Of a stretch of 64,000 nucleotides of DNA, positions 1 through 64,000 are shown piece after piece. Numbering within the stretch: the stretch's first letter is position 1; each line of letters opens with the position of its first letter. The stretch covers positions 27,181-91,180 of the forward strand of contig CAYUIZ010000001.1 in the NCBI GenBank assembly GCA_964444885.1, given 5' to 3'. Made by a program: the position numbers and the translations under genes. The notes below the pieces were generated by a model. That model did not search any database. It was not told the origin of the DNA and saw nothing but the letters and a program-made list of their open reading frames with translations. The stretch is from an uncultured Sphingobacteriaceae bacterium (GTDB taxonomy: Bacteria; Bacteroidota; Bacteroidia; Sphingobacteriales; Sphingobacteriaceae).

Positions 1-1
1 T

Positions 2-520
2 TATTTTGTCGTCAACGTCAGTTCGCCCAATACGCCCGGCCTACGCGACCTGCAGGAGAAAGGGCCCTTGATGAATATTTTGCAAGCGCTCCAAGCCAGC
101 AATAACAAGGGGGGCGTATCGCGTCCCATTTTGCTAAAAATCGCACCAGATTTGACTGATGGACAATTGGATGATATCGTGGAACTGGTTACCGAATCCG
201 GCATTGCGGGCGTGGTAGCCACCAATACCACCATCAGCCGCGAGGGCTTGCGAAGCAATCCTGCACGGGTACAGGAGGCAGGTGGACTGAGTGGCAAGCC
301 TTTGCGGGCCCGGGCCACGGAGGTGATCCGCTACTTGGCCCGGAAATCGGGGGGGCGCTTCCCGATTATCGGGGTGGGGGGTATCCATAGTCCGGCTGAC
401 GCCATGGAGAAAATGGAAGCTGGGGCGGCGCTCGTTCAGCTCTACACCGGGTTTATCTACGAGGGTCCCGGCCTAATCAAATCAATCTGCAAAAAAATAG
501 CCCACACCGGCAAGGTGTGA
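2..520 (+). CDS. pyrD: Dihydroorotate dehydrogenase (quinone), C-terminal part; the 5' end lies outside the window
   Basis: Frame 2 is open from base 2 and reads [18 protein letters not shown], the class 2 PyrD signature. It continues with [19 protein letters not shown] and IGVGGI motifs. The listed ORF 68..520 is only the part after an internal Met. Confidence 0.9.
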
Positions 521-549
521 GCTATTGCGTATTCGCTTTTCCTTTGTGA

Positions 550-1722
550 CTAACGCAAGGCGTCTATTTTCGCCTGTATTTCGGCCGACTTCTCTTGGTT
601 GTCGTTGATGTCGTAGTATTGCTTCAAGTTGGTCAGCGCGATGATTGAATTGGAGTCCAATGCCACGGCTTTTTCCAAGTAGGGCAACGCCGAGTCGAAA
701 ATCTCGTACGCTTTCTTCATCTCCGCCTCGTACTCAGCTTGAGGCAAATTCTTGTTGTTTGTTTCGTTGTAGTAGTTAATCCCGCTCGTCAGGATAGCCG
801 CACCCATGTTGATGTTGGCCTCCAGGTAGTCCGGATCGATGGCGAGTGCTTTTCCATAAGAAGCGATGGCTTCTTCATCTTGTTTCAGTGAAGCCTGCGC
901 AATGCCCAGGTAGTATTGCAACGTTTTGTCGTTCGGCGAACGCTCGGCTTGGCTTTTCAGCGTAGCCAGGATGCCTTCTTCGTTTCCGGCCATCAAGTTC
1001 AGCTCAATATTGTGCGTCGCGATCTCGGCATCTTCAGGATGCTTTTCTGTGGCTATCTGCGCATATTTCAACGCATTGGTGGTGTCACCCAGTTGCAGGT
1101 AAAGGCGGGAAGCGTCTAGCACAATTTGACGGTTGTTGGAATACTCGTCGATCGGAACCAGCTCGACGTACTTGGCCACGGCCTTTTCGTACTGATTGTC
1201 GTTGATGGCGGCAATGCCCGCATAGTACAGCAGGGTGGTGTCGCCTGGCAGGTAACCGAGTCCTTTCTCAAAGGCGTCGTAAGCGCCTGTGTAGTTACCT
1301 AGCTCCCATGCCTGAGCACCTTGGTTCAATTCGAATTGTGCAAGCATCGAGTTGAGGGCACCTAAATTTTCTGCATGCTCGTTGTCCGTGTCAAGGCTAA
1401 TGGCTTTGTCGCGTCCTTCCAGCGCTTGCTGATAGGTATCAACCGCGGTTTCAGTGGTGTCAAGTAACGCCAAGTCTGCGTAAATTAACGCGTAGTACAC
1501 CCATGTTTCGGGCAATGCGTTAGTCCGGTCGTTCCCAATCGCCCGGTCAATCGCCGTCTGAGCCGTGTTCAGCTCATTAATTGACAGCGTTCCCGTTCCC
1601 ATGCTTTTCAATTCACTGTATTTGGTGTAATTCGAAATTGCACGATTGAGGTTGCTCCGCTGTGCTGAGGCGACGGTAGCAACTGCCATCAATGCAATAA
1701 AAAAGATGGATTTCATTTTCAT
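550..1722 (-). CDS. Secreted tetratricopeptide-repeat protein
   Basis: N-terminal signal peptide MKMKSIFFIALMAVATVASAQ. Repeated A/Y/L-rich 34-residue helical repeats (YYALIY, YYAGIAA, YYLGIAQ). Function unknown. Confidence 0.7.
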   Translation of the reverse strand: MKMKSIFFIALMAVATVASAQRSNLNRAISNYTKYSELKSMGTGTLSINELNTAQTAIDRAIGNDRTNALPETWVYYALIYADLALLDTTETAVDTYQQALEGRDKAISLDTDNEHAENLGALNSMLAQFELNQGAQAWELGNYTGAYDAFEKGLGYLPGDTTLLYYAGIAAINDNQYEKAVAKYVELVPIDEYSNNRQIVLDASRLYLQLGDTTNALKYAQIATEKHPEDAEIATHNIELNLMAGNEEGILATLKSQAERSPNDKTLQYYLGIAQASLKQDEEAIASYGKALAIDPDYLEANINMGAAILTSGINYYNETNNKNLPQAEYEAEMKKAYEIFDSALPYLEKAVALDSNSIIALTNLKQYYDINDNQEKSAEIQAKIDALR

Positions 1723-1724
1723 GG

Positions 1725-2867
1725 CTAATCTATTATTCGTTGGTTTAAAATGTTATTTACTCGTTCTAATTGGACGATATCGCCCGATTTGTCATACAGC
1801 ACGGCCAGTGACCGCAAGGTATTAATTTCAGAAGGCTTGATCTGGTTTGCTTTTAACAAATATTCTTGCGCTTTGTTTCGCTTTTCGGTGTTGTTCGATT
1901 GCTGAATATATTCTTTCAAATACAAAAGACCGAGCTCAAAATTACCTTCGAAGTTATTGGGGTCTAATGCAATCACCTTTTCGTAATAGCGTCTGGCGGC
2001 TTCAGGGTTGCCTTCCCGTTCATTTGCATAACCGGCAATGAAGTTGAGATCCACGTTTTCGGGTTCGTGGGCTAAGGCTTCGCTGAGTTCCGGAATAATC
2101 GCACCATACGCTTCGTTTGCCACGTAGGTATTAATCAATTGAAACAGGATATCCTTGTCGTTCGGGAACTGTTGCCTGCCCGCCGCCAGCGTATTTAATG
2201 CTTCCTGCCGACTTTCTTTTTTTGTGTACAGGTTAGCCAACTCCAGCACATAGCGAGGCTCGGCCTGCTCTTTGTTGGCCAGCAGGCTTTTGTACCCTTC
2301 GATGGCAGCATCCACATTGCCGGTCGTGCCTTTTAGCACGGCTAGGTTGTGCTGGATGTTTCCGTAGGCGTCTCCCCCGAGGGAGTCCACCATCGCAAAA
2401 TGAGCCAGCGCCTCTTCGGCGTTGCCCGCCGCAGTGGCCCGGTTCGCTTTAATCAAATGCGCATTGGCCAATGACCGCTTGACGTAGTGGATCTCTGCGC
2501 CATGGTCAAACTGGGTTTGCTGCGGAGCCTGATTGATCCGTTGCATGGCTTCCATTGCCACGTCGATCGGGTCGGCCATGTATTTCTGGGTCCGGTTGGA
2601 ATCGACGACGGCCAAGGTGCTATAGACGAGGGAGCGGAGCATGTTGTTCTTGAACGAAGCAGAATCCCGGCGGGTCTGGTAGGCCGCATCGCTAAACTTG
2701 CGTGCGGCTTCCAGCTGCTTGAAATCGCGGCTCTTTAGATACATAGCCATGTTATTCCGGCCCTCCATATAGTTTGACTGAGCCAATACAGGGCTGATGC
2801 CTATAACCAAAACAAGCCATACGCCAAGAGCCTTGGCTACACTGAAAAAGCTAGTCCTCTGTGTCAT
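1725..2867 (-). CDS. Secreted tetratricopeptide-repeat protein, paralogue-like neighbour of 550..1722
   Basis: Signal peptide [30 protein letters not shown] if translation starts at the ATG at 2867; the alternative ATG is at 2888. TPR-like repeats ([18 protein letters not shown]). It overlaps the gyrA stop by 17 nt (38 nt with the alternative start). Confidence 0.65.
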
Positions 2868-5433
2868 CTGTTTTATTTTCCAAGTCATCTGTCACATCGT
2901 TGTTCGGAGCTTCGCCGTCGGTTATTACGGTGTCTTCGCCGTTTTCGTCCTCCGGAATGTCCTCCTCGTGTTCCACCTTCGTCACCGACGCGATTGCGTC
3001 GTCGCCTTTCAGGTTGATCAAGCGGACGCCTTGCGTGGCGCGGCCCATCACGCGGAGCTCGCTCACCGCAATGCGGATAACGATACCCGATTTATTGATG
3101 ATCATCAGGTCGTCATCGTTGGTGACGTCCTTGATGGCTACCAATTGTCCGGTTTTGTCGGTGACGTTCAGGGTTTTCACACCTTTGCCACCCCGGTTGG
3201 TTACCCGATAGTCCTCAATATCCGTACGCTTGCCGTATCCTTTTTCCGATACAACCAGCACGCTCACCTCCGGACTATCAACACTAATCATGCCAACTAC
3301 CTCGTCATCGGGGCCCGCCAGCGTGATGCCGCGCACACCCGTAGCGGTACGGCCCATCGGACGCACGGTCGACTCATTAAAGCGGATCGCCCGTCCCGAC
3401 TTCAGCGCCATGACGATTTCGCTGTTGCCGGTAGTCAGGTTGGCCTCCAGCAGCTGGTCGCCTTCGTTGATATTGATGGCGTTGATGCCATTGGCACGTG
3501 GACGCGAGTACGCCTCCAGCGAGGTTTTCTTGATCGTTCCTTTCTTCGTGCACATGATGATGAAGTTGTTCTCCAGGTACTCCTTGTCCTTGAGGTTCTT
3601 CACCTTGATATACGCTTTGATTTTTTCCTCTTTGGGGATATTAATGATGTTCTGGATGGCTCTTCCGCGCGAGGTGCGGCTTCCCTCCGGAATTTCGAAG
3701 GCACGCAGCCAGAAGCAACGCCCGGCCTCCGTGAAGAATAGCATGTAATTGTGCGCCGAAGCAATGATAATGTGCTCGGTGAAGTCTTCGTCGCGGGTAT
3801 TGGTGCCTATCGAGCCTTTGCCGCCCCGGCCCTGGCGCCGGTATTCGGTCAGCGGGGTACGCTTGACATAGCTTTCGTGGGAGATCGTAATCACAATCTC
3901 TTCGTCCTCGATAAAGTCCTCGATGCGCATATCTTCGGCGGAATGCACGATAGTGGAACGGCGCTCGTCGCCATATTTCTCCTTCACTTCCACTAATTCA
4001 TCCTTAATGATCTGCATGCGCAGGCTTTCGTCTTCCAATACGGATTTCAAGTACTCGATGGTTTTCATCAGTTCTGCGTACTCCTCGCGTATCTTGTCAC
4101 GCTCCAGGCCGGTCAATCGGCGCAGTGTCATGTCGAGGATGGCCCGTGCCTGTATGTCGCTCAGGCCGAAACGTTCCATCAAGCCTGTGCGCGCCTCTTC
4201 GGGAGTTTCCGACGCACGGATGAGCTTGATAACTTCGTCGAGATGGTCGAGCGCGATAAGGTAGCCCTGTAGGATATGTGCGCGTTTTTCGGCCTCGGCG
4301 AGTTCAAAACGCGTCCGCCGGATAACGACCTCGTGGCGGTGTTCCACGAAGTGGTGGATCATGTCCTTCAGATTCAGCAACATCGGACGCCCGTGGACGA
4401 GCGCGATGTTATTGACGCTGAATGAAGTCTGCAACGCGGTGTATTTAAACAGGTTATTTAGCACGATTGACGCATTCGCCTCGCGCTTAATGTCGTACAC
4501 GATGCGCATCCCGTGCCGGTCTGATTCATCGCGGATATTGGAAATGCCTTCGATTTTCTTTTCGTTGACCAGCTCAGCGGTCCGTTTGATCATCTCCGAT
4601 TTGTTTACCTGGTAGGGGATTTCGGTAACGATAATCGACTCGCGGCCCTTGTTTTCCTCAATCTCTGCCGCGGCACGCATCACCACCCGTCCTCTGCCGG
4701 TATGGAAAGCTTCCTGTACGCCAGCGTGTCCGTAGATGACACCTCCGGTCGGGAAATCCGGCGCTTTGATGTGCTGCATGAGCTCAGCGATTTCGATATC
4801 GCGGTTGTCGATGTAGGCAATCGTGCCGTCGACGACTTCGGACAGGTTGTGGGGCGCCATGTTAGTCGCCATACCCACGGCAATACCGGATGCGCCGTTG
4901 ACCAGCAGGTTGGGAATACGTGTCGGCAACACTGTAGGTTCTTCCAGCGAGTCGTCAAAGTTCAGCTGGTAGTCTACCGTATTCTTATTGATGTCGGAAA
5001 GAAGTTCCTCTGCGATCTTTTTCAGCCGGGCCTCCGTATACCGCATCGCTGCCGGCGGGTCGCCGTCTACCGAGCCGTAGTTGCCCTGCCCGTCGACGAG
5101 GGGGTAGCGCAAGCTCCAGTCCTGCGCCATACGGACCATGGTGTCGTAGACCGAGCTGTCGCCGTGCGGGTGGTATTTTCCCAGTACGTCACCCACGATA
5201 CGAGCGGATTTTTTATACGGTTTGCCACTGGTGACGCCCAAGTCGAGCATGCCATACAGTACACGGCGATGCACGGGCTTTAGCCCATCGCGTGCGTCTG
5301 GCAATGCCCGGGATACAATGACTGACATGGAGTAGTCAATGTACGCGGACTTCATCTGGTCTTCTATGTTGATAGGGATAATCCGGTCGTGTGCCGGAAC
5401 GAGGTTGTTGTCGTTTTCTGTCTCTTCAGCCAT
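2851..5433 (-). CDS. gyrA: DNA gyrase subunit A
   Basis: 860 aa. Motifs: [25 protein letters not shown], active-site AMRYTEARL, and a C-terminal beta-pinwheel repeat region. It ends in a D/E-rich tail. Confidence 0.97.
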
Positions 5434-5811
5434 ATTTTGTGTTGTTCACGGATAAAACTGTCCGTGCGAAAATAATACATATTCTGTGCTTGCGAAATTA
5501 AGAAATTTTTAGGTCACTTACGAATGTTTTTTATGCGGCGGCGGTACCCTAAATCGCTGGTTTATCGTGTGGCGGGCATACGGATATGGCTGCTACAAGG
5601 ATGTGGTTTTGGTGTTTTGCGCCCGACCAAATTCGGAGCCATCAAGCGGGGTGCTGTGCCGGGTTGCCGGGGTCGGCGCGGAGGGAACGCCGGATTGGGA
5701 TCCTGCACACGGGCAGGGACCGCAAGGGTGGCAGCTTCTTTGGTATTCGGTTACATTAGGCGCGTGGCCTATTTTTGGGGAAATGATACGGAAATAACTT
5801 AGCTTTGCGGT

Positions 5812-6714
5812 ATGACAGAGAGTGTTGAGCAACAACAGAAGCTAACGCGGCGCCGGAGTATGGTGTCTTTTGTAGCTAGGTTCGCCTTATGCGTGGCGGT
5901 CACGTATTCCTTTGTCGCCTTTCGCGATTTTTACGGTGCGAACAGCAAGATCCGGGAAATTGCGTATGCGCTCAATACCTTTCTCACGGGCAGTATCCTG
6001 ATTTCGATCGGCAAGTGGCTGGTGATTTCTTGGTATTCGCGGCGTACGAAGAAAAACAATCGGGTTCGCGGCAATTTTGTGCTGGGCGTCAGTCAGATTG
6101 CCGGTATCGCGACGGTGGTATTCGCAGTCATTGCCGTCATGCTCGCCTTGGGCATCAATCCCAAAGAGTTTCTGACGAGCATTACCATCGTGGCCATGGC
6201 CATCGCCTTACTCTTTCGCGACTACATCACGAATATGATCAGCGGCCTGCTCATTATGTTCTCCGACCGGTTCACAATCGGTGACAACATCAAAATCGGT
6301 GAGTACGAAGGGCGGATACTGGACATCACGCTGGTGAATATCGAGGTGAAGAATGAGGACGACGACATTGTGCTGATTCCGAATAATACGGCTTTTACGG
6401 CGAATATCATCAACCAATCGCTTCACAACTCGCGCAAGGTGACGGTAGAGTTCCAGTTGCCCCTGGCGCAGGCCCATGACCAAGGCGCGCTAGACCAGCG
6501 TTTCCAAGCCTTGTTTGCCCGGTACGAAGCGAGTGTGGTAGCGGGAAGCTATCGGATGCGTTTGCTGGAGATCGACAAGGAGTCTGTCCACTATAAGGTG
6601 CAAGTGCAGATTCACTCGCGGGGAAGCCTCAAGAAGCAGCAGGCGCGCGACGCCATATTGGCCGAGGTGCTCGCCCACAGCGCGCAGACGGCAATGCCCG
6701 TCAAATCTTCCTAA
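5812..6714 (+). CDS. Mechanosensitive (MscS-family) ion channel protein
   Basis: Three N-terminal TM helices, followed by the MscS-type segment LFRDYITNMISGLLIMFSDRFTIGDNIKIGEYEGRILDITL. The start could be the internal Met (MVSFV). Confidence 0.75.
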   Translation: MTESVEQQQKLTRRRSMVSFVARFALCVAVTYSFVAFRDFYGANSKIREIAYALNTFLTGSILISIGKWLVISWYSRRTKKNNRVRGNFVLGVSQIAGIATVVFAVIAVMLALGINPKEFLTSITIVAMAIALLFRDYITNMISGLLIMFSDRFTIGDNIKIGEYEGRILDITLVNIEVKNEDDDIVLIPNNTAFTANIINQSLHNSRKVTVEFQLPLAQAHDQGALDQRFQALFARYEASVVAGSYRMRLLEIDKESVHYKVQVQIHSRGSLKKQQARDAILAEVLAHSAQTAMPVKSS

Positions 6715-7645
6715 CCTTAATGCCTTTGACAAAGTGATGGCTCCCTTTTTCCAAAATTAGGTCGGCGCGAAACCGGGTGGGGAGGATGTTTTGCATCAGG
6801 TTAGGCTTGTTGATTTCGTTCCAGATATCGATAGCCATCGTCCGCGACTCTTCTTCGGACAGGTCGGCATAGCGGTGAAAATAGGAGTCGGGATTTTGAA
6901 ATGCCGTTTGCCGGAGCCATTCGAAGCGTTTAATATACCATTCCAGCAGATTTTTGTGGCTGGCATCCACATAAATCGAATAATCAAAAAAGTCAGATAC
7001 GAATACCCTGGGCCCGTGGTGCTTTCCGGATAAGTTGACCTGCAAAACATTGATGCCTTCGACGATCAGTACGTCAGGGCGAGTCACCCATTGTATCTCG
7101 TCCGGAATAATATCGTACGAGAGGTGGGAATACACCGGTGCCGGCACGCGAGGCTTGCCCGACTTGATGGCCGCCAGAAAGTTGAGCAGTTTGCGCGTGT
7201 CATAACTTTCGGGGAATCCCTTGCGATTGAGGATGCCGCGCTCTTCCAGGTAGCTGTTGGGGTGCAGGAACCCGTCGGTGGTTACCAGTTCTACCTTGGG
7301 GTTGCCGTTTGACAGGGACAATACGCGTTGCAATACCCGGGCGGTGGTACTTTTGCCCGCCGCCACGCTTCCGGCGATACCGATGATGAAAGGCAGCCGT
7401 GCCGTATCGTTGTGAAAAAACGCATCAATGCGTTTGTGGGTCTTTTGGTGGTACTCGATGTGGATCTGCAGCAAGCGACACAGCGGGAAATAGATGTCCT
7501 CAATTTCCTCCATCGTCAGCGGCTCGTTGAGCGCATGCAGTTTGGCCAGGTCGCCCACGGCTATCGGTTGGGACCCGAAGCCGTTCAGCTGCTTCCAAGC
7601 CGCTTTTGACATGCTCCTAAACGGCGAATAGTTTACTGGATCCAT
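6701..7645 (-). CDS. coaA: Type I pantothenate kinase
   Basis: Full-length resemblance to enterobacterial CoaA. P-loop IGIAGSVAAGKSTTARVLQ, plus TTDGFLHPN, KGFPESYD, PVYSH, ILPTR and a terminal VRK. Confidence 0.9.
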   Translation of the reverse strand: MDPVNYSPFRSMSKAAWKQLNGFGSQPIAVGDLAKLHALNEPLTMEEIEDIYFPLCRLLQIHIEYHQKTHKRIDAFFHNDTARLPFIIGIAGSVAAGKSTTARVLQRVLSLSNGNPKVELVTTDGFLHPNSYLEERGILNRKGFPESYDTRKLLNFLAAIKSGKPRVPAPVYSHLSYDIIPDEIQWVTRPDVLIVEGINVLQVNLSGKHHGPRVFVSDFFDYSIYVDASHKNLLEWYIKRFEWLRQTAFQNPDSYFHRYADLSEEESRTMAIDIWNEINKPNLMQNILPTRFRADLILEKGSHHFVKGIKVRKI

Positions 7646-7816
7646 TGGCGATCTGTTCGTGAATGTCCGCGATGAACGGGCAAATATACTAGCTTCGGCT
7701 AAAAAGAAGGCTTCCTGCCCGATTTTTTGCTAGCTGGGATAGGAGGGCGGTCAAAATCGGCTCGCCGGTACCTTGCCCTACGCCGGCTATGCGGCAACGC
7801 CTTGCCCGGTTTTCCG

Positions 7817-8200
7817 TTAGTCCTCGCTGTTGGCGAGTCCGCAAATGATAAGTTTGCCCGTAGCCGGGTTGGTGGCCAGCGGGATGTTGTATAAGTCGCT
7901 GATCCGCATGAGCATCTGGATGTCCGGTTCGTGGGGGTGCTTGCCCAGAGGATCGCGGAAGAAGACGATGGCGTCGAGCTTGCCCTCGGCAGCCATGGCG
8001 GCGATCTGGGCGTCCCCGCCCCGCGGGCCGCTCAGCTTAAGTTCGACTTCGAGACCGGTTTGCTGGACGTACGCGCCCGTCGTGCCGGTGGCCACCAGCT
8101 TGGCGGTGCGCAGTTGGTCGAGGTGGTCTTTGATGAAAGCGACCATTTCGGGTTTTTTGCCGTCGTGGGCGATAATCGCAATGGTTTTAAGGCGTGTCAT
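7817..8200 (-). CDS. mgsA: Methylglyoxal synthase
   Basis: 127 aa. Motifs: IALIAHD-type IAIIAHDGKK, LVATGTTG, SGPRGGDAQI, FFRDPL..HPHEPDI, ATN. Confidence 0.9.
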   Translation of the reverse strand: MTRLKTIAIIAHDGKKPEMVAFIKDHLDQLRTAKLVATGTTGAYVQQTGLEVELKLSGPRGGDAQIAAMAAEGKLDAIVFFRDPLGKHPHEPDIQMLMRISDLYNIPLATNPATGKLIICGLANSED

Positions 8201-9278
8201 TATTGTTGTTATGTGTTTTAGGTGCTTTGGACAGAAAGCTCCAAGGGCTTCGGGCCTGCTGGCCTTCCCGCTTTTTTTCCTTCAGGAGCCATGCGACCAG
8301 CTCATCGAGTTTGTCGTTATTCAGGCTCACCATGCGGTCGCCAAGGGCCACGAGCTTTTTAATATTGGCGGGCGAGGCGGCGTCCAGCCCTTGGTTGACG
8401 CTGTGTAGGTCGCTCGGCTCGATCCGGATGTACTGGTGCGATTTGCGGACGGATTCATACAGTCGCTTGAGGAAAAAGTCGCTGCTCTCGGCCGCGCCGC
8501 TCATCATGATGTCGACCAATGCCGGTCCGATGGAAATGGCCTTCTTTTTCTTGAAATATTCGTAGTCGTATGCTTTGCGCGAGCGCCCGGTGCCCAAGGA
8601 TATAAGGGTAATGTCGTCTACACGTGTTTCGTTGAATGCCTTGGTGACTTCGACCAGCGCGCTCATGGAAGGGTTGGGTGCGAACACCCCGCCGTCCAAT
8701 AGGGGATAGCGTGTGCCTGCCAGGGAATAGACCTCGGCCACGCTGAGGTAAGTAGGTGCGGCGGCGGTAGCCCGGCATACGTCGCGCACATGGAAATCCC
8801 GGACATCGCCTCGCGTGATGGCGTTTTGCTGGCGAAAGAAATGCGTCTTCCTTAGCTCGATGTTATAGGCGGGGATGATGCACGGCTTGATCAGTTCGCT
8901 GAGTTTCGTGTCCTCAAAGTAATCGTGGAGGACATTTTCGAGCGTTGCGGCATTATACCGTTCGCTGACCAGCCCAAAACTCGCCAGCAGCCGGCGAAAG
9001 CGGCTGCTTTTGAAGATGTCGCTCCCATGGGCGAGGTATAAATTGAGCGCTTCTTCGGCGGTAAACCGCGGCCGGGTCGGGTTTGCCTTGTCGGGACAGA
9101 GCAGCAGGGAGATGAGGATGCCGCCGGTGCTGGTGCCTGCGAAGAAATCGAAATAGTCGGCGATAGCCGCCTGCGGGTCGCCACTTTCGCGCTTGAGCTT
9201 GCGCTCCAGCGCTGCGAGTGCCATGCCGGGGATGATGCCCCTGATGCCGCCACCGTCTATCGAAAGGATTTTCTTCAT
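8187..9278 (-). CDS. Patatin-like phospholipase
   Basis: Oxyanion motif DGGGIRG, nucleophile GTSTGG and a DGG catalytic Asp motif (LLDGGVFA). I chose the start at MKKILSIDGGG (ATG 9278); the ORF extends to 9317. The stop overlaps the mgsA start by 14 nt. Confidence 0.85.
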   Translation of the reverse strand: MKKILSIDGGGIRGIIPGMALAALERKLKRESGDPQAAIADYFDFFAGTSTGGILISLLLCPDKANPTRPRFTAEEALNLYLAHGSDIFKSSRFRRLLASFGLVSERYNAATLENVLHDYFEDTKLSELIKPCIIPAYNIELRKTHFFRQQNAITRGDVRDFHVRDVCRATAAAPTYLSVAEVYSLAGTRYPLLDGGVFAPNPSMSALVEVTKAFNETRVDDITLISLGTGRSRKAYDYEYFKKKKAISIGPALVDIMMSGAAESSDFFLKRLYESVRKSHQYIRIEPSDLHSVNQGLDAASPANIKKLVALGDRMVSLNNDKLDELVAWLLKEKKREGQQARSPWSFLSKAPKTHNNNNDTP

Positions 9279-9386
9279 GGTTGTGCGGTAAAAATAGAAC
9301 TTTTTTATGAATGGCATTGGTAGGGGGCGTTAAATAAACGGTGCCCTGCCTGATGTGGCCCGTAGATCCGAATTAAACCCACCGAT

Positions 9387-11681
9387 ATGTTGGCTACTCG
9401 TGAATTATTCCTATTTTTGCGCACGTACATTACCTTTCATTTTTTTAACGCTTTGCAATTGAAAACACAGGATTTAACCACCGTAGAGACCGCCAAGGAG
9501 CTTGGCTTGTTGGCCGAAGAGTTCGACCGCATTCAGGAAATTCTGGGCCGCGTGCCCAATTTCACGGAGTTGTCTATTTTCTCGGTGATGTGGAGCGAGC
9601 ACTGCTCCTATAAAAACTCCATCGTGTGGTTAAAAACCCTTCCCAAGGAAGGGCCGCATATGCTGGCCGCGGCTGGCGAGGAGAACGCTGGCTTGGTCGA
9701 TATCGGCGATGGCCTAGGCTGTGCCTTTAAAATTGAGTCGCACAACCACCCCTCGGCCCTGGAGCCGTACCAAGGCGCGGCAACGGGCGTTGGCGGTATC
9801 AACCGGGATATTTTCACCATGGGCGCACGCCCGATCGCACAGCTCAATTCCTTACGGTTTGGCGATATCAACCATCCCCGCACCCAATGGCTTATTAAAG
9901 GCGTGGTCAAGGGAATTGGCGACTATGGCAATGCCTTCGGGATTCCCACGGTGGGTGGTGAGGTGTTTTTTGACGATTGCTATCAAGTCAATCCGTTGGT
10001 AAACGCGATGTCCGCTGGTATTGTTAAGGCAGGAGAAACCGTATCGGCTACGTCCTACGGCGTCGGCAACCCGGTTTACATCGTGGGCTCGGCCACGGGC
10101 AAGGACGGCATCCATGGCGCGGCTTTTGCGTCAAAGGACATTACGGAAGATTCCATCAATGACTTGCCCGCCGTACAGGTGGGTGATCCTTTCCAAGAGA
10201 AACTCCTGTTGGAAGCTACCTTGGAAGTTATCCAAACAGGAGCGGTCGTCGGCATGCAGGACATGGGTGCCGCCGGCATCATCTGTTCCAACTCGGAAAT
10301 GTCGGCCAAAGGCGAGCACGGCATGCGTATCGACTTAGATAAGGTGCCCACACGACAGCCCAATATGAAGCCGTACGAAATCCTGCTTTCTGAATCGCAG
10401 GAGCGGATGCTGATTGTGGTGGAGAAAGGCCGGGAGGCTGAGGTAGAGGCCGTATTTGAGAAATGGGACCTGAACTGTGCCATTATCGGTGAGGTGACGG
10501 ATACCCAGCGGCTGGAATACTACATGGGCGGCGAATTGGTCGCTGATGTGCCTGCAGATGATCTGGTGCTGGGCGGCGGCGCACCGGTATACCATCGCGA
10601 GTACAAAGAACCTGCTTATTTCCAAGCATACAAGAAATTCAATATCGCGGACGTGGAAGAGCCCGCCGACCTGCGCGAAGTGGGACGGCACTTGCTGTCG
10701 CATCCGAATATCGCCTCTAAACGCTGGGTGACGCAGCAGTACGACTCCATGGTCGGTGTGGCCAACATGACGGCAAACCGTCCGAGTGATGCGGCAATCG
10801 TAGCGATCAAGGGCACGCAGAAAGCCATCGCACTGACCGTGGATTGCAACGCACGCTACGTCAATGCCGATCCGCAAGTGGGTTGTGCCATTGCGGTGGC
10901 CGAAGCCGCGCGCAACATTACCTGCGCGGGTGGCGAGCCCTCGGCGATTACGAACTGCCTCAACTTTGGCAATCCTTACATTCCGGAAGTGTACTGGCAG
11001 TTCGTTCATGCCATCAAAGGGATGAGCGAAGCCTGCTTGAAGTTTGAAACGCCCGTGACGGGCGGCAACGTTAGCTTCTACAACCAGTCGAGCGATGGCG
11101 GATCGGTATTCCCGACACCGACGATCGGGATGCTCGGCGTACTGGAAGACGCTTCGAATGTGATGACGCTCGACTTTAAGAACGAAGGGGATGTCATTTA
11201 CCTCATTGGCGAGTCAAAAAACGATATCGCATCGTCTGAATATTTGGTGTCTTACCATAAAATCAAGGAGTCGCCGGCACCTTATTTTGATCTGGAAAAG
11301 GAATATGACACGCATCAAATCGTTAAGCAGCTGATTCGTGAGCGTTTGGTGGAGTCGGTGCACGACGTGTCAGACGGTGGTTTATATGTTGCCCTAGCCG
11401 AGTCGGCCATGGCAGGAAAGCGTGGTTTTGCGATCGATACGGACAGTGAAATCCGTAAGGATGCCTTCTTGTTTGGCGAAGCGCAGGGCCGGATCGTAGT
11501 CTCTGTGAAGCCCGAACAGCAAGAAGCGTTCGTGGAGTTGCTGGCGTCGTCCGATATCGAGTTTTCATTGCTTGGCGCGGTGACTAAGAACGGATTTGTC
11601 GTGGATGGTGAGACGTGGGATGCCGTTGCCCAGGCAACCGAGGTTTACGAAAGTGTGTTGCCGAACCTATTAGGCGAATAG
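9387..11681 (+). CDS. purL: Phosphoribosylformylglycinamidine synthase subunit PurL
   Basis: Motifs: EHCSYK, ESHNHPS, GGINRDI, and a duplicated AIR-synthase-like fold. The N-terminal 24 residues look non-native; an in-frame TTG at 9459 is an alternative start. Confidence 0.92.
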
Positions 11682-11726
11682 CGAACGCTACTACACGGCG
11701 GAAAATCGTTTTCCGTCACGGTATAT

Positions 11727-11758
11727 CCCGGAGAGAAGAAATTCTTTCCGGGTTTTTT
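11727..11758 (+). terminator. Rho-independent terminator after purL
   Basis: cccggagagaa/gaaa/ttctttccggg forms an 11-bp stem (one G-U) with a GAAA loop. Six T residues follow (11753-11758). Confidence 0.75.
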
Positions 11759-11939
11759 GTTTTTATCCCTCCAGCTGTGCTTATCAGCAAATAGCGCTTA
11801 GCGCGAGTTTTCCTACCTGCCTGCACGCGGAAAACGCGTGCCTCGAAGAACCGACATCTTATCTGACGAAACTACTGGACAAAACATGAATGTGGCGTGA
11901 GTTAAACGTGACGAGAGTTGCAAACTCGTGCCGAAGGAG

Positions 11940-11997
11940 AAAAATCAACGAAAAATGTTGATTGTTGTTGTTTTGTTCTGATTTTTCGTTGATTTTT
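11940..11997. repeat. Perfect 17-bp inverted repeat with a 24-nt spacer at the edge of the AT-rich island upstream of amtB
   Basis: aaaaatcaacgaaaaat (11940-11956) is the exact reverse complement of atttttcgttgattttt (11981-11997). The spacer holds a third gttgatt copy, and a T-run follows. Its function (attenuator, terminator or operator) is unknown. Confidence 0.6.
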
Positions 11998-12273
11998 TTT
12001 ATGGTTTTAGGTTTTGTTCTGTATTAATGGGTAATTATTTCAAAATTATTCAATTTATCGAGTATATTTTAATAATTGTAGATATCTATAATGGATTTTT
12101 GTTTTATAATATCGTATTAAACTAAGTTTATGTAGTGTTTTTACATAAAAATAGATGTTAAATTGAATTTTTTGAATAAAAAGTAGTGATTGTTTAAAAT
12201 ATTTATACACTTTTGTATTGAACATTGGTATAATTTCAATTTTTAAACTCATTTTCAACCAAAAATTCATTTT

Positions 12274-13584
12274 ATGGAAACAAAAAAATCAATCTTGCCT
12301 TTTTTGCTGCTGCTATCCGTCGCATTTCTGGCATTTTTCTTCCCATCGTTGCCCAGTGGCGAAGAAACAGAAATCGACGGGGCAGACGTTGCCTGGATGC
12401 TTGCCGCGACAGCCTTGGTGTTAATCATGACGCCGGGGCTGGCTTTTTTTTACGGTGGCATGGTCAAAAAGAAGAACGTCATCTCAACGATGTTCCAAAG
12501 CTTTATTTGTATGGCCGTGGTTGCGGTCATGTGGGTGGTGTTCGGTTTTAGTCTCGTCTTTGGCGAGTCTGTCGGCGGCATTATCGGCAATCCCGCCACC
12601 TTCTTTATGTTTGAAGGTGTGGTAGGGGGACCCAACTGGGAGGGGGCGCCGACGATTCCTTTCGCTTTGTTCGCGATGTACCAGCTCAAGTTTGCGATCA
12701 TCACGCCGGCACTGATCACAGGTGCTTTCGCTGAGCGGATCCGGTTTAAGTCGTACATCCTGTTCATCGTGTTGTTTTTCATCTTTATTTACGCGCCTTT
12801 GGCCCACGCCACCTGGCATCCTGACGGCGTATTGGCCGGGATGGGCGTGTTAGACTTCGCGGGCGGTACGGTCGTGCACATGTCGGCCGGCGTTACGGCT
12901 TTGGCATCGGCGCTGTATCTCAAACGCGGTAACGACGCCAGCGGATCAAACCCGGCGCGGGTAACCTATGTCATCCTGGGTACAGGTTTGCTATGGTTCG
13001 GTTGGTTTGGATTCAACGCGGGCTCGGCGTTCGGCGCTAACGGCCTAGCGGCATCGGCCCTGGCTACCACGAGTACGGCATCCGGTGCCGCGGCGCTGGC
13101 CTGGATTTTCTTCGACGCGGCACGCGGCAAGAAGCCCACCGCCGTGGGCGTGTGTATCGGCGTAGTCGTCGGCTTGGTGGCCATTACACCCGCTGCCGGA
13201 TTCGTTACCGTTAGCCATTCCCTCATTATCGGCGTCGTGGCGGCCATTATCAGCCGGCTCGTTGTCGAGTGGCGGACGCGTTCAGGTGTGGATGATACGC
13301 TTGACGTATTTCCTAGCCATGGTGTAGGCGGGATGGTCGGTATGGTGCTGACAGGCGTATTTGCAACGCATACGATCAATGACGCAGTGGCTACGGATGG
13401 GCTGTTTTTCGGTGAAACGGGTTTGTTTGTTGCTCATATAATCGGCTTGGTAGGCGCGGTAGCCTTCACCTTCCTGATGGCACTAGCCCTGCTTAAACTA
13501 ACCGACTTGGTCATCCGGTTGCGGGTGACGCCCGACGAGGAGGAGCGTGGTTTGGATATCACCCAACACGGCGAGACCCTCTAG
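12274..13584 (+). CDS. amtB: Ammonium transporter
   Basis: Motifs: AWMLAATALVLIMTPGLAFFYGG, DFAGGTVVHMSAG, WFGWFGFNAGS, FPSHGVGGMVG. About 11 TM helices. Confidence 0.92.
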   Translation: METKKSILPFLLLLSVAFLAFFFPSLPSGEETEIDGADVAWMLAATALVLIMTPGLAFFYGGMVKKKNVISTMFQSFICMAVVAVMWVVFGFSLVFGESVGGIIGNPATFFMFEGVVGGPNWEGAPTIPFALFAMYQLKFAIITPALITGAFAERIRFKSYILFIVLFFIFIYAPLAHATWHPDGVLAGMGVLDFAGGTVVHMSAGVTALASALYLKRGNDASGSNPARVTYVILGTGLLWFGWFGFNAGSAFGANGLAASALATTSTASGAAALAWIFFDAARGKKPTAVGVCIGVVVGLVAITPAAGFVTVSHSLIIGVVAAIISRLVVEWRTRSGVDDTLDVFPSHGVGGMVGMVLTGVFATHTINDAVATDGLFFGETGLFVAHIIGLVGAVAFTFLMALALLKLTDLVIRLRVTPDEEERGLDITQHGETL

Positions 13585-13711
13585 TGAACAGTTTTATAGG
13601 TTGGGCGGGAGTAGCGCTGGCGCAATCGCCTGCACTACCCCGAACGCAACCCATGTTTAACCGCTTTGGTTAAGTAGGTCTGGAAAACTACGCTTAACGC
13701 AAAGCCAACTA

Positions 13712-14749
13712 ATGAATACAAAGATGAAAAATTTTTTTGTGCTGGGAAGCCTCTTGTTGTTGGGCGCCCCAGCGATGGGACAGGATTTGGGCTTGTCGAT
13801 TTCGGGATCGGTCGATGCCTATTATAAATACGGCCTTTCCGGATACCGGGACGAAAGCGGGATGAGCAACATCCGTACGGCATTTGCCAACGAACAGAAT
13901 TCCGTTTCCCTGGGTATGATCAACCTAATTGTGGGGAAAACGGTGGGGAAAGCTTCTTTTGTCGGCGATGTATCCTTCGGTCCGCGCGGCCAGTACCAGT
14001 CCCTGCTGAACGGGGATGACGGCAACTCGTTCAATATACAGAACCTGTATATGAACTACGCATTTTCCGAAAAGTTCTCGATGACGGCGGGTTTTATGGG
14101 TACGTTTATCGGGTATGAGGTCATCTCGCCCGTCAGCAACTTCCATTATTCAACGTCCTACCTGTTTTCGGCAGGTCCGTTTCAGAATGCCGGCATCAAG
14201 GCGACCTACGCGTTTTCGGATCGGGTGTCGCTGATGGCAGGTTTATTTAACGACTGGAATGCGTACCAGGATTTTGACGGCGTGTCGGATTTCGGCGCAC
14301 AGCTGGCGGTATCGCCGGTAGACGGCTGGGATGCGTATGTCAATTTCCTGACGGGCTCGACGGGTACGATCGTGGATTTAACCACGGCATACCAAGTGTC
14401 GGACGCGGTTAAAGTCGGGCTAAACGCAGCTGATTTCTCGGACGCCGGGTCTGACGAAGGCGGCTATGCAGGCGGTGCGCTGTACCTCGAGTACGGCTTC
14501 TCCGACCGCCTTGCATTCGGGGCAAGAGGTGAGTATTACGCGGAAAAGGAAGCAGGTTGGGCTTTCGTGGAGGGCGGCGAGTCCGTTGTGGGCGTCACGA
14601 TATCGGCGCATACCAAGGCCGGGCCCCTTACCGTAATTCCCGAATTCCGGATCGATAACGGGTCGCAGCCCATGTTTTTCAAAAATATGGATCTGGGTAC
14701 GACGAAAAGCACGTCGCAATTTTCACTAGCGCTCGTCTACGCTTTCTAA
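13712..14749 (+). CDS. Outer-membrane beta-barrel porin (OmpL-like / bbp2-type)
   Basis: Signal peptide (LLLLGAPAMGQ), alternating beta-strand pattern, and a C-terminal aromatic ending LALVYAF. This type is often found beside amtB in Bacteroidota (from memory). Confidence 0.6.
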   Translation: MNTKMKNFFVLGSLLLLGAPAMGQDLGLSISGSVDAYYKYGLSGYRDESGMSNIRTAFANEQNSVSLGMINLIVGKTVGKASFVGDVSFGPRGQYQSLLNGDDGNSFNIQNLYMNYAFSEKFSMTAGFMGTFIGYEVISPVSNFHYSTSYLFSAGPFQNAGIKATYAFSDRVSLMAGLFNDWNAYQDFDGVSDFGAQLAVSPVDGWDAYVNFLTGSTGTIVDLTTAYQVSDAVKVGLNAADFSDAGSDEGGYAGGALYLEYGFSDRLAFGARGEYYAEKEAGWAFVEGGESVVGVTISAHTKAGPLTVIPEFRIDNGSQPMFFKNMDLGTTKSTSQFSLALVYAF

Positions 14750-14779
14750 GCGGAGCCTAAAGCTGTCTGCTCTATTTCG

Positions 14780-14824
14780 AAAGCACCGAACAGGACCATC
14801 GCCTGTTCGGTGCTTTCTTTTCGT
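14780..14824 (+). terminator. Rho-independent terminator after the porin gene
   Basis: 15-bp perfect stem aaagcaccgaacagg / cctgttcggtgcttt (14780-14794 / 14802-14816). A T-rich tract cttttcgtt follows. Confidence 0.7.
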
Positions 14825-14969
14825 TCGTGCGGTGGGCCCCACCGCTTTGTCAGCCCCAGTCGAAATATTTCTGCCATCCTGTCGCATTCCGGGCCAATGG
14901 AACATTTGTTGGTCAGGAGATCATGGATAATAAATACTACTAAAAACACATTAAATAAACCAGATAGCT

Positions 14970-16880
14970 ATGGCAACAACACAAGCAAACTTGTCGGAAA
15001 CGGGCAATATTTCGATCCATACCGAGAATATATTCCCCGTCATCAAGAAGTTTTTGTATTCGGATAATGAAATTTTCCTGCGCGAGCTGGTGGCCAATGC
15101 CGTGGACGCCACGCAAAAGATTAAGCGCCTTTCCTCGCTGGGGCAATTTTCCGGCGAACTGTCCGATCTGACGGTAGACGTGTCCTTTGACGAAAAAGCC
15201 AAAACGATCACGATTTCAGACCGGGGCATCGGCATGACTGCCGAAGAAATCAAGAAATACATCAACCAGATCGCGTTTTCGGGCGCGACCGAGTTTGTCG
15301 AGAAATTTAAGGAAGCCAAAGATGCCAATGAAATTATCGGCAAGTTTGGTCTTGGTTTCTATTCCGCCTTTATGGTGGCAGATACCGTAGAGATTCAGAG
15401 CCTCTCGTACCAAGAGGGAGCCACGCCGGCCCGTTGGGTGTGTGACGGAAGCACGGCCTACGAGATCAGCGAGGGTACCCGCACCGAGCGCGGTACCGAT
15501 ATCATCCTGCATATCAACAGTGATTCGGAAGAGTTCTTGGATAAGTCCAGGCTCCAAGATATCCTGGACAAGTATGGAAAATTCCTGCCTATTCCCATCC
15601 GTTTCGGAACGCGCACGACGAGTGAGCCGGACGGCGAGGACGAAGAGGGCAAACCGAAATACAAGTCGGTGGAGGTAGACAACATCATCAACAATACCCA
15701 CCCCGCCTGGACCAAGGCACCTTCCGAACTGACCGACGAGGACTATCTGGCGTTCTACCGCGAGCTCTATCCGTACTCCATGGATGAGCCGCTTTTCTGG
15801 ATTCACCTCAATGTGGATTATCCGTTTAACCTGACGGGAATTCTCTATTTCCCGAAACTCAAGAACGATTTCGAGGTACAGCGCAACAAGATCAAGCTGT
15901 ATTCGCGCCAAGTGTTTATCACCGACGAGGTGAAGGATATCGTCCCCGAATTCCTGATGCTGCTGCATGGCGTGATCGACTCGCCGGATATTCCGCTGAA
16001 CGTGTCGCGGAGTTTTCTGCAGGCCGATAGCAACGTGAAGAAAATCAATACCTACATCACCAAGAAAGTGGGTGATAAGCTGGCGGAGATCTTTAAAGCC
16101 GACCGTAAAGGATTTGAGGAAAAATGGAAAAACATCGGGCTGTTCGTTAAGTACGGCATGCTCAGCGATGATAAATTCGCTGAGAAAGCGACCGATTTCT
16201 GCCTGCTCCAGAATACCGAAGGCGAGTTTTATACCGCGAAGGAATACGCCGCCAACGTGAAAGACATCCAACAGGATAAGGACGGCAATGTGGTGTACCT
16301 CTACACGAGCGATGCCGCACAGCAAGACAGCTATATCGCTACGGCAAAAGGCAAAGGCTATGACGTACTTGTCCTCGATTCGCCCATCGACAGCCATTTT
16401 GTGGCCTACCTGGAGCAAAAGAACGAAAAAACGCAGCTGAAGCGCGTGGATGCGGACGTGATCGACAAGCTGATCCAAAAAGAAGAGACCAAAACGCTGG
16501 AGCTTACTGAAGAGGAAAGCAAGCAGGCGGTTTCCGTCTTCGAGAAAGCGATCAGCAAGGATAACATGAAAGTGGAAGTAGAGGCTCTCAGCGCGGACGA
16601 ATTGCCGGTAACGGTGACCGTCGACGAGTTTATGCGGCGCATGAAGGACATGGCGCAGACGGGCGGCGGAATGAGCTTCTACGGCACGATGCCCGACAAC
16701 TACAAGGTGACCGTAAACGGAAACCACCCGCTCATTAAACGGATCGCGACGGGCGAAAACGAGGAAGAGAAGGAACAACTGGCCAAGCAAGCCTTCGATT
16801 TGGCAATGCTCTCGCGCGGCTTGCTCACTGGCGCTGAACTGACTAACTTCGTCAAGCGCAGTGTCAACATGATCGGGTAG
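14970..16880 (+). CDS. htpG: Molecular chaperone HtpG (Hsp90)
   Basis: Motifs: FLRELVANAVDA, ISDRGIGMT, GKFGLGFYSAF, LNVSRSFLQ. 636 aa. Confidence 0.95.
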   Translation: MATTQANLSETGNISIHTENIFPVIKKFLYSDNEIFLRELVANAVDATQKIKRLSSLGQFSGELSDLTVDVSFDEKAKTITISDRGIGMTAEEIKKYINQIAFSGATEFVEKFKEAKDANEIIGKFGLGFYSAFMVADTVEIQSLSYQEGATPARWVCDGSTAYEISEGTRTERGTDIILHINSDSEEFLDKSRLQDILDKYGKFLPIPIRFGTRTTSEPDGEDEEGKPKYKSVEVDNIINNTHPAWTKAPSELTDEDYLAFYRELYPYSMDEPLFWIHLNVDYPFNLTGILYFPKLKNDFEVQRNKIKLYSRQVFITDEVKDIVPEFLMLLHGVIDSPDIPLNVSRSFLQADSNVKKINTYITKKVGDKLAEIFKADRKGFEEKWKNIGLFVKYGMLSDDKFAEKATDFCLLQNTEGEFYTAKEYAANVKDIQQDKDGNVVYLYTSDAAQQDSYIATAKGKGYDVLVLDSPIDSHFVAYLEQKNEKTQLKRVDADVIDKLIQKEETKTLELTEEESKQAVSVFEKAISKDNMKVEVEALSADELPVTVTVDEFMRRMKDMAQTGGGMSFYGTMPDNYKVTVNGNHPLIKRIATGENEEEKEQLAKQAFDLAMLSRGLLTGAELTNFVKRSVNMIG

Positions 16881-16889
16881 CCGAACCCC

Positions 16890-16932
16890 AACCTGACGGG
16901 TTTCGCAAACCTGTCAGGTTTGATGTTTTTTT
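16890..16932 (+). terminator. Rho-independent terminator after htpG
   Basis: aacctgacgggttt / cgc / aaacctgtcaggtt forms a long hairpin. It is followed by tgatgttttttt. Confidence 0.7.
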
Positions 16933-16978
16933 AGTTGCTACATATTGGTTTAATTGTTATTTTTGCACAATAATAAAC

Positions 16979-17053
16979 GGTAGGTATAGCTCAGTTGGTT
17001 AGAGCACTAGATTGTGGTTCTAGGGGTCGTGGGTTCGAGTCCCATTACTTACC
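16979..17053 (+). tRNA. tRNA-His (anticodon GTG) with genome-encoded G-1; no encoded CCA
   Basis: Hand-folded cloverleaf: G-1, acceptor gtaggta/tacttac (one G-U), U8, D arm gctc-agttggtta-gagc, anticodon arm ctaga-ttGTGgt-tctag, variable loop gggtc, T arm gtggg-ttcgagt-cccat, discriminator C. 75 nt in total. Confidence 0.9.
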
Positions 17054-17058
17054 CGCAA

Positions 17059-17087
17059 AGCGAAGATGAAAGTCTTCGCTTTTTTTA
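17059..17087 (+). terminator. Rho-independent terminator after tRNA-His
   Basis: agcgaaga / tgaaag / tcttcgct forms an 8-bp perfect stem. Seven T residues follow. Confidence 0.75.
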
Positions 17088-17496
17088 TGCGCTGTTATGA
17101 TCGCTGGGCCGATGTCGCCGCGGGCCTGCTTAACAGGATACTGGGACTTGTATCGGGTTCAAAAACCAATTATTGATCGGCAATCCTTTTTTAACGGTTT
17201 CGGGATAAAGAACGGTAAGCTATTGGAAACAAGATCAAGCCCCAACGGGGCGATATCACGCAAAGGAGGGAGCAGCCCACCGTATTCCGATGCGACAGGG
17301 GAGAGGTAGCGAAATTTAACCTCAACGGATTGCCTGCCAGGCTTCGCTCCAATCCGATTTTTTGTGCGCGCACTTGCTCAATGATGCGTTTGCCCTCCGA
17401 TTTTTCACCTAACTTGCCGGTCATGTTGTGCATTTTTTTACATTTGCCCCCACACCCAGGTCGGCGATAACCGAACGGTGGACGATAACCCTTGAT

Positions 17497-18237
17497 ATGA
17501 TCCCTCTCACTACCACAGCAAACCGACTTGCCGAGCAAGTTTTTACCCAAGCGCAAGCCTTGTTTTTCCAAGCTACCGATCCAGGCAAGGCTAGGGTATT
17601 GCAGGCTAAGATCGATAACCTGACCTATTTGTCGCGCAAAGACCTGATGAACCTCTACCGTGCCGTACGCCAAGTGGAGCAGGCGGGTGTGCCCGGCATT
17701 TTTGTCGAAGCGGGCTGTGCCTTGGGTGGTTCTTCCATCGCTATTGGCACGGCGAAGGCCAACGAGCGGCCATTTCGCGTGTACGATGCATTTGGCATGA
17801 TTCCGCCGCCTTCGGCGAAAGACGATGCCGATGTGCATGCGCGCTACGAAGAAATCAAAAGCGGACAGTCTAAAGGATTGGGCGATGATACATATTACGG
17901 GTACGTCGAAAACCTGCAGGAGGTCGTGGCTTCCAACTTGGCCCGCTACGGCGTACCGGTAGATGAGCATAGTATCCGCCTGATCAAGGGCTATTTTGAG
18001 GATACGCTCTACATCACCGAGCCCGTGGCGTTTGCCCATATCGACTGCGATTGGTATGCATCCGTTATGACCTGCCTCTTGCAGCTTGCGCCCAACCTAT
18101 CGCCAGGTGGGGTGATGGTGTTTGATGATTACTCGGACTGGTCGGGATGCCGCGTGGCGGTAGACGAATATTTTCGCGATAAAGACGGGTATCACCTCGC
18201 CATGAAAGGGCGGAAACTCCATGTAACCAAGGCTTAG
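17497..18237 (+). CDS. TylF/macrocin-O-methyltransferase-like class I SAM-dependent methyltransferase
   Basis: Motifs: GIFVEAGCALGGSS (SAM-binding glycine loop), AHIDCDWYAS, GGVMVFDDY. I chose the start at MIPLTT (ATG 17497); the ORF extends to 17428. Confidence 0.7.
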   Translation: MIPLTTTANRLAEQVFTQAQALFFQATDPGKARVLQAKIDNLTYLSRKDLMNLYRAVRQVEQAGVPGIFVEAGCALGGSSIAIGTAKANERPFRVYDAFGMIPPPSAKDDADVHARYEEIKSGQSKGLGDDTYYGYVENLQEVVASNLARYGVPVDEHSIRLIKGYFEDTLYITEPVAFAHIDCDWYASVMTCLLQLAPNLSPGGVMVFDDYSDWSGCRVAVDEYFRDKDGYHLAMKGRKLHVTKA

Positions 18238-18593
18238 GGCACCGCAAACGGCGAAGGTGGCTGGCGTGGGCTAGGGCAAGCTACGGTGTGCACATACGTT
18301 TATGGATCTGAAATTCAACGAGGTGCGATGCAGTCGCACCGCTCGTTATATCCTCGCTACCATCGAGGACGGGATTACTTTTTTATTTTAATCGTCCCGC
18401 TTATTCATAATCGTCGTTTGTTTTCGGCATTATCCGATGCGTGAATGACCTCATCATCTTCGGTTCATGATTTCGCACTGCTCGATTTATACCGTAGCAG
18501 GGCACGGCGAGCCGTACCTCATTTCTTCGCGAAGGGCGTGCAAACAACCCGGCGTTTTCTTTGTATTTTAGCTAAGCAAAAGTACGTCGCATT

Positions 18594-19235
18594 ATGGAAC
18601 TATTACCCGAATATGATGATTTGATGAACGCCCTGGTGGCGATACTCTGCGGCAGCATGGTGGGAGCGGAGCGGGAGATCAAAAACAAAGCGGCTGGGCT
18701 CCGCACGGTGGTGCTGATATGCTTGGGGGCAGCGGTATTCACGATGATGTCCGGATTCGGGACGACGAGTGACGACCGTATAGCTGCCAACATCATTACG
18801 GGTATCGGTTTCATCGGAGCCGGGGTCATCTTCAAAGGCAAAGTTTCCGTGCAGGGTCTGACCACCGCGGCGGTGATCTGGATTGCGGCCGGTATCGGCA
18901 TGGTAGCGGGTAGCGGTTATTACCAGTTGGCTTTCATGCTGACGGTCTGTACACTGCTGATCCTTACGGTATTTAGCCGCCTGGAAGTGTTCTTTGCGAA
19001 CAATTACTGGACCTCGAGCCTTTCGGTGACCTTTGAAAGCACGGACCTCCAGAATTTTGCTGACCTGCAGCAATTGGCCGAGGAATATGGTGTGCGCACC
19101 AAGCGCAAAACCATCAGCAAAAGCAACGGCAGGCTGTCGCTGGTGATCGAAGTGAGCGGCAAGCGGCGCAACATCTCCGAATTTAATGACGCCCTGATGC
19201 GGAAGCCTACCGTAAAGGAGTTTTTCTACAGTTAG
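18594..19235 (+). CDS. MgtC/SapB family membrane protein
   Basis: Motifs: GAEREIKNKAAGLRT, ITGIGFIGAGVIF, TTAAVIWIAAGIGMVAGSGYY. A soluble ACT-like C-terminal domain is also present. Confidence 0.85.
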   Translation: MELLPEYDDLMNALVAILCGSMVGAEREIKNKAAGLRTVVLICLGAAVFTMMSGFGTTSDDRIAANIITGIGFIGAGVIFKGKVSVQGLTTAAVIWIAAGIGMVAGSGYYQLAFMLTVCTLLILTVFSRLEVFFANNYWTSSLSVTFESTDLQNFADLQQLAEEYGVRTKRKTISKSNGRLSLVIEVSGKRRNISEFNDALMRKPTVKEFFYS

Positions 19236-19250
19236 TTTTTAGCACAACAA

Positions 19251-19282
19251 AAAAGACCCGCGACACATGCCGCAGGTCTTTT
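19251..19282. terminator. Bidirectional terminator hairpin between convergent mgtC-like and DUF4374 genes
   Basis: aaaagacccgcg / acacatgc / cgcaggtctttt (one C-A mismatch). An A-run lies on the 5' side and a T-run on the 3' side. A second small hairpin cccttcc..ggaaggg lies at 19291-19306. Confidence 0.6.
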
Positions 19283-19314
19283 GCGTTTTGCCCTTCCGGG
19301 GAAGGGGCTAGTTG

Positions 19315-20631
19315 TTAATAAATACCGATGTAGTACTGATCCGCGCCAGACGTGATGGCCGCGCCCTGTACGCCGTCTTTGCTGGTCGAGTTAACATCAA
19401 AAATGTAGATGTTGCCTTGTACGCCTACCGGCGAAAGGGCGATGTAGAACTTGCCATCGCGGACAACCGAGGACTGATACTGCTGCAGCCATAGGCCGGC
19501 AGGCGTGTTGAGGTCGATGGCCGTGCCGTTGTTCAGGTCAATGCGGGCCAGGCCCCATGCGGACGAGTACGTCGGTTCCCCATCGGGATTCACGCCGATT
19601 TGTACTTGATCCTCGCCGATTTTCTCGTAAGGCATGTAGCAAATCCCGTTTCCTGCATAGAAAAATCCGTTGCTGGACGTTTCCCGGCTTAATTTTTCGT
19701 GCAACCCGAATTTGAAGGAGGTGTATTGGCCATTCACGATTTTCACAATGTATGTTTCGCCGTTGGCAGACACCATTTGCAGGATTTCGCCTGCCTCGTT
19801 CGTGTGTTGTGTGGGCGTGCGGTAGCCGTTGGTTGAGCCCACGATGTCGTCGCGGGTGATGACCGTGGCGTTCGCCAGGCTGGGGTAATCCAGTACCAGG
19901 GTAAATGTTTTGTCGGTTTCCTGGTTCGTGCCGGTTACGGGGTCGAATTTGCTGACGGCTGCGCCGTAGTAAATTTTGTTTCCGGATACGACGGGCGCGT
20001 CAATACGCGTGATATTGTACCCTTCCTGGGCCAACGTGCCCGGCAGCACGACGTCGATGTCCTTGTTGAAGTTGGTGCCGAAATTCATCGCCTCCAAATC
20101 CAGGATGCCGAGGCTGGCCGTGATCTTGTGTTTCTGGTATTCGGTGTTGTTTGCGCCGGCATATTCCGCCGTTGACCGGATGTAATGTACTGACGCTGCG
20201 TTGTCGTTTAGCTTCGTCAGGCGGACAGCCGTAGCGCCCAGCGGTACCGAAGCGTCGAATGTCGCGATCTTGGTGTAGTTATCGCCGCCGTTATACGTGA
20301 ATTTATCAATTTCGCCGACGGTATAGGTGAGGCTATAGATGGTCTTTCCATCATCCGAAGGAAAAATGCGGGACGTCCGCGCCGTACTCATCAGGTAGCC
20401 TTTGTTTGTGAAGGAAATAGCGCCGGTGCTGATGTCGGATAGTCCTTGCAGGTAGGTGCCCGAGATAGAACCCGAACCGCTGGCAAAGGAAAGCTGGAAG
20501 TCCCGTGTCTCTACCGGAACGTCGGGCCCGGCGTTATCATCCTTAGTACAGCCAGTTGCCAAAGCAACGACGCATGCGGCTGTGATCAATAGGCCTTTAC
20601 GGCCGTTTTTATTCATGGTTTGTGTATTCAT
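19315..20631 (-). CDS. DUF4374-type lipoprotein (XusB-like partner of a TonB-dependent receptor)
   Basis: Lipoprotein signal LLITAACVVALATGC. It lies immediately downstream (20 nt) of a TonB-dependent receptor gene. The family call is from memory of this conserved pairing. Confidence 0.65.
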   Translation of the reverse strand: MNTQTMNKNGRKGLLITAACVVALATGCTKDDNAGPDVPVETRDFQLSFASGSGSISGTYLQGLSDISTGAISFTNKGYLMSTARTSRIFPSDDGKTIYSLTYTVGEIDKFTYNGGDNYTKIATFDASVPLGATAVRLTKLNDNAASVHYIRSTAEYAGANNTEYQKHKITASLGILDLEAMNFGTNFNKDIDVVLPGTLAQEGYNITRIDAPVVSGNKIYYGAAVSKFDPVTGTNQETDKTFTLVLDYPSLANATVITRDDIVGSTNGYRTPTQHTNEAGEILQMVSANGETYIVKIVNGQYTSFKFGLHEKLSRETSSNGFFYAGNGICYMPYEKIGEDQVQIGVNPDGEPTYSSAWGLARIDLNNGTAIDLNTPAGLWLQQYQSSVVRDGKFYIALSPVGVQGNIYIFDVNSTSKDGVQGAAITSGADQYYIGIY

Positions 20632-20651
20632 GTTGTTTATTTGTATGATGA

Positions 20652-23063
20652 TTAATAAAGTGCGTACGTGATTTTGGCATAGAATGCCCGTCCGGGTTTT
20701 TGCAGCCCGAAGTTGTCAAAGATTTGCTGGTTGAATATGTTCTTGGCGTCCACGCTCAGTGTGATTGCCCGCGTGGGGAAGGTGTATGTGGCACCCACAT
20801 CGTTGGCGTACTGCGTCGGAATCCGATCGAGATTGTTCCCGCCCACGTTTGCCCAGTTTCTCAAGAATCCTTCTACGTAGTTGACGTTGTAATAAATGGA
20901 CGCGCGCGAGCCTGCCCGGAAAATGTTGTCCATATGGTAAGCAACATTCACGTTAAACTTGAACGCGGGTTCGTTGCGGATCTGCGTGCGGTAGAAGAGG
21001 TATGGCGCTCCGGTTTGGTCGAATTCCGTATTGAATAGGGAGCTGATTTTGGAGATCGTCACATTGGCGTCGATTGTGTTGGCATAGCTGTACATTATTT
21101 CGGCATCGATGCCCTTGGTTTCGACGTCTTCCAGGTTTTCAAAACGGGTGTCGTCGTTGTTGCCCGATTGGAGTCCTTCACGGATCATGCCTTGCGTATT
21201 GCGGTACAGCAGTGAGGCATTCATTTTGAGGGAATGCTTTTCCTTCACGTACGGTCCTACGCTGAGGCCCAGGTTCGCGTTGTAGCTGATCTCGGGCTTC
21301 AGTTCACCCGCGGGAGGCAGGAGGTTGTCCGCGACGTTCCCGAATATCTCGTTTGCGTTGGGCAGGCGGATGGCTTTTTCGCCCGATCCCAGTAGGTACA
21401 GGGTAGGGCGCAGGGCGTAGGACACTGCCATGCCGTATCCGCTGTGGTTACGGTTATTTTCGATTCGGTTTAACCCGTAATCTGGTGGGTTCGTGGCTAT
21501 TTGGTACGGCTCCTTGGAGGTGGTTTTCTGTGCGTAATATTTATAAAATACGTTGGTGCGCAACTTCTGGTCAAACGCGAGGTTTTCGTAGGTTATTGAC
21601 GTAATTCGCTTTTGTAAGTCGCGGGTATTCTCGAGCAATTGCAGTCCCAGCGGCTGCATATCGTCTTGCGTGCCACGGTTAAAGTTATTGTACAGGTAGT
21701 TTGCAAACAGGCGGTTGTTGCGATTAATTTCGTAGCCCAAGTTAATGCGTGTCACGAGCGTCTGGTCGCTATTTATCGCGGTACTCTTCGCGTTTCCGGA
21801 TTCGGCGCCTGACGTGTAGGGCACGTAAGTGCCGTCAGGGTACGCCAACGGCATGCCCCGCCAGTCGTACATCCAACCTACGGTGTCGATCAGTTGGCGC
21901 TCCAAGTAGGCGTAGCTGGCGTCCACTCTGAGCGAAAGCCCGTCGAGCAGCAGATTTTGTTTCTCGTAACCTAGCGAGGCGACATTGCTATTACCACGGG
22001 TGTGGCGGTCGCCGTAGGGCTTGTTCATGGTGCGCCCATGCTGCACTTCTTTATAGTCGCGGGAGATGACGCCCCCAATCAGAAACCGGTCCGCCCATTT
22101 CACGTCGGTGTACCCCACGTTGACGCGGCCTCCGTACGAGCGGTAGGCATCGTGAAACCGCCGTGCCCGCTGGTTTAAGGTGGTTGCGCCCGTGTAATCC
22201 TTGAACGAAATGTTATCGCCCCAAACCTCGTAGTCGTTGTCGCTGTAATTATAAAAAGCGGAGGCGTCTACGCCGAATCCGTTGCCCTTGCGGAAACTGC
22301 CGGTCGTATTCCACTGATGCGTGTTGAAGGAGCCCATGGAGTAGGAGGTCGTCAGCGCGCGGCGCGACTTCTGTTTCTTCATTACGACGTTGATGGCACC
22401 GCCGAGGGCGTCTTCGGACAGGTAGCCGGGCACGACACCCTTGAATATTTCAATGCGCTCAATCAGTGCAGGCGGAATGCTGTTCAGCGAAAAGGCCGTG
22501 CCATAATTTGACGACGGTACGCCATCGATAAAGATTTTAACGGCATTTCCGGACAGCCCGTTGATGTTGTAATGGATGTGGGAACCCAGGCCGCCATCCT
22601 GACGGATGCGGACGCCCGCGCTTCGGTCCAACAGTTCGTTGGTGGTCAGGTTCCGCAATGAGGCTTCCCCCGTTTCGATGACAGCTACCGCAAAGCCACT
22701 GGTTTCCAGCTTGCGTTTTTCCGTTTCACCGAAAATTAAGACTTCATCGATTGCCGTCTCGCCTTTCAAACGTAAGGGGAGGTTTAGGGTGTGCCTGGTC
22801 CGGTCAATCAGTAATTCGCGCTCCAGCGGCTCGATCTCGAGTGACGAGATTAGCAAGCGGTGTTTGCCAAAGGGCACGTCCTGAAGCGTGTACTCTCCCT
22901 CTTCGTCCGATACCGCAATCAGCGTGGTGCCCGCCACCCTGATCGTCACGTGGCTCAGTGCGGATCCGTCTGCCGTGTGTACACGCCCGGATAGGGTAGC
23001 GGTTTGGGCGAATAACGTATAGGATAATAAAACCAGGAATAGGCTGCCGTAAATCTGTTTCAT
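20652..23063 (-). CDS. TonB-dependent receptor with N-terminal carboxypeptidase-regulatory-like domain
   Basis: Signal peptide; a CarboxypepD_reg-like segment (ATLSGRVHTADGSALSHVTIRV...EGEYTL); plug motifs (IERIEIFKGV, GGAINVV); C-terminal barrel ending AKITYALY. Confidence 0.9.
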   Translation of the reverse strand: MKQIYGSLFLVLLSYTLFAQTATLSGRVHTADGSALSHVTIRVAGTTLIAVSDEEGEYTLQDVPFGKHRLLISSLEIEPLERELLIDRTRHTLNLPLRLKGETAIDEVLIFGETEKRKLETSGFAVAVIETGEASLRNLTTNELLDRSAGVRIRQDGGLGSHIHYNINGLSGNAVKIFIDGVPSSNYGTAFSLNSIPPALIERIEIFKGVVPGYLSEDALGGAINVVMKKQKSRRALTTSYSMGSFNTHQWNTTGSFRKGNGFGVDASAFYNYSDNDYEVWGDNISFKDYTGATTLNQRARRFHDAYRSYGGRVNVGYTDVKWADRFLIGGVISRDYKEVQHGRTMNKPYGDRHTRGNSNVASLGYEKQNLLLDGLSLRVDASYAYLERQLIDTVGWMYDWRGMPLAYPDGTYVPYTSGAESGNAKSTAINSDQTLVTRINLGYEINRNNRLFANYLYNNFNRGTQDDMQPLGLQLLENTRDLQKRITSITYENLAFDQKLRTNVFYKYYAQKTTSKEPYQIATNPPDYGLNRIENNRNHSGYGMAVSYALRPTLYLLGSGEKAIRLPNANEIFGNVADNLLPPAGELKPEISYNANLGLSVGPYVKEKHSLKMNASLLYRNTQGMIREGLQSGNNDDTRFENLEDVETKGIDAEIMYSYANTIDANVTISKISSLFNTEFDQTGAPYLFYRTQIRNEPAFKFNVNVAYHMDNIFRAGSRASIYYNVNYVEGFLRNWANVGGNNLDRIPTQYANDVGATYTFPTRAITLSVDAKNIFNQQIFDNFGLQKPGRAFYAKITYALY

Positions 23064-23147
23064 TCGTATGTTATGTCAATGGCACGGGATGCACGCAAGC
23101 GATTTTCCCCCGTCGCCGATTGCTTGCTGGATAAAAACCTTATTTTT

Positions 23148-23166
23148 ATTTAGAACAAATCTAAAT
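23148..23166. promoter_or_regulatory. 7-bp perfect inverted repeat (candidate operator) in the receptor/AraC divergent promoter region
   Basis: atttaga-acaaa-tctaaat sits in an AT-rich stretch between 23064 and 23251. No protein can be assigned to it. Confidence 0.35.
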
Positions 23167-23251
23167 ATATCTATATTTGGCAGCAAAGCTATTGTTCTGC
23201 CATGTTAAACGGTTTCAAAAAACGGAATAGTAGTTATAAAAAGCGGAAAAA

Positions 23252-24184
23252 ATGACGTTTAAAGCTGGATTTCGTACGCCTATAGTGGCCCTGGACGCAT
23301 CTTCAGGCCCGTATGCGGGTTCAGTGGTACACAATCGCGAGACTTCTTTTCAACTGCTGGTGGCTGACGACATGTTGCCTTTGGAGATCGCGCGTTGGCG
23401 TGGGGATGATGCTTTTGTTTTATCGGTGTACGTATTGGAAGGCGGATGTGTCCTTGTGGGAGCTGGCGAATCGGCGCAGAATTTGTCCGCGGGCGAGCAT
23501 GTTCTTTACCGAGTGCCGATGCTTACGCCGGTCACGGTTGCGCCACACGCTGGAGCCGGTTTTGCGGCAGTCGTCTTTCAGTTTAGCGAGGCTTACCTGT
23601 TGCGGCATTGTCCGGAAAATTGTCCGAACCTGTGTCAATTGACCACCAGTCCCGCAGTTGCGGGTTTACAGGTGTTGGGGTCGGGTACGCCAGCATCCAC
23701 GACCCATGAGCAACGTGCACTCGTGGATCAAATCTGCAGTGCGCCACTGCCCGAACACCTCAAAAGCGTATACCGCGACGTAAAGATCGCGGAGCTGCTC
23801 GTGCTCCAATTGGAGGAAATCCTCTATGGAACGAGGTCCAAATCAGAAGCCGGGCTGCGGGAACACGAGTTGCAGCGGGTCTATCGGGTCCGGGATATTT
23901 TGCGCAATGATCCCAGCCAATCCTACACGCTGCTCGGCTTGGCGCATGAGGTGGGTACCAATGACGCCACCCTGAAAAAGCACTTCAAGCAGGTGTTGAA
24001 CTGTACGGTATTTGCCTACCTGACTTCCTGCCGGATGGCGAGGGCGAAGGAAATGCTAGTCGATGAACGAAAACCGATCGCCGAAATTGCCCAGTGCCTG
24101 GGCTATAAGCACGTGTCGCATTTCTCCGCTTCTTTTCGCAAGTATTACGGCAGTGCGCCGACGAAATTTCTGGAATCCGAATAA
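23252..24184 (+). CDS. AraC family transcriptional regulator
   Basis: C-terminal double HTH (LLGLAHEVGTNDATLKKHFK ... IAEIAQCLGYKHVSHFSASFRKYYG). It is divergent from the TonB receptor gene. Confidence 0.85.
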   Translation: MTFKAGFRTPIVALDASSGPYAGSVVHNRETSFQLLVADDMLPLEIARWRGDDAFVLSVYVLEGGCVLVGAGESAQNLSAGEHVLYRVPMLTPVTVAPHAGAGFAAVVFQFSEAYLLRHCPENCPNLCQLTTSPAVAGLQVLGSGTPASTTHEQRALVDQICSAPLPEHLKSVYRDVKIAELLVLQLEEILYGTRSKSEAGLREHELQRVYRVRDILRNDPSQSYTLLGLAHEVGTNDATLKKHFKQVLNCTVFAYLTSCRMARAKEMLVDERKPIAEIAQCLGYKHVSHFSASFRKYYGSAPTKFLESE

Positions 24185-24198
24185 CGCCAAAGCCAAAA

Positions 24199-26700
24199 TT
24201 ATTCTGCTCGCCGGCGCGGTACGCCCCGTACTGCCTGTGCTACCAAGGGGTCGTCGGGCCAAGCATGCTTGGGGTAGCGGCGCTTGAGTTCCTTCCGCAC
24301 CTCGAAATAGGTTGAATGCCAAAAACTTTCCAAATCCGAGGTCACCTGTACCGGCTTGTATCCCGGCGACAGTAGATGGATGACGAGCGGCGTTTTCCCG
24401 CCGTTGACCCGGGGCGTCTGCAGCAATCCGAAAAGCTCTTGCAAGCGCACCGACAAAATCGGCGGTGCGGCATCCGGGAAGTACTGGATGCGGATGCGCG
24501 AGCCGCTGGGCACCGTGAAATGGCTGGGCGCTAGTTCTTCTAAAGCTTGCTGTCGATCGTAAGGCAGGGCATGGTAAAGGATGTCGCGAATAGGCAGCTG
24601 TTTCAGTTGCTCGGTTTTCTTTATCGTCGTCAGATAAGGTGCCAGCCAGCGCTCGGGGTGGGCCAGCAGCGCAGTCGTCGACACGTCGGGCCAGGCCGCT
24701 TCGGGCTGCCAGGCTCCCAAGCTCAAGATCCGGCATTGGAGCTGCGTGGCGTTTTCGTCAAACGCCAGGAGGCGTTGCCCGTCCTCGCGGATACCTTGGT
24801 ACCAAGCTTGCTGTATTTTTTCGGGGTCGGGATTAGCCAGCGGGCGTTGGTCCACGCGAATGCTCCCTACGCGCGTGACGGTGGCTGCCTGGATTTCTTT
24901 GTGTTGCGAATCCCAGGCAATCGTTGTTTCCTGTGCCGTGAAGTGAGCCAGGTCACCTTGGTCAAGCGCGGCCGCCAAAAAGATGCGCCCGGTTCCCGAG
25001 CGGGCATCCAATAAGGCGACGGCGAGCCAGGGCTCATGCGCCAGCGCATCGGACGCGTCCATTTGCGCCATACGGCCATTGGCCAATTTATACATCCCGT
25101 TGGTACCGGATTGCAGTTGGGCGATTTGCCCCGGGTAGGCGTATGCCAGCAAGCGCCCCGACAGCTTGTTCGGCGAGCTTCCGTTATCTTCTTTCGCACC
25201 GATTAATTTACGGTACGATCGGGCGATGCGCTCGATGTTGTCAAAGCGTTTGCCCTGCGGGTGCTGGCCACGGTGCCTGCGGAGGGCATCGATCCGCAGA
25301 TCGATATCCACCGTTCCGGCTTGATCCAGGGGATCGCGTTCGTCGAGCAGTGCGGCAATGTCCGTGGCCAAGCTAGCCCAGACGGGCTGGTGTTGGCTGC
25401 TGGCTAGCATGTGCGCGATCCGGGGGTGGCAGGGCAGGCCGTTCAGCCGCTTGCCGTGCGCCGTGATTTTATTTTCGTGCAGGGCGCCGATGGACTCCAA
25501 TGTTTCTACGGCCTGGCTCACGCGCCCGGCGGGAGGGGGCGTCAGCCAGGGCAGGGTGCCGATATGGCTAATGCCCCATTGCGCCAAATCAAGCACGGTA
25601 GGGGCCAGGTCGGCGTCCAGTATTTCCGGTTTGCGGTAGGCGGCCAATTGGTGCTGGGTGGCCAGGGTCCACATCCGGTAACAGGTTCCCGCCGCCAAGC
25701 GGCCCGCGCGGCCGGCACGCTGGTCGGCCATGTCAAGGCTCACGCGAACCGTTTTCAGCCGCGAGAGACCAGAGGCGGGGTCAAAGGCCTGCGTGCGCGT
25801 ATACCCCGAATCGACCACAATCCGGATGCCTTCAATGGTCAGGCTGGTTTCGGCGATGGCGGTGGCCAATACCACTTTGCGGCGCCCGGACGGATGCGGC
25901 GTGATTGCCTCCCGTTGTTCGCGGTGCGATAGCCGGCCGTACAAGGGGTGCACGGAAAACAGCGATGCATGGCCCAGTAAGGCTGCTTCGCATTTGCGGA
26001 TTTCGGCCTCGCCAGGCAGAAAGGCCAGCACGTCGCCCGCTTGGGTGCGGGCAGCCTGTAAAATGGCACGTGCGCAGTCGGCTCCGATGTCATACGGATT
26101 CGCGTCGGCAGGCGCGTAGACCAAGTCGACGGGGAAAACCCGGCCTTGGCTTTCCAGGGCGGTAGCGCCCAGCATCTCCGCCAGTTGCTGGCTGTCCATC
26201 GTGGCCGACATCACCAGTAGGCGTAGGTCGGGACGCAACACTTCCTGTGTTTCCCGGCAGAGCAGCAAGGACACTTCGGTGTGGATGCGTCGCTCATGGA
26301 ACTCGTCGAATATCACCAATCCAATACCCTCCAGCGCGTTGTCATCGTGTAGGATACGCGTTAGGATCCCTTCGGTAACGACTTCAATCCGTGTTTTTTT
26401 CGACACTTGCGTTTCAAAGCGGATGCGGTACCCGACGGTTTCACCGGTTTTTTCGCCGAGCAAGGAAGCCATGTGATGGGCGATGCTGCTGGCAGCCAGG
26501 CGGCGGGGTTCCAGCATGATGATTTTCTTGCCGGCGAGCCAGGGCTCGTCGAGAAGCAACAAAGGTAATAAGGTGCTCTTGCCCGCACCCGGGGGCGCGG
26601 AGAGCACCAACGTGTTCGCCGCCGATAACCGTTGTTTGATTTCCGGAACGACGGCCTGTATCGGTAATTCGATAGCGCTTAAATCGCGACTGGATGCCAT
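24199..26700 (-). CDS. hrpB: ATP-dependent RNA helicase HrpB (DEAH box)
   Basis: Motifs: APPGAGKST, DEFHER, SATM, TAIAETSLTIEG, QRAGRAGR. The HrpB-type C-terminal domain is present. 833 aa. Confidence 0.9.
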   Translation of the reverse strand: MASSRDLSAIELPIQAVVPEIKQRLSAANTLVLSAPPGAGKSTLLPLLLLDEPWLAGKKIIMLEPRRLAASSIAHHMASLLGEKTGETVGYRIRFETQVSKKTRIEVVTEGILTRILHDDNALEGIGLVIFDEFHERRIHTEVSLLLCRETQEVLRPDLRLLVMSATMDSQQLAEMLGATALESQGRVFPVDLVYAPADANPYDIGADCARAILQAARTQAGDVLAFLPGEAEIRKCEAALLGHASLFSVHPLYGRLSHREQREAITPHPSGRRKVVLATAIAETSLTIEGIRIVVDSGYTRTQAFDPASGLSRLKTVRVSLDMADQRAGRAGRLAAGTCYRMWTLATQHQLAAYRKPEILDADLAPTVLDLAQWGISHIGTLPWLTPPPAGRVSQAVETLESIGALHENKITAHGKRLNGLPCHPRIAHMLASSQHQPVWASLATDIAALLDERDPLDQAGTVDIDLRIDALRRHRGQHPQGKRFDNIERIARSYRKLIGAKEDNGSSPNKLSGRLLAYAYPGQIAQLQSGTNGMYKLANGRMAQMDASDALAHEPWLAVALLDARSGTGRIFLAAALDQGDLAHFTAQETTIAWDSQHKEIQAATVTRVGSIRVDQRPLANPDPEKIQQAWYQGIREDGQRLLAFDENATQLQCRILSLGAWQPEAAWPDVSTTALLAHPERWLAPYLTTIKKTEQLKQLPIRDILYHALPYDRQQALEELAPSHFTVPSGSRIRIQYFPDAAPPILSVRLQELFGLLQTPRVNGGKTPLVIHLLSPGYKPVQVTSDLESFWHSTYFEVRKELKRRYPKHAWPDDPLVAQAVRGVPRRRAE

Positions 26701-27026
26701 AGTGCGCTAAAGTAGGGAATTTGGCGGAATGCTACTGTGTTCATCCAGCACGGAGCCCCTTTTGTGCTGCCGCGTACGTTTGCCTCTTCCGGTGCGATTC
26801 TACCCCAAAAAAGGTAGGGTATTTTCCTCGGTAAGCGTTTTTTTACAAACCGTGAATGCGCTACCGATGCCCGTATATCGTGTTATTGGGCTTAATTTTA
26901 AGGAGATTACTGTTTCGCAGGGCTTTTCTGCATGTACGAAAGGCAGAATTTTGTGTGCCGCGGATTTTGTTTTAACAATAAAACACCCTAATTTCAACGC
27001 AGAAATAAAAGATTAGACCACAATCA

Positions 27027-27986
27027 ATGTCAATAAAGTTGTTGTTTGTCCCCCTGTTGCTGTTGGGGACAAGTACCGCGCAGACCTCATTTGAAGGATA
27101 CACCCAGGATATTCCCGGTACAGAAGTTCAGTTTGCGATGGCGGCTATTCCCGCCGGCACCTATCAGCGGGGGAGCGAATCCGGTAATCCGGATGAGTAT
27201 CCGGTGCATGACGTATCGCTGGATGCCTTTTGGATAGGTACCCACGAGGTGACTTGGGATTTGTTCGAATTATTCCTTTATAAAGCACATGAGCAAAATG
27301 CGACGGAAGGGGAAATTCCGGCCGAAGTAGACGCCATTACCCGGCCTACCAAGCCATATTTGGACATGACCTACGGAATGGGCAAGGAAAACCACCCCGC
27401 GCTCTCCATGACGCAGTTCAACGCCATTCAATTTTGCCGGTGGCTGTATGTCAAAACCGGGGTGTTCTACCGCTTGCCTACCGAGGCGGAGTGGGAGTAC
27501 GCTTGCCGCGCGGGCACGACCACGGCATACAGCTTTGGCGACGATCCAGCTAGCCTGGATGACTATGCCTGGTACCGGGGCAATAGCGGTAACCGCACCC
27601 AACCGGTAGGGCAGAAGAAACCCAATCCTTGGGGGGTATATGACATGCACGGTAACGTCGCTGAATGGACCTTCGACCAGTATGCACCCGATACGTACGA
27701 ACGCTACGCGGTGGCGGGCGCGGACAATCCGGTAGAAGTGCCCACTGAGTTGTACCCGAACGTGGTGCGGGGCGGTTCGTTTGAGGACGCGGCAGAAGCC
27801 CTGCGCTCCGCGGCGAGAGGTGCGTCGGATCCTTCGTGGAAGCAACTCGATCCGCAGATTCCCAAGAGCAATTGGTGGTTTCCCGAGGCACCCTTTGTCG
27901 GCATTCGCTTAGTGCGGCCAGCCGTCGCTCCATCCCCAGAAGAAATTGATGCTTACTACAATGTGAGCCCCATTGCGGATTACTAG
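27027..27986 (+). CDS. Secreted FGE-sulfatase-domain (SUMF1/EgtB/PvdO family) protein
   Basis: Sec signal MSIKLLFVPLLLLGTSTAQ. Motifs: RLPTEAEWEYACRAG, HGNVAEW, VVRGGSF. Confidence 0.85.
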   Translation: MSIKLLFVPLLLLGTSTAQTSFEGYTQDIPGTEVQFAMAAIPAGTYQRGSESGNPDEYPVHDVSLDAFWIGTHEVTWDLFELFLYKAHEQNATEGEIPAEVDAITRPTKPYLDMTYGMGKENHPALSMTQFNAIQFCRWLYVKTGVFYRLPTEAEWEYACRAGTTTAYSFGDDPASLDDYAWYRGNSGNRTQPVGQKKPNPWGVYDMHGNVAEWTFDQYAPDTYERYAVAGADNPVEVPTELYPNVVRGGSFEDAAEALRSAARGASDPSWKQLDPQIPKSNWWFPEAPFVGIRLVRPAVAPSPEEIDAYYNVSPIADY

Positions 27987-28042
27987 CATACCGCAATGCG
28001 ATAATTGTTGCAAACCAATAACAAACGAATAGAAAAGAAAAC

Positions 28043-29359
28043 ATGAAAAACGAGTTTCAACGTATTCCCAGGCGCGATTTCCTGAAGAAGTCAGCGGTTG
28101 TTGCTGGCGCTACGGCATTCACTACTTTGCCCTTCGGTGCCCATTCTAACGTCGACGACACGATCAAGGTGGCCTTGGTAGGTTGCGGAGGCCGCGGCAC
28201 AGGCGCAGCTTTCGACGCGATCGCAGCGCATCCTCGCGTCAAAATCGTCGCTTTGGCTGACGCGTTTCGCGATGCAGTTGACAATGTTTACAAGGTGCTG
28301 TCGGAGCGCCATGCGGACCGCATTGATATCCCCGAGGACCACAAGTTCTCTGGATTCGAAGGGTACAAGCAGGCCATCGCATTAGCGGACGTCGTGTTGC
28401 TTTGTACGCCTCCGGGCTTCCGGCCGATGCAGTTTGAGGAAGCCGTGAAGCAAGGCAAGCACGTATTCATGGAGAAACCCGTAGCGGTGGACGTGCCCGG
28501 CGTGCGCAAGGTGTTGGCTGCGGCGGAATTAGCCAAGCAGAAGCGCCTCAATGTCGTGGTCGGGTTGCAACGCCGTTACCAAGCGGTGTACCGCGATACG
28601 ATCCAACGTATTCAAGACGGTGCCATTGGCGACATCGTTTCCGGGCAAGTGTATTGGAATAGCGGCGGCGTTTGGGTTCGCCCGCGCACGGCTGGCCAAA
28701 CAGAAATGGAATATCAGATGCGTAATTGGTACTACTTCAACTGGCTGTGCGGCGACCACATCGTGGAGCAACACGTGCACCAGATTGACGTAGCGAACTG
28801 GGTGAAAGGTGCGTATCCGGTATCATTCCAAGGAACGGGAAGCCGTGCCTGGCGTACCGGCAAGGAGCATGGCGAGATTTATGATAACCACGCCGTGGAG
28901 TTAACCTATGCGGATGGGTCGGTCATTTACAGCCAATGCCGTCACTTTGAGGGAACCTCTAACCGCGTGGATGAGACTTTCCAGGGTACAAACGGCCGGG
29001 TATTCCTGTCTGCGTCAAACGATGGCGTGCTGTGGGACCGCAAAGGAAACGAGCTGTACAACCATCCGAAGCGGAACAATGCCAACCCCTACCAGCACGA
29101 GCATGTCGAGCTCTTCGATGCGATCAGTAAAGGCGATTTTCGTCATTCAGACGGCGAGTATGGCGCGCTGAGCACGCTTACCGGCGTCATCGGACGATTG
29201 GCTACCTACTCGGGCCGTGTCATTACGTGGGACGAAGCGCTCAATTCGAATATCGATCTCCTGCCGGAGCGTCTCGCTTGGGATGCCCTGCCTAAGGTAT
29301 TGCCGAATCAGGACGGCTACTATCCGTATGCGGTTCCCGGCCAAACGGTCGTCATCTAA
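28043..29359 (+). CDS. TAT-exported Gfo/Idh/MocA family oxidoreductase
   Basis: Twin-arginine signal PRRDFLKKSAVVAGATA. Rossmann loop VALVGCGGRG, the FMEKP motif, and a C-terminal alpha/beta domain. Confidence 0.85.
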   Translation: MKNEFQRIPRRDFLKKSAVVAGATAFTTLPFGAHSNVDDTIKVALVGCGGRGTGAAFDAIAAHPRVKIVALADAFRDAVDNVYKVLSERHADRIDIPEDHKFSGFEGYKQAIALADVVLLCTPPGFRPMQFEEAVKQGKHVFMEKPVAVDVPGVRKVLAAAELAKQKRLNVVVGLQRRYQAVYRDTIQRIQDGAIGDIVSGQVYWNSGGVWVRPRTAGQTEMEYQMRNWYYFNWLCGDHIVEQHVHQIDVANWVKGAYPVSFQGTGSRAWRTGKEHGEIYDNHAVELTYADGSVIYSQCRHFEGTSNRVDETFQGTNGRVFLSASNDGVLWDRKGNELYNHPKRNNANPYQHEHVELFDAISKGDFRHSDGEYGALSTLTGVIGRLATYSGRVITWDEALNSNIDLLPERLAWDALPKVLPNQDGYYPYAVPGQTVVI

Positions 29360-29414
29360 ATCGGGAGGAAATCTCTTGCGGATACGGAGCACGACGGCGA
29401 AGCGATTAGGGGGG

Positions 29415-30422
29415 ATGGCGTGGCTTTGGCTGGCGTTTGCCGGCGCGGTGTGGGCCAATCCGCCAAACTCGGATTGGTCCACCCATACGATCCGTGGGCA
29501 GGCACAAGGCACGACCTATCAGATCAGCTACTATGCCGACACGCCCCTGATCCGGCGCGCATCCATCGACAGTATCGTCACGGTCATCGACCGATCGATG
29601 TCGCTCTATCAGGCGCAATCGATGATCAGCCGGTTTAACGACAGTACGGAAACCCGTATGGTGCTCGACCCGCATTTTAAGGCCGTGGTGCAAAAATCCT
29701 TTGAAATATACCGCTGTAGTGGCGGTATTTTCGATGTAACGGTAGCGCCTTTGGTCGATTTGTGGGGATTCGGCCCCGTGCCTCAGCAATCCTTGCCCGA
29801 CCGCCGTGCCGTCGAAGAAGCGCTAGCCTGCGTGGGAATGGACAAGCTCCAGCTGCGTGGCGATACGCTCGTGAAAGCCGAGCAATGCGTGCGTGTCGAT
29901 CTCAACGGCATTGCCCAGGGCTACACGGTCGATGTCATTGCCGGCTTCTTGGAAAGCCAGCGTGTCGGTCATTACGTAGTCGAGCTGGGTGGTGAGTTGC
30001 GCGTGCGGGGTCCTAAGCCGGACGGATCACCGTTGCGGATTGGTATCGAACGGCCCGTGGCACATGGGGGAGCGGGATTGATGCAGGACGTGCTAGCCAT
30101 TAACGAAGGCTCGGTGACGACGGCAGGCAACTACCGCAAGTTTATCGAGGACGACGGAAAGACACTTTCGCACCACATCGATCCGAAAACCGGCTATCCG
30201 TTCCAGTCGGGGATCATTAGCGCGACGCTGTATGCGCCTGACGCGATGACGGCCGACGGATACGACAACGTCATCATGGCGATGGAGCCCGACGAAGCTA
30301 TCGCATTTGTTGACAGGCTGCCGGGGCTAGAGGTGTTCATTATTTACGCGGCCGAAGACGGCAAAACGGAAGAGCGCATGAGTGCTGGGTTTCACCGGCT
30401 TTTGGCTAACGCAGAAAACTAG
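29415..30422 (+). CDS. apbE: FAD:protein FMN transferase (ApbE family)
   Basis: Signal-like N-terminus MAWLWLAFAGAVWA, then GTTYQISYY, FDVTVAPL, DLNGIAQGY, TTAGNYRKF, SHHIDPKTG. An in-frame TTG at 29376 is an alternative start. The ORF's 5' extension to 29217 overlaps the upstream gene and is not credible. Confidence 0.85.
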   Translation: MAWLWLAFAGAVWANPPNSDWSTHTIRGQAQGTTYQISYYADTPLIRRASIDSIVTVIDRSMSLYQAQSMISRFNDSTETRMVLDPHFKAVVQKSFEIYRCSGGIFDVTVAPLVDLWGFGPVPQQSLPDRRAVEEALACVGMDKLQLRGDTLVKAEQCVRVDLNGIAQGYTVDVIAGFLESQRVGHYVVELGGELRVRGPKPDGSPLRIGIERPVAHGGAGLMQDVLAINEGSVTTAGNYRKFIEDDGKTLSHHIDPKTGYPFQSGIISATLYAPDAMTADGYDNVIMAMEPDEAIAFVDRLPGLEVFIIYAAEDGKTEERMSAGFHRLLANAEN

Positions 30423-30476
30423 CGGTTTGCGTCGTCTTGATGACAGGTTGCAAGCCGCCAATTTATAAACATTCAA

Positions 30477-31418
30477 ATGGACCAAAACATGAAAAGAGGA
30501 CAATTTATCAAGCAATCCCTATTGGCGACCGGTGCGGTGATGGGCGCATCCCAATTGGGTGCATTCGCAGGTGAAGCATCAGGCCAGGCTCCCGCCGCAG
30601 GCGAGCCGTTCAAACTGAAATATGGCCCGCACCAAGGGCAATTTTCCGCCCATGCGGGAAACAATGTATTAGACCAGATCCAGTTCGCGTACGACCAGGG
30701 ATTCCGCGGTTGGGAGGACAATGGCTTCTCCGGTCGATCGACGGAAGAACAGGACAAAGTAGGCAATTTGCTGGCCAAGCTGGGAATGGAAATGGGGGTG
30801 TTCGTACTCGACAAAGGCGGGAACGGCGCGAATTCCTTGGCGGCCGGAAAGCAGGAGCATATTGATGTCTTTTTGAAGGGATGCCGGCAGGCGGTGGAGC
30901 TTTCCAAGCGTGCCGGCGGCAAGTTCACGACGGTGGTTCCCGGCGATTTTACCCGGCATTTGCCGTTGGACATCCAGACGGCCAACGTAATTGACGCACT
31001 ACGTCGCGGAGCCGAAATTTTGGAGCCGCATGGCATCGTCATGGTCCTCGAACCGCTCAGCGACACACCCGATTTATTCCTGCGCACATCCACCCAAACC
31101 TACCTGATCTGCCGCGGCGTCAATAGTCCGTCCTGCAAGATTTTGTACGACGTGTACCATTTGCAACGCAACGAAGGCGATCTGATTCCAAACATGGAGC
31201 GCTGCTGGAGCGAAATTGCTTATATTCAAGTAGGAGATAACCCAGGCCGCCGCGAACCGACGACGGGCGAAATCAATTATAAAAATTTGTTTAAGTACCT
31301 GTACGACAAAGGATACACGGGCGTGGTGGGCATGGAGCACGGCAAGTCACAAGGCGGCAAGGAAGGCGAGATGAGGTTGATTGAGGCGTACCGCGAGGTG
31401 GATAGTTTCGTGGTGTAA
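30477..31418 (+). CDS. Exported sugar-phosphate isomerase/epimerase-fold (xylose-isomerase-like TIM barrel; hydroxypyruvate-isomerase-like) protein
   Basis: TAT-like signal MKRGQFIKQSLLATGAVMGASQLGAFA. Motifs: LEPL, YDVYH, IQVGDNPGRREP, GMEHG. Confidence 0.8.
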   Translation: MDQNMKRGQFIKQSLLATGAVMGASQLGAFAGEASGQAPAAGEPFKLKYGPHQGQFSAHAGNNVLDQIQFAYDQGFRGWEDNGFSGRSTEEQDKVGNLLAKLGMEMGVFVLDKGGNGANSLAAGKQEHIDVFLKGCRQAVELSKRAGGKFTTVVPGDFTRHLPLDIQTANVIDALRRGAEILEPHGIVMVLEPLSDTPDLFLRTSTQTYLICRGVNSPSCKILYDVYHLQRNEGDLIPNMERCWSEIAYIQVGDNPGRREPTTGEINYKNLFKYLYDKGYTGVVGMEHGKSQGGKEGEMRLIEAYREVDSFVV

Positions 31419-31554
31419 ACCCAAGGTAGATGTGCGCTCAGGCTGTGCAGGACGGGAATATTTTGCAGGTTTTTATTTTGCAGTATTGGTAAATAAAGCC
31501 CATCTTAGACACGGATTTGTATCCATAAAACCCGTTTCTATTTAAGCGATTTAC

Positions 31555-32805
31555 ATGAATAAAATAACCCGATCAAAACTGTCCTTCATGATGTTCCTCG
31601 AATTTTTTATTTGGGGAGCGTGGTTTGTCACCCTAGGAACATACCTAGCACAGAACCTGAATGCATCCGGCTTGGAGACGGCTAATGTCTTCTCCACCCA
31701 ATCCTGGGGCGCGATCATCGCGCCTTTTATCATCGGCCTCATCGCCGATCGGTATTTCAATGCCGAGCGAATCCTCGGCGTACTGCACTTGGTGGGCGCC
31801 GTCCTCATGTACCAACTGTACCGGGCGCCTGACGTAGGGGTTTTCTATCCATATGTCTTGGGGTACATGATACTTTATATGCCGACGTTGGCGTTGGTCA
31901 ACTCCGTTTCCTTCCGGCAGATGAAAGATCCCGAAAAGGAGTTTTCAGTCATTCGGGTATGGGGAACCATCGGCTGGATCGTTGCCGGTTTGTCGATCAG
32001 CTACCTCTTTAAATGGGATTCGGGCGAGGGGCTCTTGCGCAATACCTTCCTGATGGCTAGCGTGGCTTCCGTCGTATTGGGTTTATTTAGTTTCTTTTTG
32101 CCCAAAACGCCTCCCGTCAAACAAGACACGAACGAAAAGAAAAGCATCTCGGAGATGTTGGGCTTGGACGCCATCAAGTTGCTGAACGACCGGAACTTTT
32201 TTATTTTCTTTGCTTCCTCTATACTGATTTGCGTGCCGCTGGCGTTTTATTATCAAAACGCTAACCTGTTTTTAACGGAGGTGGGTTTGGAAAACCCCAC
32301 GGGCAAGATGACCATCGGACAGATCTCCGAAGCATTTTTCCTCCTGTTGTTGCCGGTGTTTTTCACCCGATACGGCTTTAAGTGGACGATTTTGCTGGGT
32401 ATGCTGGCTTGGACGTTTCGGTATGTGCTGTTTGCGTATGGCAATGCCGGCGAACTGACGTTCATGCTCATTACCGGTATCGCACTGCATGGCATCTGCT
32501 TCGACTTCTTTTTCGTATCCGGCCAGATTTATACCGACGCGAAAGCAGGCGCTCGATACAAGAGTTCGGCACAAGGCCTCATTACCTTGGCGACGTACGG
32601 CATCGGGCAGCTGATTGGTTTTTGGGTGGCAGGATACGTCACCGAATATTACGCTGCAGTGCGCAATACAAGCTTGGGCCAGTTTTGGCAGCAGGTTTGG
32701 CTCGTGCCGGCGGTCATCGCGTTTGTGGTGATGCTGATTTTCCTGGTGCTCTTTAAGGACGAGCGGAACAGGAAAGTTCAGGAGGCCGATACGACCAATG
32801 GATAA
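31555..32805 (+). CDS. MFS nucleoside:H+ symporter family permease (NupG/XapB-like)
   Basis: N-terminus LSFMMFLEFFIWGAWFVTLGTYL is typical of the family. 12 predicted TM helices. Confidence 0.75.
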   Translation: MNKITRSKLSFMMFLEFFIWGAWFVTLGTYLAQNLNASGLETANVFSTQSWGAIIAPFIIGLIADRYFNAERILGVLHLVGAVLMYQLYRAPDVGVFYPYVLGYMILYMPTLALVNSVSFRQMKDPEKEFSVIRVWGTIGWIVAGLSISYLFKWDSGEGLLRNTFLMASVASVVLGLFSFFLPKTPPVKQDTNEKKSISEMLGLDAIKLLNDRNFFIFFASSILICVPLAFYYQNANLFLTEVGLENPTGKMTIGQISEAFFLLLLPVFFTRYGFKWTILLGMLAWTFRYVLFAYGNAGELTFMLITGIALHGICFDFFFVSGQIYTDAKAGARYKSSAQGLITLATYGIGQLIGFWVAGYVTEYYAAVRNTSLGQFWQQVWLVPAVIAFVVMLIFLVLFKDERNRKVQEADTTNG

Positions 32806-32908
32806 TCCGGACGTAGGACAACATTTGGTAAAACCTTACGTCATTATAATAATACGGCTTGCAAAAGCACGAATAAATACAACGACGAGTTAACTTAGAT
32901 AAAAGACA

Positions 32909-34588
32909 ATGGCAGACAATGTGTACGATGCAATCGTCATCGGATCTGGCGTGAGTGGTGGATGGGCCGCCATGGAACTCACGAAAAAGGGGCTGAAGAC
33001 CATCATGCTCGAGCGTGGACGCAACGTGGAGCACGTGAAGGATTACCCGGCGGCTACCAAGCATCCGTGGGAATTTCCCCACCGCGGCGGGCGCACCCAG
33101 CAAATGATTGAAGACTACCCGGTTTTGCGGCGGGATTACCCGCTTAACGAGAAAAACCTCGACTTCTGGGTGAATGAAAAAGAAAGTCCATATACCGAAG
33201 TAAAGCGATTTGACTGGTACCGGGGCTACCACGTGGGCGGCCGGTCACTCACTTGGGGCCGGCAGAGCTATCGTCTCGGCGATTTGGATTTCGAAGCTAA
33301 CGTCAAGGACGGACATGGCATCGACTGGCCAATCCGCTATAAGGATATCGCGCCTTGGTACAGCTATGCGGAGCGCTGGGCCGGTATCAGCGGCAACCGC
33401 GACGGCTTGGACGTATTGCCCGACGGCGACTTCCTGCCACCGATGCCGATGAACGTCGTTGAAAAAGACCTGGCCGCGCGCATCAAGCAGCACTATGGCG
33501 GCAAGCGTCATTTCATCATGGGGCGTGTTGCCAACCTTACCGTACCGCACGAGAACCGTATTAACTGCCAGTTCCAAAGCCAATGCTGGCTGGGCTGTAA
33601 TTTCGGGGCCTATTTCAGTACGCAATCCTCTACCTTGCCAGCGGCTGTCGCCACCGGCAACTTGACACTGCGTCCGTTCTCCATCGTCACGCGTATTCTC
33701 TACGATAAAGACACCAAGAAAGCAACCGGCGTCGAGATTATTGATGCCGAAAACAACCAGACGTACGAATACCACGCCAAGGTTGTGTTCGTGTGCGCGT
33801 CGGCGTTCAATTCCACTTGGATTCTGTTCAATTCGGCCACCGACGTGTGGGAAGGCGGACTGGGCAGCAGCAGTGGAGAGCTGGGGCACAATGCCATGGA
33901 CCACCATTTTCGCTGTGGTGCCGGCGGGCGCGTAGAAGGATACGAAGATAAGTATCTCTACGGCAGACGACCAACAGGCCTGTATATTCCGCGTTTCAGA
34001 AACGTGGGTAACGACAAACGCGACTATGTACGCGGTTTCGGCTACCAAGGCGCGGCTAGCCGTGGCCGTTGGAGCGGCGAAGTGGCTGAGATGAGCGTAG
34101 GAGGCGACTGGAAAGACGCTATGTGCGAACCCGGTAGCTGGAACGTGGGCTTTACAGCCTTCGGCGAGATCTTGCCCTATCACGAAAACCGGATTTTCCT
34201 GGACAAGGACACGAAAGACAAATGGGGGCTGCCCGTGCTGGCGATGGACATGGAGATCAAGGAAAACGAGACCAAGATGCGGACTGACATGATGGAGGAC
34301 TGCAAGGAAATGCTCGAATCCGCCGGTGTGAAAGACGTGTACACCTATGACAACGGATACGCCTTCGGGATGGGTATCCACGAGATGGGTACGGCCCGCA
34401 TGGGACGCGACCCCAAAACCTCGGTGCTCAACGGCAACAACCAAGTGTGGGACGCGCCAAACGTGTTCGTGACGGATGGTGCGGCCATGACGTCGGGCGG
34501 ATGCGTCAACCCGTCGCTCACCTATATGGCCATGACTGCGCGAGCGGCTGATTTTGCCGTGAGCGAACTGAAGAAGGGCAATTTGTAA
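32909..34588 (+). CDS. GMC family FAD-dependent oxidoreductase; no signal peptide
   Basis: FAD Rossmann motif YDAIVIGSGVSGGWAA at the extreme N-terminus. A GMC C-terminal region is present (HEMGTARMG, VTDGAAMTSG). Confidence 0.88.
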   Translation: MADNVYDAIVIGSGVSGGWAAMELTKKGLKTIMLERGRNVEHVKDYPAATKHPWEFPHRGGRTQQMIEDYPVLRRDYPLNEKNLDFWVNEKESPYTEVKRFDWYRGYHVGGRSLTWGRQSYRLGDLDFEANVKDGHGIDWPIRYKDIAPWYSYAERWAGISGNRDGLDVLPDGDFLPPMPMNVVEKDLAARIKQHYGGKRHFIMGRVANLTVPHENRINCQFQSQCWLGCNFGAYFSTQSSTLPAAVATGNLTLRPFSIVTRILYDKDTKKATGVEIIDAENNQTYEYHAKVVFVCASAFNSTWILFNSATDVWEGGLGSSSGELGHNAMDHHFRCGAGGRVEGYEDKYLYGRRPTGLYIPRFRNVGNDKRDYVRGFGYQGAASRGRWSGEVAEMSVGGDWKDAMCEPGSWNVGFTAFGEILPYHENRIFLDKDTKDKWGLPVLAMDMEIKENETKMRTDMMEDCKEMLESAGVKDVYTYDNGYAFGMGIHEMGTARMGRDPKTSVLNGNNQVWDAPNVFVTDGAAMTSGGCVNPSLTYMAMTARAADFAVSELKKGNL

Positions 34589-34623
34589 GATAGCTATTCA
34601 CTGGATAAATGTAAATTATAATT

Positions 34624-36066
34624 ATGAAAGACTCGGATAACAAAAAGGACGGTACTAGCCGGCGCAATTTTCTCAAAACCAGTGCGGCAGCTTCGGCTGG
34701 CTTCATGATTATGCCCCGGCACGTGCTGGGCGGTGCGGGTTACACAGCGCCGAGCGACAAGCTGGTCATCGCAGGCATTGGCGTAGGAGGCAAAGGCGCG
34801 TCTGACTTGACGTCATTCCACGACAGCGGCAAAGCTGACATTGCTTTCCTGTGCGATGTGGACGATGCGCGGGCGGCGAATACAGTCAAGCGTTTCCCTA
34901 AGGCCAAGTACTACCGCGATTTCCGCGAAATGCTCGATAAAGAACACAAGCATATCGATGCGGTATCGGTGTCGGGTCCAGACCACAACCACGCGGCCCA
35001 TGCCTTGCCCGCGATGGAACTGGGCAAGCACGTGTACGTGCAGAAGCCGTTGACGAAAGATGTGTGGGAGGCCCGCGTGCTTACCCATGCCGCCAAAAAG
35101 TATAAGGTGGTCACCCAAATGGGCAACCAAGGTGCCTCCGGCGAGGGCGTGCGCATTATGCGCGAATGGATAGATGCTGGCCTTATCGGCGACGTGCACA
35201 CTATCTACGGATGGACGGACCGTCCGGTATGGCCCCAAGGTATCGCATGGCCTGACCGCAAAGCGGCTGTGCCTTCGACGCTCGACTGGGATCTGTGGCT
35301 GGGTACCGCACCCTACGTGGACTATATCGACAAGCTCGTTCCGTTCAACTGGCGGGGCTGGTGGGATTACGGAACCGGTGCCTTGGGGGATATGGGATGT
35401 CACATTATGGAAGCACCCTTCAGCATCCTCGGCCTGCAGTACGTGAAAGACGTGCAAGCTACGGTTGGCTCGGTCTACGTAGACGAATTTAAGCGCGGGT
35501 ATTTCCCGCAAAGCTGCCCACCGTCGAGCTACGCGGTCATGACCTTCCCGAAGACCGACAAAACCGCTGGCGATGTGAAGATTCACTGGATGGATGGCGG
35601 CATACAGCCTGAGCGTCCGGAAGAACTCGGACCGAATGAGATTTTTGGCGACGGTGGCAACGGTATCATGTTTGTCGGAACCAAAGGCAAGATCTTGGCG
35701 GATTGCTATGCCGAGAATCCTCGGCTGTTACCTACATCGCTGTCAGAGGTGGTGAAGGTGCCCCAAAAATACGCACGCGTGCCGCAAGGCCATTATGCAC
35801 AATGGGTGGAAGCTTGTATTGCCGGATACGGCAATATGGAAGTCAGCGCGCCGTTTGAGATTTCAGGACCACTGACCGAGGCTTTGCTCATGGCAAACCT
35901 GGCCGTCCGCGGCTCTGACATGCGCATCGACGGCAGGTACCCGGGCAAGAACCTGAAATTGCTGTGGGACAACGACAACATGAGGGTGACTAACTTTGAC
36001 GAGGTGAACCAGTTCGTAAAACGCGAATACCGCAAAGGCTGGGACATCAAGTATAATTTTTCATAG
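34624..36066 (+). CDS. TAT-exported Gfo/Idh/MocA family oxidoreductase (long, ~480-aa type)
   Basis: Twin-arginine signal SRRNFLKTSAAASAGFMI. Rossmann loop IAGIGVGGKG, YVQKP motif, GALGDMGCH. Confidence 0.85.
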   Translation: MKDSDNKKDGTSRRNFLKTSAAASAGFMIMPRHVLGGAGYTAPSDKLVIAGIGVGGKGASDLTSFHDSGKADIAFLCDVDDARAANTVKRFPKAKYYRDFREMLDKEHKHIDAVSVSGPDHNHAAHALPAMELGKHVYVQKPLTKDVWEARVLTHAAKKYKVVTQMGNQGASGEGVRIMREWIDAGLIGDVHTIYGWTDRPVWPQGIAWPDRKAAVPSTLDWDLWLGTAPYVDYIDKLVPFNWRGWWDYGTGALGDMGCHIMEAPFSILGLQYVKDVQATVGSVYVDEFKRGYFPQSCPPSSYAVMTFPKTDKTAGDVKIHWMDGGIQPERPEELGPNEIFGDGGNGIMFVGTKGKILADCYAENPRLLPTSLSEVVKVPQKYARVPQGHYAQWVEACIAGYGNMEVSAPFEISGPLTEALLMANLAVRGSDMRIDGRYPGKNLKLLWDNDNMRVTNFDEVNQFVKREYRKGWDIKYNFS

Positions 36067-36084
36067 GAATATAGCAACAGTGCC

Positions 36085-36654
36085 ATGAATAGAAGAGAAG
36101 CGATTAGCCGCGTAGCCTGGATCATGGGGGGTACCGTTATCGGTGCCAACCTCCTGCTGGAGGGATGTACCCGGCCGGCCACGCCAACCGTAGAGGGTCT
36201 GTTTGACCCAACGATGGTCGATTTTATGGGTGATGTGGCGGAAACGATCTTGCCGGAGACGAGCAGCCCGGGTGCTAAGGCCGCCGGTGTAGGCGAGTTT
36301 ATGCCGGTGATGGTCAAGGACTGTTACACCGCGGAGGATCAAGATGTATTCGTTAAGGGCCTGGCGCAGATCGACGAGCGTGCGCAGGAAGCGCACGGGA
36401 AGAAGTTTCAAGAACTGACCGCCGCGGAGCGAACGGACTTGCTTAACACGATTGATAAGGAAGCCAAAGCCTATCACAGTTCCAAAGAGCCGGACGCGCC
36501 GAACCATTACTTCCACCTATTCAAGCAATTGACGTTGCTCGGTTTCTTTACCTCCGAAGTGGGCGCGACCCAAGCCCTGCGCTATGTGCAGGTGCCCGGG
36601 CGTTTTGACGGGGAATATCCGTACCAAAAAGGGGATAAAGCCTGGGCTACGTAA
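36085..36654 (+). CDS. Gluconate 2-dehydrogenase subunit 3-like small TAT protein (partner of GMC flavoproteins)
   Basis: 189 aa. Twin-arginine N-terminus MNRREAISRVAWIMGGTVIGANLLLEGC. Ends with the typical FFTSEVGATQALRY. The family call is from memory. Confidence 0.7.
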   Translation: MNRREAISRVAWIMGGTVIGANLLLEGCTRPATPTVEGLFDPTMVDFMGDVAETILPETSSPGAKAAGVGEFMPVMVKDCYTAEDQDVFVKGLAQIDERAQEAHGKKFQELTAAERTDLLNTIDKEAKAYHSSKEPDAPNHYFHLFKQLTLLGFFTSEVGATQALRYVQVPGRFDGEYPYQKGDKAWAT

Positions 36655-36674
36655 GCCAGCATTTGCCAAAAAAT

Positions 36675-36706
36675 AAGCCGGATGGGGATGACCCATTCGG
36701 CTTTTT
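36675..36706 (+). terminator. Terminator hairpin closing block A (between convergent genes)
   Basis: aagccggatggg / gatga / cccattcggctt (one G-U), followed by ttttt. Confidence 0.65.
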
Positions 36707-36730
36707 CGATTCAGCTTGTTCAAGACGGAT

Positions 36731-37657
36731 TTACTGCATCAAGAGGTCGCGTCGTGCGGGCATGCGGCCAGACAGTTTGCCTGCGGCGTCTGTGTTTTTA
36801 ATGAATTGTAGAATAATCTGTACCGCGTGGTAATAGAAGGCAGGCTGTATGTTTTCGAAGGTGTCGTTCGGGGTGTGGTAGTCGGGGTGGTCTTCCACGC
36901 CGAAATATACGAAAGGGATGCCTAAGCGGTGGAACACAGCGTGGTCGCTTTGGTTGGTCCAATCATCGCGGCGTCCCAAGGCGGGATTGTCGTGGCCTGT
37001 CCGCAGGGTTACCTGTCCGTGCGGGATATCGAGCAAGGGGAGTAAGTGCGGGTAATGAAAACCGCCGGCCGCGTACAACTCGTTGTTGTCGTTGCGGCTA
37101 ATCATATCCATGTTGATGTTTAGCACGATGTCCGCTAACGGCAATGGCGGGTTTCCTACAAAAGCGCGCGCGCCTTGCAAGCCCGATTCCTCTGCATCGA
37201 AAGCCGCGAAAATGAGCGTGTAATGCGGCTGGTGTTCGGAAAAATAAGCCGCCAGCGACAGTAAGGCCGCCGCGCCGCTGGCGTTGTCGTCCGCACCCAA
37301 ATACAACTGGCCATCCCGCTCGCCGAGGTGGTCGTAATGGCCCGAAATAATGATGGCTTCTTTCGTGTGCCCCGGGATATACCCCAAGATATTCTGTCCG
37401 ACTTCGTCATTGCGTAACGTAAACGTATCGATGTAGCATGTCCCGTAGTGGTTCAGCCCAAGGCTTTCGAAACGTTGTACGATGTAATTGGCCGCTTTTT
37501 GGTGGCCCTCCGTACCCGGTTTGCGCCCCGCAAATTCGGGCGAAGCCAGCGTGCGGATGTCTTGGATCAGCGTAGCGCTATCTAATTGCTGGGCATGGCC
37601 GCAGACCGCCAGCAGGAGCAGGAGGGACAAGGTGAGCCGAAATCGCGTTTGCAACAT
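36731..37657 (-). CDS. Secreted M28 family metallopeptidase (aminopeptidase)
   Basis: Signal peptide. Motifs: GHYDH, GADDNASGAAALL, AFDAEESGLQGA, HTPNDT. Confidence 0.85.
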   Translation of the reverse strand: MLQTRFRLTLSLLLLLAVCGHAQQLDSATLIQDIRTLASPEFAGRKPGTEGHQKAANYIVQRFESLGLNHYGTCYIDTFTLRNDEVGQNILGYIPGHTKEAIIISGHYDHLGERDGQLYLGADDNASGAAALLSLAAYFSEHQPHYTLIFAAFDAEESGLQGARAFVGNPPLPLADIVLNINMDMISRNDNNELYAAGGFHYPHLLPLLDIPHGQVTLRTGHDNPALGRRDDWTNQSDHAVFHRLGIPFVYFGVEDHPDYHTPNDTFENIQPAFYYHAVQIILQFIKNTDAAGKLSGRMPARRDLLMQ

Positions 37658-37818
37658 GGTACTCGTATTGGTGAACGTGCAAAGAAAGGAAGAAAACCGC
37701 GGTAATGGAAATGGGTAGGGATTTGCCGGGTGATTTTCAACGAAAAATTTACATCGTCTGGTATTGATAATATTGGATGTCTTTCGTACTATTGCTTAAA
37801 CCAAATTATGTTGCCGCC

Positions 37819-38088
37819 ATGTTTCCAGCAGAGCTTATCCCCAAGGAAGAGGTTACGAACTACCAATTCCGCATAGCGCCCGAAAGCAATATCCGTCAGT
37901 TCGAAGACAAGCTGTCTGGCGCCATGCGCTTGGGCAACGAGTTTAAGTCCAAGGCATTTATTGCGTTCCTGACCGCGGATGGCCCCAAAGCCATCGAGAC
38001 AACCGTGTGGACAGTTGCCGGCGACTATCTCCAGATCAAAGGTGGCGTGCTGATCCCGTTGGCCAGTTTGCTGGATATTGACTACTAG
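37819..38088 (+). CDS. Small hypothetical protein (89 aa from ATG 37819; ORF opens at 37777)
   Basis: This is the only ORF in the gap and its amino-acid composition looks balanced. I recognise no motif. Confidence 0.35.
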   Translation: MFPAELIPKEEVTNYQFRIAPESNIRQFEDKLSGAMRLGNEFKSKAFIAFLTADGPKAIETTVWTVAGDYLQIKGGVLIPLASLLDIDY

Positions 38089-38334
38089 CCGATTTTTCCC
38101 AGCGACAGTGCTTTTGGCACAAAATCCGGCAAAAGTGTGGCGCTTTCGCGTCGGCCGAAGGCGCTTGGATTTTCGTTTCGCACAACCCGCACCGTCCCCG
38201 CAATCGGGCCGACACCAACCATGCGCGAGTAGGTGGTAATATTCTTATTATTATCACACAGAACCGGCAACAGTTCCTTATTTTCGTGGCAACCCGTAGG
38301 CTTTTGGCGGCCATCATATACTTAGATCACCTTT

Positions 38335-40491
38335 ATGAAGCGTATTTTTTTATTGTTTTTCACCGGCTGCTTGGCTACCATGCTGCTGGCCCAAGAGGCG
38401 AGTCAGGGCATTCGCGTCACTGACATGTTGCGGATTAAGCGCGTCGGCGCGGTGGAATTCGCTCCCGATGGATCCCAAGTCCTGTACACGGTACAGTCGA
38501 TCGTCGCCAACGAGAAGAATCCCATGGACCATGACTTCCAAAATCAGTTGTGGATGGTTGATGCGGATGGGAGTGGTAGTCCAAGGCCTCTAACGGCCGG
38601 TAAACAGGGCTTTTCGCAAGCTTCCTTTAGCCCGGATGGGAAGTCCATTGTATTTGCACGCTCGGTCGACGGCAAGTCACAGCTTTTTCTGCTTTCACTA
38701 GCGGGCGGTGAGCCCATTCAGCTGACCAATCATCGCTACGGTGCGTCCAGTCCGCAGTGGAGCCCGGATGGGAAGCAACTGCTTTTTTCGGCGTCGCTGA
38801 GTTTGGCAGAAGTATTGGCGGATTCCTCAGTCAACCCGGAGAAGGCCTTGCCGGATTGGGATATGGAGAAGCCGGGCTTTGCCGGTAACGCTTTCCTGGA
38901 GAAGTCCGGTGCTAAAGCCGATCCCGACGGATCGATTGCCGAAATAAGGGCCTACCTGGCGCAGAACGAGACCGACAACAAGGCAAAAGTATTCAACAAG
39001 CTGAATTTCCAGACAGAAACGTCTACTTCGTCCGCATTGCGTTTTTCGCATCTTTACGTGGTGGATGCGGTACCCGGCGCGGTGCCGCGGGCGCTTACCC
39101 GCGGATTCCGGTCGCACGGCTCGCCGGCTTTTGCGGGCGAGGGCCGCATCCTGTATGCCCTGCGTGGGGAGGCAGGCGTGCACCCAGACCGCGCACAAGG
39201 TGGTTCGATCCGCCTGTTGGATTTGACAACCGGCGCCGATACGGAATTCCGCACCCATCCGGGACATAACCTATCGATTAGCGCCGTGTCGCCATCTGGG
39301 CGCTATGTGGCGTACCAGGAAAGCGCGATAGGCACGCCACGCGTTCCGAAACTCTATGTCCTGCCCGTGGATGATGCGCAAGCCTTGCCGGTATATATTG
39401 AGTTTGACCGCAACAAAAGCGACGTGCAATGGAGTGCCGATGAGTCGACCCTCTATTTTGTGTCGCCCAGCAACGGTGGGTCGGTGCTTTGCCGGGCCGA
39501 TATCGGCAATGGGCGGGTAGAGCGCTTGAGCAGTGAGGATGAAGGTGTTTCGTCGTACGATATGCACGGCCAGCAGCTGGTTTTTGCGAAAAATGATGTC
39601 CGTAATCCGTCCGATTTGTATGTAGCCGATGGGGGCGCGGTGGCGGATGCGCGGAAGCTGACCGACTTGAATGGCGACTGGCTCGCGCAGCGGGAGCTGA
39701 GTATCCCGGAAAAATTCAGTTTCACCAATGAGTTGGGGCTGGAGGTTGAATATTGGGTGATGAAGCCCATCGGCTTCGAGCCAGGCAAAACGTATCCGTT
39801 GTTGTTGGAGATACACGGCGGACCATCGGCCATGTGGGGGCCGGGCGAGGCGAGCATGTGGCACGAATTCCAGTTTTTCTGTGCGCAGGGTTATGGTGTG
39901 GTATACAGCAATCCGCGCGGTTCTGGAGGCTACGGCGAGACATTCCTGCGCGCCAATATGGACGATTGGGGTGCGGGGCCGGCTGCGGATGCACTGGGTG
40001 CCCTGGACCGGACGATCGCCCAAGGCTGGGCGGATACGTCCAAGTTGCTTGTTTCGGGGGGCTCTTATGCCGGCTATCTGGTGAGCTGGATTATCGCCCA
40101 TGACCAGCGCTTCGCGGCGGCGTGCAGCCAGCGGGGCGTATACGACCTGCGGACGTTCTTCGGTGAAGGCAACGCATGGCGGCTGGTGCCAAGCTATTTT
40201 GGTGGGCATCCTTGGGAGCCTGAGGTGTATAAAACCTTGGAGCGGGAGTCGCCAATCAATTACGTGGATCAAATTAAAACACCCTACATTATTTTTCACG
40301 GCGAGCAGGACCTGCGCACCGGGGTAATCCAAAGCGAGATGCTGTATAAGAGCCTCAAAGTATTGGAACGTCCTGTGGAATACGTACGCCATCCGGGTGC
40401 GGGTCACGAAATCACGCGCAGTGGCGACAACCGCCAACGCATCGATCAGATGCTCCGCACCTACGAATTTTTCGAGCGATGGGTTCGTTAG
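38335..40491 (+). CDS. S9 family serine peptidase (prolyl oligopeptidase/acylaminoacyl-peptidase type) with N-terminal beta-propeller
   Basis: Signal peptide. TolB-like repeats (FSPDGKSIVF, WSPDGKQLLF). Nucleophile motif SGGSYAGY, plus HGEQDLR and PGAGHE. Confidence 0.9.
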   Translation: MKRIFLLFFTGCLATMLLAQEASQGIRVTDMLRIKRVGAVEFAPDGSQVLYTVQSIVANEKNPMDHDFQNQLWMVDADGSGSPRPLTAGKQGFSQASFSPDGKSIVFARSVDGKSQLFLLSLAGGEPIQLTNHRYGASSPQWSPDGKQLLFSASLSLAEVLADSSVNPEKALPDWDMEKPGFAGNAFLEKSGAKADPDGSIAEIRAYLAQNETDNKAKVFNKLNFQTETSTSSALRFSHLYVVDAVPGAVPRALTRGFRSHGSPAFAGEGRILYALRGEAGVHPDRAQGGSIRLLDLTTGADTEFRTHPGHNLSISAVSPSGRYVAYQESAIGTPRVPKLYVLPVDDAQALPVYIEFDRNKSDVQWSADESTLYFVSPSNGGSVLCRADIGNGRVERLSSEDEGVSSYDMHGQQLVFAKNDVRNPSDLYVADGGAVADARKLTDLNGDWLAQRELSIPEKFSFTNELGLEVEYWVMKPIGFEPGKTYPLLLEIHGGPSAMWGPGEASMWHEFQFFCAQGYGVVYSNPRGSGGYGETFLRANMDDWGAGPAADALGALDRTIAQGWADTSKLLVSGGSYAGYLVSWIIAHDQRFAAACSQRGVYDLRTFFGEGNAWRLVPSYFGGHPWEPEVYKTLERESPINYVDQIKTPYIIFHGEQDLRTGVIQSEMLYKSLKVLERPVEYVRHPGAGHEITRSGDNRQRIDQMLRTYEFFERWVR

Positions 40492-40633
40492 TTTGGGATA
40501 AAACGCGCATAATTTGTCACTTTTCTTTGATAATAACCAAAAAGCAACATATTTTTTCCCTTCAACAAAACATTTGTGTCAACTCGCCGTTATAGATTTA
40601 GGTTTAGGTTGATAAAAAAACTTTATGTTTTTT

Positions 40634-40663
40634 ACCGCACTTCCCAAAGGTGCGGTTTTTTTT
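40634..40663 (+). terminator. Rho-independent terminator downstream of the S9 peptidase gene
   Basis: accgcac / ttcccaaag / gtgcggt, followed by a T-run of at least 7. Confidence 0.65.
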
Positions 40664-40678
40664 GTTTTTAGGCCTCCG

Positions 40679-41620
40679 TTAATGGACGGCGAACAGCTTG
40701 CTGTTCAGGTATTTTTTCTTGTATTCCAGGGGTGTCATGTCGGTTACCTTCTTAAAATGCCGGTAAAAATTGGATACATTATTAAATCCGCATTCGAAGC
40801 AGATCACCTCCGTGGGCAGCAAATCTTCCACGAGCATCCGACAAGCGTGGCTGATGCGTATTTCGATCAGGAAATCATAAAACGTCTTGTTGGTCATCGT
40901 CCGGAAATACCGACAAAAGGAGGTGGTACTCAGGTTGGCAATAGACGCGATTTCCACGAGACTGATTTCTTTCTTGTAGTTGCTGAGCGTATACGAGCAT
41001 ATGCGGTTGAGTCGGGCTGTGTCCATTTCGTTCGACTTGTAAAAGGCGTGGGCCGAGGCGATGGGTTCGTACTCGCTGGTTTCGGCCAGTAGCTTGAGCA
41101 TAGACATGAGGATGATGACGCGGTCGAGACCGTGGGCATCCGTAGCCTTTTGCATTAAATCCGCCAACAAGAACCGGCTCTCTCCAACGATTTTCATACC
41201 TTTCTGTGCCTTTTCGAAGAGGGTAGGGATGAGGTATGTCTCGGGCAGATTGAGAAAATCCCGACCTAGGCAATGCGGTAAGAAATGGATCACATTAGCT
41301 TCCACCTTGCGGTCGGGGCGGTTCTGGTAAAATTCTTCGTTGCATTGCCACATATGTGGGAGATTGGCCCCGAGCATGATGATTTCGCCTGGCGAAAAGT
41401 TGCCGATATTGTCCCCAATAAACCGGACGCCTTCGCCCCGGATGACATGATGCAGTTCAAGTTCGGGATGGTAATGCCATACGGAACCAAAATTAGACTG
41501 GATGTCGTGCCGTATGCTGAACGAGTTCTGAATTTGTGTCGGCACTTTGTGAAAAGATGGTTTCATGTGCGTCGAGCTAGGTTTCCGGCGCGTTGCCGCA
41601 GGGTTGGAAACAGTTTGCAA
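40679..41620 (-). CDS. AraC family transcriptional regulator with N-terminal cupin domain
   Basis: Cupin segment WHYHPELELHHVIRGEGVRFIGD. C-terminal double HTH (IASIANLSTTSFCRYFR ... GFNNVSNFYRHFKK). It is divergent from the 41834 gene array. Confidence 0.85.
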   Translation of the reverse strand: MQTVSNPAATRRKPSSTHMKPSFHKVPTQIQNSFSIRHDIQSNFGSVWHYHPELELHHVIRGEGVRFIGDNIGNFSPGEIIMLGANLPHMWQCNEEFYQNRPDRKVEANVIHFLPHCLGRDFLNLPETYLIPTLFEKAQKGMKIVGESRFLLADLMQKATDAHGLDRVIILMSMLKLLAETSEYEPIASAHAFYKSNEMDTARLNRICSYTLSNYKKEISLVEIASIANLSTTSFCRYFRTMTNKTFYDFLIEIRISHACRMLVEDLLPTEVICFECGFNNVSNFYRHFKKVTDMTPLEYKKKYLNSKLFAVH

Positions 41621-41833
41621 TTGTTGTTAGTTGGTGTGGACGGCATGACGCCTCTTAACCACCTTACTAAGGTATGTAAATAAAACTCATGCACCAAGCA
41701 AATGATAATATCCTACAATAACTCGCTAATAAGTGCTAAAAAAATGCGCGGATACGGATACACCTTTGTTAAGGAGGAATCCACAGGGCACCCTCCCTAC
41801 AAAACCTGACATAAACCAACGGAAATACCTATC

Positions 41834-43444
41834 ATGGATCAAAAGAAAGTATGGCTTGTTGCCAGTGGCGACTTGCGTTTGGGAGCCAATCAGCTTTGTT
41901 GGCCAGCCCAAGCAGAAATGGAAGCGTTGCTCGGCGAGGCTCTTGCCAAGGCAGGCTGGGCCGTTGTGCGGGCGCATGCCTACGACGAAGCCAAGCAACA
42001 TGGGTTTATTGACTCCCAGCGTATGGGCATTGAGGTGTTCAAGGCGATTCCCCGGGATGCGCCGCTCATTGTAGCCGAGAGCGTTTGGCAATACACGCAC
42101 CACGTGCTCGCTGGCCTTACCACGCACCGGGGTCCGATTCTTACCGTGGCCAATTGGAGTGGCCAATGGCCGGGGTTAGTGGGTATGCTTAACCTCAATG
42201 GTTCGCTGACCAAGGCTGGCGTGGCATATAGTACCTTGTGGAGCGAGCGGTTCGACGATCTTTTTTTTGTGGACAAACTGGAAGCGTGGCTGGCCAACGG
42301 CCACATCAGCCATGATGAATCACACGTCGTCGACTATTCGGAATCCGCGATAGGCGCCGAGGAGCGTGGGATTGGCCAGGAGTTCGCCTCACGGTTTCGG
42401 GACGAAAAAGCGATTATGGGCGTGTTTGACGAAGGCTGCATGGGCATGTTCAATGCGATTATCCCCGATGACCTGCTGCATGCCACAGGCGTATTTAAAG
42501 AACGATTAAGCCAGTCTGCGCTCTACGCGCGTATGCTGACCGTAACGGACGATGAAGCCGAGCACGTGTTGCGGTGGCTGCAGGATAAGGGCATGGAATT
42601 CAAATGGGGGAACGACGAGGCGACTGAATTGACCCGCCGCCAAACCCTCGAACAATGCAAAATGTATATCGCGGCCGTCCGTATCGCGGACGAGTTTGGC
42701 TGTGACACCATTGGCATCCAGTACCAGCAGGGCTTGAAAGATTTGACCATCGCCAGTGATTTGGTCGAAGGCCTGCTAAACAATACGCATCGGCCGCCTG
42801 TGTTTGATGGCGATGGCCGCGAACTGTTTCCAGGCGTCGCTATTCCGCACTTTAACGAGGTCGACGAATGCGCCGGCCTGGATTCCTTGCTGACCTACCA
42901 TCTGTGGCGGCAGCTAGGCATGAACGGAGACAATACGCTCCACGATATACGCTGGGGACAACAGTATACGGGCGAAGGAATCGATGATTACGTCTGGGTT
43001 TTCCTGATCTCGGGTGCTGTTCCGGCATCGCACTTTGCCGGAGGCTACGGCGCGGCATCCAGCTGGCGCCAATCCCCGATGTATTTCCGGTTAGGCGGCG
43101 GTACGTTGCGTGGCGTGAGTAAGCCCGGGCCCATCGTCTGGAGCCGCATTTACGTAGACGGGAACCAATTGCACGCCGATTTGGGCGTGGGCAACGCATT
43201 GCAGTTGCCTGACGAAGAAACGGAGCGCCGGTGGCAGGCTACCTCGCCCGAATGGCCGATCATGCACGCTAGCTTAGCAGGCGTCAGCCGCGACCAATTG
43301 ATGGCGAAGCACAAGGCAAACCACATTCACGTCGTCTATGCCGACAGTGCGGAACAAGCGCAACGGGCTTGCCGTATTAAAGCGGCGGCCCTGGCCACCT
43401 TGGGCGTCCAGGTACATTTCTGTGGTGATGTTGAATTGAAATAA
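41834..43444 (+). CDS. L-fucose isomerase-family (FucI-like, divergent) aldose-ketose isomerase
   Basis: 536 aa. The C-terminal part parallels FucI ([11 protein letters not shown]..., WPIMHASL..., KANHIHVVY). It does not resemble canonical AraA. Specificity is unknown. Confidence 0.7.
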
Positions 43445-43459
43445 AGAAAAAAAGGACAT

Positions 43460-45103
43460 ATGGAACGCTTTGCTATCGGCTTAGATTTTGGAACCGATTC
43501 CGTGAGAGCGTTGCTCGTTGACGCGCGGACCGGCGTAGAGGTGGGTGCGGCCGTGAGCCACTACCCGCGCTGGCGGCAAGGGTTGTTTTGCGACCCGTTG
43601 CGTGCGCAGTTCCGCCAGCACCCGCTCGACTATTTGGAAGCCATGGAAGCCAGCGTGCACGAACTGCTCGCCAGCGTCGACCCCAGCGTCATTCCCCATA
43701 TCGTGGGGCTAGGCGTGGACACTACCGGTTCGACGCCGGTGGCTGTGGACCGGCAGGGCACGCCGTTGGCGCTGTTGCCCGAGTTTGCCGAAAACCCCAA
43801 CGCCATGTTTGTGCTTTGGAAGGACCATACCGCGATTGCTGAAGCGGAAGAGATCAATCAGCTCGCCCGCGAATGGGAAATAGATTTCACCCAGTATTCG
43901 GGAGGTATTTATTCGTCCGAATGGTTTTGGTCGAAAATCCTCCATATCCTTCGTGCGGACGAAGCCGTGCGTTCCAACGCGTATTCCTGGGTGGAGCATT
44001 GCGACTGGATGCCGGCGTTGCTGTGCGGTGAAACCGACCCGTTGGCGATGAAACGCAGCCGTTGTGCGGCGGGCCACAAAGCGATGTGGCATGCATCTTT
44101 CGGCGGACTGCCCTCAGAGGAATTCCTGACGGCGCTGGATCCACTGCTCGAGGGGGTGCGGCGCAAGCTGTACACGGATACGTACACCTCCGACCAAGCC
44201 GTCGGCCGCCTCAGCGCCACATGGGCCGCGCGCCTGGGATTGCACGAAGGGGTGGCGGTAGCCGTGGGTGCCATCGATGCGCATTTCGGAGCCGTAGGCG
44301 CTGCTATCGAACCCTATTCGATGGTGAAGGTGGTGGGCACCTCGACCTGTGATATGCTCGTCGCCCCCATGGAAAAACACCGCGACCAGCTCGTTCGCGG
44401 TATCTGCGGCCAGGTAGACGGCTCTATCCTTCCCAATATGTTGGGCATGGAAGCGGGGCAGTCGGCTTTTGGCGATCTATATCAGTGGTTTGCCAACTTG
44501 CTGGCATTCCCCTTAATCCACCTCGCGCCAGATTCGGGCATTAGTCCGCATGAAGCGTCCAACCGCATATTGGCCCTGCTCGACGAGCAAGCATCCCAAT
44601 TGGCGGTGACGGAGCAGGATGAAATTATCCTCGATTGGGTCAACGGGCGTCGCACGCCCGACGCGCACCCGGGCTTGCAGGCTTGGATCACCGGAGTCCG
44701 GCTGGGGACGGACGCCCCGCGCTTGTTCAAAGCGATCGTGGAGTCTACCGCCTTCGGATCCAAAGCCATCATCGAGCGGTTCGAAGAGGAGGGCATACCC
44801 GTCAAAACGGTATCCGCCACGGGGGGCATCAGCAAAAAGTCGGCGTTCGTCATGCAGACGCTCGCTAACGTATTGGGGCGGCCTATCCGGGTCGTGCGCA
44901 GCGGGCAGACCTGCGCGCTCGGGGCAGCCATGTACGCAGCCGTCGTGGGTGGCGTGTATAGCGACATCGGCGATGCACAGCAAGCCATGTCGTCAGGCTA
45001 TGACCGCGAATACCTGCCACAGCCTGAAAAAACCCGAACTTACAGCGTCCTGTACCAGCGCTATAAAAGGCTGGGCCAGCTACAGGAAGATAATATGCTA
45101 TAG
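43460..45103 (+). CDS. araB: Ribulokinase (FGGY family, AraB-type)
   Basis: Near-colinear with E. coli AraB motifs: IGLDFGTDSVRAL, GVDTTGSTP, FAENPNAMFVLWKDHTA, GGIYSSEWFWSKILH, GTSTCDML, GICGQVDGSILP, EAGQSAFGD, DWVNGRRTP. Confidence 0.9.
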   Translation: MERFAIGLDFGTDSVRALLVDARTGVEVGAAVSHYPRWRQGLFCDPLRAQFRQHPLDYLEAMEASVHELLASVDPSVIPHIVGLGVDTTGSTPVAVDRQGTPLALLPEFAENPNAMFVLWKDHTAIAEAEEINQLAREWEIDFTQYSGGIYSSEWFWSKILHILRADEAVRSNAYSWVEHCDWMPALLCGETDPLAMKRSRCAAGHKAMWHASFGGLPSEEFLTALDPLLEGVRRKLYTDTYTSDQAVGRLSATWAARLGLHEGVAVAVGAIDAHFGAVGAAIEPYSMVKVVGTSTCDMLVAPMEKHRDQLVRGICGQVDGSILPNMLGMEAGQSAFGDLYQWFANLLAFPLIHLAPDSGISPHEASNRILALLDEQASQLAVTEQDEIILDWVNGRRTPDAHPGLQAWITGVRLGTDAPRLFKAIVESTAFGSKAIIERFEEEGIPVKTVSATGGISKKSAFVMQTLANVLGRPIRVVRSGQTCALGAAMYAAVVGGVYSDIGDAQQAMSSGYDREYLPQPEKTRTYSVLYQRYKRLGQLQEDNML

Positions 45104-45191
45104 AAACAAGGGAAAATAGTGTATCCTCCGTAAAGGATTGCCTATTAACTTTGCTGTCGATAACCTATCAACAAACCAAAAATACGCCGCG

Positions 45192-46739
45192 ATGAAAAAC
45201 CTGCCGATAATCGATTTGTCCATCATTTTGGTGTATCTGCTCGCCATGGTCTTGGTAGGGGTTTGGTTTTCGCGAAAAAACAAAAGTTCAGAACAGTTTA
45301 CCAAGGCTTCCGGTTCCATACCGGGCTGGGCCGTCGGTATCTCGCTATATGCCACCTTTCTGAGCAGCAACACTTTCCTGGGTGTGCCGGGCAAGGCTTT
45401 CGGTACCAACTGGAATGCCTTTGTGTTCAGTTTGTCCATGCCACTCGCAGCGTGGGTGGCTGCCAAGTATTTCGTTCCCTTTTACCGGGCATCGGGCGGC
45501 ATATCCGCGTACACGCACTTAGAGCATCGATTTGGTCCCTGGGCGCGCACCTACGCCATGGTCTGCTTCCTGTTGACCCAGCTGGCCCGCATGGGCTCGA
45601 TTTTCTTCGGTATCGCCCTGAGCCTACAGGCGCTTACGGGTTATGACATGGTGACCATTATGCTCGTCACCGGCGTCTGTATCGTGGTGTATACAGTGAT
45701 GGGGGGCATGGAAGCCGTTATCTGGACTGAGGTGGCGCAGGGTATCCTGCTAACCCTCGGGGGACTGCTGATTCTGTATCTGGCAGCCGCCAATGTGGAG
45801 GGAGGCGTTGCGGGCATCGTGGATATCGGCTTGAGCGACGGAAAATTCAGCTTGGGCAGCTTTGACTGGGATTTTGTCGGGCCTTCTTTTTGGGTTATCC
45901 TCCTTTACGGATTTTTTATCAACCTAAATAATTTCGGGATGGACCAGAATTACGTGCAACGCTACCATACCGCTGTTTCGGCTAAAGAAGCGGCTAAGTC
46001 GGTGTGGCTGTGCGTCAAGCTGTATATCCCGATTTCTTTGCTTTTCTTCGTCATTGGATCCGTGCTCTATGCGTATTATGCACAAAACCCGGAGCTGACG
46101 GATGCAATCCGTCTGCAAGCCGCGGCCGAAAGGCTGCCCAGCAGTGCGTCCCTGGCGGAGATCACCGCGCTTGCCAATACGTTGCACGCCGAAGACTTTG
46201 GCGACAAGGTGATGCCGCATTTCATGGTCAATATGGTGCCCGTCGGACTTCTGGGGCTGGTGATATCCGCAATTATAGCCGCGGCGATGAGTACCATCAG
46301 CTCGGGCATGAACGCTTCCGCTACGGTCTTCACCGAAGATATCTACAAGCGATACATTCGTCCGGAAAGCACGAATAAGCAGACCTTGCGCATTTTATTT
46401 ATTACTACGGCAGTCTTCGGCATATTGGGTATCGTAGCGGGTATCGGGATGATTGGCGTCACCAGCATCCTCGATGTGTGGTGGCAGCTGTCAGGTATTT
46501 TTGCCGGCGGTATGCTGGGGCTCTTCCTCTTGGGCATCATCAGTAAAAAAGCTAATAACAACGACGCGATCCTCGCCACGATTGCCGGGGTGTTAGCCAT
46601 TCTGTGGATGACGTTCTCGTATTTGATTCCGAGCCAATATTCGTTTCTCAAGTATCCGCTCCATGCCAATATGATTATTGTGGTCGGCACGCTCGTCATT
46701 TCCCTGGTGGGCGCGGCATTGGCACGACGGAGGCGCTAA
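45192..46739 (+). CDS. Sodium:solute symporter (SSS) family transporter
   Basis: About 13 TM helices. SSS-type N-terminus (LVYLLAMVLVGVWFSRK) and the GGMEAVIWTEVAQ segment. I chose the start at MKNLPII (45192); the ORF opens at 45138. Confidence 0.85.
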   Translation: MKNLPIIDLSIILVYLLAMVLVGVWFSRKNKSSEQFTKASGSIPGWAVGISLYATFLSSNTFLGVPGKAFGTNWNAFVFSLSMPLAAWVAAKYFVPFYRASGGISAYTHLEHRFGPWARTYAMVCFLLTQLARMGSIFFGIALSLQALTGYDMVTIMLVTGVCIVVYTVMGGMEAVIWTEVAQGILLTLGGLLILYLAAANVEGGVAGIVDIGLSDGKFSLGSFDWDFVGPSFWVILLYGFFINLNNFGMDQNYVQRYHTAVSAKEAAKSVWLCVKLYIPISLLFFVIGSVLYAYYAQNPELTDAIRLQAAAERLPSSASLAEITALANTLHAEDFGDKVMPHFMVNMVPVGLLGLVISAIIAAAMSTISSGMNASATVFTEDIYKRYIRPESTNKQTLRILFITTAVFGILGIVAGIGMIGVTSILDVWWQLSGIFAGGMLGLFLLGIISKKANNNDAILATIAGVLAILWMTFSYLIPSQYSFLKYPLHANMIIVVGTLVISLVGAALARRRR

Positions 46740-46788
46740 TCAGGGCGCGCTGCCCAAGCTTACCCGACTGCTGACGGAAACCTGGCTT

Positions 46789-48192
46789 ATGAGAGGACAT
46801 TCGTTAAAAAAGATCTTTCGGCATCCCGCGGTGCCGGCCGTTATGCTGTGCGCGGCGGCGTGTGGCCATCAACCTACACCGACTATGGATTTTATCGAAA
46901 CTCAACTCACCGTAGCCCCGCAGGGGCATACCATCCACCATACGCAGGTTTTTTCGCCGGACGGCCAATGGGTGGTGTACGACATCCGCAATGACGACAC
47001 GAAAATCGGCAGCACCGGACGCATTGAGATGGTAAACGTACACACCGGCGAGGTCCGTTTGCTGTATGCCGTGCCCAACCAAACGGAATACGGGCCCGGT
47101 GTGGGGGCGGCGACATTCTCACCGGCCGGAGACACCGTGCTATTTATCCACGGCATACGCAACGCCGACGAGTCCCGTCCGTATGCCTTGACCCGGCGGA
47201 CGGCCGTAGCCATTGAGGTGGCCAATCCGGGCGTTCCTATCTTCATGGATGCCCGGGATATCGATCCGCCGTTCACCCCAGGGGCGCTTCGCGGCGGCAC
47301 GCACGCCCATTCCTGGAGCGGAGATGGCCGCTGGCTGAGCTTCACCTACAACGACTGGGTGATGGAACAGCTTGCCCGAGAAGATCCCTCCGTGCAAGAT
47401 TTGCGAACCGTAGGCGTGATGGTTCCGGGACGCGTGGTCGTGGGGCAAGACCCGGTCCTGGAAAACCATGGTGGCGAGTGCTTTTCGGTGGTTGTGGCGC
47501 GCGTGACGGAAAATCCGCTCCCCGGCAGTGACGAGATTGACAGGGCTTTTGACGAGTGCTGGATCGGGACCGATGGATACCGCCGGGCAGACGGAAGCTG
47601 GCAGCACCGCGCCATAGCCTTTCAGGGAGATGTCCGCACATCCGCCGGAGACACCGTCACGGAGGTGTTTATTGTGGATCTGCCCGACGACGTTAGGCAG
47701 GCTGTACCCGGCAACCCACTGGAAGGAACCGAACAAGACCGGCCTGGCGTGCCCTCGGGCGTGAGCCAACGACGCCTCACCTTTACGAAAAACGGCGTTC
47801 GCGGACCACGGCATTGGTTGCGGACGACGCCGGACGGCCGTGTTGTGTTTTACCTGTCTGAGGACAGCGATGGCAGGGTACAGGTGTATGGCGTGCCGAC
47901 CAATGGCGGCAGCGCCGTCCAGCTAACGCACAATGCGTTCGGTGTAGAAGGCCAATTTAACGTACATCCGAAAGGAGACCGGCTCATTTACCCGGCTGCA
48001 AACAGCATTTTTATCACGCGGATCGACGACGGGGCTACGTGGCGCATCACCCGCCGTTTTGAAGCGGGATCGGCCCCTGTCGGCGCCCCGCACTGGTCGC
48101 CGGACGGCGAAAGGATTATTTACAGTCGCTACGTGGGCGAAGGGGACGAGCGGTACTTACAGCTGTTTTTGCTGGAACCGAACACCCGGTAG
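46789..48192 (+). CDS. YidR/DUF3748-like beta-propeller lipoprotein
   Basis: Lipobox-like VMLCAAAC. Segments VNVHTGEV, LRGGTHAHSWS, SFTYNDW, PGSDEIDRAF, QRRLTFT and PRHWLR match my memory of the YidR family. The ORF's 5' extension to 46678 overlaps the transporter gene. Confidence 0.55.
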   Translation: MRGHSLKKIFRHPAVPAVMLCAAACGHQPTPTMDFIETQLTVAPQGHTIHHTQVFSPDGQWVVYDIRNDDTKIGSTGRIEMVNVHTGEVRLLYAVPNQTEYGPGVGAATFSPAGDTVLFIHGIRNADESRPYALTRRTAVAIEVANPGVPIFMDARDIDPPFTPGALRGGTHAHSWSGDGRWLSFTYNDWVMEQLAREDPSVQDLRTVGVMVPGRVVVGQDPVLENHGGECFSVVVARVTENPLPGSDEIDRAFDECWIGTDGYRRADGSWQHRAIAFQGDVRTSAGDTVTEVFIVDLPDDVRQAVPGNPLEGTEQDRPGVPSGVSQRRLTFTKNGVRGPRHWLRTTPDGRVVFYLSEDSDGRVQVYGVPTNGGSAVQLTHNAFGVEGQFNVHPKGDRLIYPAANSIFITRIDDGATWRITRRFEAGSAPVGAPHWSPDGERIIYSRYVGEGDERYLQLFLLEPNTR

Positions 48193-48300
48193 TGCTTTTG
48201 GCTAACATCCTACAAAACCCCGCCAATTTGATATAGAAGCGATGTGTTAGCAAGTTTTACCTTTGGTTATAGCAAGTTTACGAATACCTGAACATCGATA

Positions 48301-49236
48301 ATGAATGGAAAACCAAAGGGGTTTGTCCCCGTTATGCTGACGCCTTTCCGTGCCGACGGTACGGTGGACTACGATGGCCTCACCCGAATCACGGAATTAT
48401 ATTTGGAAGCCGGCGCGTCGGGATTGTTTGCCAATTGCCTCTCGAGTGAGATGTTTGAGCTGAGCGCCGAAGAGCGGCTGGCCGTTGTGGAGCACGTCGT
48501 GCGTGTGGCATCAGGGAGCGTGCCCGTGGTGGCTACGGCTACTTTTGGAGGGCTCGTCGGCCAGCAAGCGGATGACGTGAAGCGCATGTACGAAACGGGT
48601 ATCGAAGCCGCCATCGTCATTACGAATATGCTAGTAGGCGAAGGTGCGCCCGACGAGGAATTTGAAGATCAACTGAACGCGCTGTTGGATGCGACTGAAG
48701 CCGTTCCGCTAGGGCTGTACGAATGTCCGGATCCTTTCAAGCGCGTGCTGTCGGCCGAACAACTTGGCCGTTACGTGGACACGGGACGCGTTATCTACCA
48801 TAAGGATACCTGCTTGGATATTGGCCTGGTCAAGGCGAAGCTGTCCGCTACGGAACACAAGGACGCTTTCGGGTTGTATGACGCGTACATGGTGCACGCC
48901 GTGGAATCCCTCAAGGCGGGGTCAGCGGGTCTGTCCTGTATCCAGGGTAACTATTTTCCCGAATTGGTTGTCTGGCTATGTGAACATTACGACGATGAGA
49001 GCCTGGCCGGCGAGGTGGATAAGGTACAGCAATTTTTTGTCGACCACATGGATGTCATGCACCACATGTATCCGGTGGTAGCCAAATATTTTTTAACGAA
49101 ACGTAACCTGCCCATCGAACTGTTCACGCGCAAGGCAACGGGCGGGCTGGATGCCGGATTAAGGCAAGATGTAGACCGATTGTTCGCCGATTACGAACAG
49201 TTGTACAAGTCCTTGGATGTCCGGCTGGTCGTCTAG
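48301..49236 (+). CDS. DapA/NanA-family class I (Schiff-base) aldolase; specificity unknown
   Basis: Motifs: VPVMLTPF, TIM-barrel pattern, candidate Schiff-base Lys in VIYHKDT. The usual GTTGE motif is replaced by NCLSSEM, so it is not a typical DHDPS. Confidence 0.75.
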   Translation: MNGKPKGFVPVMLTPFRADGTVDYDGLTRITELYLEAGASGLFANCLSSEMFELSAEERLAVVEHVVRVASGSVPVVATATFGGLVGQQADDVKRMYETGIEAAIVITNMLVGEGAPDEEFEDQLNALLDATEAVPLGLYECPDPFKRVLSAEQLGRYVDTGRVIYHKDTCLDIGLVKAKLSATEHKDAFGLYDAYMVHAVESLKAGSAGLSCIQGNYFPELVVWLCEHYDDESLAGEVDKVQQFFVDHMDVMHHMYPVVAKYFLTKRNLPIELFTRKATGGLDAGLRQDVDRLFADYEQLYKSLDVRLVV

Positions 49237-49347
49237 GGCGTGTACCGCCAGCCTTTCGTTGCTGGAATGCACGCTGGCTTGACAGTTAGTTAACATAGAC
49301 TGTGTATCTTGGCAACACCGTCTCGGATCGACCAATAACAATAAAAA

Positions 49348-50745
49348 ATGAGTAGATACAAGAAAATAACGATAAGGCATCTTCGATGGGTAGGGCTACA
49401 GGCATCGCTGATGCTCTTTTTTGGCCCGATGCTCCTGGCCCAACAGGAGGCTGTGGGGTCGCACAACGCGCTCAAACGCTATCTGGCCCATAATGATGGT
49501 AAATTTTCGTGGGAGATCCAAGACAGCCTTATCACGAACAATAGCACCATTTACCAGGTGTTGCTCACGTCCCAGCAATGGCGGGAATTCACGTGGAAGC
49601 ACCAACTCAACGTGGTCGTGCCCAAGATCGTCAAGCACGATGGTGGGCTGTTGTTTATAAGCAGTGGCCGCATGCAGCGCGAGAATCCTAACGAGCCCGA
49701 GTGGCATGATTTGGCGTCCGATGGCATGATCCAGTCGGTCGCGCAGATGGCCGTTGAGAATCACGCCGTCGCCGCGCTGCTGCGCCAAGTGCCCAACCAG
49801 CCCTTATACGGCGGCATGACCGAAGACGAACTGATTTCCTATACGCTGCACCAGTTTCAAAACGACCAGGACTACACGTGGCCCTTGCTGTTTCCGATGG
49901 TGAAGAGTGCCGTCAAGGCAATGGATGCCGTGCAGGAAATTGTACAGAACCGTTCCTCACAGCCTGTTAGCCGATTCGTAGCAACGGGGCTGTCGAAGCG
50001 GGGGTGGACCACCTGGCTCACTGCTTCGCAAGACAGCCGTGTGGAAGCATTGGCACCCATGGTCATCGATATTCTCAATATGCCCGTCAACCTTAATTAC
50101 CAGATTGAGGTATGGCAGGAGTACAGCCCGCAGATACAGGATTACGTGGCGCTGGGCTTGGTGCAGGACGTCGAGAGCGAACGAGGCCGGACTTTAGCCG
50201 AAATGATCGATCCGTATGCGTATCGTAGGTTGCTGGATAAACCCAAAATGCTTTTCATGGGCACAAACGACCAGTATTGGGTGATTGATGCGGTTAAGCA
50301 TTATCTCGACAGCATCCCGGGTGCCAGCTACATCCATTATGTACCCAATGAGGGGCATAGCTTGGGCGACAAAACGCAGGCATTCCGTGCCTTATCCTCG
50401 TTTTGGGGTTTCACCCTGCATGACGAATCCTATCCGGTCCTCACCTGCGATGCGGTGTCGCACTCCGGACAGCTGAGGTTGGATGTCCGGGCCACGCCGT
50501 CCCGGCTGGTCGCGGCAAAATTATGGTATGCCGTGTCTGACGATCAAGATTTTAGGGACGAGAAGTGGCAAAGCCGCGATTTGGATGTCCGGCGGGTCAA
50601 CCGTTTTGTGGTGACGGAGCCTACACCCGTGGCGGGATACAAAGCGTGCTATGTCGATTTGGTTTACGAAGATATTCACGGCGAATATTATAGCCAAAGC
50701 ACCCGCGTGTATGTGGGTGATAAACAGGGATTTTTTATGGATTGA
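49348..50745 (+). CDS. PhoPQ-activated pathogenicity-related (PqaA-type) alpha/beta-hydrolase-like secreted protein
   Basis: Signal peptide. GLSKRGWTTW and the surrounding segments match my memory of Pfam PF10142-type proteins. Biochemical function is unknown. Confidence 0.6.
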   Translation: MSRYKKITIRHLRWVGLQASLMLFFGPMLLAQQEAVGSHNALKRYLAHNDGKFSWEIQDSLITNNSTIYQVLLTSQQWREFTWKHQLNVVVPKIVKHDGGLLFISSGRMQRENPNEPEWHDLASDGMIQSVAQMAVENHAVAALLRQVPNQPLYGGMTEDELISYTLHQFQNDQDYTWPLLFPMVKSAVKAMDAVQEIVQNRSSQPVSRFVATGLSKRGWTTWLTASQDSRVEALAPMVIDILNMPVNLNYQIEVWQEYSPQIQDYVALGLVQDVESERGRTLAEMIDPYAYRRLLDKPKMLFMGTNDQYWVIDAVKHYLDSIPGASYIHYVPNEGHSLGDKTQAFRALSSFWGFTLHDESYPVLTCDAVSHSGQLRLDVRATPSRLVAAKLWYAVSDDQDFRDEKWQSRDLDVRRVNRFVVTEPTPVAGYKACYVDLVYEDIHGEYYSQSTRVYVGDKQGFFMD

Positions 50746-50756
50746 ACTAGCAGGAG

Positions 50757-52091
50757 ATGATGATGAGCATGGTATGTATTCCCCTATTAATTAGGGCTGG
50801 GGCGGTGCGGCGGCGCATCGGCCTATTGATGGTTTTAATGCTGGCTACGGCTTCGGTGTTTTCGCAGATTGCCGATTTGTCACCCATTCGGCCCGGCTTG
50901 TGGCCCGATCGCGTCGTTCTGAACGTGACGGAAGACCCCGCCACCTCCACGGCTGTCACGTGGCGTACCAGTACGGCGGTTAAGGGCGGCGCGGCGCAGC
51001 TCGTAGTTGCCGATCCGCATCCGGCGTCGGTGAGTCAGGCGCTGGCCCAAAGCGCCGATACGGAGGTGTTGCAATTTAGCGAGCTCGAAGCGCATTATCA
51101 TTCGGTCACCTTCAGCGGATTGACGCCGAACACCCGGTATGCCTATCGGGTGGGAGAGGGCGACCATTGGAGTGAGTGGCACCATTTTACAACGGCGGGC
51201 ACGGCTGCGGACGATTTAACCTTCTTGTATTTCGGGGACGTCCAAACGAATATATTGCCGATGTGGTCGCGCGTAGTCCGGCAGGCTTACCGCCAAGCAC
51301 CGGACGCACGCCTAGCCTTATATGCGGGGGACTTGGTAAATCGGGCAAACCGCGACGTGGAATGGGGCGAGTGGTTTGCTGCGGGTGGTTTTATCCACGC
51401 TGAAATCCCGGTGATGCCCACCCCAGGCAACCATGACCACGCATCGACCGATGCGGGCGAAAACCTCATTTCGGCGTATTGGCGGCCACAATTTACCTTA
51501 CCCGAGAACGGGCCTGCCGGTTTGGAGGAAAGCTGCTACTACGTTGATGTGCAGGGCGTCCGGCTTATCTCGATTAATACCCAGCGCTACGAACTGTCCG
51601 AAGATGACCGCAAGAGCCAGCGCGAATGGCTGGCGAGCGTCCTAGCGGATAATCCCAATAAATGGACCTGCCTCCTGATGCACCATCCGGTCTATTCGAC
51701 CAAACGAAACCGCGATAATAAGATGTTGCGTGCGGATTTGAAACCGCTGATCGACCGCTATGGCGTAGATTTGGTGATGCAGGGACATGACCATACCTAC
51801 GTGCGCGGCATGGAAAAAGTGCCGATGCCCAATGGGCAAGCACCGGGCACCATGTACGTTGTATCCGTGAGTGGCCCTAAGATGTCGGATGTCTTGCATG
51901 CCGATTGGATGGAGCGCGTAGCCGGACATACGCAGCTGTTCCACATTGTGGACGTGGCGGGTGATGTCCTTCGTTTCAGGGCTTTCACCGCCACAGGCGA
52001 GCTTTACGACGAGTTCGAGTTGCACAAGTCGCCCGGACAAGCTAATCGACTACTTAACAAGATACCTGAGGGCGTGCCAGAGCGCCAGTAA
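50757..52091 (+). CDS. Secreted metallophosphoesterase with purple-acid-phosphatase-type N-terminal domain
   Basis: PAP N-terminal domain (VTWRT...TPNTRYAYRVG). Metallophosphoesterase motifs GDVQ, GDLVNR, GNHDH, HHP, GHDH. Confidence 0.8.
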   Translation: MMMSMVCIPLLIRAGAVRRRIGLLMVLMLATASVFSQIADLSPIRPGLWPDRVVLNVTEDPATSTAVTWRTSTAVKGGAAQLVVADPHPASVSQALAQSADTEVLQFSELEAHYHSVTFSGLTPNTRYAYRVGEGDHWSEWHHFTTAGTAADDLTFLYFGDVQTNILPMWSRVVRQAYRQAPDARLALYAGDLVNRANRDVEWGEWFAAGGFIHAEIPVMPTPGNHDHASTDAGENLISAYWRPQFTLPENGPAGLEESCYYVDVQGVRLISINTQRYELSEDDRKSQREWLASVLADNPNKWTCLLMHHPVYSTKRNRDNKMLRADLKPLIDRYGVDLVMQGHDHTYVRGMEKVPMPNGQAPGTMYVVSVSGPKMSDVLHADWMERVAGHTQLFHIVDVAGDVLRFRAFTATGELYDEFELHKSPGQANRLLNKIPEGVPERQ

Positions 52092-52109
52092 ATGAGAGGA
52101 GTGTAAAGA

Positions 52110-53033
52110 ATGAAAACGTTTTTTTCCAGTATTGCGATGCGTAGCGCGTGGTGCGGTGCCGTACTGCTTTGCGCGGCTTGCGGCCTACCGGATGAACCGC
52201 TCGATCGGGTTGGCGAAATCTGGGAACTCTATCACGACAGTCCAGAGGCGGTGCTCGTCGTAGCACACCGCGGGGCGCACGCGGATGTTCCTGAGAATTC
52301 ACTGGCTTCGATTGATAAGGCCGTCGAAGCGGGCGTGCATATTGTCGAACTTGATATCCAGCAGACTAAGGACGGGGTTTTTGTAGCCATGCACGACCGT
52401 GTGCTGGACCGAACGACGACCGGGACGGGTGAACTAGCCGACTATACCTACGCGGAACTGCAGTCCGTACGCTTGCTACACCAAGGCAACCCCACGGATT
52501 ACCGGATTCCGACATTGGAGGAAGCGGTTGGCCGCGCCAAAGGCCGGGTTTTGTTGGATATCGATTTCAAGGTGCATGGGCTACAAGCGCGTTTTGATGT
52601 GTTTGATGAGCTTACCAGGCTCGATGCCGAAGACCTCGTGCTGTTTTATTGCTACGACTATACCGAATTGCCCGTGTTGCACGCGTACAACCCGCGCATT
52701 AAAATCATGCCGCGTGCCTACGATTTGGTACAATTTAAGGAAATCGTCGAGTTGGGCCTGACCGATATCATCCATGTCGATGGGTCCTTTTACAGTTCGG
52801 AGGCAGTTGAAAAAATAGTCAACGAAAAGCCTATTCGGATATGGGCCAATGTGCTGGGCCGGCATGATCAGCAGGCCGCACAACATGGATCGGGTGCCTA
52901 CCGCTCATTCTTTGACAAACTGGCGCCCGTGAATGTCGTGCAAACCGATCAGCCACATTTATTAACTGAATATCTGGCGCAGGAGACGGACCGAGCCCTT
53001 GTGACGTCTGCCAGCTATAAAGACGTACGATGA
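52110..53033 (+). CDS. Glycerophosphodiester phosphodiesterase (GDPD) family lipoprotein
   Basis: Lipobox LLCAAC. Motifs: VVAHRGA..PENS, VELDIQQTKDGVFVAMHD. Confidence 0.88.
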   Translation: MKTFFSSIAMRSAWCGAVLLCAACGLPDEPLDRVGEIWELYHDSPEAVLVVAHRGAHADVPENSLASIDKAVEAGVHIVELDIQQTKDGVFVAMHDRVLDRTTTGTGELADYTYAELQSVRLLHQGNPTDYRIPTLEEAVGRAKGRVLLDIDFKVHGLQARFDVFDELTRLDAEDLVLFYCYDYTELPVLHAYNPRIKIMPRAYDLVQFKEIVELGLTDIIHVDGSFYSSEAVEKIVNEKPIRIWANVLGRHDQQAAQHGSGAYRSFFDKLAPVNVVQTDQPHLLTEYLAQETDRALVTSASYKDVR

Positions 53034-54823
53034 CTGCCTTCCGCCGGGTGTTGCCAAGAAGAGCCATTGTCCTGCTGTGGGCTGTTGTTGGATGTGCCTA
53101 TGCCAGCTGTCAGCCGGGGCCGGCGGCCACGGGTACGGTCGATGCGGTCATGGATGACGTGGTGACCCGACTCTATGCCGAGCTGGGCGACAGCCAGTTA
53201 GATACAATCAGTGATGCCTTTATGGCTCACTTCCTGACCGAGGCAGAAAAAGAAACGCTGGCTACGGCGTATTGGCGGTTTGAGGTCAATGTTCCGGTGG
53301 TCGTATCGCTCATGCGGGACACGGCACAGCAGCAGGTACCCTTTTGGTTGGAAGACAGCCCGTTTGTGAAAACGGATTTGATTGTGCGGAACGGTTTGTC
53401 GACCTATGAGGTTTGGCAAGCCGATTTTCCTGCCGGCAAAGTGGGGTTGGGAATCAATGGATTTGACCGGCACCGGCCCGTTTACTTCATTGCGGTAGCG
53501 CCCCAAAACCCGACGGACCAACTTGACATCCAACCTTTGTTTCCGCAGGACCAGCACATTGGGGTGATGGATACCGGATCGTTTACCTACCACGACTGGG
53601 ACGGACTGGTCTTGGAAGAAATTCCCGCCGTACTGCGCGGCCAGGCGCTGTTGACCACAATCCGCGGACGGGCACGCGAGGCCCATGTGATCGGCGGATT
53701 CCGCACCACGGCATTTCCCTCAACCCTCGCCCCAGACCAGATCACGTTGACGCTGGGCGCTGACCCGCGAACCCGCATGACGGTGCAATGGCGCACGGAC
53801 GCCTCCGTCAATGACGCTTGGGTCAAATATTGGCCATCCGGTGGGACGGATACGGTGAAGGTGGATGCCCTACATGCCCCGCTCGAAGACCGGCAACTGC
53901 GAAACGACCGCTATACCAGTCGTTTTACGGCACAGTTGGACGATCTCCACCCGGCCACCGCGTACGGATACATCGTGGGGCACGACGGTTCGGTGTCAGA
54001 CACAATGGCCTTTTCTACGGCCGGCGATACTGGGCCGTTCTCCTTTCTTTGGCTCGGGGACGTGCACAATGACCCGAAGACCGGCGAATTGTTGCAAAAT
54101 GCAGCCCGGACACACCCCGAATCCGCTTTTTGCGTCTTAGCAGGGGACCTCGTCAATACCGGCTTGTACCGCAATGATTGGGACGATCTGCTCGGCTATG
54201 CAGGCCAGGTGTATGGCCATATCCCACTCATGGCCGTGCCCGGCAACCACGACAGCCAGGATGGGCTGGGCGCGTCCATGTATCAGCAGTACCTCCACTA
54301 CCCGCAAAACGGGCCGAGCAACGTGGCACCAGGGTTTACCTATGCATTCCACTACCATAATGCGCTATTTTTGATGGTCGACGTCGTTAGCTTTTCGGCA
54401 GCAGCACAACGTGAATGGATCGCCGACCAACTCGCCCGTACGGATGCGGTTTGGAAGTTTGTCGTGTTTCATTTCCCGCCGTATACCAACAGGGAACCCT
54501 ATGTCGACATTGAACAGGAATGGGTGCCCCTGTTTGACGAATACGGCGTTGATATCGTCATGAACGGGCATTTCCATTATTACCTGCGCACCCAACCCAT
54601 GCGCGCCGGCAAGCCTGTCGCGGCGGGGCAACGGGGGACCACCTACATCATGTCTGTGGGCACGGGAAATAAGAACCAGACCGGCGAAACAGAGGCGCAT
54701 GCGGCCAAACGCGCCAACCAAGGTTACCTATACCAATATGTGCGCGTGGATGGAAATAAAATGATCCATACCAGTTTCGATGCCGGCGGAAACGTAGTTG
54801 ATTCGTTTGAGCTTCGAAAATAA
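53030..54823 (+). CDS. Metallophosphoesterase (purple-acid-phosphatase-like) with an extra ~230-aa N-terminal domain
   Basis: Motifs: MTVQWRT...ATAYGYIVG, GDVHND, GDLVNTG, GNHDS, HFPPY, GHFHYY. The start ATG overlaps the upstream stop (ATGA). Confidence 0.75.
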   Translation: MTAFRRVLPRRAIVLLWAVVGCAYASCQPGPAATGTVDAVMDDVVTRLYAELGDSQLDTISDAFMAHFLTEAEKETLATAYWRFEVNVPVVVSLMRDTAQQQVPFWLEDSPFVKTDLIVRNGLSTYEVWQADFPAGKVGLGINGFDRHRPVYFIAVAPQNPTDQLDIQPLFPQDQHIGVMDTGSFTYHDWDGLVLEEIPAVLRGQALLTTIRGRAREAHVIGGFRTTAFPSTLAPDQITLTLGADPRTRMTVQWRTDASVNDAWVKYWPSGGTDTVKVDALHAPLEDRQLRNDRYTSRFTAQLDDLHPATAYGYIVGHDGSVSDTMAFSTAGDTGPFSFLWLGDVHNDPKTGELLQNAARTHPESAFCVLAGDLVNTGLYRNDWDDLLGYAGQVYGHIPLMAVPGNHDSQDGLGASMYQQYLHYPQNGPSNVAPGFTYAFHYHNALFLMVDVVSFSAAAQREWIADQLARTDAVWKFVVFHFPPYTNREPYVDIEQEWVPLFDEYGVDIVMNGHFHYYLRTQPMRAGKPVAAGQRGTTYIMSVGTGNKNQTGETEAHAAKRANQGYLYQYVRVDGNKMIHTSFDAGGNVVDSFELRK

Positions 54824-54850
54824 CCTGTATTAACCGTTAATTGAACCAAT

Positions 54851-56053
54851 ATGATGATGACGAATACACAACGAATGCGGCTTATTTTGCCAGTTTTAGT
54901 GCTTGCGACCTGGCTTGGGAATGCCGGGGCTGCCCTGGCACAGGAGCCCGTGTTGCAACGATCTTTGATATTTAACCTGCAGCACCAGCATGTGCACGGC
55001 AGCAGTTTGGTTGAATTGCCCAATGGCGACTTGCTAATCGCTTGGTTCCAAGGCAGCGGGGAGCGCTCGGCCGACGACGTTCGTATCATGGGTGCCCGGT
55101 TGCCGAATGGGGCTACGCAGTGGAGCCAGCCCTTCGAGCTGGCCGATACGCCACACCTGCCGGATTGCAACCCCGTTTTGTTCATGGCCGGCGACAAATT
55201 GTTCCTCGTATGGATAGCCGTGCAATCCAATCGGTGGGAAAATTCCATACTCCGCGTGCGGACTACCACCCAGTATGCAGCCCAAGGCGCACCCACGTGG
55301 GAATGGCAAGACAATATCCTGCTGAAACCCGACGACAGTTTTGCCGAAGAGGTAGCCAGCAAGCTGAAAAAATTGCCTCCGCTGCAAGCCGGTTGGGCCG
55401 AATATGCGCCACGTTACGACCAGTTGATCATCACGGCCAGCCACGACGCGACCAAGCGCGGCATAGGCTGGATGACGCGTATCAAGCCGTTGATACTCGC
55501 CGGTGGGAAAATACTGTTGCCGTTGTATTCAGACGGGTTCAATCTGTCCCTTATTGCTATTTCCGAGGACGGCGGAAACTCCTGGCTGCCGAGCCTGCCC
55601 ATGGTAGGCCGAGGCAACATCCAGCCCGCATTGCTGCAAAGGCGGGACGGCAGTCTTGTGGCATACATGCGCGACAGCGGGGATGCGCCTATCCGTCTGC
55701 AGGTCAGTGAGTCGCATGACGAAGGCATGAGCTGGTCGGTGGCCGACAAAACCGAGTTTCCGAGTGGGGCAAGCGTTGACGCGCTCGCGCTTGCCGACGG
55801 GCGGTGGGCGATGCTCTTCAACGATATCGACGACGGCCGCTACCGGCTGAGTTTATACGTCTCCGACGACGAAGGCGAGACCTGGCCCGTTCGGTATCCG
55901 ATTGAGCTCGATCCGGAACAACAGGGACGGTTTTCCTATCCTTCCCTTATTCAGGCAAGCGATGGCAAGATCCATCTAAGCTATTCATACCATCTTGGTT
56001 CGGATAACAAAGCCATCAGCCACGTGGTTGTTGATCCCGCCCGGTTGCGTTAA
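54851..56053 (+). CDS. Secreted sialidase-fold BNR/Asp-box beta-propeller protein
   Basis: Signal peptide. Asp-boxes SEDGGNSW, SHDEGMSW, SDDEGETW. N-terminal HGSSLVELPNGD. No F/Y-R-I-P motif found. Confidence 0.8.
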   Translation: MMMTNTQRMRLILPVLVLATWLGNAGAALAQEPVLQRSLIFNLQHQHVHGSSLVELPNGDLLIAWFQGSGERSADDVRIMGARLPNGATQWSQPFELADTPHLPDCNPVLFMAGDKLFLVWIAVQSNRWENSILRVRTTTQYAAQGAPTWEWQDNILLKPDDSFAEEVASKLKKLPPLQAGWAEYAPRYDQLIITASHDATKRGIGWMTRIKPLILAGGKILLPLYSDGFNLSLIAISEDGGNSWLPSLPMVGRGNIQPALLQRRDGSLVAYMRDSGDAPIRLQVSESHDEGMSWSVADKTEFPSGASVDALALADGRWAMLFNDIDDGRYRLSLYVSDDEGETWPVRYPIELDPEQQGRFSYPSLIQASDGKIHLSYSYHLGSDNKAISHVVVDPARLR

Positions 56054-56079
56054 ACTGTCAAACCTAAATAAACTTTTTC

Positions 56080-58320
56080 ATGATGAGACTTCATTTGTTT
56101 GTGTCGCTTGTGCTGATCGTGCTGGTCAGCGCCTGTTCGGACCGTTCAGGGCCTATCCAACAACAACATTATGCGGACACCGTATTTTCGCAGGATTACA
56201 GCGTTAAATATTATGCCGAGGGCGACTTGGCCGCCTTGAAAAAAGCGTATGTTAACCAAGAGGGGAAAGTACAGATTCTGGATGCCAATGGCTTGCGCCA
56301 CCTGCACGACGGGCGCTTCCTCTACCCCGGCAAGGTCGTGGAAGACCGCACCTACCGGTTTATGGCGGCCAAGGACATTGTTGATATGCTGTCTGCCCAA
56401 GGGCAGTTTGTCTATCTGGATGCCAAGGCCATCTTTAGTAACGCATGGTCTGGCCGGTTGTATGCAACACATAAGCTGGAAGCGCCTACAGGATTTGCTG
56501 CAAATGGCCAACTTGACTTTTTGGTCACGGATGGTAAGCGCTTGCATTTTATCCAAGGCGAGGACGTCGTATGGGAAGGGACGATTGCCAGCGGCGAAGT
56601 GAAACAGGTATTGAGCCATCCGGCCGATGATGCGCTGTTTTACGTGCTCACCGATGAGTCGATCCACCGCTTTTCGGCCACAAATAAGCAGCTGGAGCCG
56701 CTCTATGCGGGGGAATCGCTGACGGCGGCCGATGTCGATGCGACTAGCGGGGAGCTGATTGTCGGTACGTCCGACGGCTATTTCCGATTGGGCTTAGCGC
56801 AAGGGGATGTCATTGGCGATATGCATCGGAAACTGCCTTGGACGGAAATCACCGCGGTGAAGGTCGTGGGTGATAATTATTGGTTTGGCACGTCCCGAGG
56901 GGCTTTTGTCGTCAAAGCAACGGGAGAAGTCGACTATTATGCCAGCGAGCGCTGGCTACCCAGCGACCAGGTCGTGCATCTGGCGCCCGGACGGGAGGGG
57001 TCGATGCTCGTGCTGACGACTGCTGGGCTCGGCGAGATTTGCTTCAAGCCGATGAGCCTGTACGATAAGGCCATGTACTATGAGCAACAAGTGCGCGACC
57101 GACATATCCGGAACGGGTTTAATTCAACCTTGTCAGGGTTGGTAAATGGCGACCTGAGCACGGGCTTTTTGTCGGATTCGGACAATGATGGGCTCTGGAC
57201 GTCCCTCTACCTGGCCGCACAGGCGTTTCGTTATGCAACAACCGGCGAGGAGCAGGCGCTGGACCATTGCATCGAATCGCTGGACGCCATGGCCCGGTTG
57301 TTCGATATCCATCACGTGCCGGGATTTCCAGCGCGCTCCTACGAGCGCCGGGGCGAAGGCGATACCCGAAACCAGCTTTCCGACCCTGAACGCTGGCAAC
57401 TGGCCGACCACCCGGATTGGTATTGGAAAGCGACTACCAGCAGCGACGAAGCCATTGGGCATATTTTTGCCTTCGGCGTCGTGGCCGAGCTGGTGGAACA
57501 CGAGGCGACACGCCAAAAAGCCATCCAACTCATCGATACGCTGATGGGACATATTGTCAAAAACGACTTGTACTTAGTGGATTATGATGGTCAGCCAACG
57601 ACGTGGGGCCGCTGGAATCCGGAATATGTGAACGGCTTCCCCACCTCCGTAGGGGACCGGAAGCTAAACTCGTCCAACATCATCGGTATGCTGCAAACTG
57701 CCTATCACTTTACGGGCAAGGAAATCTACAAGGAAACGGCGTTCGACCTGATGGACAACCATGGCTACTTGGAGAACCTGATGCGTCCGATGAGTGAGAT
57801 TGGCAAAGCACCCGATGGTTCCGACGACTGGAGCCAGATGTTGTCGAGCGCTTGGAACCACTCCGATGATGAGATGTATTTTGCAGGCTATTGGGGCCTG
57901 TACCGCTACGCGTTCAACGATACGCTGCAGGCGCAATTCAAAGAGTCGATACTGGACCATTGGGAAGCCGAGCGCCCCGAAAAGGAGGGAGCATGGAACA
58001 TTTTTACCGCTATTACCGGCGCAGCCGAATTTGACATGGACGAAGCGGCGTGGTACCTGCGCGAATATCCACTCGACCTGATCCAGTGGCGTATTCAAAA
58101 CAGCCATCGCAAGGACATCGTTCCGATGGCGCCAAACTTCAGGACGCAAACCATCGAAGAAGTCCTCCCGCCCGACGAACTGCGAATTACCCGCCACAAT
58201 GCCAATCGTTTCTCGCTCGACGGCGGCAATAATTCGGCGGAAAACAGTGCCGGCGACATCTGGCTGTTTCCCTACTGGATGGGCCGATATTTACAGGTAA
58301 TTGGTCCGCCACAGGAATAG
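56080..58320 (+). CDS. Hypothetical 746-aa lipoprotein. The N-terminal half has propeller-like repeats; the C-terminal half is helical and may be an alpha/alpha-toroid
   Basis: Lipobox LVSAC. Repeats of the form VGTSDGYFRL / WFGTSRGAFVV. The C-terminal half is rich in W/Y/D helices (DNDGLWTSLYLAAQAFRY, TSSDEAIGH). No family recognised. Confidence 0.5.
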   Translation: MMRLHLFVSLVLIVLVSACSDRSGPIQQQHYADTVFSQDYSVKYYAEGDLAALKKAYVNQEGKVQILDANGLRHLHDGRFLYPGKVVEDRTYRFMAAKDIVDMLSAQGQFVYLDAKAIFSNAWSGRLYATHKLEAPTGFAANGQLDFLVTDGKRLHFIQGEDVVWEGTIASGEVKQVLSHPADDALFYVLTDESIHRFSATNKQLEPLYAGESLTAADVDATSGELIVGTSDGYFRLGLAQGDVIGDMHRKLPWTEITAVKVVGDNYWFGTSRGAFVVKATGEVDYYASERWLPSDQVVHLAPGREGSMLVLTTAGLGEICFKPMSLYDKAMYYEQQVRDRHIRNGFNSTLSGLVNGDLSTGFLSDSDNDGLWTSLYLAAQAFRYATTGEEQALDHCIESLDAMARLFDIHHVPGFPARSYERRGEGDTRNQLSDPERWQLADHPDWYWKATTSSDEAIGHIFAFGVVAELVEHEATRQKAIQLIDTLMGHIVKNDLYLVDYDGQPTTWGRWNPEYVNGFPTSVGDRKLNSSNIIGMLQTAYHFTGKEIYKETAFDLMDNHGYLENLMRPMSEIGKAPDGSDDWSQMLSSAWNHSDDEMYFAGYWGLYRYAFNDTLQAQFKESILDHWEAERPEKEGAWNIFTAITGAAEFDMDEAAWYLREYPLDLIQWRIQNSHRKDIVPMAPNFRTQTIEEVLPPDELRITRHNANRFSLDGGNNSAENSAGDIWLFPYWMGRYLQVIGPPQE

Positions 58321-58383
58321 GAACGGTCGGGTAGCGGGTAACGCAAAAACGTCGTGTCCAGCGCGACTCGCACGAGCCACAAG

Positions 58384-58414
58384 CCCCGGATTGTCAATGC
58401 AATCCGGGGTTTTT
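58384..58414 (+). terminator. Rho-independent terminator after the 746-aa gene
   Basis: ccccggattg / tcaatg / caatccgggg forms a 10-bp perfect stem, followed by ttttt. Confidence 0.75.
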
Positions 58415-58608
58415 ATTTGATCGGGCTGCAGGATGATAATATCGTCAATTTAAATGCTAATATCGTATAAATAATCACCCCGGTTATCCAGTAACTTTGG
58501 ATAACCAATAGCAAACCTGGGTAAATAAATTATAAACCAAGACGTGCGTCGCAAGACGATCAACCGCCCAGGAAGCAAGGAAACGAACCCAAATACATTG
58601 TTATAACG

Positions 58609-59703
58609 TTGCTTCGAATGAGTCGGGTAGACAATCACAAACGATTAGTATCACTGGATGCTTTCCGGGGATTTACCATTGCTGCCATGATTTTGGTCAA
58701 TACGCCAGGTTCATGGGACACGGTGTACCCGCCGCTGTTGCATGCGGAGTGGCACGGGGTGACGCCGACGGATTATATCTTCCCGTTTTTTATCTTCATC
58801 GTCGGGGTTTCCATTACCCTTTCCTTTAGCAAACTACGGGCAGCCGGAAAATCCAAGGCTGCCTTGGGCTGGAAAACGCTCAAGCGCGCCGCAATCATTT
58901 TCGGATTGGGGCTCTTCCTCTGGCTGTTTCCCACGTTTGATTTTTCCGAACTGCGTATACCGGGTGTGTTGCAACGCATCGCGCTGGTGTTCCTGGCTTG
59001 CGCCTTGCTATACCTGCACACCACGTGGCGGCAACAGGCCATCATTGCCACGGCCATTCTCGTGCTCTACTGGGCTGCCATGAAGCTGGTGCCGGTGCCG
59101 GGTGTGGGCACGGGCCTCCTGGAGCCGGGACAAAACCTGGCAGCCTGGATCGACAGCCAGTTGGTTCCGGGCAAGATGTGGCAAGGAACCTGGGATCCGG
59201 AGGGTATACTGAGCACGTTTCCCGCCATCGTCACTGGAATTTTGGGGATGCTGGCCGGTCGCCTTCTGGGCACTGGCCGCATTTCCGAAGAGCGACGCAT
59301 CTTGTGGCTTTTTTTAGGGGGGGTCGTCCTATTCGCGGTGGGAGCAATGTGGGGCTGGGTGTTTCCCATCAATAAGAATCTGTGGACGAGCTCCTACGTG
59401 CTGTACACCGGCGGGCTGGCAGCCCTCGCCTTGGCCTCCGCTTATTTTGTCATCGAGATATTGGGCCATGCGAAATGGGCCAAGGTTGGGGTCATCTTCG
59501 GTTCCAATGCCATCACGGCTTATGTACTCGGCAGCATACTGCCCAGTCTCTTGCCTTCGGCCAACCAGTGGTACGTCTCTACATTCATCGAAGGATCGCG
59601 TATGCCCGAGCTCATGTCATTGCTTTGGGCGATCGGCATCTGCGTGCTTTGTTACATCCCCATTTACGTCTTGTACCGAAAACGAATCTTTATAAAAATT
59701 TAA
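58609..59703 (+). CDS. Heparan-alpha-glucosaminide N-acetyltransferase-like (DUF5009/DUF1624) integral membrane acyltransferase
   Basis: N-terminus RLVSLDAFRGFTIAAMILVN is typical of the family. About 10 TM helices. Confidence 0.7.
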   Translation: MLRMSRVDNHKRLVSLDAFRGFTIAAMILVNTPGSWDTVYPPLLHAEWHGVTPTDYIFPFFIFIVGVSITLSFSKLRAAGKSKAALGWKTLKRAAIIFGLGLFLWLFPTFDFSELRIPGVLQRIALVFLACALLYLHTTWRQQAIIATAILVLYWAAMKLVPVPGVGTGLLEPGQNLAAWIDSQLVPGKMWQGTWDPEGILSTFPAIVTGILGMLAGRLLGTGRISEERRILWLFLGGVVLFAVGAMWGWVFPINKNLWTSSYVLYTGGLAALALASAYFVIEILGHAKWAKVGVIFGSNAITAYVLGSILPSLLPSANQWYVSTFIEGSRMPELMSLLWAIGICVLCYIPIYVLYRKRIFIKI

Positions 59704-59718
59704 CGCTACTTACATACC

Positions 59719-60804
59719 ATGCACCTAACTTTACCATTCAACCCAATCAACTGTAACCGAGCCGTGGCCCTGTTTATACTCGTTTTTACGTTTTTTTCGT
59801 TTGTCCGATGCGGTTCTCCGGAAACGGTCGACAATACCCTTCCGGTCATTACACAACGCTCGTTCGTCTTCGGCGATAATCGTCCATTCCCGCAGTGCCA
59901 TGCATCGACGCTGGTGAGGCTTGACAATGGTCATTTTCTGGTCGCATCGTTTGGGGGTACCCGCGAAAAGGACGACGACGTAGGCATCTGGCTTTCCAAA
60001 GGCGATGGAGCGACGTGGACCGCGCCGGTGGAAGTAGCGAAAATCCGGAACGATCCGCACTGGAACCCCGTATTGTTCCAAGCACCCTCTGGCCAAGTCA
60101 TCCTTTATTTCAAGGTTGGAAAGACCATTCCCAAGTGGGAAACCTGGGTGATGACATCCGACGACAACGGCGAAACGTGGTCTGAAGCGTACGAATTGGT
60201 AGCTGGCGACCACGGCGGCAGGGGTCCGGTGCGCAATAAGCCCATCATCCTTTCTGATGGAACGTGGCTCGCTGGCGCGTCGCACGAGGAAGGGCAATGG
60301 GATGTGTTCATCGACCGAAGCGAGGATGGGGGAAACACCTGGCAACAAACCGAATACCTGGAAGTCGACCGTGAAGAATTGACCGGCGAAGGCATCATCC
60401 AGCCTACCTTATGGGAATCCGAACCCGGCAAGGTACACATGCTGGTCCGAAGCAGTGCTGGCGCGATTTACCGCAGCGATTCCGAAGATTATGGCAAAAC
60501 ATGGTCGCCCGCCTACCGCACCGACCTGCCCAACCCCAATACCGGGATTGATCTGGTCAAGCTGGAAGACGGCACACTCGCCCTGCTGTATAATCCGGAT
60601 GGAAAAAACTGGGGGTCGCGGGGTACGCTCTTACTGGCATTTTCGTATGACAACGGAAAGACTTGGCCCGAAGAGATTGAGATTGATAAGGACGGCGAGG
60701 AAAGCGAGTTTTCCTACCCAGCGATTATTCAGTGGGACGGACATATCGGCTTGACATACACGTGGGAGCGGTCGGATATCGCGTTTGTGACGCTCGAACT
60801 ATAA
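59719..60804 (+). CDS. Sialidase-fold BNR/Asp-box beta-propeller protein, paralogue of 54851..56053
   Basis: Asp-boxes SKGDGATW, SDDNGETW, SEDGGNTW, SEDYGKTW, SYDNGKTW. N-terminal HASTLVRLDNGH. Shares PHWNPVLF with the paralogue's CNPVLF. Confidence 0.8.
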   Translation: MHLTLPFNPINCNRAVALFILVFTFFSFVRCGSPETVDNTLPVITQRSFVFGDNRPFPQCHASTLVRLDNGHFLVASFGGTREKDDDVGIWLSKGDGATWTAPVEVAKIRNDPHWNPVLFQAPSGQVILYFKVGKTIPKWETWVMTSDDNGETWSEAYELVAGDHGGRGPVRNKPIILSDGTWLAGASHEEGQWDVFIDRSEDGGNTWQQTEYLEVDREELTGEGIIQPTLWESEPGKVHMLVRSSAGAIYRSDSEDYGKTWSPAYRTDLPNPNTGIDLVKLEDGTLALLYNPDGKNWGSRGTLLLAFSYDNGKTWPEEIEIDKDGEESEFSYPAIIQWDGHIGLTYTWERSDIAFVTLEL

Positions 60805-60869
60805 TACATGAAGAATTCATATCAACCTTAACGAAAACATGACAATCGTAAACCTAAAAACACTGTACT

Positions 60870-63800
60870 ATGAAAATGACATTAACGAGTAACCGAAAAT
60901 GGATGCTGATGCTGTTGGCTCTGGTAGCATACAGCGTGGTTCCGTTCTTGGCCCAGGCGCAGTCTGGGCAACGACAGGTCTCCGGGCAAGTGCGCTCGGC
61001 CGCCGACGGGACACCCATCTCGGGTGCCAGTGTCAGCGTCAGGGGAACCAACGTGGCAACGGCAACCAACGAAGAAGGACGATACAGCATCAATGTGCAG
61101 GGTGCAGACGCTGTATTGATATTTACGTTTTTGGGGCATGAAGCGTTAGGAGTGAGTGTAGGCCAGCGCACGAGCATCGACGTCACGCTGTCGCCGTCGC
61201 AGGAGATGATAAGCGAGGTCGTGGTGACCGCTTTGGGAATCGAACGCGAAACGAAATCGCTGGGATATAGTGTGGGCGTCGTAGGGGGAGAAGAGATGGT
61301 CAAAGTCGCCCAAGAAAATATTTTCGGCGGGCTCGCTGCCAAATTGCCCGGTGTGACATTAAGTGAGACAAGCGGACCAGGATCATCGGTCAGTATGATC
61401 ATTCGAGGAGCAAACTCCTTGACGACCGACAACCAACCTTTATTCGTCGTAGACGGTGTGCCGCTCTCCAGCGGGTTGAATAACCAGCGACAGATGGGCG
61501 ACCGTAATATTGTGGATTACGGAAACGCGATATCGGACATCAACCCCGACGACATTGAGAGTATATCCGTATTGAAGGGGCCCAGTGCAGCGGCATTGTA
61601 TGGGTCGCGTGCGGGTAACGGCGTAGTGCTGATTACCACAAAATCTGGGAGTACAGGTGAACGGGCAACCGTCAGCTTCTCGACAAGCAACGTATTCGAA
61701 ACACCTGTAAAGTTTTTAGACTTCCATTACATGTATTCCTCCGGAAACCGCGGGAACTTCCTGGACGAGAGCTCGGGGTATTGGACCGGGCTTCCCCTGG
61801 ATAGGGGCGTTACGGCCGTGCAGTGGAACAGCCCCCTGGATGCGAATGGCAGCCCCATAGCGACCGAACTGCGTTCCTATGAGGATAACATGAAAAATTT
61901 CCTGCGAACTGGTTTAACCTCCACAAACAACCTCTCATTAAGTGGTGGAAGCGCACGGGGCAACTATCGTTTGTCATACAACAACATGACACATGAGGGC
62001 ATGATCCCCAACTCGAACCTCCAACGCAATGCATTGTCCGCCGTATTGGCGTATGACATTAACGAAAGCTTAAAACTAAGTACGAATATCAACTTATCCC
62101 GTTCCAACTCGGACAACCGCCCGGCAACGGCAAACCGTACCGCCAATCCTTTGGAATGGGTGATGGCGTATCCCCATGTCAATGTGCTGGAACTCAAGGA
62201 CTACTGGATGGATGGGCAGGAAAATATCCGTCAACGAAGTGTTTTCCCGGGAGCAGATAACCCCTACTTCTTGGCAAACGAGCTCAACAACGGATTCACA
62301 CGTGATCGTGCTTATGGCAATATCAAATTGGATTGGAATATTGCGCCAAATTGGTCCGCATTCGGGCGGGTATCCGTAGACATGTCCCACGAAAACCGGG
62401 AAACCAAAGTGCCCCATAGCTACTCACGGGCGGCACAAGGCGGATATTACCTCCAAGGGCTAGCGAACAACGAGTTGAACTCCGATGTGTTGCTCACCTA
62501 CAAGAATACGTTTGGTGATTTCGATCTCAGCGCATCCGGCGGAGGTAACTACATGAGGCAAGCCTATCGTGATTCGTATATGGGCGGTAGTGCGTTGACC
62601 ATTCCGGGGCTTTACCGCATCGGCAACGTACCAACCAATATGCTCCAATATTCGAATGGCACGTCTGACCGGGCTATCTACAGTCTTTATGCCTTGGCCT
62701 CCTTTGGATATAAAGGCATGTTGTATCTGGATTTGACCGCACGAAACGACTGGGCGAGTTCCCTGCCGGTCACCGACCAATCGTTTTTCTACCCGTCCGC
62801 ATCCATGAGCTGGTTGATCAACGAAACATTCTCCATGCCTACCACCGTGTCATTATTCAAGCTGAGAGCTGGTTGGGCGCAAGTCGGTAACGCGCCAGGA
62901 GCCTACCAGATCCATCAGATGCTGGGGACGGGGCAATACGGTTCGCTGATTACTTCTAGTGTGCCAGGTGGACTCAGGAACCCAATGCTGAAGCCTGAGA
63001 TTGCGGAATCAACCGAATTTGGAATCGACCTAAACCTTTTTAAAAACCGACTACGTTTTGAGGGAACATACTACAACGTGGGTAACCGAAACCAGCAATT
63101 GCCAATACCCCTTCCGGAGTCATCGGGATTTGCCAGTACGTTTGTGAATGCCGGATTGATCGTCAGTAAAGGATGGGAGTTTGCGATAGGGGGGACCCCA
63201 GTCCAAACGTCTGATTGGACATGGGACATCTCCGCAAACTTCTACCAAAACCGCACCACCGTCGAGAAGTTGACGGAAGGCTTCAGCGTATTGACACTTT
63301 GGAGTGACAACGGAGGTGGTTCGTTTGCCAGGGAAGGGGAACGCTTGGGCAACCTATACAGCCGAGGGTTTGCTTATGTAAACGATCCGTCGTCCGACTA
63401 TCATCGGTGGCCGATTTTGAACACGCAGGGCAAGTGGATCGAAAATGGTGATCCTGATGCACGGGTGCACGTCGGTAATTATAACCCCGATTTTCAAATA
63501 GGTATGCAGACTACCTTGCAGTATAAGCGCTTTTCATTAAGTGCGAGCTTTGATTGGCGTCACGGCGGGGAATTTATGTCCTTTACCTACCGCTACGGAG
63601 GCTCAAACTGGCAGTCGGCAAGACAGATGCGAGAGCTAATCCCGGGGGGATTATATGACGAGCGAGACTTGATCGATTTACTTAAGTCCGATCCGGAGCG
63701 TTACATTATCCCTAAAAACGGCCATTTCCCGCGGGTGGGCGGCTACGAACAAGCGACAGGTGGATACTGGAACGACAACTTCGGTACGGCCAATGAAGCC

Positions 63801-64000
63801 TACGACGGAGTGTTTATTCCCGGAGTGATAGCCAACGCCGACGGTACGTATACGGAGCACCTCGGTGGCGACGGAACGGTCATTTATCCTGCTTCACGGC
63901 AGTACGCATGGGGTTTTAACCAAGCGGTTACGTTCGACGCTTCATTTATCAAACTTCGTGAGGTGACAATTGGCTACGATATCCCGAACCTGTGGAAGCT
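60870..64000 (+). CDS. SusC/RagA family TonB-linked outer-membrane protein, 5' part; continues beyond the window
   Basis: My own translation from ATG 60870: MKMTLTSNRKWMLMLLALVAYSVVPFLAQAQ, a CarboxypepD_reg segment (VSGQVRSAADGTPISGASVSVRGT..EEGRYSI), VVTALGIERETKSLGYS and the plug PLFVVDGVP...SISVLKGPSAAALYGSRAGNGVVLITTKSG. The same frame still reads KLREVTIGYDIPNLWK at 63951-63998. It is absent from the supplied ORF track, presumably because it has no stop inside the window. Confidence 0.9.
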   Translation, partial: MKMTLTSNRKWMLMLLALVAYSVVPFLAQAQSGQRQVSGQVRSAADGTPISGASVSVRGTNVATATNEEGRYSINVQGADAVLIFTFLGHEALGVSVGQRTSIDVTLSPSQEMISEVVVTALGIERETKSLGYSVGVVGGEEMVKVAQENIFGGLAAKLPGVTLSETSGPGSSVSMIIRGANSLTTDNQPLFVVDGVPLSSGLNNQRQMGDRNIVDYGNAISDINPDDIESISVLKGPSAAALYGSRAGNGVVLITTKSGSTGERATVSFSTSNVFETPVKFLDFHYMYSSGNRGNFLDESSGYWTGLPLDRGVTAVQWNSPLDANGSPIATELRSYEDNMKNFLRTGLTSTNNLSLSGGSARGNYRLSYNNMTHEGMIPNSNLQRNALSAVLAYDINESLKLSTNINLSRSNSDNRPATANRTANPLEWVMAYPHVNVLELKDYWMDGQENIRQRSVFPGADNPYFLANELNNGFTRDRAYGNIKLDWNIAPNWSAFGRVSVDMSHENRETKVPHSYSRAAQGGYYLQGLANNELNSDVLLTYKNTFGDFDLSASGGGNYMRQAYRDSYMGGSALTIPGLYRIGNVPTNMLQYSNGTSDRAIYSLYALASFGYKGMLYLDLTARNDWASSLPVTDQSFFYPSASMSWLINETFSMPTTVSLFKLRAGWAQVGNAPGAYQIHQMLGTGQYGSLITSSVPGGLRNPMLKPEIAESTEFGIDLNLFKNRLRFEGTYYNVGNRNQQLPIPLPESSGFASTFVNAGLIVSKGWEFAIGGTPVQTSDWTWDISANFYQNRTTVEKLTEGFSVLTLWSDNGGGSFAREGERLGNLYSRGFAYVNDPSSDYHRWPILNTQGKWIENGDPDARVHVGNYNPDFQIGMQTTLQYKRFSLSASFDWRHGGEFMSFTYRYGGSNWQSARQMRELIPGGLYDERDLIDLLKSDPERYIIPKNGHFPRVGGYEQATGGYWNDNFGTANEAYDGVFIPGVIANADGTYTEHLGGDGTVIYPASRQYAWGFNQAVTFDASFIKLREVTIGYDIPNLWK

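Follow-up and report, generated by a model that had tools for sequence, protein, structure and literature searches.

Several described systems oxidize the sugar ring of a glycoside before the bond to the aglycone is broken. The AL1–AL4 glycosidase pathway proceeds by oxidation, elimination and hydration, and the structure of its AL3 component is available (10.1101/2024.03.25.586180); BT2156–BT2160 form a system of the same kind (PMC8121099). LacABC/DUF1080 clusters are needed for the use of lactose, salicin and raffinose in Caulobacter and Pedobacter (PMC9007349), and the LacABC-type layout has been tied genetically to glycoside use (PMC9007349, PMC8121099). In extracytosolic flavinylation systems an exported ApbE is encoded among clustered genes for other exported redox proteins (PMC8238504). 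The locus analyzed here, an eight-gene block at positions 27027–36654 of a 64-kb stretch of Sphingobacteriaceae DNA of soil type (the window), is a recognizable variant of the known "oxidize-then-eliminate" (3-keto) glycoside pathway joined to an uncharacterized, conserved four-gene module.

Layout of the locus and its two modules

The eight genes, g1 to g8, all lie on the plus strand with successive gaps of 56, 16 (or 55), 54, 136, 103, 35 and 18 nt. Domain searches assign g1 to the FGE-sulfatase family, g2 and g7 to Gfo/Idh/MocA, g3 to ApbE, g4 to the AP_endonuc_2 TIM barrels, g5 to Nuc_H_symport, g6 to the GMC N and C domains and g8 to Gluconate_2-dh3. The deposited gene model places the start of g3 at TTG 29376, hence the 16-nt gap and a 348-aa protein identical to the one on record (P0001); translation confirms the reading frame, and a start at ATG 29415 would give 335 aa. 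The twin-arginine (TAT) signals of g2 and g7 score above the TIGR01409 cut-off. Those of g8 (NRREA) and g4 ([KNRQ]R[ST]xF[IL]K) are missed by HMMs, yet they are kept in all orthologues, and the N-termini of g1 and g3 read as Sec-type. Minus-strand genes border the block, hrpB before it and an M28 peptidase gene after it, and an intrinsic-terminator-like hairpin at 36675–36703 (plus strand; 12 pairs, 7 of them G–C, then TTTTTCG) closes it. No other site of this kind in the region is as strong as this hairpin; the total of 15 terminator-like sites is no excess over the 12.5 ± 4.4 found in shuffled sequence. As the hairpin lies between two convergent genes, it could serve both. The strand, gaps, export signals and terminator described in the initial annotation are thus all present.

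The eight genes do not represent one undivided innovation. The block consists of two fused, separable modules, A (g1–g4) and B (g5–g8), conserved in an operon-like arrangement in Sphingobacteriaceae. The full gene order recurs beyond chance: it is found in 10 GTDB species (nine Sphingobacterium and bacterium A37T11, the latter with one extra TIM-barrel gene between g5 and g6) and in metagenome contigs, 17 of 47 with enough flank carrying all eight genes, in the order of the window according to the per-locus listing. Across these loci the identity of ApbE goes down to about 40–50%. A wider conservation reaching into Planctomycetota is not seen, the Planctomycetota-type relatives of g2 being stand-alone genes in all three cases looked up. 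About 20 Pedobacter/Pontibacter species have module A without module B, and 22 of the 47 metagenome loci have g6+g8 or g5+g6+g8 without module A. The module A genes of Pedobacter sp. GW460-11-11-14-LB5 lie at 3,529,679–3,533,957 of CP021237.1. Wherever the modules occur separately, A always stops and B always begins at the 136-nt spacer at 31419–31554 (plus strand). Direct reading shows two copies of TATTTTGCAG in this spacer, which may contain an internal promoter.

This distribution bears on the possibility that the modules are functionally unrelated, a lineage-specific juxtaposition of two vertically inherited transcription units. Each module is found without the other, the largest gap in the block, with its promoter-like repeats, falls exactly at their boundary, and even g7 varies between loci, being an insertion that is absent from between the GMC subunit genes in Parapedobacter. 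We nevertheless regard this explanation as unlikely. From Sphingobacterium through Parapedobacter to the lineage of the window, A and B stay joined in one orientation and separated by short gaps, although ApbE identity over this range has dropped to 40–58%, and no terminator-like site is called in the g4–g5 interval. Furthermore, functionally linked redox and TIM-barrel genes occupy the place beside the permease–GMC unit in the canonical clusters, and ApbE is also found near GMC/small-subunit pairs in loci of the Agriterribacter type.

Module B and the proposed oxidation of the sugar ring

The closest link to the AL1–AL4 and BT2156–BT2160 systems is g7 (34624–36066, plus strand; 480 aa), a TAT-exported Gfo protein with full-length homology to AL3/BT2158. 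It matches the AL3 structures 8tdf and 8tdh with E-values of 3e-101 and 1e-97, and all six residues that contact substrate or NAD in AL3 are kept (equivalents of Gln161, Arg192, Trp195, Asp248, His252 and Tyr349). The score of 484 bits against NF058561 (NCBIfam BT_2158_fam, named glycoside 3-dehydrogenase) is below the 750-bit equivalog cut-off, and g7 further differs from BT2158 in that its gene separates those for the large and small subunits of a GMC dehydrogenase. By analogy with these systems, g7 would work in the periplasm with a tightly bound, non-exchangeable nicotinamide cofactor. What the block lacks in comparison is an AL1-type lyase, a DUF1080 lyase/hydratase, a cytoplasmic AL4-type Gfo and a SusR/DUF6377 regulator; no lyase or hydratase of known type and no regulator at all lies in or beside it.

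The GMC pair consists of g6 (32909–34588, plus strand; 559 aa; PF00732, PF05199) and g8 (36085–36654, plus strand; 189 aa; PF13618, 135 bits), the large subunit and a small "hitch-hiker" subunit. g6 has no signal peptide of its own, gives full-length alignments with the large subunit of fructose dehydrogenase (FDH; 7w2j, 3e-33) and with FAD-glucose dehydrogenase (FAD-GDH; 6a2u), and contains the catalytic His and the C-x5-C-x3-C cysteine triad of a 3Fe-4S cluster. In g8 a lipobox, LLEGC, directly follows the TAT region, and the window protein shares both NRREA and L(F/L)LEGC with all 13 orthologues. The architecture of a GMC flavoprotein with a small TAT subunit, suggested earlier, is borne out down to the three 3Fe-4S cysteines. 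A signal-less large subunit, the cysteine triad and a Gluconate_2-dh3 TAT subunit are common to g6/g8, the LacABC clusters (PMC9007349) and FAD-GDH/FDH; the differences are that the window has no cytochrome c subunit, that g8 has a lipobox and that Thr replaces the covalent-FAD His of FDH in g6. Sequence does not reveal which carbon a GMC/FeS dehydrogenase oxidizes, and the nearest solved relatives of g6 act on fructose C5 or glucose C1.

The likeness to LacABC, drawn from architecture and clusters, extends to the surroundings, as transporter, TIM-barrel and Gfo genes lie nearby in both. Orthologues of g6/g8 with 70–75% identity sit in complete 3-ketoglycoside clusters, which supports the 3-keto-glycoside reading for module B. 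These clusters contain cytochrome c, a cytoplasmic TIM barrel and Gfo, an MFS or YegT-like permease, a Hyi-like TAT barrel, an AL1-like barrel (8tcd/8tcs/8tct at 1e-36) and DUF1080. Compared with canonical LacABC clusters, module A fills the place of the cytochrome c, TIM-barrel and Gfo genes.

The permease gene g5 (31555–32805, plus strand; 416 aa) opens module B. It was initially annotated as NupG-type, and membership of the nucleoside:H+ symporter family stands (PF03825, 374 bits), including the GxxxD motif in TM10 and the Glu in TM8 (compare PMC11979927). The subtype does not: g5 is closer to YegT (8zoj, 2.6e-96) than to NupG (7dl9, 2.7e-58), and its TIGR00889 score of 369 is below the cut-off of 446.

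We consider it fairly probable that module B carries out the oxidation step of an oxidation–elimination–hydration route beside an independent periplasmic module A. The LacA/LacB-type dehydrogenase, with FAD and a 3Fe-4S cluster in its GMC large subunit, would be assembled in the cytoplasm, and g6 would be carried through the TAT pathway by g8, itself a lipoprotein. The AL3/BT2158-type g7, with its NAD tightly bound, would act beside the GMC dehydrogenase. Together they would oxidize the sugar ring of a glycoside in the periplasm, most likely at C3, and the YegT-like proton symporter g5 would take up a product. The lyase/hydratase (AL1-type TIM barrel, DUF1080) and the cytochrome c acceptor are absent from the block and would therefore have to be encoded at other places in the genome; the whole 64-kb window contains no CxxCH open reading frame of at least 100 aa.

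The same genes could be read as acting on free polyols, monosaccharides or nucleosides, leaving the glycosidic bond uncut. g6/g8 would then be a dehydrogenase of the gluconate, fructose or sorbitol type, g2 a periplasmic inositol/aldose dehydrogenase, g4 a ketose isomerase/epimerase and g5 an importer of nucleosides or keto-sugars. This is consistent with the absence of a lyase or hydratase from the block, with fructose and glucose dehydrogenases as the nearest solved relatives of g6, with the PF03825 name of g5 ("Nucleoside H+ symporter") and with the nearest relatives of g2 and g4 (see below). We find it quite unlikely, however, since the residues with which AL3 binds the glucoside in its solved complex are all present in g7, the orthologues of g6/g8 co-localize with genes for AL1-like lyases and DUF1080 proteins, which act on 3-keto-glycosides only (10.1101/2024.03.25.586180), and g5 is nearer to YegT than to NupG and under the nucleoside-permease cut-off. 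Our results uphold the earlier proposal of exported sugar oxidoreductases of the 3-keto-glycoside type for both g7 and g6/g8.

Module A and the context of its ApbE

Module A begins with g1 (27027–27986, plus strand; 319 aa; PF03781, 152 bits), a Sec-exported protein with the FGE/PvdO fold. Its best PDB relatives are the T. denticola variable protein 2y3c, PvdO (5hha) and PorK/GldK, with which it shares a periplasmic FGE fold without the copper-binding (catalytic) cysteine pair; 119 of 120 homologues have no Cys in the final 120 residues. The best NCBIfam match, PvdO, reaches 93 bits against a cut-off of 500. In contrast to PvdO and PorK/GldK, g1 has no pyoverdine or T9SS context, and it has its own VDA(V/I)TRPTKPY loop, present in 116 of the 120 homologues, and a DPQIPKSNWWFPEAPF tail. 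The TAT-exported oxidoreductase g2 (28043–29359, plus strand; 438 aa; PF01408, PF22725, PF02894, TIGR01409) has weak PDB matches to inositol dehydrogenases at 1e-12 (4n54, 4e-12), and its best named family is inositol 2-dehydrogenase (TIGR04380, 70 bits). It belongs to a large, uncharacterized family of 935 clusters at 50% identity (E ≤ 1e-30), in which 108 of 123 full-length representatives have a TAT-like signal and all 123 are free of flavinylation motifs. g2 also lacks the 22-aa VDGVTGAT insertion seen in a sister Gfo family.

The last gene of the module, g4 (30477–31418, plus strand; PF01261), encodes a xylose-isomerase-like TIM barrel with a KR-type TAT-like signal. It had been proposed as the elimination lyase. 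Among NCBIfam families it comes closest to Hyi and OtnI, without reaching the cut-off of either. A profile of g4 orthologues matches 3ngf, YgbM (1k77), ketose 3-epimerases and YcjR (6wn6) in the PDB, and neither AL1/BT1 nor any C-glycoside lyase reaches E ≤ 0.01. Of the barrels in the LacABC-like clusters, the Hyi-like one resembles g4 (26% identity, E 1e-15), and between g4 and the AL1-like one there is no similarity. g4 is thus not a barrel of the known (AL1/BT1) lyase type; the profile finds hydroxypyruvate/2-oxo-tetronate isomerase-like proteins and ketose 3-epimerases. This leaves the elimination step without a candidate enzyme of known type in the block. Most likely, module A would process the keto-sugar intermediates, reducing or oxidizing them and converting them to isomers or epimers, and it would probably rely on covalently attached FMN placed by ApbE.

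The putative FAD:protein FMN transferase g3 (29376–30422, plus strand; PF02424, 261 bits) carries a Sec-type signal. The canonical flavinylation motif [S/T]GA[S/T] is found in none of the eight proteins (a VGAT in the C-terminal region of g8 is not conserved among the 13 orthologues). In same-type loci the surrounding ±10 kb lack it as well, except for a motif-bearing Gfo 8 kb away in L023. The block, with an exported ApbE in an exported-redox cluster but no recognizable acceptor motif, is therefore an "orphan" apbE context in the terms of PMC8238504. ApbE might thus be a housekeeping flavin transferase serving Nqr or other flavoproteins elsewhere, with nothing in the block flavinylated. The L127/L129 lineage, which keeps g1, g2 and g4–g8 but has no ApbE in the block, and an ApbE phylogeny that largely tracks taxonomy are in line with this, and we hold it to be possible but somewhat unlikely. 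In 33 of 36 loci of the window type, however, ApbE separates g2 from g4, with 16-nt or overlapping junctions, and g1 is always accompanied by g2 and ApbE (36 loci).

Of 81 typed ApbE loci, 62 contain a Gfo belonging to the g2/Gfo-F sequence cluster. A TAT-exported Gfo with an invariant VDGV(T/S)GAT occurs in 23 loci, often with tandem DUF1080 genes, and lies at most three genes from an orthologous ApbE in 20 of them; in two further loci ApbE adjoins a Gfo lipoprotein that bears SGAT in its N-terminal part. A chance placement of ApbE would hardly account for these recurring Gfo neighbors. The neighbor proteins in the sister loci have the D-x-x-(S/T)-G-A-(S/T) motif that is canonical for the systems in PMC8238504, but they are Gfo/Idh/MocA dehydrogenases, a substrate class unmentioned in the main text of that paper. 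No description of ApbE paired with a motif-bearing TAT-Gfo was found in the literature searchable here, and within the same literature the combination of an FGE-like protein with ApbE matches no described system, as the initial annotation had stated. The ApbE of module A may hint at how exported, NAD-locked sugar dehydrogenases are re-oxidized.

Gene order and relatives of the block

Eight open reading frames, g1 to g8, lie on the forward strand between positions 27027 and 36654, with intergenic gaps of 56, 16, 54, 136, 103, 35 and 18 nt, and the block is closed by a 12-pair hairpin with a T-run at 36675-36703. Both the frames and the terminator had been proposed in the initial annotation and are borne out here, as are its domain calls, which match Pfam: FGE-sulfatase (g1), Gfo/Idh/MocA (g2), ApbE (g3), xylose-isomerase-like TIM barrel (g4), Nuc_H_symport (g5), GMC (g6), a second Gfo/Idh/MocA (g7) and Gluconate_2-dh3 (g8). 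Its twin-arginine (TAT) signals also stand. Those of g2 and g7 score above the TIGR01409 cut-off (18.5 bits against 16.7 for the SRRNFLK motif of g7, which reaches 22.1 bits with Pfam TAT_signal, just under 22.7), and the motifs of g4, [KNRQ]R-x-x-F-[IL]-K, and g8, NRREA, are not HMM-recognised yet are conserved among orthologues. For ApbE the most likely start codon is TTG 29376, predicted from an identical 348-aa protein on record and from the charged-then-hydrophobic, Sec-type N-terminus.

The block is framed by two reverse-strand genes, hrpB upstream and an M28 peptidase gene downstream. No regulator, SusC/D pair or c-type cytochrome lies within or adjoining it, no open reading frame of at least 100 aa with a CxxCH motif is found in the 64-kb window, and no Rfam family reaches its gathering score in or near the block. 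A sigma-70-type promoter scan is uninformative for Bacteroidota; there is only one exact TAnnTTTG upstream of g1, 250 nt away. The hrpB gene (24001-26000) has a G+C content of 0.61, clearly above the 0.52-0.56 of its flanks. On the other side, after a divergent AraC regulator, a separate forward-strand cluster at 40679-60804 encodes a fucose-isomerase-like protein, an FGGY kinase, an SSF symporter, DUF3748, a DHDPS-family lyase, a PhoPQ_related protein, two purple acid phosphatases, GDPD, two BNR/sialidase-like proteins and an HGSNAT-like acyltransferase. This cluster appears to serve the breakdown of a phosphorylated or acidic sugar and to be unrelated to the block.

The block proteins are closest to those of Parapedobacter, Olivibacter, Pedobacter and Sphingobacterium. 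In the nearest GTDB species the ApbE identity is only 58%, and this low identity implies that the window stems from a Sphingobacteriaceae lineage that has no close sequenced species representative. A metagenome contig carries the same eight genes at 76-95% identity. We performed two scans for related loci. The first, based on an ApbE alignment with one genome per species, gave 80 loci and one Parapedobacter indicus contig, and across all of these we mapped the relatives of the eight proteins. Bacterium A37T11 and nine Sphingobacterium species, S. faecium DSM 11690 among them, have the full order g1 to g8. In Parapedobacter the order is identical except that g7 is missing, about 20 Pedobacter species (the RB-TnSeq strain GW460-11-11-14-LB5 is one) have g1-g2-g3-g4 only, Pontibacter has g1-g2-g3 with g4 inverted, and three species have g1-g2-g3 only. 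The second scan, with the GMC protein on metagenome contigs, gave 47 loci with sufficient flank. The full eight-gene set is present in 17 of these, seven genes without g7 in 6, and a set without ApbE in 2; the remainder carry g6 and g8 only (13), g5, g6 and g8 (5), g6-g7-g8 (2), g5-g8 (1) or g6 only (1).

The separate occurrences in both scans define the units of the mosaic: module A (g1-g4), module B (g5, g6 and g8) and a mobile insert, g7. Between g4 and g5, precisely at the junction of the two modules, lies the 136-nt spacer (31419-31554). It contains two copies of TATTTTGCAG, nearly identical and separated by 10 nt, which could be a promoter or operator. The neighbourhood conservation that the initial annotation proposed to test holds within Bacteroidota, where the eight-gene order recurs, but not among the distant relatives of g2 that we looked up, which are stand-alone genes in 3 of 3 long contigs, one of them from Thermoguttaceae. 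This suggests that the triad of g2, g1 and ApbE is a feature of Bacteroidota.

The oxidation module and 3-ketoglycoside pathways

As judged from the sequence, the block resembles, and partly belongs to, known 3-ketoglycoside systems. What is new is the fusion of a GMC/AL3 oxidation module that has no cytochrome to a conserved FGE-fold/Gfo/ApbE/TIM module, together with a broader association of one ApbE clade with exported Gfo dehydrogenases. The locus and its relatives show aerobic soil Bacteroidota assembling the same chemistry from swappable components: either a GMC/FeS or a Gfo dehydrogenase, either cytochrome c or the ApbE module, and differing TIM barrels. The oxidation-elimination-hydration route, described for AL1-AL4 and BT2156-BT2160, has only recently been recognised as an alternative to classical glycosidases. 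Its specificity is very broad and takes in alpha- and beta-glycosides, thioglycosides and acarbose, and its unsolved point is redox balance. The initial annotation had proposed that the block oxidises a glycoside in the periplasm, eliminates the aglycone and imports a product through a NupG-type permease. This idea is supported in part: periplasmic glycoside oxidation is well founded, elimination by the TIM barrel and import of a nucleoside-like product are not.

The GMC protein g6 has no signal peptide and begins directly at the FAD-binding GxGxxG motif, and its small subunit g8, of the Gluconate_2-dh3 family, carries the conserved TAT motif. g6 aligns end to end with the large subunits of fructose dehydrogenase (FDH) and FAD-glucose dehydrogenase (FAD-GDH). 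It keeps the catalytic His and a C-x5-C-x3-C triad, with NCQFQSQCWLGC aligned with CCGNNNCMPIC of FDH 7w2j, and has Thr at the position of the covalent-FAD His. As in 6a2u and 7w2j, the triad cysteines would be 3Fe-4S ligands. In the N-terminus of g8 (36085-36180) the twin-arginine motif is followed by a lipobox, LLEGC, both in the window protein and in 13 of 13 orthologues. This arrangement makes g8 a TAT-exported lipoprotein, and the GMC/small-subunit complex is probably lipid-anchored. The g6/g8 pair shares its architecture with LacABC, the glycoside 3-dehydrogenase of Caulobacter and Pedobacter, and with FAD-GDH and FDH, but the cytochrome c subunit of those enzymes is absent from the 64-kb window; the lipid anchor of g8 could hold the GMC enzyme in place where there is no cytochrome subunit.

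Orthologues of g6 and g8 at 70-75% identity share one cluster arrangement in at least nine contigs. On one side, divergently transcribed, are a 125-aa cytochrome c and two cytoplasmic proteins, a TIM barrel and a Gfo; the other side carries an MFS/YegT-like permease, a TAT-exported TIM barrel resembling hydroxypyruvate isomerase (Hyi), the GMC protein, the small subunit, a second TAT-exported TIM barrel and DUF4440. DUF1080 genes lie near these orthologues in 14 loci. The last TIM barrel matches structures 8tcd, 8tcs and 8tct at 1e-36, which we infer to be AL1/BT1 3-keto-beta-glucoside lyases because they belong to the deposit series of AL3 and carry the molecule name sugar phosphate isomerase. 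The same layout is found for lacABC and its neighbours in Caulobacter and in Pedobacter, where growth on glycosides such as lactose and salicin requires the dehydrogenase (PMC9007349). This context is the decisive functional evidence and places module B in the 3-ketoglycoside pathway family. By analogy with the orthologues, which AL1-like and DUF1080 genes adjoin, g6/g8 may oxidise glycosides at C3. An FAD glucoside 3-dehydrogenase of about 62 kDa was reportedly purified from a strain of S. faecium. The g6 of the window has 559 aa, and all eight genes are present in S. faecium DSM 11690; the link is to be taken as a lead only. In bacterium A37T11 an additional Hyi-like TIM barrel lies between the permease and the GMC gene (L028:13288-14052). 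It is of the type present in canonical LacABC-like clusters, which suggests that the block as found in the window derives from a LacABC-like cluster by loss.

AL3/BT2158-type dehydrogenases are TAT-exported, bind NAD tightly and oxidise glycosides at C3 as the first step of their pathway (PMC8121099; 10.1101/2024.03.25.586180). g7 aligns with the AL3 structure 8tdf over its full length (E 3.2e-101, query residues 39-460) and with 8tdh at E 3.4e-97. The AL3 substrate and NAD residues listed in the preprint (10.1101/2024.03.25.586180), Gln161, Arg192, Trp195, Asp248, His252 and Tyr349, are 6 of 6 identical in g7 in the 8tdf alignment (chain offset 29), within the segments GNQGAS, DRPVWPQG, GDMGCH and DCYAENP. 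g7 thus resembles AL3/BT2158 in overall homology and in its active site but differs in score and in gene context. Against the BT_2158 model NF058561 it scores 483.8 bits, under the equivalog cut-off of 750, so that it is a family member and not a close orthologue. Neither an AL1-type lyase nor DUF1080, the families that would cluster with it, occurs among the Pfam-scanned window proteins, which comprise the eight block genes and 30 other open reading frames.

The permease g5 scores 374 bits against PF03825. It has the TM10 GxxxD motif in the form HGICFD and a Glu aligned with Glu255 of YegT in TM8; in the nucleoside:H+ symporter (NHS) family the TM10 GxxxD is the proton-coupling motif and the TM8 Glu has also been described (PMC11979927). 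g5 is nearer to E. coli YegT (8zoj, 2.6e-96) than to NupG (2.7e-58), and with TIGR00889 it reaches 368.6 bits, under the cut-off of 446.1. The substrate of YegT is not known, which makes nucleoside permease an unsafe name, and a misleading annotation, for g5.

An ortholog profile of g4 finds none of 8tcd, 8tcs and 8tct at E<=0.01, which led us to reject g4 as an AL1/BT1 or C-glycoside lyase. The profile matches 3ngf, YgbM/OtnI, ketose 3-epimerases and the 3-keto-glucoside 4-epimerase YcjR. Of the TAT-exported barrels in the canonical clusters, the Hyi-like one shares 26% identity with g4 (E 1e-15) and the AL1-like one has no similarity to it. These barrels all stabilise an enediolate beside a carbonyl, and on account of this common chemistry lyase activity of g4 is still conceivable, although it is not what the comparison suggests; the barrel should not be named a lyase. 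The scanned window proteins include no AL1-type barrel, DUF1080, cytochrome c or cytoplasmic Gfo/TIM pair. With no AL1-type or DUF1080 gene in the block, elimination and hydration would have to come from elsewhere in the genome.

ApbE and exported Gfo dehydrogenases

g3 is a standard ApbE (PF02424, 261 bits) with a Sec-type N-terminus read from its sequence. None of the eight block proteins has a conserved [S/T]GA[S/T] acceptor motif. Two candidate sites were rejected: VAGAT of g2 falls within the h-region of the TAT signal and is not conserved, and the C-terminal VGAT of g8 is replaced by VGMT, LGLT or IGMK in orthologues.

A Gfo of the g2 sequence cluster is found in 62 of the 81 typed ApbE loci. 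A distinct TAT-exported Gfo of 400-420 aa, with an invariant VDGV(T/S)GAT, is encoded in 23 loci, within three genes of ApbE in 20 of them. Examples are L033:1588-2790 in Niastella caeni, L043:8781-9998 in Dyadobacter, and genes in loci L052, L057, L029, L053 and L047, with 16 further ones; the taxa include Niastella, Flavitalea, Segetibacter, Dyadobacter, Hymenobacter, some Pedobacter, Mucilaginibacter and others. The motif sits in a 22-residue insertion that is absent from g2, and in the loci from Chitinophagales a tandem DUF1080 protein (3-keto-disaccharide hydrolase) comes after this Gfo. VDGV(T/S)GAT is the textbook ApbE acceptor motif (PMC8238504), so that many of the exported Gfo enzymes adjoining this ApbE clade bear a textbook flavinylation site. 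Two loci (L042:8312-9709 and L078) encode, directly upstream of ApbE, a lipoprotein with GFO_IDH_MocA and Oxidoreduct_C (PF16490) domains and QGSGAT a few residues past the lipobox cysteine, possibly a second flavinylated oxidoreductase architecture. A GMC/small-subunit pair is found near ApbE in three loci. The recurrent Gfo neighbours, the motif-bearing Gfo, the lipoprotein with its SGAT motif and the GMC pairs together imply that the presence of ApbE in the block is probably not accidental.

The motif-bearing Gfo proteins seem to form a previously undescribed class of ApbE substrate. The flavinylation survey of Meheust et al. states that minor ApbE substrates are still unidentified, and its main text does not mention Gfo/MocA (PMC8238504). 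Literature searches for ApbE with Gfo/Idh/MocA, formylglycine, xylose isomerase, GMC or twin-arginine gave nothing relevant, and a 2025 Bacteroidota fitness preprint mentions none of the block gene types. The initial annotation could match the combination of an FGE-like protein and ApbE to no described system, and the literature searched agrees.

ApbE is not always kept in cis. In two contigs of one metagenome lineage (L127 and L129, 7346-7599) the order is g1-g2-g4-g5-g6-g7-g8, with about 270 bp in place of ApbE. One Pedobacter locus has a motif-bearing Gfo 8 kb away, which suggests that ApbE may act in trans on proteins encoded elsewhere. The ApbE tree mostly follows taxonomy, and the Pedobacter ApbE beside motif-bearing Gfo branches apart from the main clade of that genus, a hint of two ApbE paralogues in Pedobacter.

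A possible flavin outlet in module A

Exported Gfo enzymes of the AL3/BT2158 type cannot exchange NAD(H), and dedicated re-oxidising proteins have been raised as a possibility; the authors bypassed NADH re-oxidation with a 3-keto-sugar co-substrate only (10.1101/2024.03.25.586180). In sister lineages, ApbE would attach FMN to the VDGVTGAT surface loop of the TAT-exported Gfo, and the tethered FMN might give these enzymes an exit for the electrons of their non-exchangeable NADH. In the window variant this loop is missing from g2, and g1, which lacks cysteines, could be a non-canonical FMN carrier in trans, with module A standing in for the cytochrome c subunit of canonical LacABC-type clusters. 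We consider it unlikely that module A is such a flavin-based outlet for exported NAD-locked sugar dehydrogenases, with g1 carrying FMN in place of cytochrome c. If true, it would answer the open question of how the non-exchangeable NADH of AL3/BT2158 is re-oxidised. The link between ApbE and Gfo, if real, offers a directly testable answer to re-oxidation and adds a substrate class to ApbE.

g1 has the FGE fold. In 119 of 120 homologues the last 120 residues, the part that in human FGE holds the catalytic Cys pair, contain no Cys. A formylglycine-generating role was rejected, as these C-terminal cysteines are absent and the scanned window proteins include no sulfatase domain; FGE family protein is thus a misleading annotation. 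The best PDB relatives of g1 are a Treponema surface protein, PvdO and PorK/GldK. A loop, VDA(V/I)TRPTKPY, is kept in 116 of 120 homologues, and its VDA(V/I)TRPT part matches VDGVTGAT at 5 of 8 positions, with Arg-Pro in place of Gly-Ala; it is the sole candidate for an acceptor site in the block. That g1 carries FMN strikes us as improbable, as much as the outlet as a whole or slightly more so. An AlphaFold2 model built with 16 homologues has a mean pLDDT of 35 and is unusable.

The family of g2 comprises 935 clusters at 50% identity (E<=1e-30), with a TAT-like N-terminus in 108 of 123 full-length representatives; no characterised close relative of g2 was found. A Rosetta-stone search for fusions of this family gave only caspase-domain ones, uninformative on the role of g1, g3 and g4. 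In three of the 50%-identity cluster representatives (P0317, P0349 and P0381) a g2-type Gfo is fused to a C-terminal caspase (Peptidase_C14), an unexpected combination.

Follow-up and report, generated by a model that had tools for sequence, protein, structure and literature searches.

Kdo is an eight-carbon sugar acid found in the plant pectin RG-II, in algal scales and in bacterial LPS. Its possible breakdown product D-arabinose shares the C2-C4 configuration of L-fucose and is used through FucI and a D-ribulokinase in Klebsiella aerogenes and through FucI-FucK-FucA in E. coli, whose AraB also takes D-ribulose as a substrate. A Kdo aldolase activity (EC 4.1.2.23) was reportedly found in Enterobacter cloacae during the 1960s. 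No sequence for this activity was found in the literature, and the EC number lies within a 2007 sample of orphan enzyme activities (PMC1940265). When growing on RG-II, B. thetaiotaomicron excretes Kdo; one paper calls Kdo pathways unconfirmed. No published assignment of Kdo catabolic genes was found, in agreement with the initial annotation of the DNA studied here, according to which no gene set is known to be firmly assigned to such a route. The locus described below, of soil-type Bacteroidota, has a somewhat better than even chance of being one: judged from its sequence, it would import Kdo, cleave it to pyruvate and D-arabinose and route the pentose into central metabolism. If true, genes would be assigned to a Kdo catabolic route for the first time.

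Gene content of the locus

The window, i.e. the whole 64-kb stretch of DNA that was analysed, carries the following features:

40679..41620 (-): AraC-family regulator, cupin sensor + HTH (Pfam HTH_18 72.5 bits; Cupin_2 and AraC_binding weak)
41834..43444 (+): FucI/AraA-superfamily isomerase, 536 aa (Pfam Fucose_iso_C)
43460..45103 (+): AraB-type ribulokinase (NF003154, TIGR01234)
45192..46739 (+): SiaT-like SSS Na+/solute symporter (best PDB match SiaT 5nv9)
46789..48192 (+): DUF3748 beta-propeller, alternative start 46885 (Pfam DUF3748 122 bits)
48301..49236 (+): divergent DHDPS/NanA-family lyase (Pfam DHDPS 81 bits)
49348..50745 (+): PhoPQ_related (PqaA-like) exported protein (Pfam PF10142 321 bits)
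50757..52091 (+): purple acid phosphatase (Pfam Pur_ac_phosph_N + Metallophos)
52110..53033 (+): glycerophosphodiester phosphodiesterase family protein (Pfam GDPD 98 bits)
53030..54823 (+): second purple acid phosphatase, 597 aa (Pfam)
54851..56053 (+): BNR1, BNR_2 sialidase-fold protein (BNR_2 148 bits)
56080..58320 (+): 746-aa exported protein, no family match in Pfam, NCBIfam or the PDB
58609..59703 (+): HGSNAT-like membrane acyltransferase family protein (Pfam HGSNAT_cat 37 bits)
59719..60804 (+): BNR2, BNR_2 sialidase-fold protein (BNR_2 248 bits)
60870..64000 (+): SusC-like TonB-dependent transporter, cut by the window end (Pfam CarbopepD_reg_2 + Plug)

ORF calls and Pfam/NCBIfam scans confirm the five co-directional genes and the divergent AraC regulator of the initial annotation, and the starts listed also yield its intergenic distances of 15, 88, 49 and 108 nt. 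The fifth gene, for DUF3748, had not been named, nor had that for SusC where the window ends. Translation of the regulator probably begins with the Met at 41566, for a length of 295 aa like that of its relatives. The Pfam scan took in the gene-like ORFs of at least 180 aa in the window and returned no class II aldolase (PF00596) among them; five class II aldolases encoded in related loci, used as tblastn queries against the window, gave a best E of 1. Within these searches, the earlier statement that neither AraD nor a class II aldolase occurs in the 64 kb is borne out.

The DUF3748 protein is a seven-bladed beta-propeller (AF2 pLDDT 91.5) with PL22 oligogalacturonate lyase as best global fold match (3pe7/3c5m, TM 0.54-0.62). 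The alternative start yields a 435-aa cytoplasmic form, an identical product is called elsewhere (P0241), and homologs occur with and without a lipoprotein signal. It is encoded in 8 of 45 Bacteroidota loci and lies outside the steps of the proposed Kdo route; that the route offers no explanation for it counts against the route.

Two sialidase-fold genes had been noted downstream, and both are present as BNR_2 proteins, not directly adjoining the module. PhoPQ_related, the two purple acid phosphatases and the GDPD gene separate the aldolase from BNR1, and the 746-aa protein, with a terminator-like hairpin and T-run 3' of its gene (near 58387), and the HGSNAT-like gene separate BNR1 from BNR2. 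The nearest BNR gene thus lies 5.6 kb from the aldolase, and RG-II CAZymes were not found within the window; both observations count against the Kdo route. The PhoPQ_related protein, which may act as an accessory hydrolase in this locus, is followed after 11 nt by the first purple acid phosphatase. Copies of PhoPQ_related (68-70% identity) come after aldolase-BNR-BNR in three metagenome contigs (L092, L098 and L103); in L092 and L098, relatives of the second purple acid phosphatase (55-59% identity) follow PhoPQ_related, and BNR1 copies (68-69% identity) end the aldolase-BNR-BNR-PhoPQ-PAP array. BNR1 has distant GH33 sialidase matches in the PDB and is a candidate ulosonic-acid glycosidase. 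From 60870 onwards the SusC-like reading frame has no stop before the window ends (at least 1043 aa), and the presence of this transporter identifies the array as a polysaccharide utilisation locus (PUL).

Proposed Kdo route

In the proposed route, for which we infer every substrate, periplasmic sialidase-fold (GH33-like) enzymes would free Kdo and the SiaT-like Na+ symporter would bring it into the cell. The divergent DHDPS/NanA-family lyase, forming a Schiff base at Lys168, would split it into pyruvate and D-arabinose, which the FucI/AraA-superfamily isomerase would convert to D-ribulose and the AraB-type kinase to D-ribulose 5-phosphate. Since the latter enters the pentose phosphate pathway, no AraD would be needed. 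The divergent AraC protein would regulate the whole set. That the substrate is an acidic ulosonic sugar is very likely on the sequence evidence; Dha, the other ulosonic acid of RG-II, would follow the same transporter and lyase logic. The Kdo interpretation draws support from observed family membership, from retained catalytic and carboxylate-binding residues (those of the lyase and the SiaT-like triad), from the conserved gene neighbourhood, and from the RG-II context and FucU-linked orthologs. The computational checks suggested with the initial annotation all came out in its favour.

Transporter and lyase

Against the PDB, the symporter scores 261 bits with SiaT (5nv9) and 150 bits with vSGLT. 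The Neu5Ac carboxylate is bound in SiaT by Ser60, Thr63 and Arg135 (PMC5931594), and this triad is kept in 43/43 isomerase-linked symporters. Every residue that surrounds the N-acetyl group or the glycerol group has been exchanged, and the exchanges are shared by these symporters; the changes in the Neu5Ac pocket are Thr58Phe, Gly81Ser, Gln82Leu/Ile, Phe243Gly and Gln250Asn. A SiaT-like symporter with the carboxylate triad points to the import of an acid sugar, not of L-arabinose or L-fucose, and the protein is proposed to be an ulosonic-acid (Kdo) importer.

The lyase belongs to the DHDPS family, yet it is neither DapA nor NanA nor any other named equivalog: its scores remain below every NCBIfam equivalog cut-off (NanA models 36-40 bits vs 281-382). 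K168 and Y140 are invariant and fall, in the alignment, on the Lys and Tyr that serve catalysis in DHDPS. The non-DHDPS motif NCLSSEM, previously noticed in place of GTTGE, is confirmed; ANCLSSEM (NC-x-SSE) is invariant in the subfamily. These features suggest a competent class I (Schiff-base) pyruvate aldolase of a new subfamily, which is proposed to be the Kdo aldolase. In aldolase-anchored metagenome loci, the lyase is paired with a SiaT-like symporter in 47 of 56 cases. In 33 of the 56, RG-II-type loci included, there is no isomerase gene, an observation that counts against the Kdo route.

Isomerase and kinase

The isomerase exceeds the Pfam cut-off for Fucose_iso_C (34.9 vs 29.3 bits) and has no match in NCBIfam or, by sequence, in the PDB. 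Foldseek with its AF2 model (pLDDT 86.8) ranks FucI (6k1f/4c20/1fui) and D-arabinose isomerase (3a9r) on top (E about 1e-20), in line with its earlier description as FucI-like rather than AraA-like; the margin is slight, AraA following just below (E about 7e-18), and the enzyme represents a third branch within the superfamily of FucI and AraA. Its homologs (62-87% identity) are spread over four or more phyla, and gene context switches inside one clade of the isomerase tree. Verrucomicrobiota orthologs (~65% identity) are flanked by a FucU equivalog, a class II aldolase and a rhamnulokinase-like kinase, and these sets point to L-fucose/D-arabinose stereochemistry. This context and the fold fit the stereochemistry that the Kdo model requires, and the protein is proposed to be a D-arabinose (L-fucose-type) aldose-ketose isomerase.

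The kinase lies above the cut-offs of both ribulokinase models (NF003154, 728.8 bits vs 428; TIGR01234, 609.4 vs 583.25), so its AraB-like nature stands. Both models bear the plain NCBI name 'ribulokinase', classically an L-ribulose enzyme, which counts against the Kdo route. The product of the kinase is proposed to be D-ribulose 5-phosphate; with neither epimerase nor aldolase present, a pentulose kinase makes sense only if what it produces already belongs to central metabolism.

Neighbourhood conservation and possible source glycans

The conservation of the neighbourhood, another of the suggested checks, was assessed in 45 isomerase-anchored Bacteroidota loci. The symporter occurs in 40, as does a DHDPS-family gene, and both lie together with the isomerase in 40; sialidase-fold BNR genes occur in 12, and AraB stands beside the isomerase in 11, none of which has AraD; AraD is absent from all 45. 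Fuculokinase-type kinases and class II aldolases are likewise absent from all Bacteroidota isomerase loci. The restriction of AraB to about a quarter of the loci counts against the Kdo route. Orthologs of the regulator (61-94% identity) are divergent from the isomerase in 31/45.

RG-II-type CAZyme genes surround 19/45 isomerase loci, e.g. the RG-II-type set of Pedobacter and Hymenobacter (GH95, GH2, GH140 apiosidase, DUF3826, SusC/D). In two loci (L021 and L024) a GH78+BNR_2 fusion lies immediately 5' of symporter-isomerase-aldolase. It matches BT1013 of B. thetaiotaomicron in domain order, the feature on which the link rests; BT1013 is a GH78 rhamnosidase and Kdo hydrolase that attacks chain C of RG-II, and the GH33 family includes a Kdo hydrolase. 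BNR2 aligns with the BNR domain of the L021 fusion (37% identity, 328 aa, E 8e-58) and shows 33-40% identity to BNR genes flanking isomerase and aldolase in Cyclobacteriaceae, Leadbetterella and Prosthecobacter loci, which makes it a candidate Kdo hydrolase. In Cyclobacteriaceae and Verrucomicrobiota, a second, unrelated DHDPS subfamily (28% identity over 76 aa) adjoins isomerase and BNR genes, apparently as a non-orthologous replacement.

Alternative substrates

Two unrelated functions might share one PUL, an arrangement that we regard as unlikely: symporter and lyase would serve Kdo and/or Dha as the ulosonic acid, the isomerase would simply be the L-fucose (or L-galactose) isomerase of the lineage for fucose freed from RG-II, and the kinase would take either its product or some other substrate. 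The Verrucomicrobial FucU-isomerase-aldolase-kinase sets are typical of fucose catabolism, and GH95 genes flank many loci. The isomerase is transcribed apart from symporter-lyase in Pedobacter and Hymenobacter, and because it heads a separate unit in Pedobacter and is missing from those 33 aldolase loci, it could serve RG-II L-fucose independently of the aldolase. However, in Sphingobacterium, Leadbetterella, Flavobacterium and the window it lies within a co-directional run, between or beside symporter, AraB and lyase. The isomerase-DHDPS2-BNR adjacency also repeats in loci devoid of fucose genes, no Bacteroidota locus supplies the fuculokinase-type kinase or class II aldolase, and AraB-type distal phosphorylation needs a C6 hydroxyl, which L-fuculose lacks. 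The arrangement is moreover compatible with Kdo catabolism, as one FucI-type enzyme would handle both sugars.

Still less probable is another 2-keto-3-deoxy ulosonic acid, such as Dha (from chain D of RG-II), Kdn or an acid of algal or bacterial origin, whose aldehyde product the isomerase would take. Transporter and lyase indicate only an acidic, sialic-acid-like sugar without a Neu5Ac pocket, RG-II holds Dha besides Kdo, and sialidase-fold enzymes cleave several ulosonic acids. Dha, however, would give a four-carbon uronic aldehyde and Kdn D-mannose; neither is a substrate of FucI type or provides a pentulose on which an AraB-type kinase could act. The fusion of GH78 and BNR corresponds to the Rha-Kdo chain C enzyme, not the GH143 Dha hydrolase, and the BNR proteins match only GH33-type sialidases in the PDB. 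A plain L-arabinose cluster, with the isomerase replacing AraA, AraD encoded elsewhere and lyase and DUF3748 as passengers, is very improbable. It would account for the kinase scores and the AraC-type regulator; L-arabinose occurs in RG-II, and Bacteroides takes up arabinose by an SSS transporter. Yet the symporter keeps a SiaT-like Arg/Ser/Thr carboxylate site, not a neutral-sugar site, AraD is consistently missing, and lyase linkage is as tight as transporter linkage. The isomerase orthologs pair with FucU, and L-arabinose is opposite to L-fucose in C2-C4 configuration. A Mucilaginibacter strain uses L-arabinose through a canonical araB-araD-araA cluster.

Comparison with known systems

With the araBAD operon the locus shares a divergent AraC-type regulator and an AraB-type kinase; it differs in lacking an AraA-type isomerase and AraD and in having an acid-type transporter and an extra lyase. 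The RG-II PULs of B. thetaiotaomicron (BT0977-BT1030) resemble the related loci with GH95, GH2, GH140, GH78, DUF3826 and the GH78+BNR fusion, whereas the window has phosphatases, GDPD, PhoPQ_related and two stand-alone BNR genes in place of RG-II CAZymes, and B. thetaiotaomicron excretes Kdo rather than consuming it.

As in the enterobacterial FucI route, a FucI-superfamily isomerase is followed by a kinase, D-ribulose 5-phosphate would be reached without epimerase, and Verrucomicrobial orthologs retain the FucU/aldolase/kinase arrangement. The window isomerase, however, is only 14-17% identical to FucI, with only the C-terminal Pfam domain detected and no FucI equivalog match. The kinase is AraB-type, in contrast to the D-ribulokinase of the ribitol operon, and D-arabinose would arise intracellularly from Kdo.

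Sialic-acid nan clusters likewise combine a sialidase-fold glycosidase, a SiaT-type Na+ symporter, which binds the carboxylate through the same residues, and a Schiff-base lyase of the DHDPS/NanA family that releases pyruvate and an aldose. In the window, by contrast, the lyase is no NanA equivalog and its GxxGE motif is replaced, the Neu5Ac pocket of the transporter is remodelled, and an aldose-ketose isomerase and a pentulose kinase take the place of the ManNAc epimerase and kinase downstream. The reaction proposed for the 48301-49236 product, Kdo to pyruvate and D-arabinose, is that of the Kdo aldolase EC 4.1.2.23.

Organization of the locus

The initial annotation had described five co-directional genes, separated by 15, 88, 49 and 108 nt, next to a divergent cupin-AraC regulator. 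An ORF listing reproduces these gaps and, together with HMM scans, confirms the gene array. The two sialidase-fold genes placed downstream of the module are recovered as BNR_2 proteins (148 and 248 bits), and HMM scans and tblastn found no AraD or class II aldolase in the 64 kb, again as annotated.

Features of the locus (window coordinates, strand)
40679-41620, - strand: divergent cupin-AraC regulator (ORF listing and HMM scans)
41834-43444, + strand: isomerase, 536 aa (Pfam Fucose_iso_C, 34.9 bits, C-terminal domain alone)
next after the isomerase, + strand: ribulokinase, above both NCBIfam equivalog cut-offs
after the ribulokinase, + strand: Na+/solute symporter (HMM scan)
46789-48192 (alternative start 46885), + strand: DUF3748 beta-propeller (HMM scan)
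48301-49236, + strand: DHDPS-family lyase (Pfam DHDPS, 81 bits)
49348-56053, + strand: PhoPQ_related protein, purple acid phosphatase (PAP), GDPD, second PAP and BNR_2 protein (BNR1), in this order with short gaps
56080-58320, + strand: 746-aa exported protein, family-less, with a hairpin and T-run behind it
between the hairpin and the SusC-like gene, + strand: HGSNAT-like membrane protein, then second BNR_2 protein (BNR2)
60870-64000, open at the window end, + strand: SusC-like TonB-dependent transporter (CarbopepD_reg and Plug)

Since this co-directional, short-gap array reaches up to the SusC-like gene, which starts 65 nt past the second BNR gene, the region constitutes a locus of at least 15 genes resembling a polysaccharide utilisation locus (PUL). 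As the SusC-like gene runs off the window, the whole array is probably a PUL, with SusD and more genes beyond the window end; SusC-SusD genes are found behind the lyase in related contigs. The nearest relatives are uncultured Sphingobacteriaceae and Parapedobacter. The window SusC itself resembles the SusC genes found in related loci no more than generically (25-27%), which is uninformative. For the 746-aa exported protein, Pfam, NCBIfam and PDB sequence searches gave no match; it could be an undescribed glycan-active enzyme.

A scan of 40.4-52.2 kb for sigma-70 promoters and terminators performed no better than on shuffled sequences (11 vs. 9.1; 17 vs. 13.2), and sigma-70 is an unsuitable promoter model in Bacteroidota. 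Searching by hand located TAnnTTTG motifs at 45146, 48258 and 58492 and the hairpin after 58320, which as regulatory signals are suggestive only. A separate cluster at 27027-36654 encodes an FGE-sulfatase-like protein, GFO/IDH/MocA oxidoreductases (one with a TAT signal), ApbE, a xylose-isomerase-like TIM barrel, a nucleoside-H+-symporter-type MFS protein, a GMC oxidoreductase and a gluconate 2-dehydrogenase subunit-3-like protein, a gene content reminiscent of periplasmic glycoside 3-dehydrogenase systems.

Symporter, lyase and DUF3748

By a wide margin, the nearest solved relative of the symporter is SiaT of Proteus mirabilis (261 bits vs. 150 for vSGLT). In SiaT, Ser60 and Thr63 hold the carboxylate of Neu5Ac, Arg135 forms a salt bridge with it, and mutation of these residues abolishes transport (PMC5931594). 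Thr58, Gly81, Gln82, Phe243 and Gln250 contact the substrate at its anomeric OH, its glycerol tail and its N-acetyl region. The carboxylate triad is kept in the window symporter and in 43 of 43 isomerase-linked homologs (Thr63 being Ser in five), which take in a 46%-identical subgroup. The five other positions are uniformly exchanged for Phe, Ser, Leu/Ile, Gly and Asn, respectively, in the 43 homologs. Because the triad is kept and the Neu5Ac contacts are swapped, the comparison points to an acidic, sialic-acid-like cargo other than Neu5Ac and speaks against both L-arabinose and L-fucose.

The lyase shows the hallmarks of DHDPS/NanA class I aldolases, i.e. the TIM-barrel family HMM (81 bits), the Schiff-base Lys and the catalytic Tyr. 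K168 and Y140 are invariant in an alignment of 23 orthologs and correspond in profile searches to these two residues of the DHDPS structures 3hij/1xky. The G-[ST]-[ST]-G-E carboxylate-binding motif is missing; N45-C46-L-S48-S49-E50 takes its place, and this sequence, flagged as a non-DHDPS motif in the initial annotation, is likewise invariant. The HMM placement suggested there puts the protein in the DHDPS family and far below every named equivalog cut-off, HpaI-like included, with best scores of 36-54 bits against the NanA, DapA, KdgD and YagE equivalogs (cut-offs 206-397). Invariant K168 and Y140 combined with a replaced motif therefore make the lyase a plausible class I pyruvate-dependent aldolase of a new, uncharacterised subfamily.

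DUF3748, to which E. coli YidR belongs, would have no step in the route proposed below, and a literature search found no function for it. Its AlphaFold model (pLDDT 91.5) has seven propeller blades and globally matches the PL22 oligogalacturonate lyase best (TM 0.54-0.62), yet with only 9-13% identity. PL22 enzymes combine such a propeller with a His/Gln Mn2+ site; in DUF3748, four His residues are invariant (H15, H140, H142, H310). Homologs come in two forms, one of about 433 aa that lacks a signal and one of about 465 aa bearing a lipoprotein signal. Which of the two the window gene would encode depends on the start codon (46789 or 46885), and an identical 435-aa product, starting at the internal Met at 46885, is called elsewhere.

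Isomerase and kinase

The AF2 model of the isomerase (pLDDT 86.8, pTM 0.90) displays the three-domain fold of the FucI/AraA superfamily, with Foldseek probabilities of 1.00 to FucI, D-arabinose isomerase and AraA structures (E 1e-20 to 1e-13). L-fucose isomerases and the Bacillus pallidus D-arabinose isomerase are the top matches (E about 1e-20, 14-17% identity); L-arabinose isomerases rank second (E about 7e-18). Measured against full-length curated FucI models, the protein falls outside FucI proper, as Fucose_iso_C is the sole domain seen (34.9 bits), with no N-terminal domains, and neither an NCBIfam match nor a PDB sequence match at E<=1 was obtained. Nor is it AraA proper: AraA Pfam and NCBIfam matches are lacking, the fold rank lies below FucI, and AraD is absent. 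The isomerase thus constitutes a third branch of the superfamily. The earlier description as FucI-like rather than AraA-like holds by a narrow margin in this ranking. Judged from the model, fold alone leaves the specificity unfixed. As candidates for the Mn2+ ligands and the catalytic Glu/Asp of FucI, the sequences offer invariant E342, D344, E345, H370, D371, H493 and H497.

The family comprises at least 8000 homologs, with 62-87% identity over Bacteroidota, Verrucomicrobiota, Chloroflexota, Deinococcota and Acidobacteriota, that are named only 'fucose isomerase' or 'hypothetical' in the sources. The literature search yielded no earlier characterisation, and the GapMind paper has nothing on the family.

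The adjacent kinase is an AraB ribulokinase (NF003154, 728.8 vs. a cut-off of 428; TIGR01234, 609.4 vs. 583.25), according to models that do not separate L- from D-ribulose.

Conservation of the gene neighborhood

An isomerase-anchored scan (tblastn, ORF clustering; one genome per species) gave 80 loci, and the counts below refer to the 45 from Bacteroidota that have 5 kb or more of flanking sequence.

Genes near the isomerase in 45 Bacteroidota loci
SiaT-like symporter: 40/45
DHDPS-family gene: 40/45 (36 of the window subfamily, 4 of a second subfamily)
divergent AraC: 31/45
RG-II-type CAZymes: 19/45
sialidase-fold genes: 12/45
AraB: 11/45
DUF3748: 8/45
AraD: 0/45

The proposed conservation of an aldolase/isomerase/AraB/symporter/BNR neighborhood is borne out, with the symporter and the DHDPS-family gene in most of the loci, AraB in only about a quarter and sialidase-fold genes in 12. 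The second DHDPS subfamily shares only 28% identity over 76 residues with the window lyase. In loci of Cyclobacterium and other Cyclobacteriaceae, it adjoins both the isomerase and BNR genes. Two Verrucomicrobiota loci likewise have it next to the isomerase: one in a Prosthecobacter MAG, where a BNR gene accompanies it, and one in a Verrucomicrobiaceae MAG. Such a non-orthologous replacement independently points to cooperation between aldolase and isomerase.

Among 56 lyase-anchored metagenome loci of at least 9 kb, the symporter is present in 47, AraC in 40 and the isomerase in only 23. Symporter and lyase therefore form the tight core, with the isomerase as a frequent yet dispensable neighbor. 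The isomerase is an optional insertion whose position is fixed: many RG-II-type loci (L120, L125, L129, L130, L132 and others) show the order GH95-GH2-symporter-lyase-AraC-DUF3826 without an isomerase between AraC and DUF3826.

Five metagenome contigs (L095, 1-7903; also L092, L096, L098, L103) carry upstream of the lyase a conserved set comprising a HUMPS/OMPdecase family protein, a Zn-ADH, an SDR, a xylose-isomerase-like TIM barrel, a PfkB kinase, a metallo-beta-lactamase, an MFS protein and an SMP-30 lactonase. This looks like a Ula-like lactone/ketoacid pathway; being absent from the window and most loci, it was rejected as an extra pathway of the module and treated as a neighbor. Two taxonomic labels are probably binning or labelling artefacts: a locus assigned to an uncultured Limnohabitans MAG (L056) has the gene order and near-identical proteins of an Algoriphagus locus (L065), and one assigned to Akkermansia muciniphila (L066) groups with soil/freshwater Verrucomicrobiaceae.

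Probable source glycans

In Pedobacter, Arcticibacter and Hymenobacter, the module lies amid GH95, GH2+malectin, DUF3826, GH140 apiosidase, GH43-like and SusC/D genes, an RG-II-type set. A Flavobacterium MAG and a Sphingobacteriales MAG encode, directly upstream of symporter-isomerase-lyase, a 1263-aa GH78 rhamnosidase with a C-terminal BNR_2 domain; Aridibaculum has a split version, GH78-DUF3826-BNR_2-GH28, followed by symporter and isomerase. B. thetaiotaomicron BT1013, which targets chain C of RG-II (Rha-alpha-1,5-Kdo), combines a GH78 rhamnosidase at the N-terminus with a Kdo hydrolase at the C-terminus (PMC13501991, a 2026 review). Kdo hydrolase belongs within CAZy GH33 (PMC9120202), and the Francisella Kdo hydrolase contains a sialidase-like subunit (PMC3573668). 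Both window BNR proteins match the BNR/Asp-box six-bladed propeller HMM, and their PDB matches are GH33 sialidases. BNR2 shares 37% identity over 328 residues (E 8e-58) with the BNR domain of the GH78+BNR fusion and 33-40% identity with module-linked BNR genes elsewhere. A minimal PUL, isomerase-symporter-lyase-SusC-SusD-BNR-BNR, is found in Leadbetterella and Lacihabitans.

Parapedobacter-like contigs show two layouts. One reads divergent AraC, isomerase, AraB, symporter, (opposite-strand unknown), lyase, SusC, SusD, BNR, with DUF3748 after BNR in one of two contigs; the other reads lyase-BNR-BNR-PhoPQ_related-PAP-BNR1. Both layouts taken together identify the phosphatase/PhoPQ/BNR block of the window as a recurrent lyase partner rather than a chance neighbor. 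Copies of the PhoPQ_related/PAP/BNR1 block (window 49348-56053) with 55-70% identity directly follow lyase-BNR-BNR in other Sphingobacteriaceae-like metagenome contigs (L092, L098, L103); a GDPD copy (58% identity) was detected only in L092. The recurrent block hints at a phosphorylated target glycan, e.g. capsule anchors or the LPS core. No RG-II CAZymes occur in the window, which has phosphatases and a GDPD gene, and its version of the module may target a different, phosphorylated Kdo glycan.

A bolder and rather improbable extension would regard the window as a non-RG-II PUL scavenging phosphorylated Kdo-bearing envelope glycans (LPS inner core, lipid-linked poly-Kdo capsule anchors). PhoPQ_related, PAP, GDPD and BNR proteins would strip phosphate/phosphodiester and free Kdo, with DUF3748 as a new enzyme on a Kdo- or uronate-containing fragment. 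If true, this together with the orphan Kdo aldolase would outline a pathway for recycling bacterial necromass or LPS.

Proposed route and alternative substrates

In the proposed route, an acidic ulosonic sugar would be imported and split by the pyruvate lyase, and the aldose product would pass through the FucI-type isomerase and the pentulose kinase, with neither epimerase nor aldolase afterwards. For Kdo, this would give pyruvate and D-arabinose, then D-ribulose and D-ribulose 5-phosphate. Kdo is the natural sugar that would suit acid import, a lyase, a FucI-type isomerase and a pentulose kinase without epimerase all at once. From the gene content and residue patterns, an acidic ulosonic substrate is quite probable, and for Kdo specifically, the reading already offered at annotation and now supported by several independent comparative lines, the chances are somewhat better than even. 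Precedents for the route are the Kdo aldolase activity described in Enterobacter cloacae and, for D-arabinose, the Klebsiella aerogenes pathway of FucI plus D-ribulokinase. As far as the literature search found, no Kdo catabolic genes have been assigned, and EC 4.1.2.23 appeared in a 2007 sample of orphan activities, then without sequence (PMC1940265).

Three other ulosonic acids do not fit the isomerase and kinase: cleavage of Dha, the other one in RG-II, would give a four-carbon uronic aldehyde, Kdn would yield D-mannose and Neu5Ac ManNAc. L-arabinose, Neu5Ac, Kdn, aceric acid and the unsaturated uronate DKI were dismissed as best explanation on transporter, stereochemical or kinase grounds.

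The isomerase may instead primarily serve L-fucose freed from RG-II. This is favored by its GH95 neighbors, by the transcription unit of its own that it has in Pedobacter, by the 33 of 56 lyase loci that lack it and by its verrucomicrobial context. In five loci, four from Verrucomicrobiota and one from an unclassified MAG (L062, L069, L078, L044, L046), a class II aldolase, like the aldolase half of bifunctional RhaD, lies within about 350 nt behind the isomerase (about 65% identity). It is followed by a rhamnulokinase-like FGGY kinase in two of them (L062, L069). An L-fucose mutarotase gene (FucU) precedes the isomerase in L069 (148 vs. an equivalog cut-off of 141) and L078, both also with an AraC/periplasmic-binding-domain regulator. 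This context is apparently a fucose-type phosphorylative route, i.e. a non-canonical L-fucose (or D-arabinose) operon. The neighbor-joining tree of the isomerase follows taxonomy, with differing contexts within a single clade, so that a single activity is probably reused. D-arabinose and L-fucose have their C2-C4 configuration in common, and classical FucI enzymes are D-arabinose isomerases too; the verrucomicrobial context fits the stereochemistry of the Kdo route as well.

To our knowledge, Kdo occurs in every Gram-negative LPS; it is also part of plant RG-II and green-algal scales. If the Kdo model is true, it would supply a sequence for the orphan enzyme EC 4.1.2.23, define a new specificity class among SiaT-type transporters as well as among NanA-family lyases, assign a function to a very large, highly conserved isomerase family (>8000 homologs), and provide enzymes for Kdo analytics and synthesis. 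It would also account for the leakage of RG-II-derived Kdo by B. thetaiotaomicron, as opposed to its possible consumption by soil/freshwater Bacteroidota and Verrucomicrobiota, a difference that bears on cross-feeding in gut, rhizosphere and plankton. Judged by their defining features, the module falls outside the nan, araBAD and fucIKA systems; it would work in the manner of a nan (sialic acid) cluster joined to a D-arabinose route.

Follow-up and report, generated by a model that had tools for sequence, protein, structure and literature searches.

Which substrate does a SusC-linked gene array serve when it is rich in phosphoesterases and sialidase-fold proteins, and where does such a locus begin and end? 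The window analysed here (the whole 64,000-nucleotide stretch of DNA) contains nine consecutive + strand genes of this kind, which the preliminary description had placed, at 49348-64000, in a PUL-like locus for a phosphorylated glycoconjugate. The reading proposed here, at a probability of about 0.5, is that these genes form the outer part of one AraC-controlled PUL regulon for a Kdo-type phosphoglycan, most likely LPS inner core or lipid A debris. Kdo is the signature sugar of bacterial lipopolysaccharide.

Extent and conservation of the locus

All nine ORFs were confirmed in the ORF list of the whole window, at 49348-50745, 50757-52091, 52110-53033, 53030-54823, 54851-56053, 56080-58320, 58609-59703, 59719-60804 and 60870 to beyond the window end, with intergenic gaps of 11, 18, -4, 27, 26, 288, 15 and 65 nt. 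The 288-nt gap, between the genes for the lipoprotein U746 and NagX, widens to 297 nt with a NagX start at ATG 58618, as called on an identical metagenome contig (L001). Pfam assigned the products to PhoPQ_related (8e-96), Pur_ac_phosph_N with Metallophos (two proteins), GDPD (1e-27), BNR_2 (two proteins, 5e-43 and 1e-73), HGSNAT_cat (3e-9, NagX) and CarbopepD_reg with Plug (SusC), and a signal or lipobox is visible at the N-terminus of every exported product. Coordinates, gaps, domain calls and export signals are therefore as first described. The gene for the SusC-type TonB-dependent transporter (60870-64000, + strand; Pfam) is cut by the window end. On the identical contig, SusC (1097 aa) is followed by SusD (562 aa), a 174-aa ORF and a second pair of SusC (1147 aa) and SusD (557 aa), so that the SusC/SusD linkage holds and the SusD sought past 64000 is in place.

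The locus is wider than nine genes, running from a divergent AraC gene (40679) past 64000 to the end of a SusC-SusD-x-SusC-SusD series. Its upstream extension comprises the gene for a DHDPS-family enzyme with its own promoter (48198-49236) and ultimately the AraC gene. The corresponding regulon would span about 40679 to beyond 64000, with at least 7.8 kb lying off-window.

The gene order S82-PAP-BNR-U746-NagX-SusC recurs in L003, L004, L006 and L083 (Parapedobacter and Sphingobacteriaceae), and the arrangement is therefore not due to chance. Further afield, in distant Bacteroidota, genes of the PAP597, BNR400 and U746 types are again grouped next to SusCD, one example being a compact locus of a Dysgonomonadaceae MAG. 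The combination of phosphoesterases, sialidase-fold proteins and a glucosamine acetyltransferase, from which the earlier description started, is thus not accidental. Compact operons with a PAP597-type gene were found in L056, L058, L061 and L067, with the order SusC-SusD-U746-PAP597-BNR400 in L058. Across 80 genome loci with U746, a BNR gene directly adjoins the U746-family gene in 25 (about 60% identity), and PAP-family genes lie within 10 kb of it in 17, directly adjacent in 11. GDPD and PAP444 are lineage-variable extras. GDPD is present among the close syntenic loci in L003 only, is missing in L004 and L083, and is missing from most related loci (present in 5/80); PAP444 is present in L004 and L006 and missing in L003 and L083. 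To speak of three phosphoesterases therefore overstates the conserved core. Literature searches returned no description of a locus of comparable composition, in line with the preliminary description.

Regulator, promoters and transcription units

An AraC-family regulator with a cupin/AraC_binding N-terminal domain and HTH_18 (Pfam; 40679-41620, - strand) is encoded divergently from the gene for a FucIso-like isomerase, and the same divergent pair occurs in L004, L087, L088, L092, L094, L095, L098, L112 and L122. An operator PWM trained solely on AraC/FucIso spacers from eight other loci found its two best matches in the whole window before FucIso (25.6) and NagX (24.5), whereas 100 simulated 64-kb sequences gave no score above 20.5.

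Four + strand promoters, before the genes for the FucIso-like isomerase, the SSF symporter, the DHDPS-family enzyme and NagX, share a common architecture, with the start of a 17-nt operator-like site placed exactly 60 nt upstream of a Bacteroidota -7 box. Promoter 1 (41701-41768) combines the site AATGATAATATCCTACA (41701-41717; score 25.6) with the -7-box-like CACCTTTG at 41761-41768 and has a second, weaker half-site at 41722-41738. Promoter 2 (45086-45153) has its site at 45086-45102 and the box TAACTTTG at 45146-45153; the SSF start at ATG 45192 lies downstream of this box, and the mechanical ORF runs from TTG 45138. Promoter 3 (48198-48265) pairs a site at 48198-48214 with TACCTTTG at 48258-48265. 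Promoter 4 (58432-58499) carries tandem sites 21 nt apart (58432-58448, score 14.4; 58453-58469, score 24.5), the distal one 60 nt from the box TAACTTTG at 58492-58499. Taken alone, the scores before SSF (12.5) and DHDPS (just 10.3) are at noise level and are rescued only by the fixed spacing. A scan of every nAnnTTTG box in the 64-kb window, on either strand, found just four with a TGMTAAYAT-type site whose start lies exactly 60 nt upstream, and these precede FucIso, SSF, DHDPS and NagX.

The +60 layout is repeated in 10 other loci (L003, L004, L083, L085, L087, L092, L094, L095, L098 and L122). The L004 site orthologous to Promoter 3 scores 17.7, with TACCTTTG at +60, and orthologous tandem sites occupy the U746/NagX spacer in L003 (27.4), L004 (25.1) and L083 (22.9). 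Within L083, operator-like sites precede NagX and the S82 gene, and no FucIso homologue was found in that locus. In Parapedobacter sp. 10938, a U746 homologue and an AraC/FucIso-ribulokinase-SSF module lie on separate contigs; the catabolic module adjoins U746 in the window and L004 only. From the promoter sites and their spacing we infer that the array shares its regulon with the genes at 40679-49236, which encode the regulator, the isomerase, kinase and symporter of one module and the DHDPS lyase, and that boundaries at 49348-64000 were too narrow. The AraC protein would be the binder of the predicted operator, and the four promoters would constitute one sugar-responsive regulon rather than a Pho-type locus.

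The nine genes had also been presented as a single array, and a single operon was rejected here, as an intrinsic-terminator-like hairpin (58381-58412, + strand; 14-bp stem with 7 GC pairs and a T-rich tail) follows the U746 gene. Four units can be proposed. The first would comprise the isomerase and ribulokinase; the second, the SSF symporter and a DUF3748 protein; the third, DHDPS, the S82 hydrolase, PAP444, GDPD, PAP597, BNR400 and U746, closed by the terminator; and the fourth, NagX, BNR361 and the two SusC-SusD pairs.

Candidate enzymes and a proposed Kdo pathway

The FucIso-like aldose-ketose isomerase (41834-43444, + strand; 536 aa) is a candidate D-arabinose isomerase. It matches Pfam Fucose_iso_C at 34.9 bits (cut-off 29.3), and NCBIfam and PDB sequence searches gave no match; as a weak Pfam member without a solved relative, it could alternatively be an L-arabinose or L-fucose isomerase. 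The protein is more than 70% identical between Bacteroidota orders, and outside Bacteroidota its gene is accompanied by FGGY kinases and, judged by eye, class II-aldolase-like and ABC permease-like ORFs. The adjacent FGGY-family ribulokinase (43460-45103, + strand) reaches equivalog level in NCBIfam, scoring 729 bits with NF003154 (cut-off 428) and 609 bits with TIGR01234 (cut-off 583), the matched model being the AraB (L-ribulokinase) equivalog. No AraD-like epimerase was found among the scanned window ORFs. A Mucilaginibacter carries a separate canonical araA/B/D set.

The sodium:solute symporter (45192-46739, + strand; Pfam SSF 2.6e-42) is likely the inner-membrane importer of the released sugar acid. 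It is followed by a lipoprotein with DUF3748 and a PD40 beta-propeller (Pfam; 46789-48192, + strand; lipobox LCAAAC), whose gene directly adjoins a U746-family gene in 19/80 loci and is adjacent to DHDPS/FucIso in L085 and L092. The divergent DHDPS/NAL-family enzyme (48301-49236, + strand; Pfam DHDPS 7.5e-23), a candidate Kdo (ulosonate) aldolase, is encoded by the first gene of the phosphoesterase/BNR400/U746 unit. It falls far under the NCBIfam equivalog cut-offs for NanA, DapA and KdgD, scoring 36-40 bits against NanA cut-offs of 281-382. FucIso, DHDPS and SSF occur together in L085, L086, L088, L092, L095, L098, L112 and L122. For instance, L122 is a compact AraC/FucIso-SSF-DHDPS-SusC-SusD-BNR-BNR-BNR locus, while L086 and L095 are of RG-II/pectin type by DUF3748-independent markers (DUF3826 and GH2); L086 additionally has GH78 and GH28, and L095 an ORF resembling a pectate lyase by eye, for which Pfam gives a weak TSP3 repeat only. 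L087 holds isomerase, kinase and SSF without DHDPS, as in a plain pentose operon.

Together, the DHDPS-family enzyme, isomerase, equivalog-level ribulokinase and symporter are consistent with a route from Kdo to pyruvate and D-arabinose, and onwards through D-ribulose to ribulose 5-phosphate. We know of no previous assignment of genes to such a pathway. Its first step has precedent, as Kdo aldolase yields pyruvate and D-arabinose (PMC10619137) and Kdo has been made from D-arabinose by NAL/DHDPS enzymes (PMC4016182).

The two BNR_2 sialidase-fold propellers (Pfam) may supply this route. BNR400 (54851-56053, + strand; 400 aa) is the conserved partner of U746, and its domain type is fused to a YdjC deacetylase in L018. 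BNR361 (59719-60804, + strand; 361 aa; Pfam 1e-73), a candidate Kdo hydrolase, belongs to a subfamily with a C-H-A-S-T motif in place of the RIP arginine. In its alignment with pneumococcal NanB, R557, Y653 (the nucleophile) and a residue at about R619 are retained, and a His stands at the position of R245. In both BNR proteins, His takes the place of the RIP arginine, the first of the sialidase triad, and the Glu partner of the nucleophile can be placed only tentatively. P0263 and P0311 join BNR361 homologues (41-52% identical) to members of the window's DHDPS subfamily, with both domain orders represented; their DHDPS parts share 33-34% identity with the window's enzyme (E 1e-51 and 9e-38), and L018 has BNR-DHDPS-BNR in succession. 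Further fusions involve GH127-like domains and, in P0368, GH78 joined to a C-H-A-S-T BNR domain. At the level of domain content, the P0368 combination matches B. thetaiotaomicron BT1013, in which the GH33 part is a validated Kdo hydrolase for RG-II chain C (PMC13501991, PMC11214529). Because of the fusions to DHDPS and GH78, an ulosonic acid, as originally suggested, is the best reading of what the BNR proteins act on.

The secreted S82 hydrolase (49348-50745, + strand) had been called PqaA-like; the PhoPQ_related match stands, and the protein is better assigned to MEROPS S82, a barely characterised family (PMC11878206). Among the PAP-type metallophosphoesterases (Pfam), PAP444 (50757-52091, + strand; 444 aa) has GDLVN in place of the GDxxY tyrosine ligand, while the conserved PAP597 (53030-54823, + strand; 597 aa) has a 230-aa N-terminal region without family assignment. 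The GDPD-family phosphodiesterase lipoprotein (52110-53033, + strand) retains all the motifs HRG...ENS...ELD...MHD. U746 (56080-58320, + strand; 746 aa) gave no match in Pfam, NCBIfam or PDB sequence searches. Its models (pLDDT 73 at full length; 81.6 with pTM 0.87 for the C-terminal domain) predict a beta-propeller in the N-terminal part, followed by an (alpha/alpha)6 barrel at the C-terminus, for which Foldseek returned GH9, AGE epimerases, GH76 and GH88 at TM 0.4-0.48. The statement that no glycosidase is recognisable thus holds at Pfam level only, the modelled barrel being of glycosidase/epimerase type. The protein belongs to an unannotated, paralogue-rich family of more than 1799 homologues, with two to four copies in 33/81 sources (the 80 loci and the window), and is a candidate new-family glycosidase. 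The NagX/HGSNAT-type transmembrane acetyltransferase (58618-59703, + strand) exceeds the Pfam cut-off (37.3 against 22 bits) and scores 219 bits with the NCBIfam NagX model, under its cut-off of 480; fitness data link NagX to glucosamine use (PMC9007349). A ceramidase-like gene follows SusD in L004, the closest syntenic locus, and occurs in five other loci; together with NagX, this hints at an amide-lipid and glucosamine.

Substrate, alternatives and known systems

In the proposed mechanism, the SusCD pairs would bind and import a phosphorylated glycoconjugate bearing a 3-deoxy-ulosonic acid. Periplasmic or surface metallophosphoesterases, joined in this lineage by GDPD, would remove phosphate and phosphodiester substituents, both sialidase-fold enzymes would free the ulosonic acid, U746 would act as an additional glycosidase, and NagX would N-acetylate exposed glucosamine. 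A phosphorylated substrate is suggested by the PAP-family genes close to U746, as in L058, and by the recurrence of alkaline phosphatase-like and GDPD-like clusters (assigned by eye) and of metallophosphoesterase genes (Pfam). The freed acid, probably sialic-acid-like and most likely Kdo, would enter via the symporter, to be cleaved by the DHDPS-family lyase into pyruvate and D-arabinose, which the FucIso-like enzyme would isomerise to D-ribulose for phosphorylation by the ribulokinase. A soil-type Bacteroidota host may thereby harvest nutrients from LPS inner core or lipid A debris, or another Kdo-bearing phosphoglycan, in bacterial necromass. LPS core/lipid A, the first candidate named previously, is our best guess because of the upstream catabolic genes.

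The same Kdo chemistry could serve plant RG-II side-chain salvage, as BT1013 belongs to an RG-II PUL, FucIso/DHDPS/SSF modules lie within L086 and L095, and BNR domains are fused to GH78 and GH127-like domains. This source is nonetheless unlikely, since GH28, GH78, GH2, PL1 and DUF3826 were found neither in the window nor in its syntenic relatives, which instead have phosphoesterases, NagX and a ceramidase-like gene (L004), none with a target in RG-II. Across the 80 U746 loci, other neighbours include GH92, a GH20b-like protein, YdjC, a MurQ-like protein, ROK kinases and one GH172, a range that would fit D-arabinan or glycolipids rich in mannose or hexosamine no less than LPS. It is conceivable, though unlikely, that inositol-phosphoceramide-type glycolipids (plant or fungal GIPC, GPI anchors, Bacteroidota sphingolipids) are attacked, with GDPD and the PAPs cutting inositol phosphate, NagX acetylating free glucosamine, and U746 and BNR proteins removing head-group sugars; the window encodes GDPD, PAPs and NagX, and among the U746 loci ceramidase-like genes occur in L004 and five others, GH92 alpha-mannosidases in 13 and YdjC in 18. 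Such substrates lack an ulosonic acid, leaving the BNR-DHDPS fusions and the lyase/isomerase/ribulokinase branch without a role, inositol catabolic genes are not present, and GDPD is rare in related loci.

Actinobacterial D-arabinan (arabinogalactan, lipoarabinomannan) would yield D-arabinose directly to the isomerase and kinase through propeller and barrel enzymes, with the phosphatidylinositol anchor or the GlcNAc-1-phosphate linker as target of the phosphoesterases and free galactosamine as that of NagX. In the proteome of D. gadei on D-arabinan, a fucose isomerase predominates (PMC10115798), L087 dispenses with DHDPS, and one U746 locus (L050) has a GH172/DUF2961 gene. We consider this improbable, as GH172 and GH183/DUF4185 genes are lacking in the window, the BNR proteins retain a Tyr and an Arg pair that are typical of enzymes acting on ulosonates, and a lyase that heads the phosphoesterase unit and belongs to a subfamily fused to BNR361-type domains would have no role. 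Pho-type scavenging, in which SusCD-linked phosphomono- and diesterases induced by phosphate depletion supply phosphate, not carbon, and BNR/U746 merely expose phosphate groups, is suggested by the three phosphoesterases adjoining SusC/SusD, by Flavobacterium PusCD complexes, which are found alongside PMEs and PDEs and are induced solely when Pi is depleted (PMC8115612), and by genes recurrent around U746 (alkaline phosphatase-like and GDPD-like clusters assigned by eye, metallophosphoesterases confirmed by Pfam). Its probability is small: the operator of all four promoters is that of the AraC/isomerase spacer, beside a cupin-type AraC regulator, a full carbon-catabolic branch lies in the same regulon, close relatives do without GDPD and PAP444, and no PhoB/PhoR, PstS or PhoX genes were found within the window. 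Least probable is an ordinary Neu5Ac or Kdn locus with conventional sialidases and a NanA-type lyase. BNR_2, DHDPS-family and SSF genes are the classic nan types, yet the lyase scores far below NanA level, His replaces the RIP arginine in both BNR proteins, NanE epimerase and ManNAc kinase are not present, and the downstream enzymes are of pentose type.

The preferred reading, a Kdo-type phosphoglycan regulon, has parallels in several known systems. As in Bacteroidota SusC/SusD PULs, there are two adjacent SusC-SusD pairs, secreted or lipoprotein enzymes, a dedicated regulator, and inner-membrane uptake followed by cytoplasmic catabolism of the released sugar. Unlike them, the locus has no Pfam glycoside-hydrolase family except BNR_2 (GH33-like), has an enzyme set made up mostly of phosphoesterases, sialidase-fold proteins and a propeller/barrel protein without annotation, and would rely on AraC-family regulation with four identical promoter layouts rather than HTCS, SusR or an ECF/anti-sigma pair. 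BT1013 (GH78 rhamnosidase with GH33 Kdo hydrolase) likewise places a sialidase-fold enzyme on Kdo within a PUL, recalling the fusion in P0368, whereas the window's propeller stands alone, without rhamnosidase or pectinase and accompanied by phosphoesterases and NagX. Like nan clusters, the locus would use an exo-hydrolase to free a 2-keto-3-deoxy acid, a symporter to import it and a DHDPS/NAL-family lyase to split off pyruvate, but its lyase scores far under NanA equivalogs, its hydrolases lack the RIP arginine, and the aldose product would pass to a FucIso-like isomerase and ribulokinase rather than to NanE/NanK.

KdoH2, too, is sialidase-like. Francisella and Helicobacter KdoH1/KdoH2 remodel LPS by removing Kdo from lipid A-core (reviewed in PMC4402001 and PMC3573668); these are two-component inner-membrane enzymes acting on the cell's own LPS, as opposed to SusCD-linked nutrient acquisition. 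The Flavobacterium PusCD loci (Lidbury et al., PMC8115612) also combine SusCD-like transporters with periplasmic phosphomono- and diesterases in place of CAZymes, but are defined by Pi-depletion induction and lack sugar catabolic genes, whereas the present locus pairs a lyase/isomerase/kinase branch with a predicted AraC regulon of sugar type. The final steps resemble the D-arabinose route of E. coli B and D. gadei, in which a fucose-isomerase superfamily enzyme and an FGGY pentulokinase lead to ribulose 5-phosphate. In E. coli B, fucose isomerase serves as D-arabinose isomerase ahead of ribulokinase. D. gadei offers a precedent for such an isomerase placed in a PUL (PMC10115798). The window's isomerase represents a distant, uncharacterised branch of that superfamily, and its D-arabinose would come from aldol cleavage of Kdo rather than from D-arabinan.

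Gene content and promoter design

In the preferred reading, which is given a probability of about 0.75, the locus is a single regulon, co-regulated and linked to SusCD, with an ulosonate hydrolase/lyase pair at its centre. The nine consecutive + strand genes of the preliminary description were all recovered from the ORF list and the sequence at the SusC start, and every reported gap was reproduced (11, 18, -4, 27, 26, 288, 15 and 65 nt). The domain calls were borne out by Pfam. These genes encode a PhoPQ_related hydrolase (S82; 49348-50745), a PAP-type metallophosphoesterase with Pur_ac_phosph_N and Metallophos domains (PAP444; 50757-52091), a GDPD protein (52110-53033), a second protein with the same domain pair (PAP597; 53030-54823), a BNR_2 propeller (BNR400; 54851-56053), the 746-aa lipoprotein U746 (56080-58320), which has no Pfam family, an HGSNAT_cat protein (NagX; 58609-59703), a second BNR_2 propeller (BNR361; 59719-60804) and, from 60870, a SusC-type N-terminus (Plug and CarbopepD_reg). 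As first described, translations of all exported products carry a Sec signal or lipobox at the N-terminus. SusD, which was to be sought past position 64000, is present on a metagenome contig with identical proteins (L001). There, a SusC of 1097 aa is followed by a SusD of 562 aa (SusD-like_2/SusD-like), a 174-aa ORF, and a second pair formed by a SusC of 1147 aa and another SusD. The locus has adjacent susC-like and susD-like genes, and its two BNR_2 proteins and (alpha/alpha)6-barrel protein, predicted to degrade glycans, lie in units with a common promoter architecture.

The boundaries first proposed did not hold, as six more genes lie upstream. These are a divergently transcribed AraC-family regulator (40679-41620) and, on the + strand, a FucIso-like isomerase (41834-43444), a ribulokinase (43460-45103), an SSF symporter (45192-46739), a DUF3748/PD40 propeller lipoprotein (46789-48192) and a divergent DHDPS-family enzyme (48301-49236). 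The remainder of the window is housekeeping DNA (gyrA, purL, amtB, htpG and a helicase), which places it on a chromosome. Among named organisms, Parapedobacter species are the closest relatives (~70% identity for U746, 76% for the isomerase). A Sphingobacteriaceae MAG (L004) carries the contiguous order AraC|FucIso-SSF-DHDPS-S82-PAP-BNR400-U746-NagX-BNR361-x-SusC-SusD-ceramidase-like, and enzyme arrays headed by DHDPS are also found in Parapedobacter (L003 and L083).

Two mechanically called starts, TTG 58609 for NagX and TTG 45138 for SSF, are probably wrong. The NagX start is called at ATG 58618 on the identical contig, and ATG 45192 is preferred for SSF since it lies downstream of the -7 box, with TTG 45138 upstream of it. 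Elsewhere in the window, a separate + strand cluster (27027-36066) encodes an FGE-sulfatase-like protein, two GFO_IDH_MocA oxidoreductases, ApbE, a xylose-isomerase-like TIM barrel, an MFS transporter of the nucleoside/H+ symporter type and a GMC oxidoreductase. These genes suggest oxidative processing of glycosides; the cluster lacks an operator/box pair and has no relation to the regulon. The region immediately upstream of the AraC gene (36731-40491) encodes an M28 peptidase on the - strand and, on the + strand, a PD40-repeat protein of the S9 prolyl-oligopeptidase family.

The nine genes had been taken as one transcription unit, but a strong terminator-like hairpin after the U746 gene (58381-58412) argues against a single operon. 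Comparison of intergenic regions across loci identified a common 17-mer, AATGATAAYATYSTAYA. A weight matrix was derived from the AraC|FucIso spacers of eight other loci and from no other sequence; its two best matches in the window fall before FucIso (25.6) and before NagX (24.5), against a top score of 20.5 in 100 simulated 64-kb sequences. The NagX promoter has a second operator-like site 21 nt upstream of the 24.5 site. A sigma-70 promoter scan was uninformative (12 matches, 13.4 expected), so the Bacteroidota -7 box was used instead, with the consensus TAnnTTTG of Bacteroides and Flavobacterium promoters. This consensus occurs 22 times on the window + strand, three of these before SSF, DHDPS and NagX; the box before FucIso is CACCTTTG.

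All four operators start exactly 60 nt upstream of the box. Operator and box start, on the + strand, at 41701 and 41761 before FucIso (span 41701-41768), 45086 and 45146 before SSF (45086-45153), 48198 and 48258 before DHDPS (48198-48265), and 58432 and 58492 before NagX (58432-58499). A reverse scan of all nAnnTTTG boxes on both strands of the window found the operator and box pair at these four places only. Off-locus matrix matches at 12102, 37763 (weak), 12100 and 24002 lack a -7 box at +60 and were set aside as chance.

The +60 spacing recurs in L003, L004, L083, L085, L087, L092, L094, L095, L098 and L122, giving a design in which a AATGATAAYATYSTAYA-type site precedes nAnnTTTG by 60 nt and is often followed by another site 21 nt further on. 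For example, L083 has operator sites before its NagX and S82 genes in a locus that lacks a FucIso homologue. Parapedobacter sp. 10938 carries its U746 homologue on one contig and its stand-alone AraC|FucIso-ribulokinase-SSF module on another. Some 1.8 kb downstream of that module (L087, 16681-17982) lies a gene for a PAP444-type phosphoesterase (58% identical), on another contig than the U746 homologue.

Four units are proposed: FucIso-ribulokinase, SSF-DUF3748, DHDPS through U746, and NagX-BNR361-SusCD. The operator is presumably bound by the adjacent cupin-type AraC protein, and the effector of a regulon driven in this way would therefore be a small sugar-like molecule. As a sequence pattern, this conserved operator/-7-box design stands even if the substrate proposed here is wrong, and could be used to map the AraC regulon across Bacteroidota genomes.

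Sialidase-fold proteins and a proposed catabolic branch

The two BNR proteins match BNR_2 at 248 and 148 bits (cut-off 31.4), with single BNR repeats below their cut-off, which corresponds to the six-bladed, Asp-box (BNR) propeller of GH33. Both are distant from solved sialidases. In a HMMER alignment of BNR361 with pneumococcal NanB, R557, about R619 and the nucleophile Y653 are kept, the acid/base D270 is aligned to Glu83, and R245, the RIP arginine, is aligned to His61, leaving two arginines of the GH33 triad. The RIP position is occupied by [CV]-H-[AG]-S in BNR400 and all relatives examined, and the tyrosine is kept as [FY]-S-Y-P. A candidate for its Glu partner, E223 of BNR361, needs a 4-residue gap and is Arg in BNR400, making its placement ambiguous. 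Because [CV]-H-[AG]-S replaces the RIP arginine, neither protein is a canonical GH33 sialidase. Features typical of enzymes that act on glycosides of 2-keto-3-deoxy acids, namely carboxylate binding and the tyrosine, would still be present in both.

Cluster representatives were searched exhaustively and the matches analysed with Pfam, which identified fusions among BNR361 homologues (41-52% identical to BNR361). P0263 (BNR_2 + DHDPS) and P0311 (DHDPS + BNR_2) join the propeller to the window's own divergent DHDPS subfamily (33-34% identical, E 1e-51 and 9e-38; common motifs F-A-x-C-x-S-S-E-M, Y-E-C-P and K-D-T), and P0292 joins it to a GH127-like domain. P0368, 42% identical to BNR361 and with the same C-H-A-S-T motif, carries a GH78 rhamnosidase domain. 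The GH33 part of Bacteroides thetaiotaomicron BT1013 is a validated Kdo hydrolase acting on RG-II chain C (PMC13501991, PMC11214529), and the GH78 + GH33 architecture of BT1013 is matched by P0368 at the level of the domain pair. BNR361-type domains are also fused twice to an FAD-dependent oxidoreductase and once to a methyl-accepting chemotaxis protein with Cache sensor domains (P0244, P0268, P0371). The same association is seen in gene order: Proteiniphilum locus L018 has BNR-DHDPS-BNR consecutively, and the compact metagenome locus L122 reads AraC|FucIso-SSF-DHDPS-SusC-SusD-BNR-BNR-BNR. Like the promoter design, the fusions of BNR with DHDPS and with GH78 stand as sequence evidence even if the substrate guess is wrong.

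An imported ulosonic acid would be split by the DHDPS/NAL-type lyase into pyruvate and an aldose. For Kdo, the route would lead through D-arabinose to ribulose-5-phosphate via this lyase, the fucose/arabinose isomerase-superfamily enzyme and the ribulokinase. The D-arabinose isomerase of the known route is fucose isomerase. No epimerase is required for D-ribulose 5-phosphate, and the window ORFs scanned include no AraD-like gene. The lyase candidate belongs to the DHDPS/NAL class I aldolases (PF00701, 81 bits; cut-off 22.1), and inspection shows Schiff-base Tyr and Lys motifs (Y-E-C-P and H-K-D-T) kept in the fused homologues. FucIso matches Fucose_iso_C (34.9 bits, cut-off 29.3), with Fucose_iso_N1 below its cut-off (18.3, cut-off 28), no NCBIfam match and no PDB sequence match by phmmer. 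The kinase is a predicted AraB-type ribulokinase, passing two NCBIfam equivalog cut-offs (NF003154, 728.8 vs 428; TIGR01234, 609.4 vs 583.25). Kdo aldolase yields D-arabinose plus pyruvate (PMC10619137), and the reverse reaction, Kdo from D-arabinose, is catalysed by NAL enzymes (PMC4016182).

FucIso, DHDPS and SSF genes travel together in eight further loci, two of which have RG-II- or pectin-like contexts. L086 has GH78, GH28, GH2, DUF3826 and a C-H-S-A-type BNR protein, and L095 has GH2, DUF3826 and an ORF that is pectate lyase-like by eye (weak TSP3 repeat only in Pfam). Beside its FucIso/DHDPS/SSF genes, the L086 GH78/GH28/GH2/DUF3826/BNR locus (Aridibaculum aurantiacum) has a second set (12763-21596) with DHDPS, an aldehyde dehydrogenase, an Fe-alcohol dehydrogenase, PdxA, a DUF1537 (four-carbon acid-sugar kinase) N-terminal domain and a second SSF, which could be a matching catabolic branch for Dha, the other RG-II ulosonic acid.

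Kdo, processed via D-arabinose, is given roughly even odds of being the sugar. Cleavage of Neu5Ac or Kdn would yield ManNAc or mannose, and the locus has no enzymes for either product. The DHDPS enzyme falls far below the NanA equivalog cut-offs (40.3 bits vs 281 for NF003164, 36.1 vs 382 for TIGR00683). A plain L-arabinose operon beside an unrelated PUL was rejected, because in four genomes the NagX-SusC unit has the operator too, and because fusions join DHDPS to BNR361-type domains. A related Mucilaginibacter has a separate, canonical araA/araB/araD set for L-arabinose.

The U746 family and its neighbours

U746 has more than 1799 homologues, with at least 578 matches across species-representative genomes, nearly all labelled Bacteroidota, and 54-60% identity across orders. 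No Pfam, NCBIfam or PDB relative was found, the last by sequence and profile searches. In AlphaFold models, U746 has a beta-propeller at its N-terminus and an (alpha/alpha)6 barrel at its C-terminus. Foldseek with the full-length model returned generic beta-propellers only, so the C-terminal domain was modelled and searched alone. At fold level only (TM 0.4-0.48), this barrel matches GH9, including exo-beta-glucosaminidases, AGE-type epimerases, GH76 and GH88. Two to four family genes, mostly in tandem, occur in 33 of 81 sources (80 genome loci and the window), a pattern that is usual for glycosidases attacking different linkages of one complex glycan. Examples of such expansion within L003-L082 are L005, L038, L039, L050 and L071. 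One homologue (L078) comes from a MAG contig with the label Thalassobius (Alphaproteobacteria); as the other 79 best loci are all Bacteroidota, wrong binning is a more probable cause than transfer.

Across the 80 genome loci, the most frequent neighbours within 10 kb of U746 are BNR (33, of which 25 immediately adjacent), SusC (32), SusD (30) and DUF3748 genes (24, 19 adjacent), followed by YdjC (18), the PAP family (17, 11 adjacent), GH92 and GH20b-like (13 each), S82 (7), NagX, DHDPS and ceramidase-like (6 each) and GDPD-like (5). Compact loci include SusC-SusD-U746-PAP597-BNR400 in a Dysgonomonadaceae genome (L058) and SusD-U746-PAP597 in L018, followed by BNR, DHDPS and a BNR400::YdjC fusion. 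Together with the neighbour counts, these loci indicate that the link between phosphoesterase, sialidase-fold enzyme and U746 is conserved and ancient. The combination of phosphoesterases and sialidase-fold enzymes in the preliminary description is upheld in this respect, but GDPD and PAP444 come and go among the closest relatives. The L018 fusion (10468-12576) is a 702-aa protein uniting a BNR400-type propeller with a YdjC-like carbohydrate deacetylase. In many Cytophagales loci, YdjC genes lie directly before BNR400-type genes; the window has the NagX acetyltransferase instead.

PAP444 and PAP597 have the Pur_ac_phosph_N and Metallophos pair, but G-D-L-V-N, by inspection, stands at the position of the tyrosine ligand (GDxxY) of purple acid phosphatases, so "PAP-like metallophosphoesterases" is the better name. 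The GDPD protein scores 98 bits (PF03009; cut-off 23.6) with catalytic His/Arg/Glu/Asp motifs kept, and lies below all NCBIfam GlpQ/UgpQ equivalog cut-offs. S82 belongs to an essentially uncharacterised family (PMC11878206), and a phmmer search of PDB gave no match. Literature searches on the functions of DUF3748 and PF10142 gave marginal mentions only. NagX passes the HGSNAT_cat cut-off, retains the W-H-G histidine and scores 219 bits over its full length against NF046061 (cut-off 480). In five bacteria, glucosamine use depends on NagX-type proteins, with periplasmic glucosamine N-acetylation proposed as their role; alternatively, the window protein could be a MurT-like transporter (PMC9007349). 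Use of MurNAc or peptidoglycan, raised by MurQ-like, ROK and MFS neighbours in Cyclobacterium, was dropped for the window because these genes are all absent from it.

Candidate substrates and known systems

The overall interpretation of the preliminary description, a locus for a phosphorylated glycoconjugate, is partly supported and extended. The target would carry a Kdo-type acid, phosphate mono- or diesters, free-amine glucosamine and, from the ceramidase-like gene of L004, an amide-linked lipid. In the LPS inner core, Kdo is often 4-phosphorylated or PEtN-substituted; lipid A has 1- and 4'-phosphates and an N-acylated glucosamine whose amine would be free after deacylation. LPS inner core/lipid A matches all four features and is tentatively named as the natural substrate, an assignment that is itself rather doubtful. 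Kdo-linker capsules on lysophosphatidylglycerol would also suit the GDPD gene. Other glycans fit in part: plant RG-II would account for the Kdo branch but for none of the remaining genes, GIPC/GPI would cover the phospho-, glucosamine and ceramidase genes while leaving the ulosonate branch without a role, and D-arabinan would cover the isomerase and kinase but neither DHDPS nor the BNR fusions. Purely Pho-type phosphate scavenging, as in Pus loci, is disfavoured, since the AraC-type promoter design points to a sugar regulator and the locus has a carbon-catabolic branch, although phosphate control may add an extra layer over the regulon.

Kdo occurs in the outer membranes of nearly all Gram-negatives, in some capsules and in plant RG-II. 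Listed as an orphan in 2007, EC 4.1.2.23 (Kdo aldolase) was still unannotated in E. coli in 2023 (PMC10619137). Searches of the accessible literature gave no sequence or gene assigned to this activity, no Kdo catabolic or utilisation pathway and no LPS- or Kdo-degrading PUL. In its fullest form, the proposal is of a dedicated Bacteroidota system that eats the LPS inner core/lipid A (a Kdo-phosphate glycolipid) of dead Gram-negatives, with the first EC 4.1.2.23 genes, a complete pathway from Kdo through D-arabinose to ribulose-5-phosphate, U746 as a new glycoside-hydrolase family, and a His-variant clade of Kdo hydrolases with the sialidase fold, all controlled by a single AraC-type sensor of Kdo/D-arabinose through operators in a fixed -60/-39 arrangement; taken whole, this is unlikely. 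If true, it would provide candidates for the Kdo aldolase, the D-arabinose branch, the Kdo-hydrolase clade and a large unannotated enzyme family, and would account for the recycling of carbon and phosphorus from bacterial envelope debris by the abundant Bacteroidota of soil, water and gut. The locus offers several directly testable gene-function predictions, and its promoter design and fusions can guide the annotation of thousands of 'exo-alpha-sialidase', 'fucose isomerase' and 'hypothetical protein' genes.

Compared with known systems, the locus is a PUL in kind. Its logic of hydrolase, symporter and lyase is that of nan clusters, yet it is not a NanA cluster, with a lyase outside the NanA equivalogs. 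In the strict sense, the BNR proteins stand outside GH33, lacking the RIP arginine, and the PAP-like proteins differ from purple acid phosphatases in the tyrosine ligand. The candidate hydrolase may resemble the Kdo hydrolase of BT1013, and the phosphoesterase content is like that of the Pus loci (PMC8115612).
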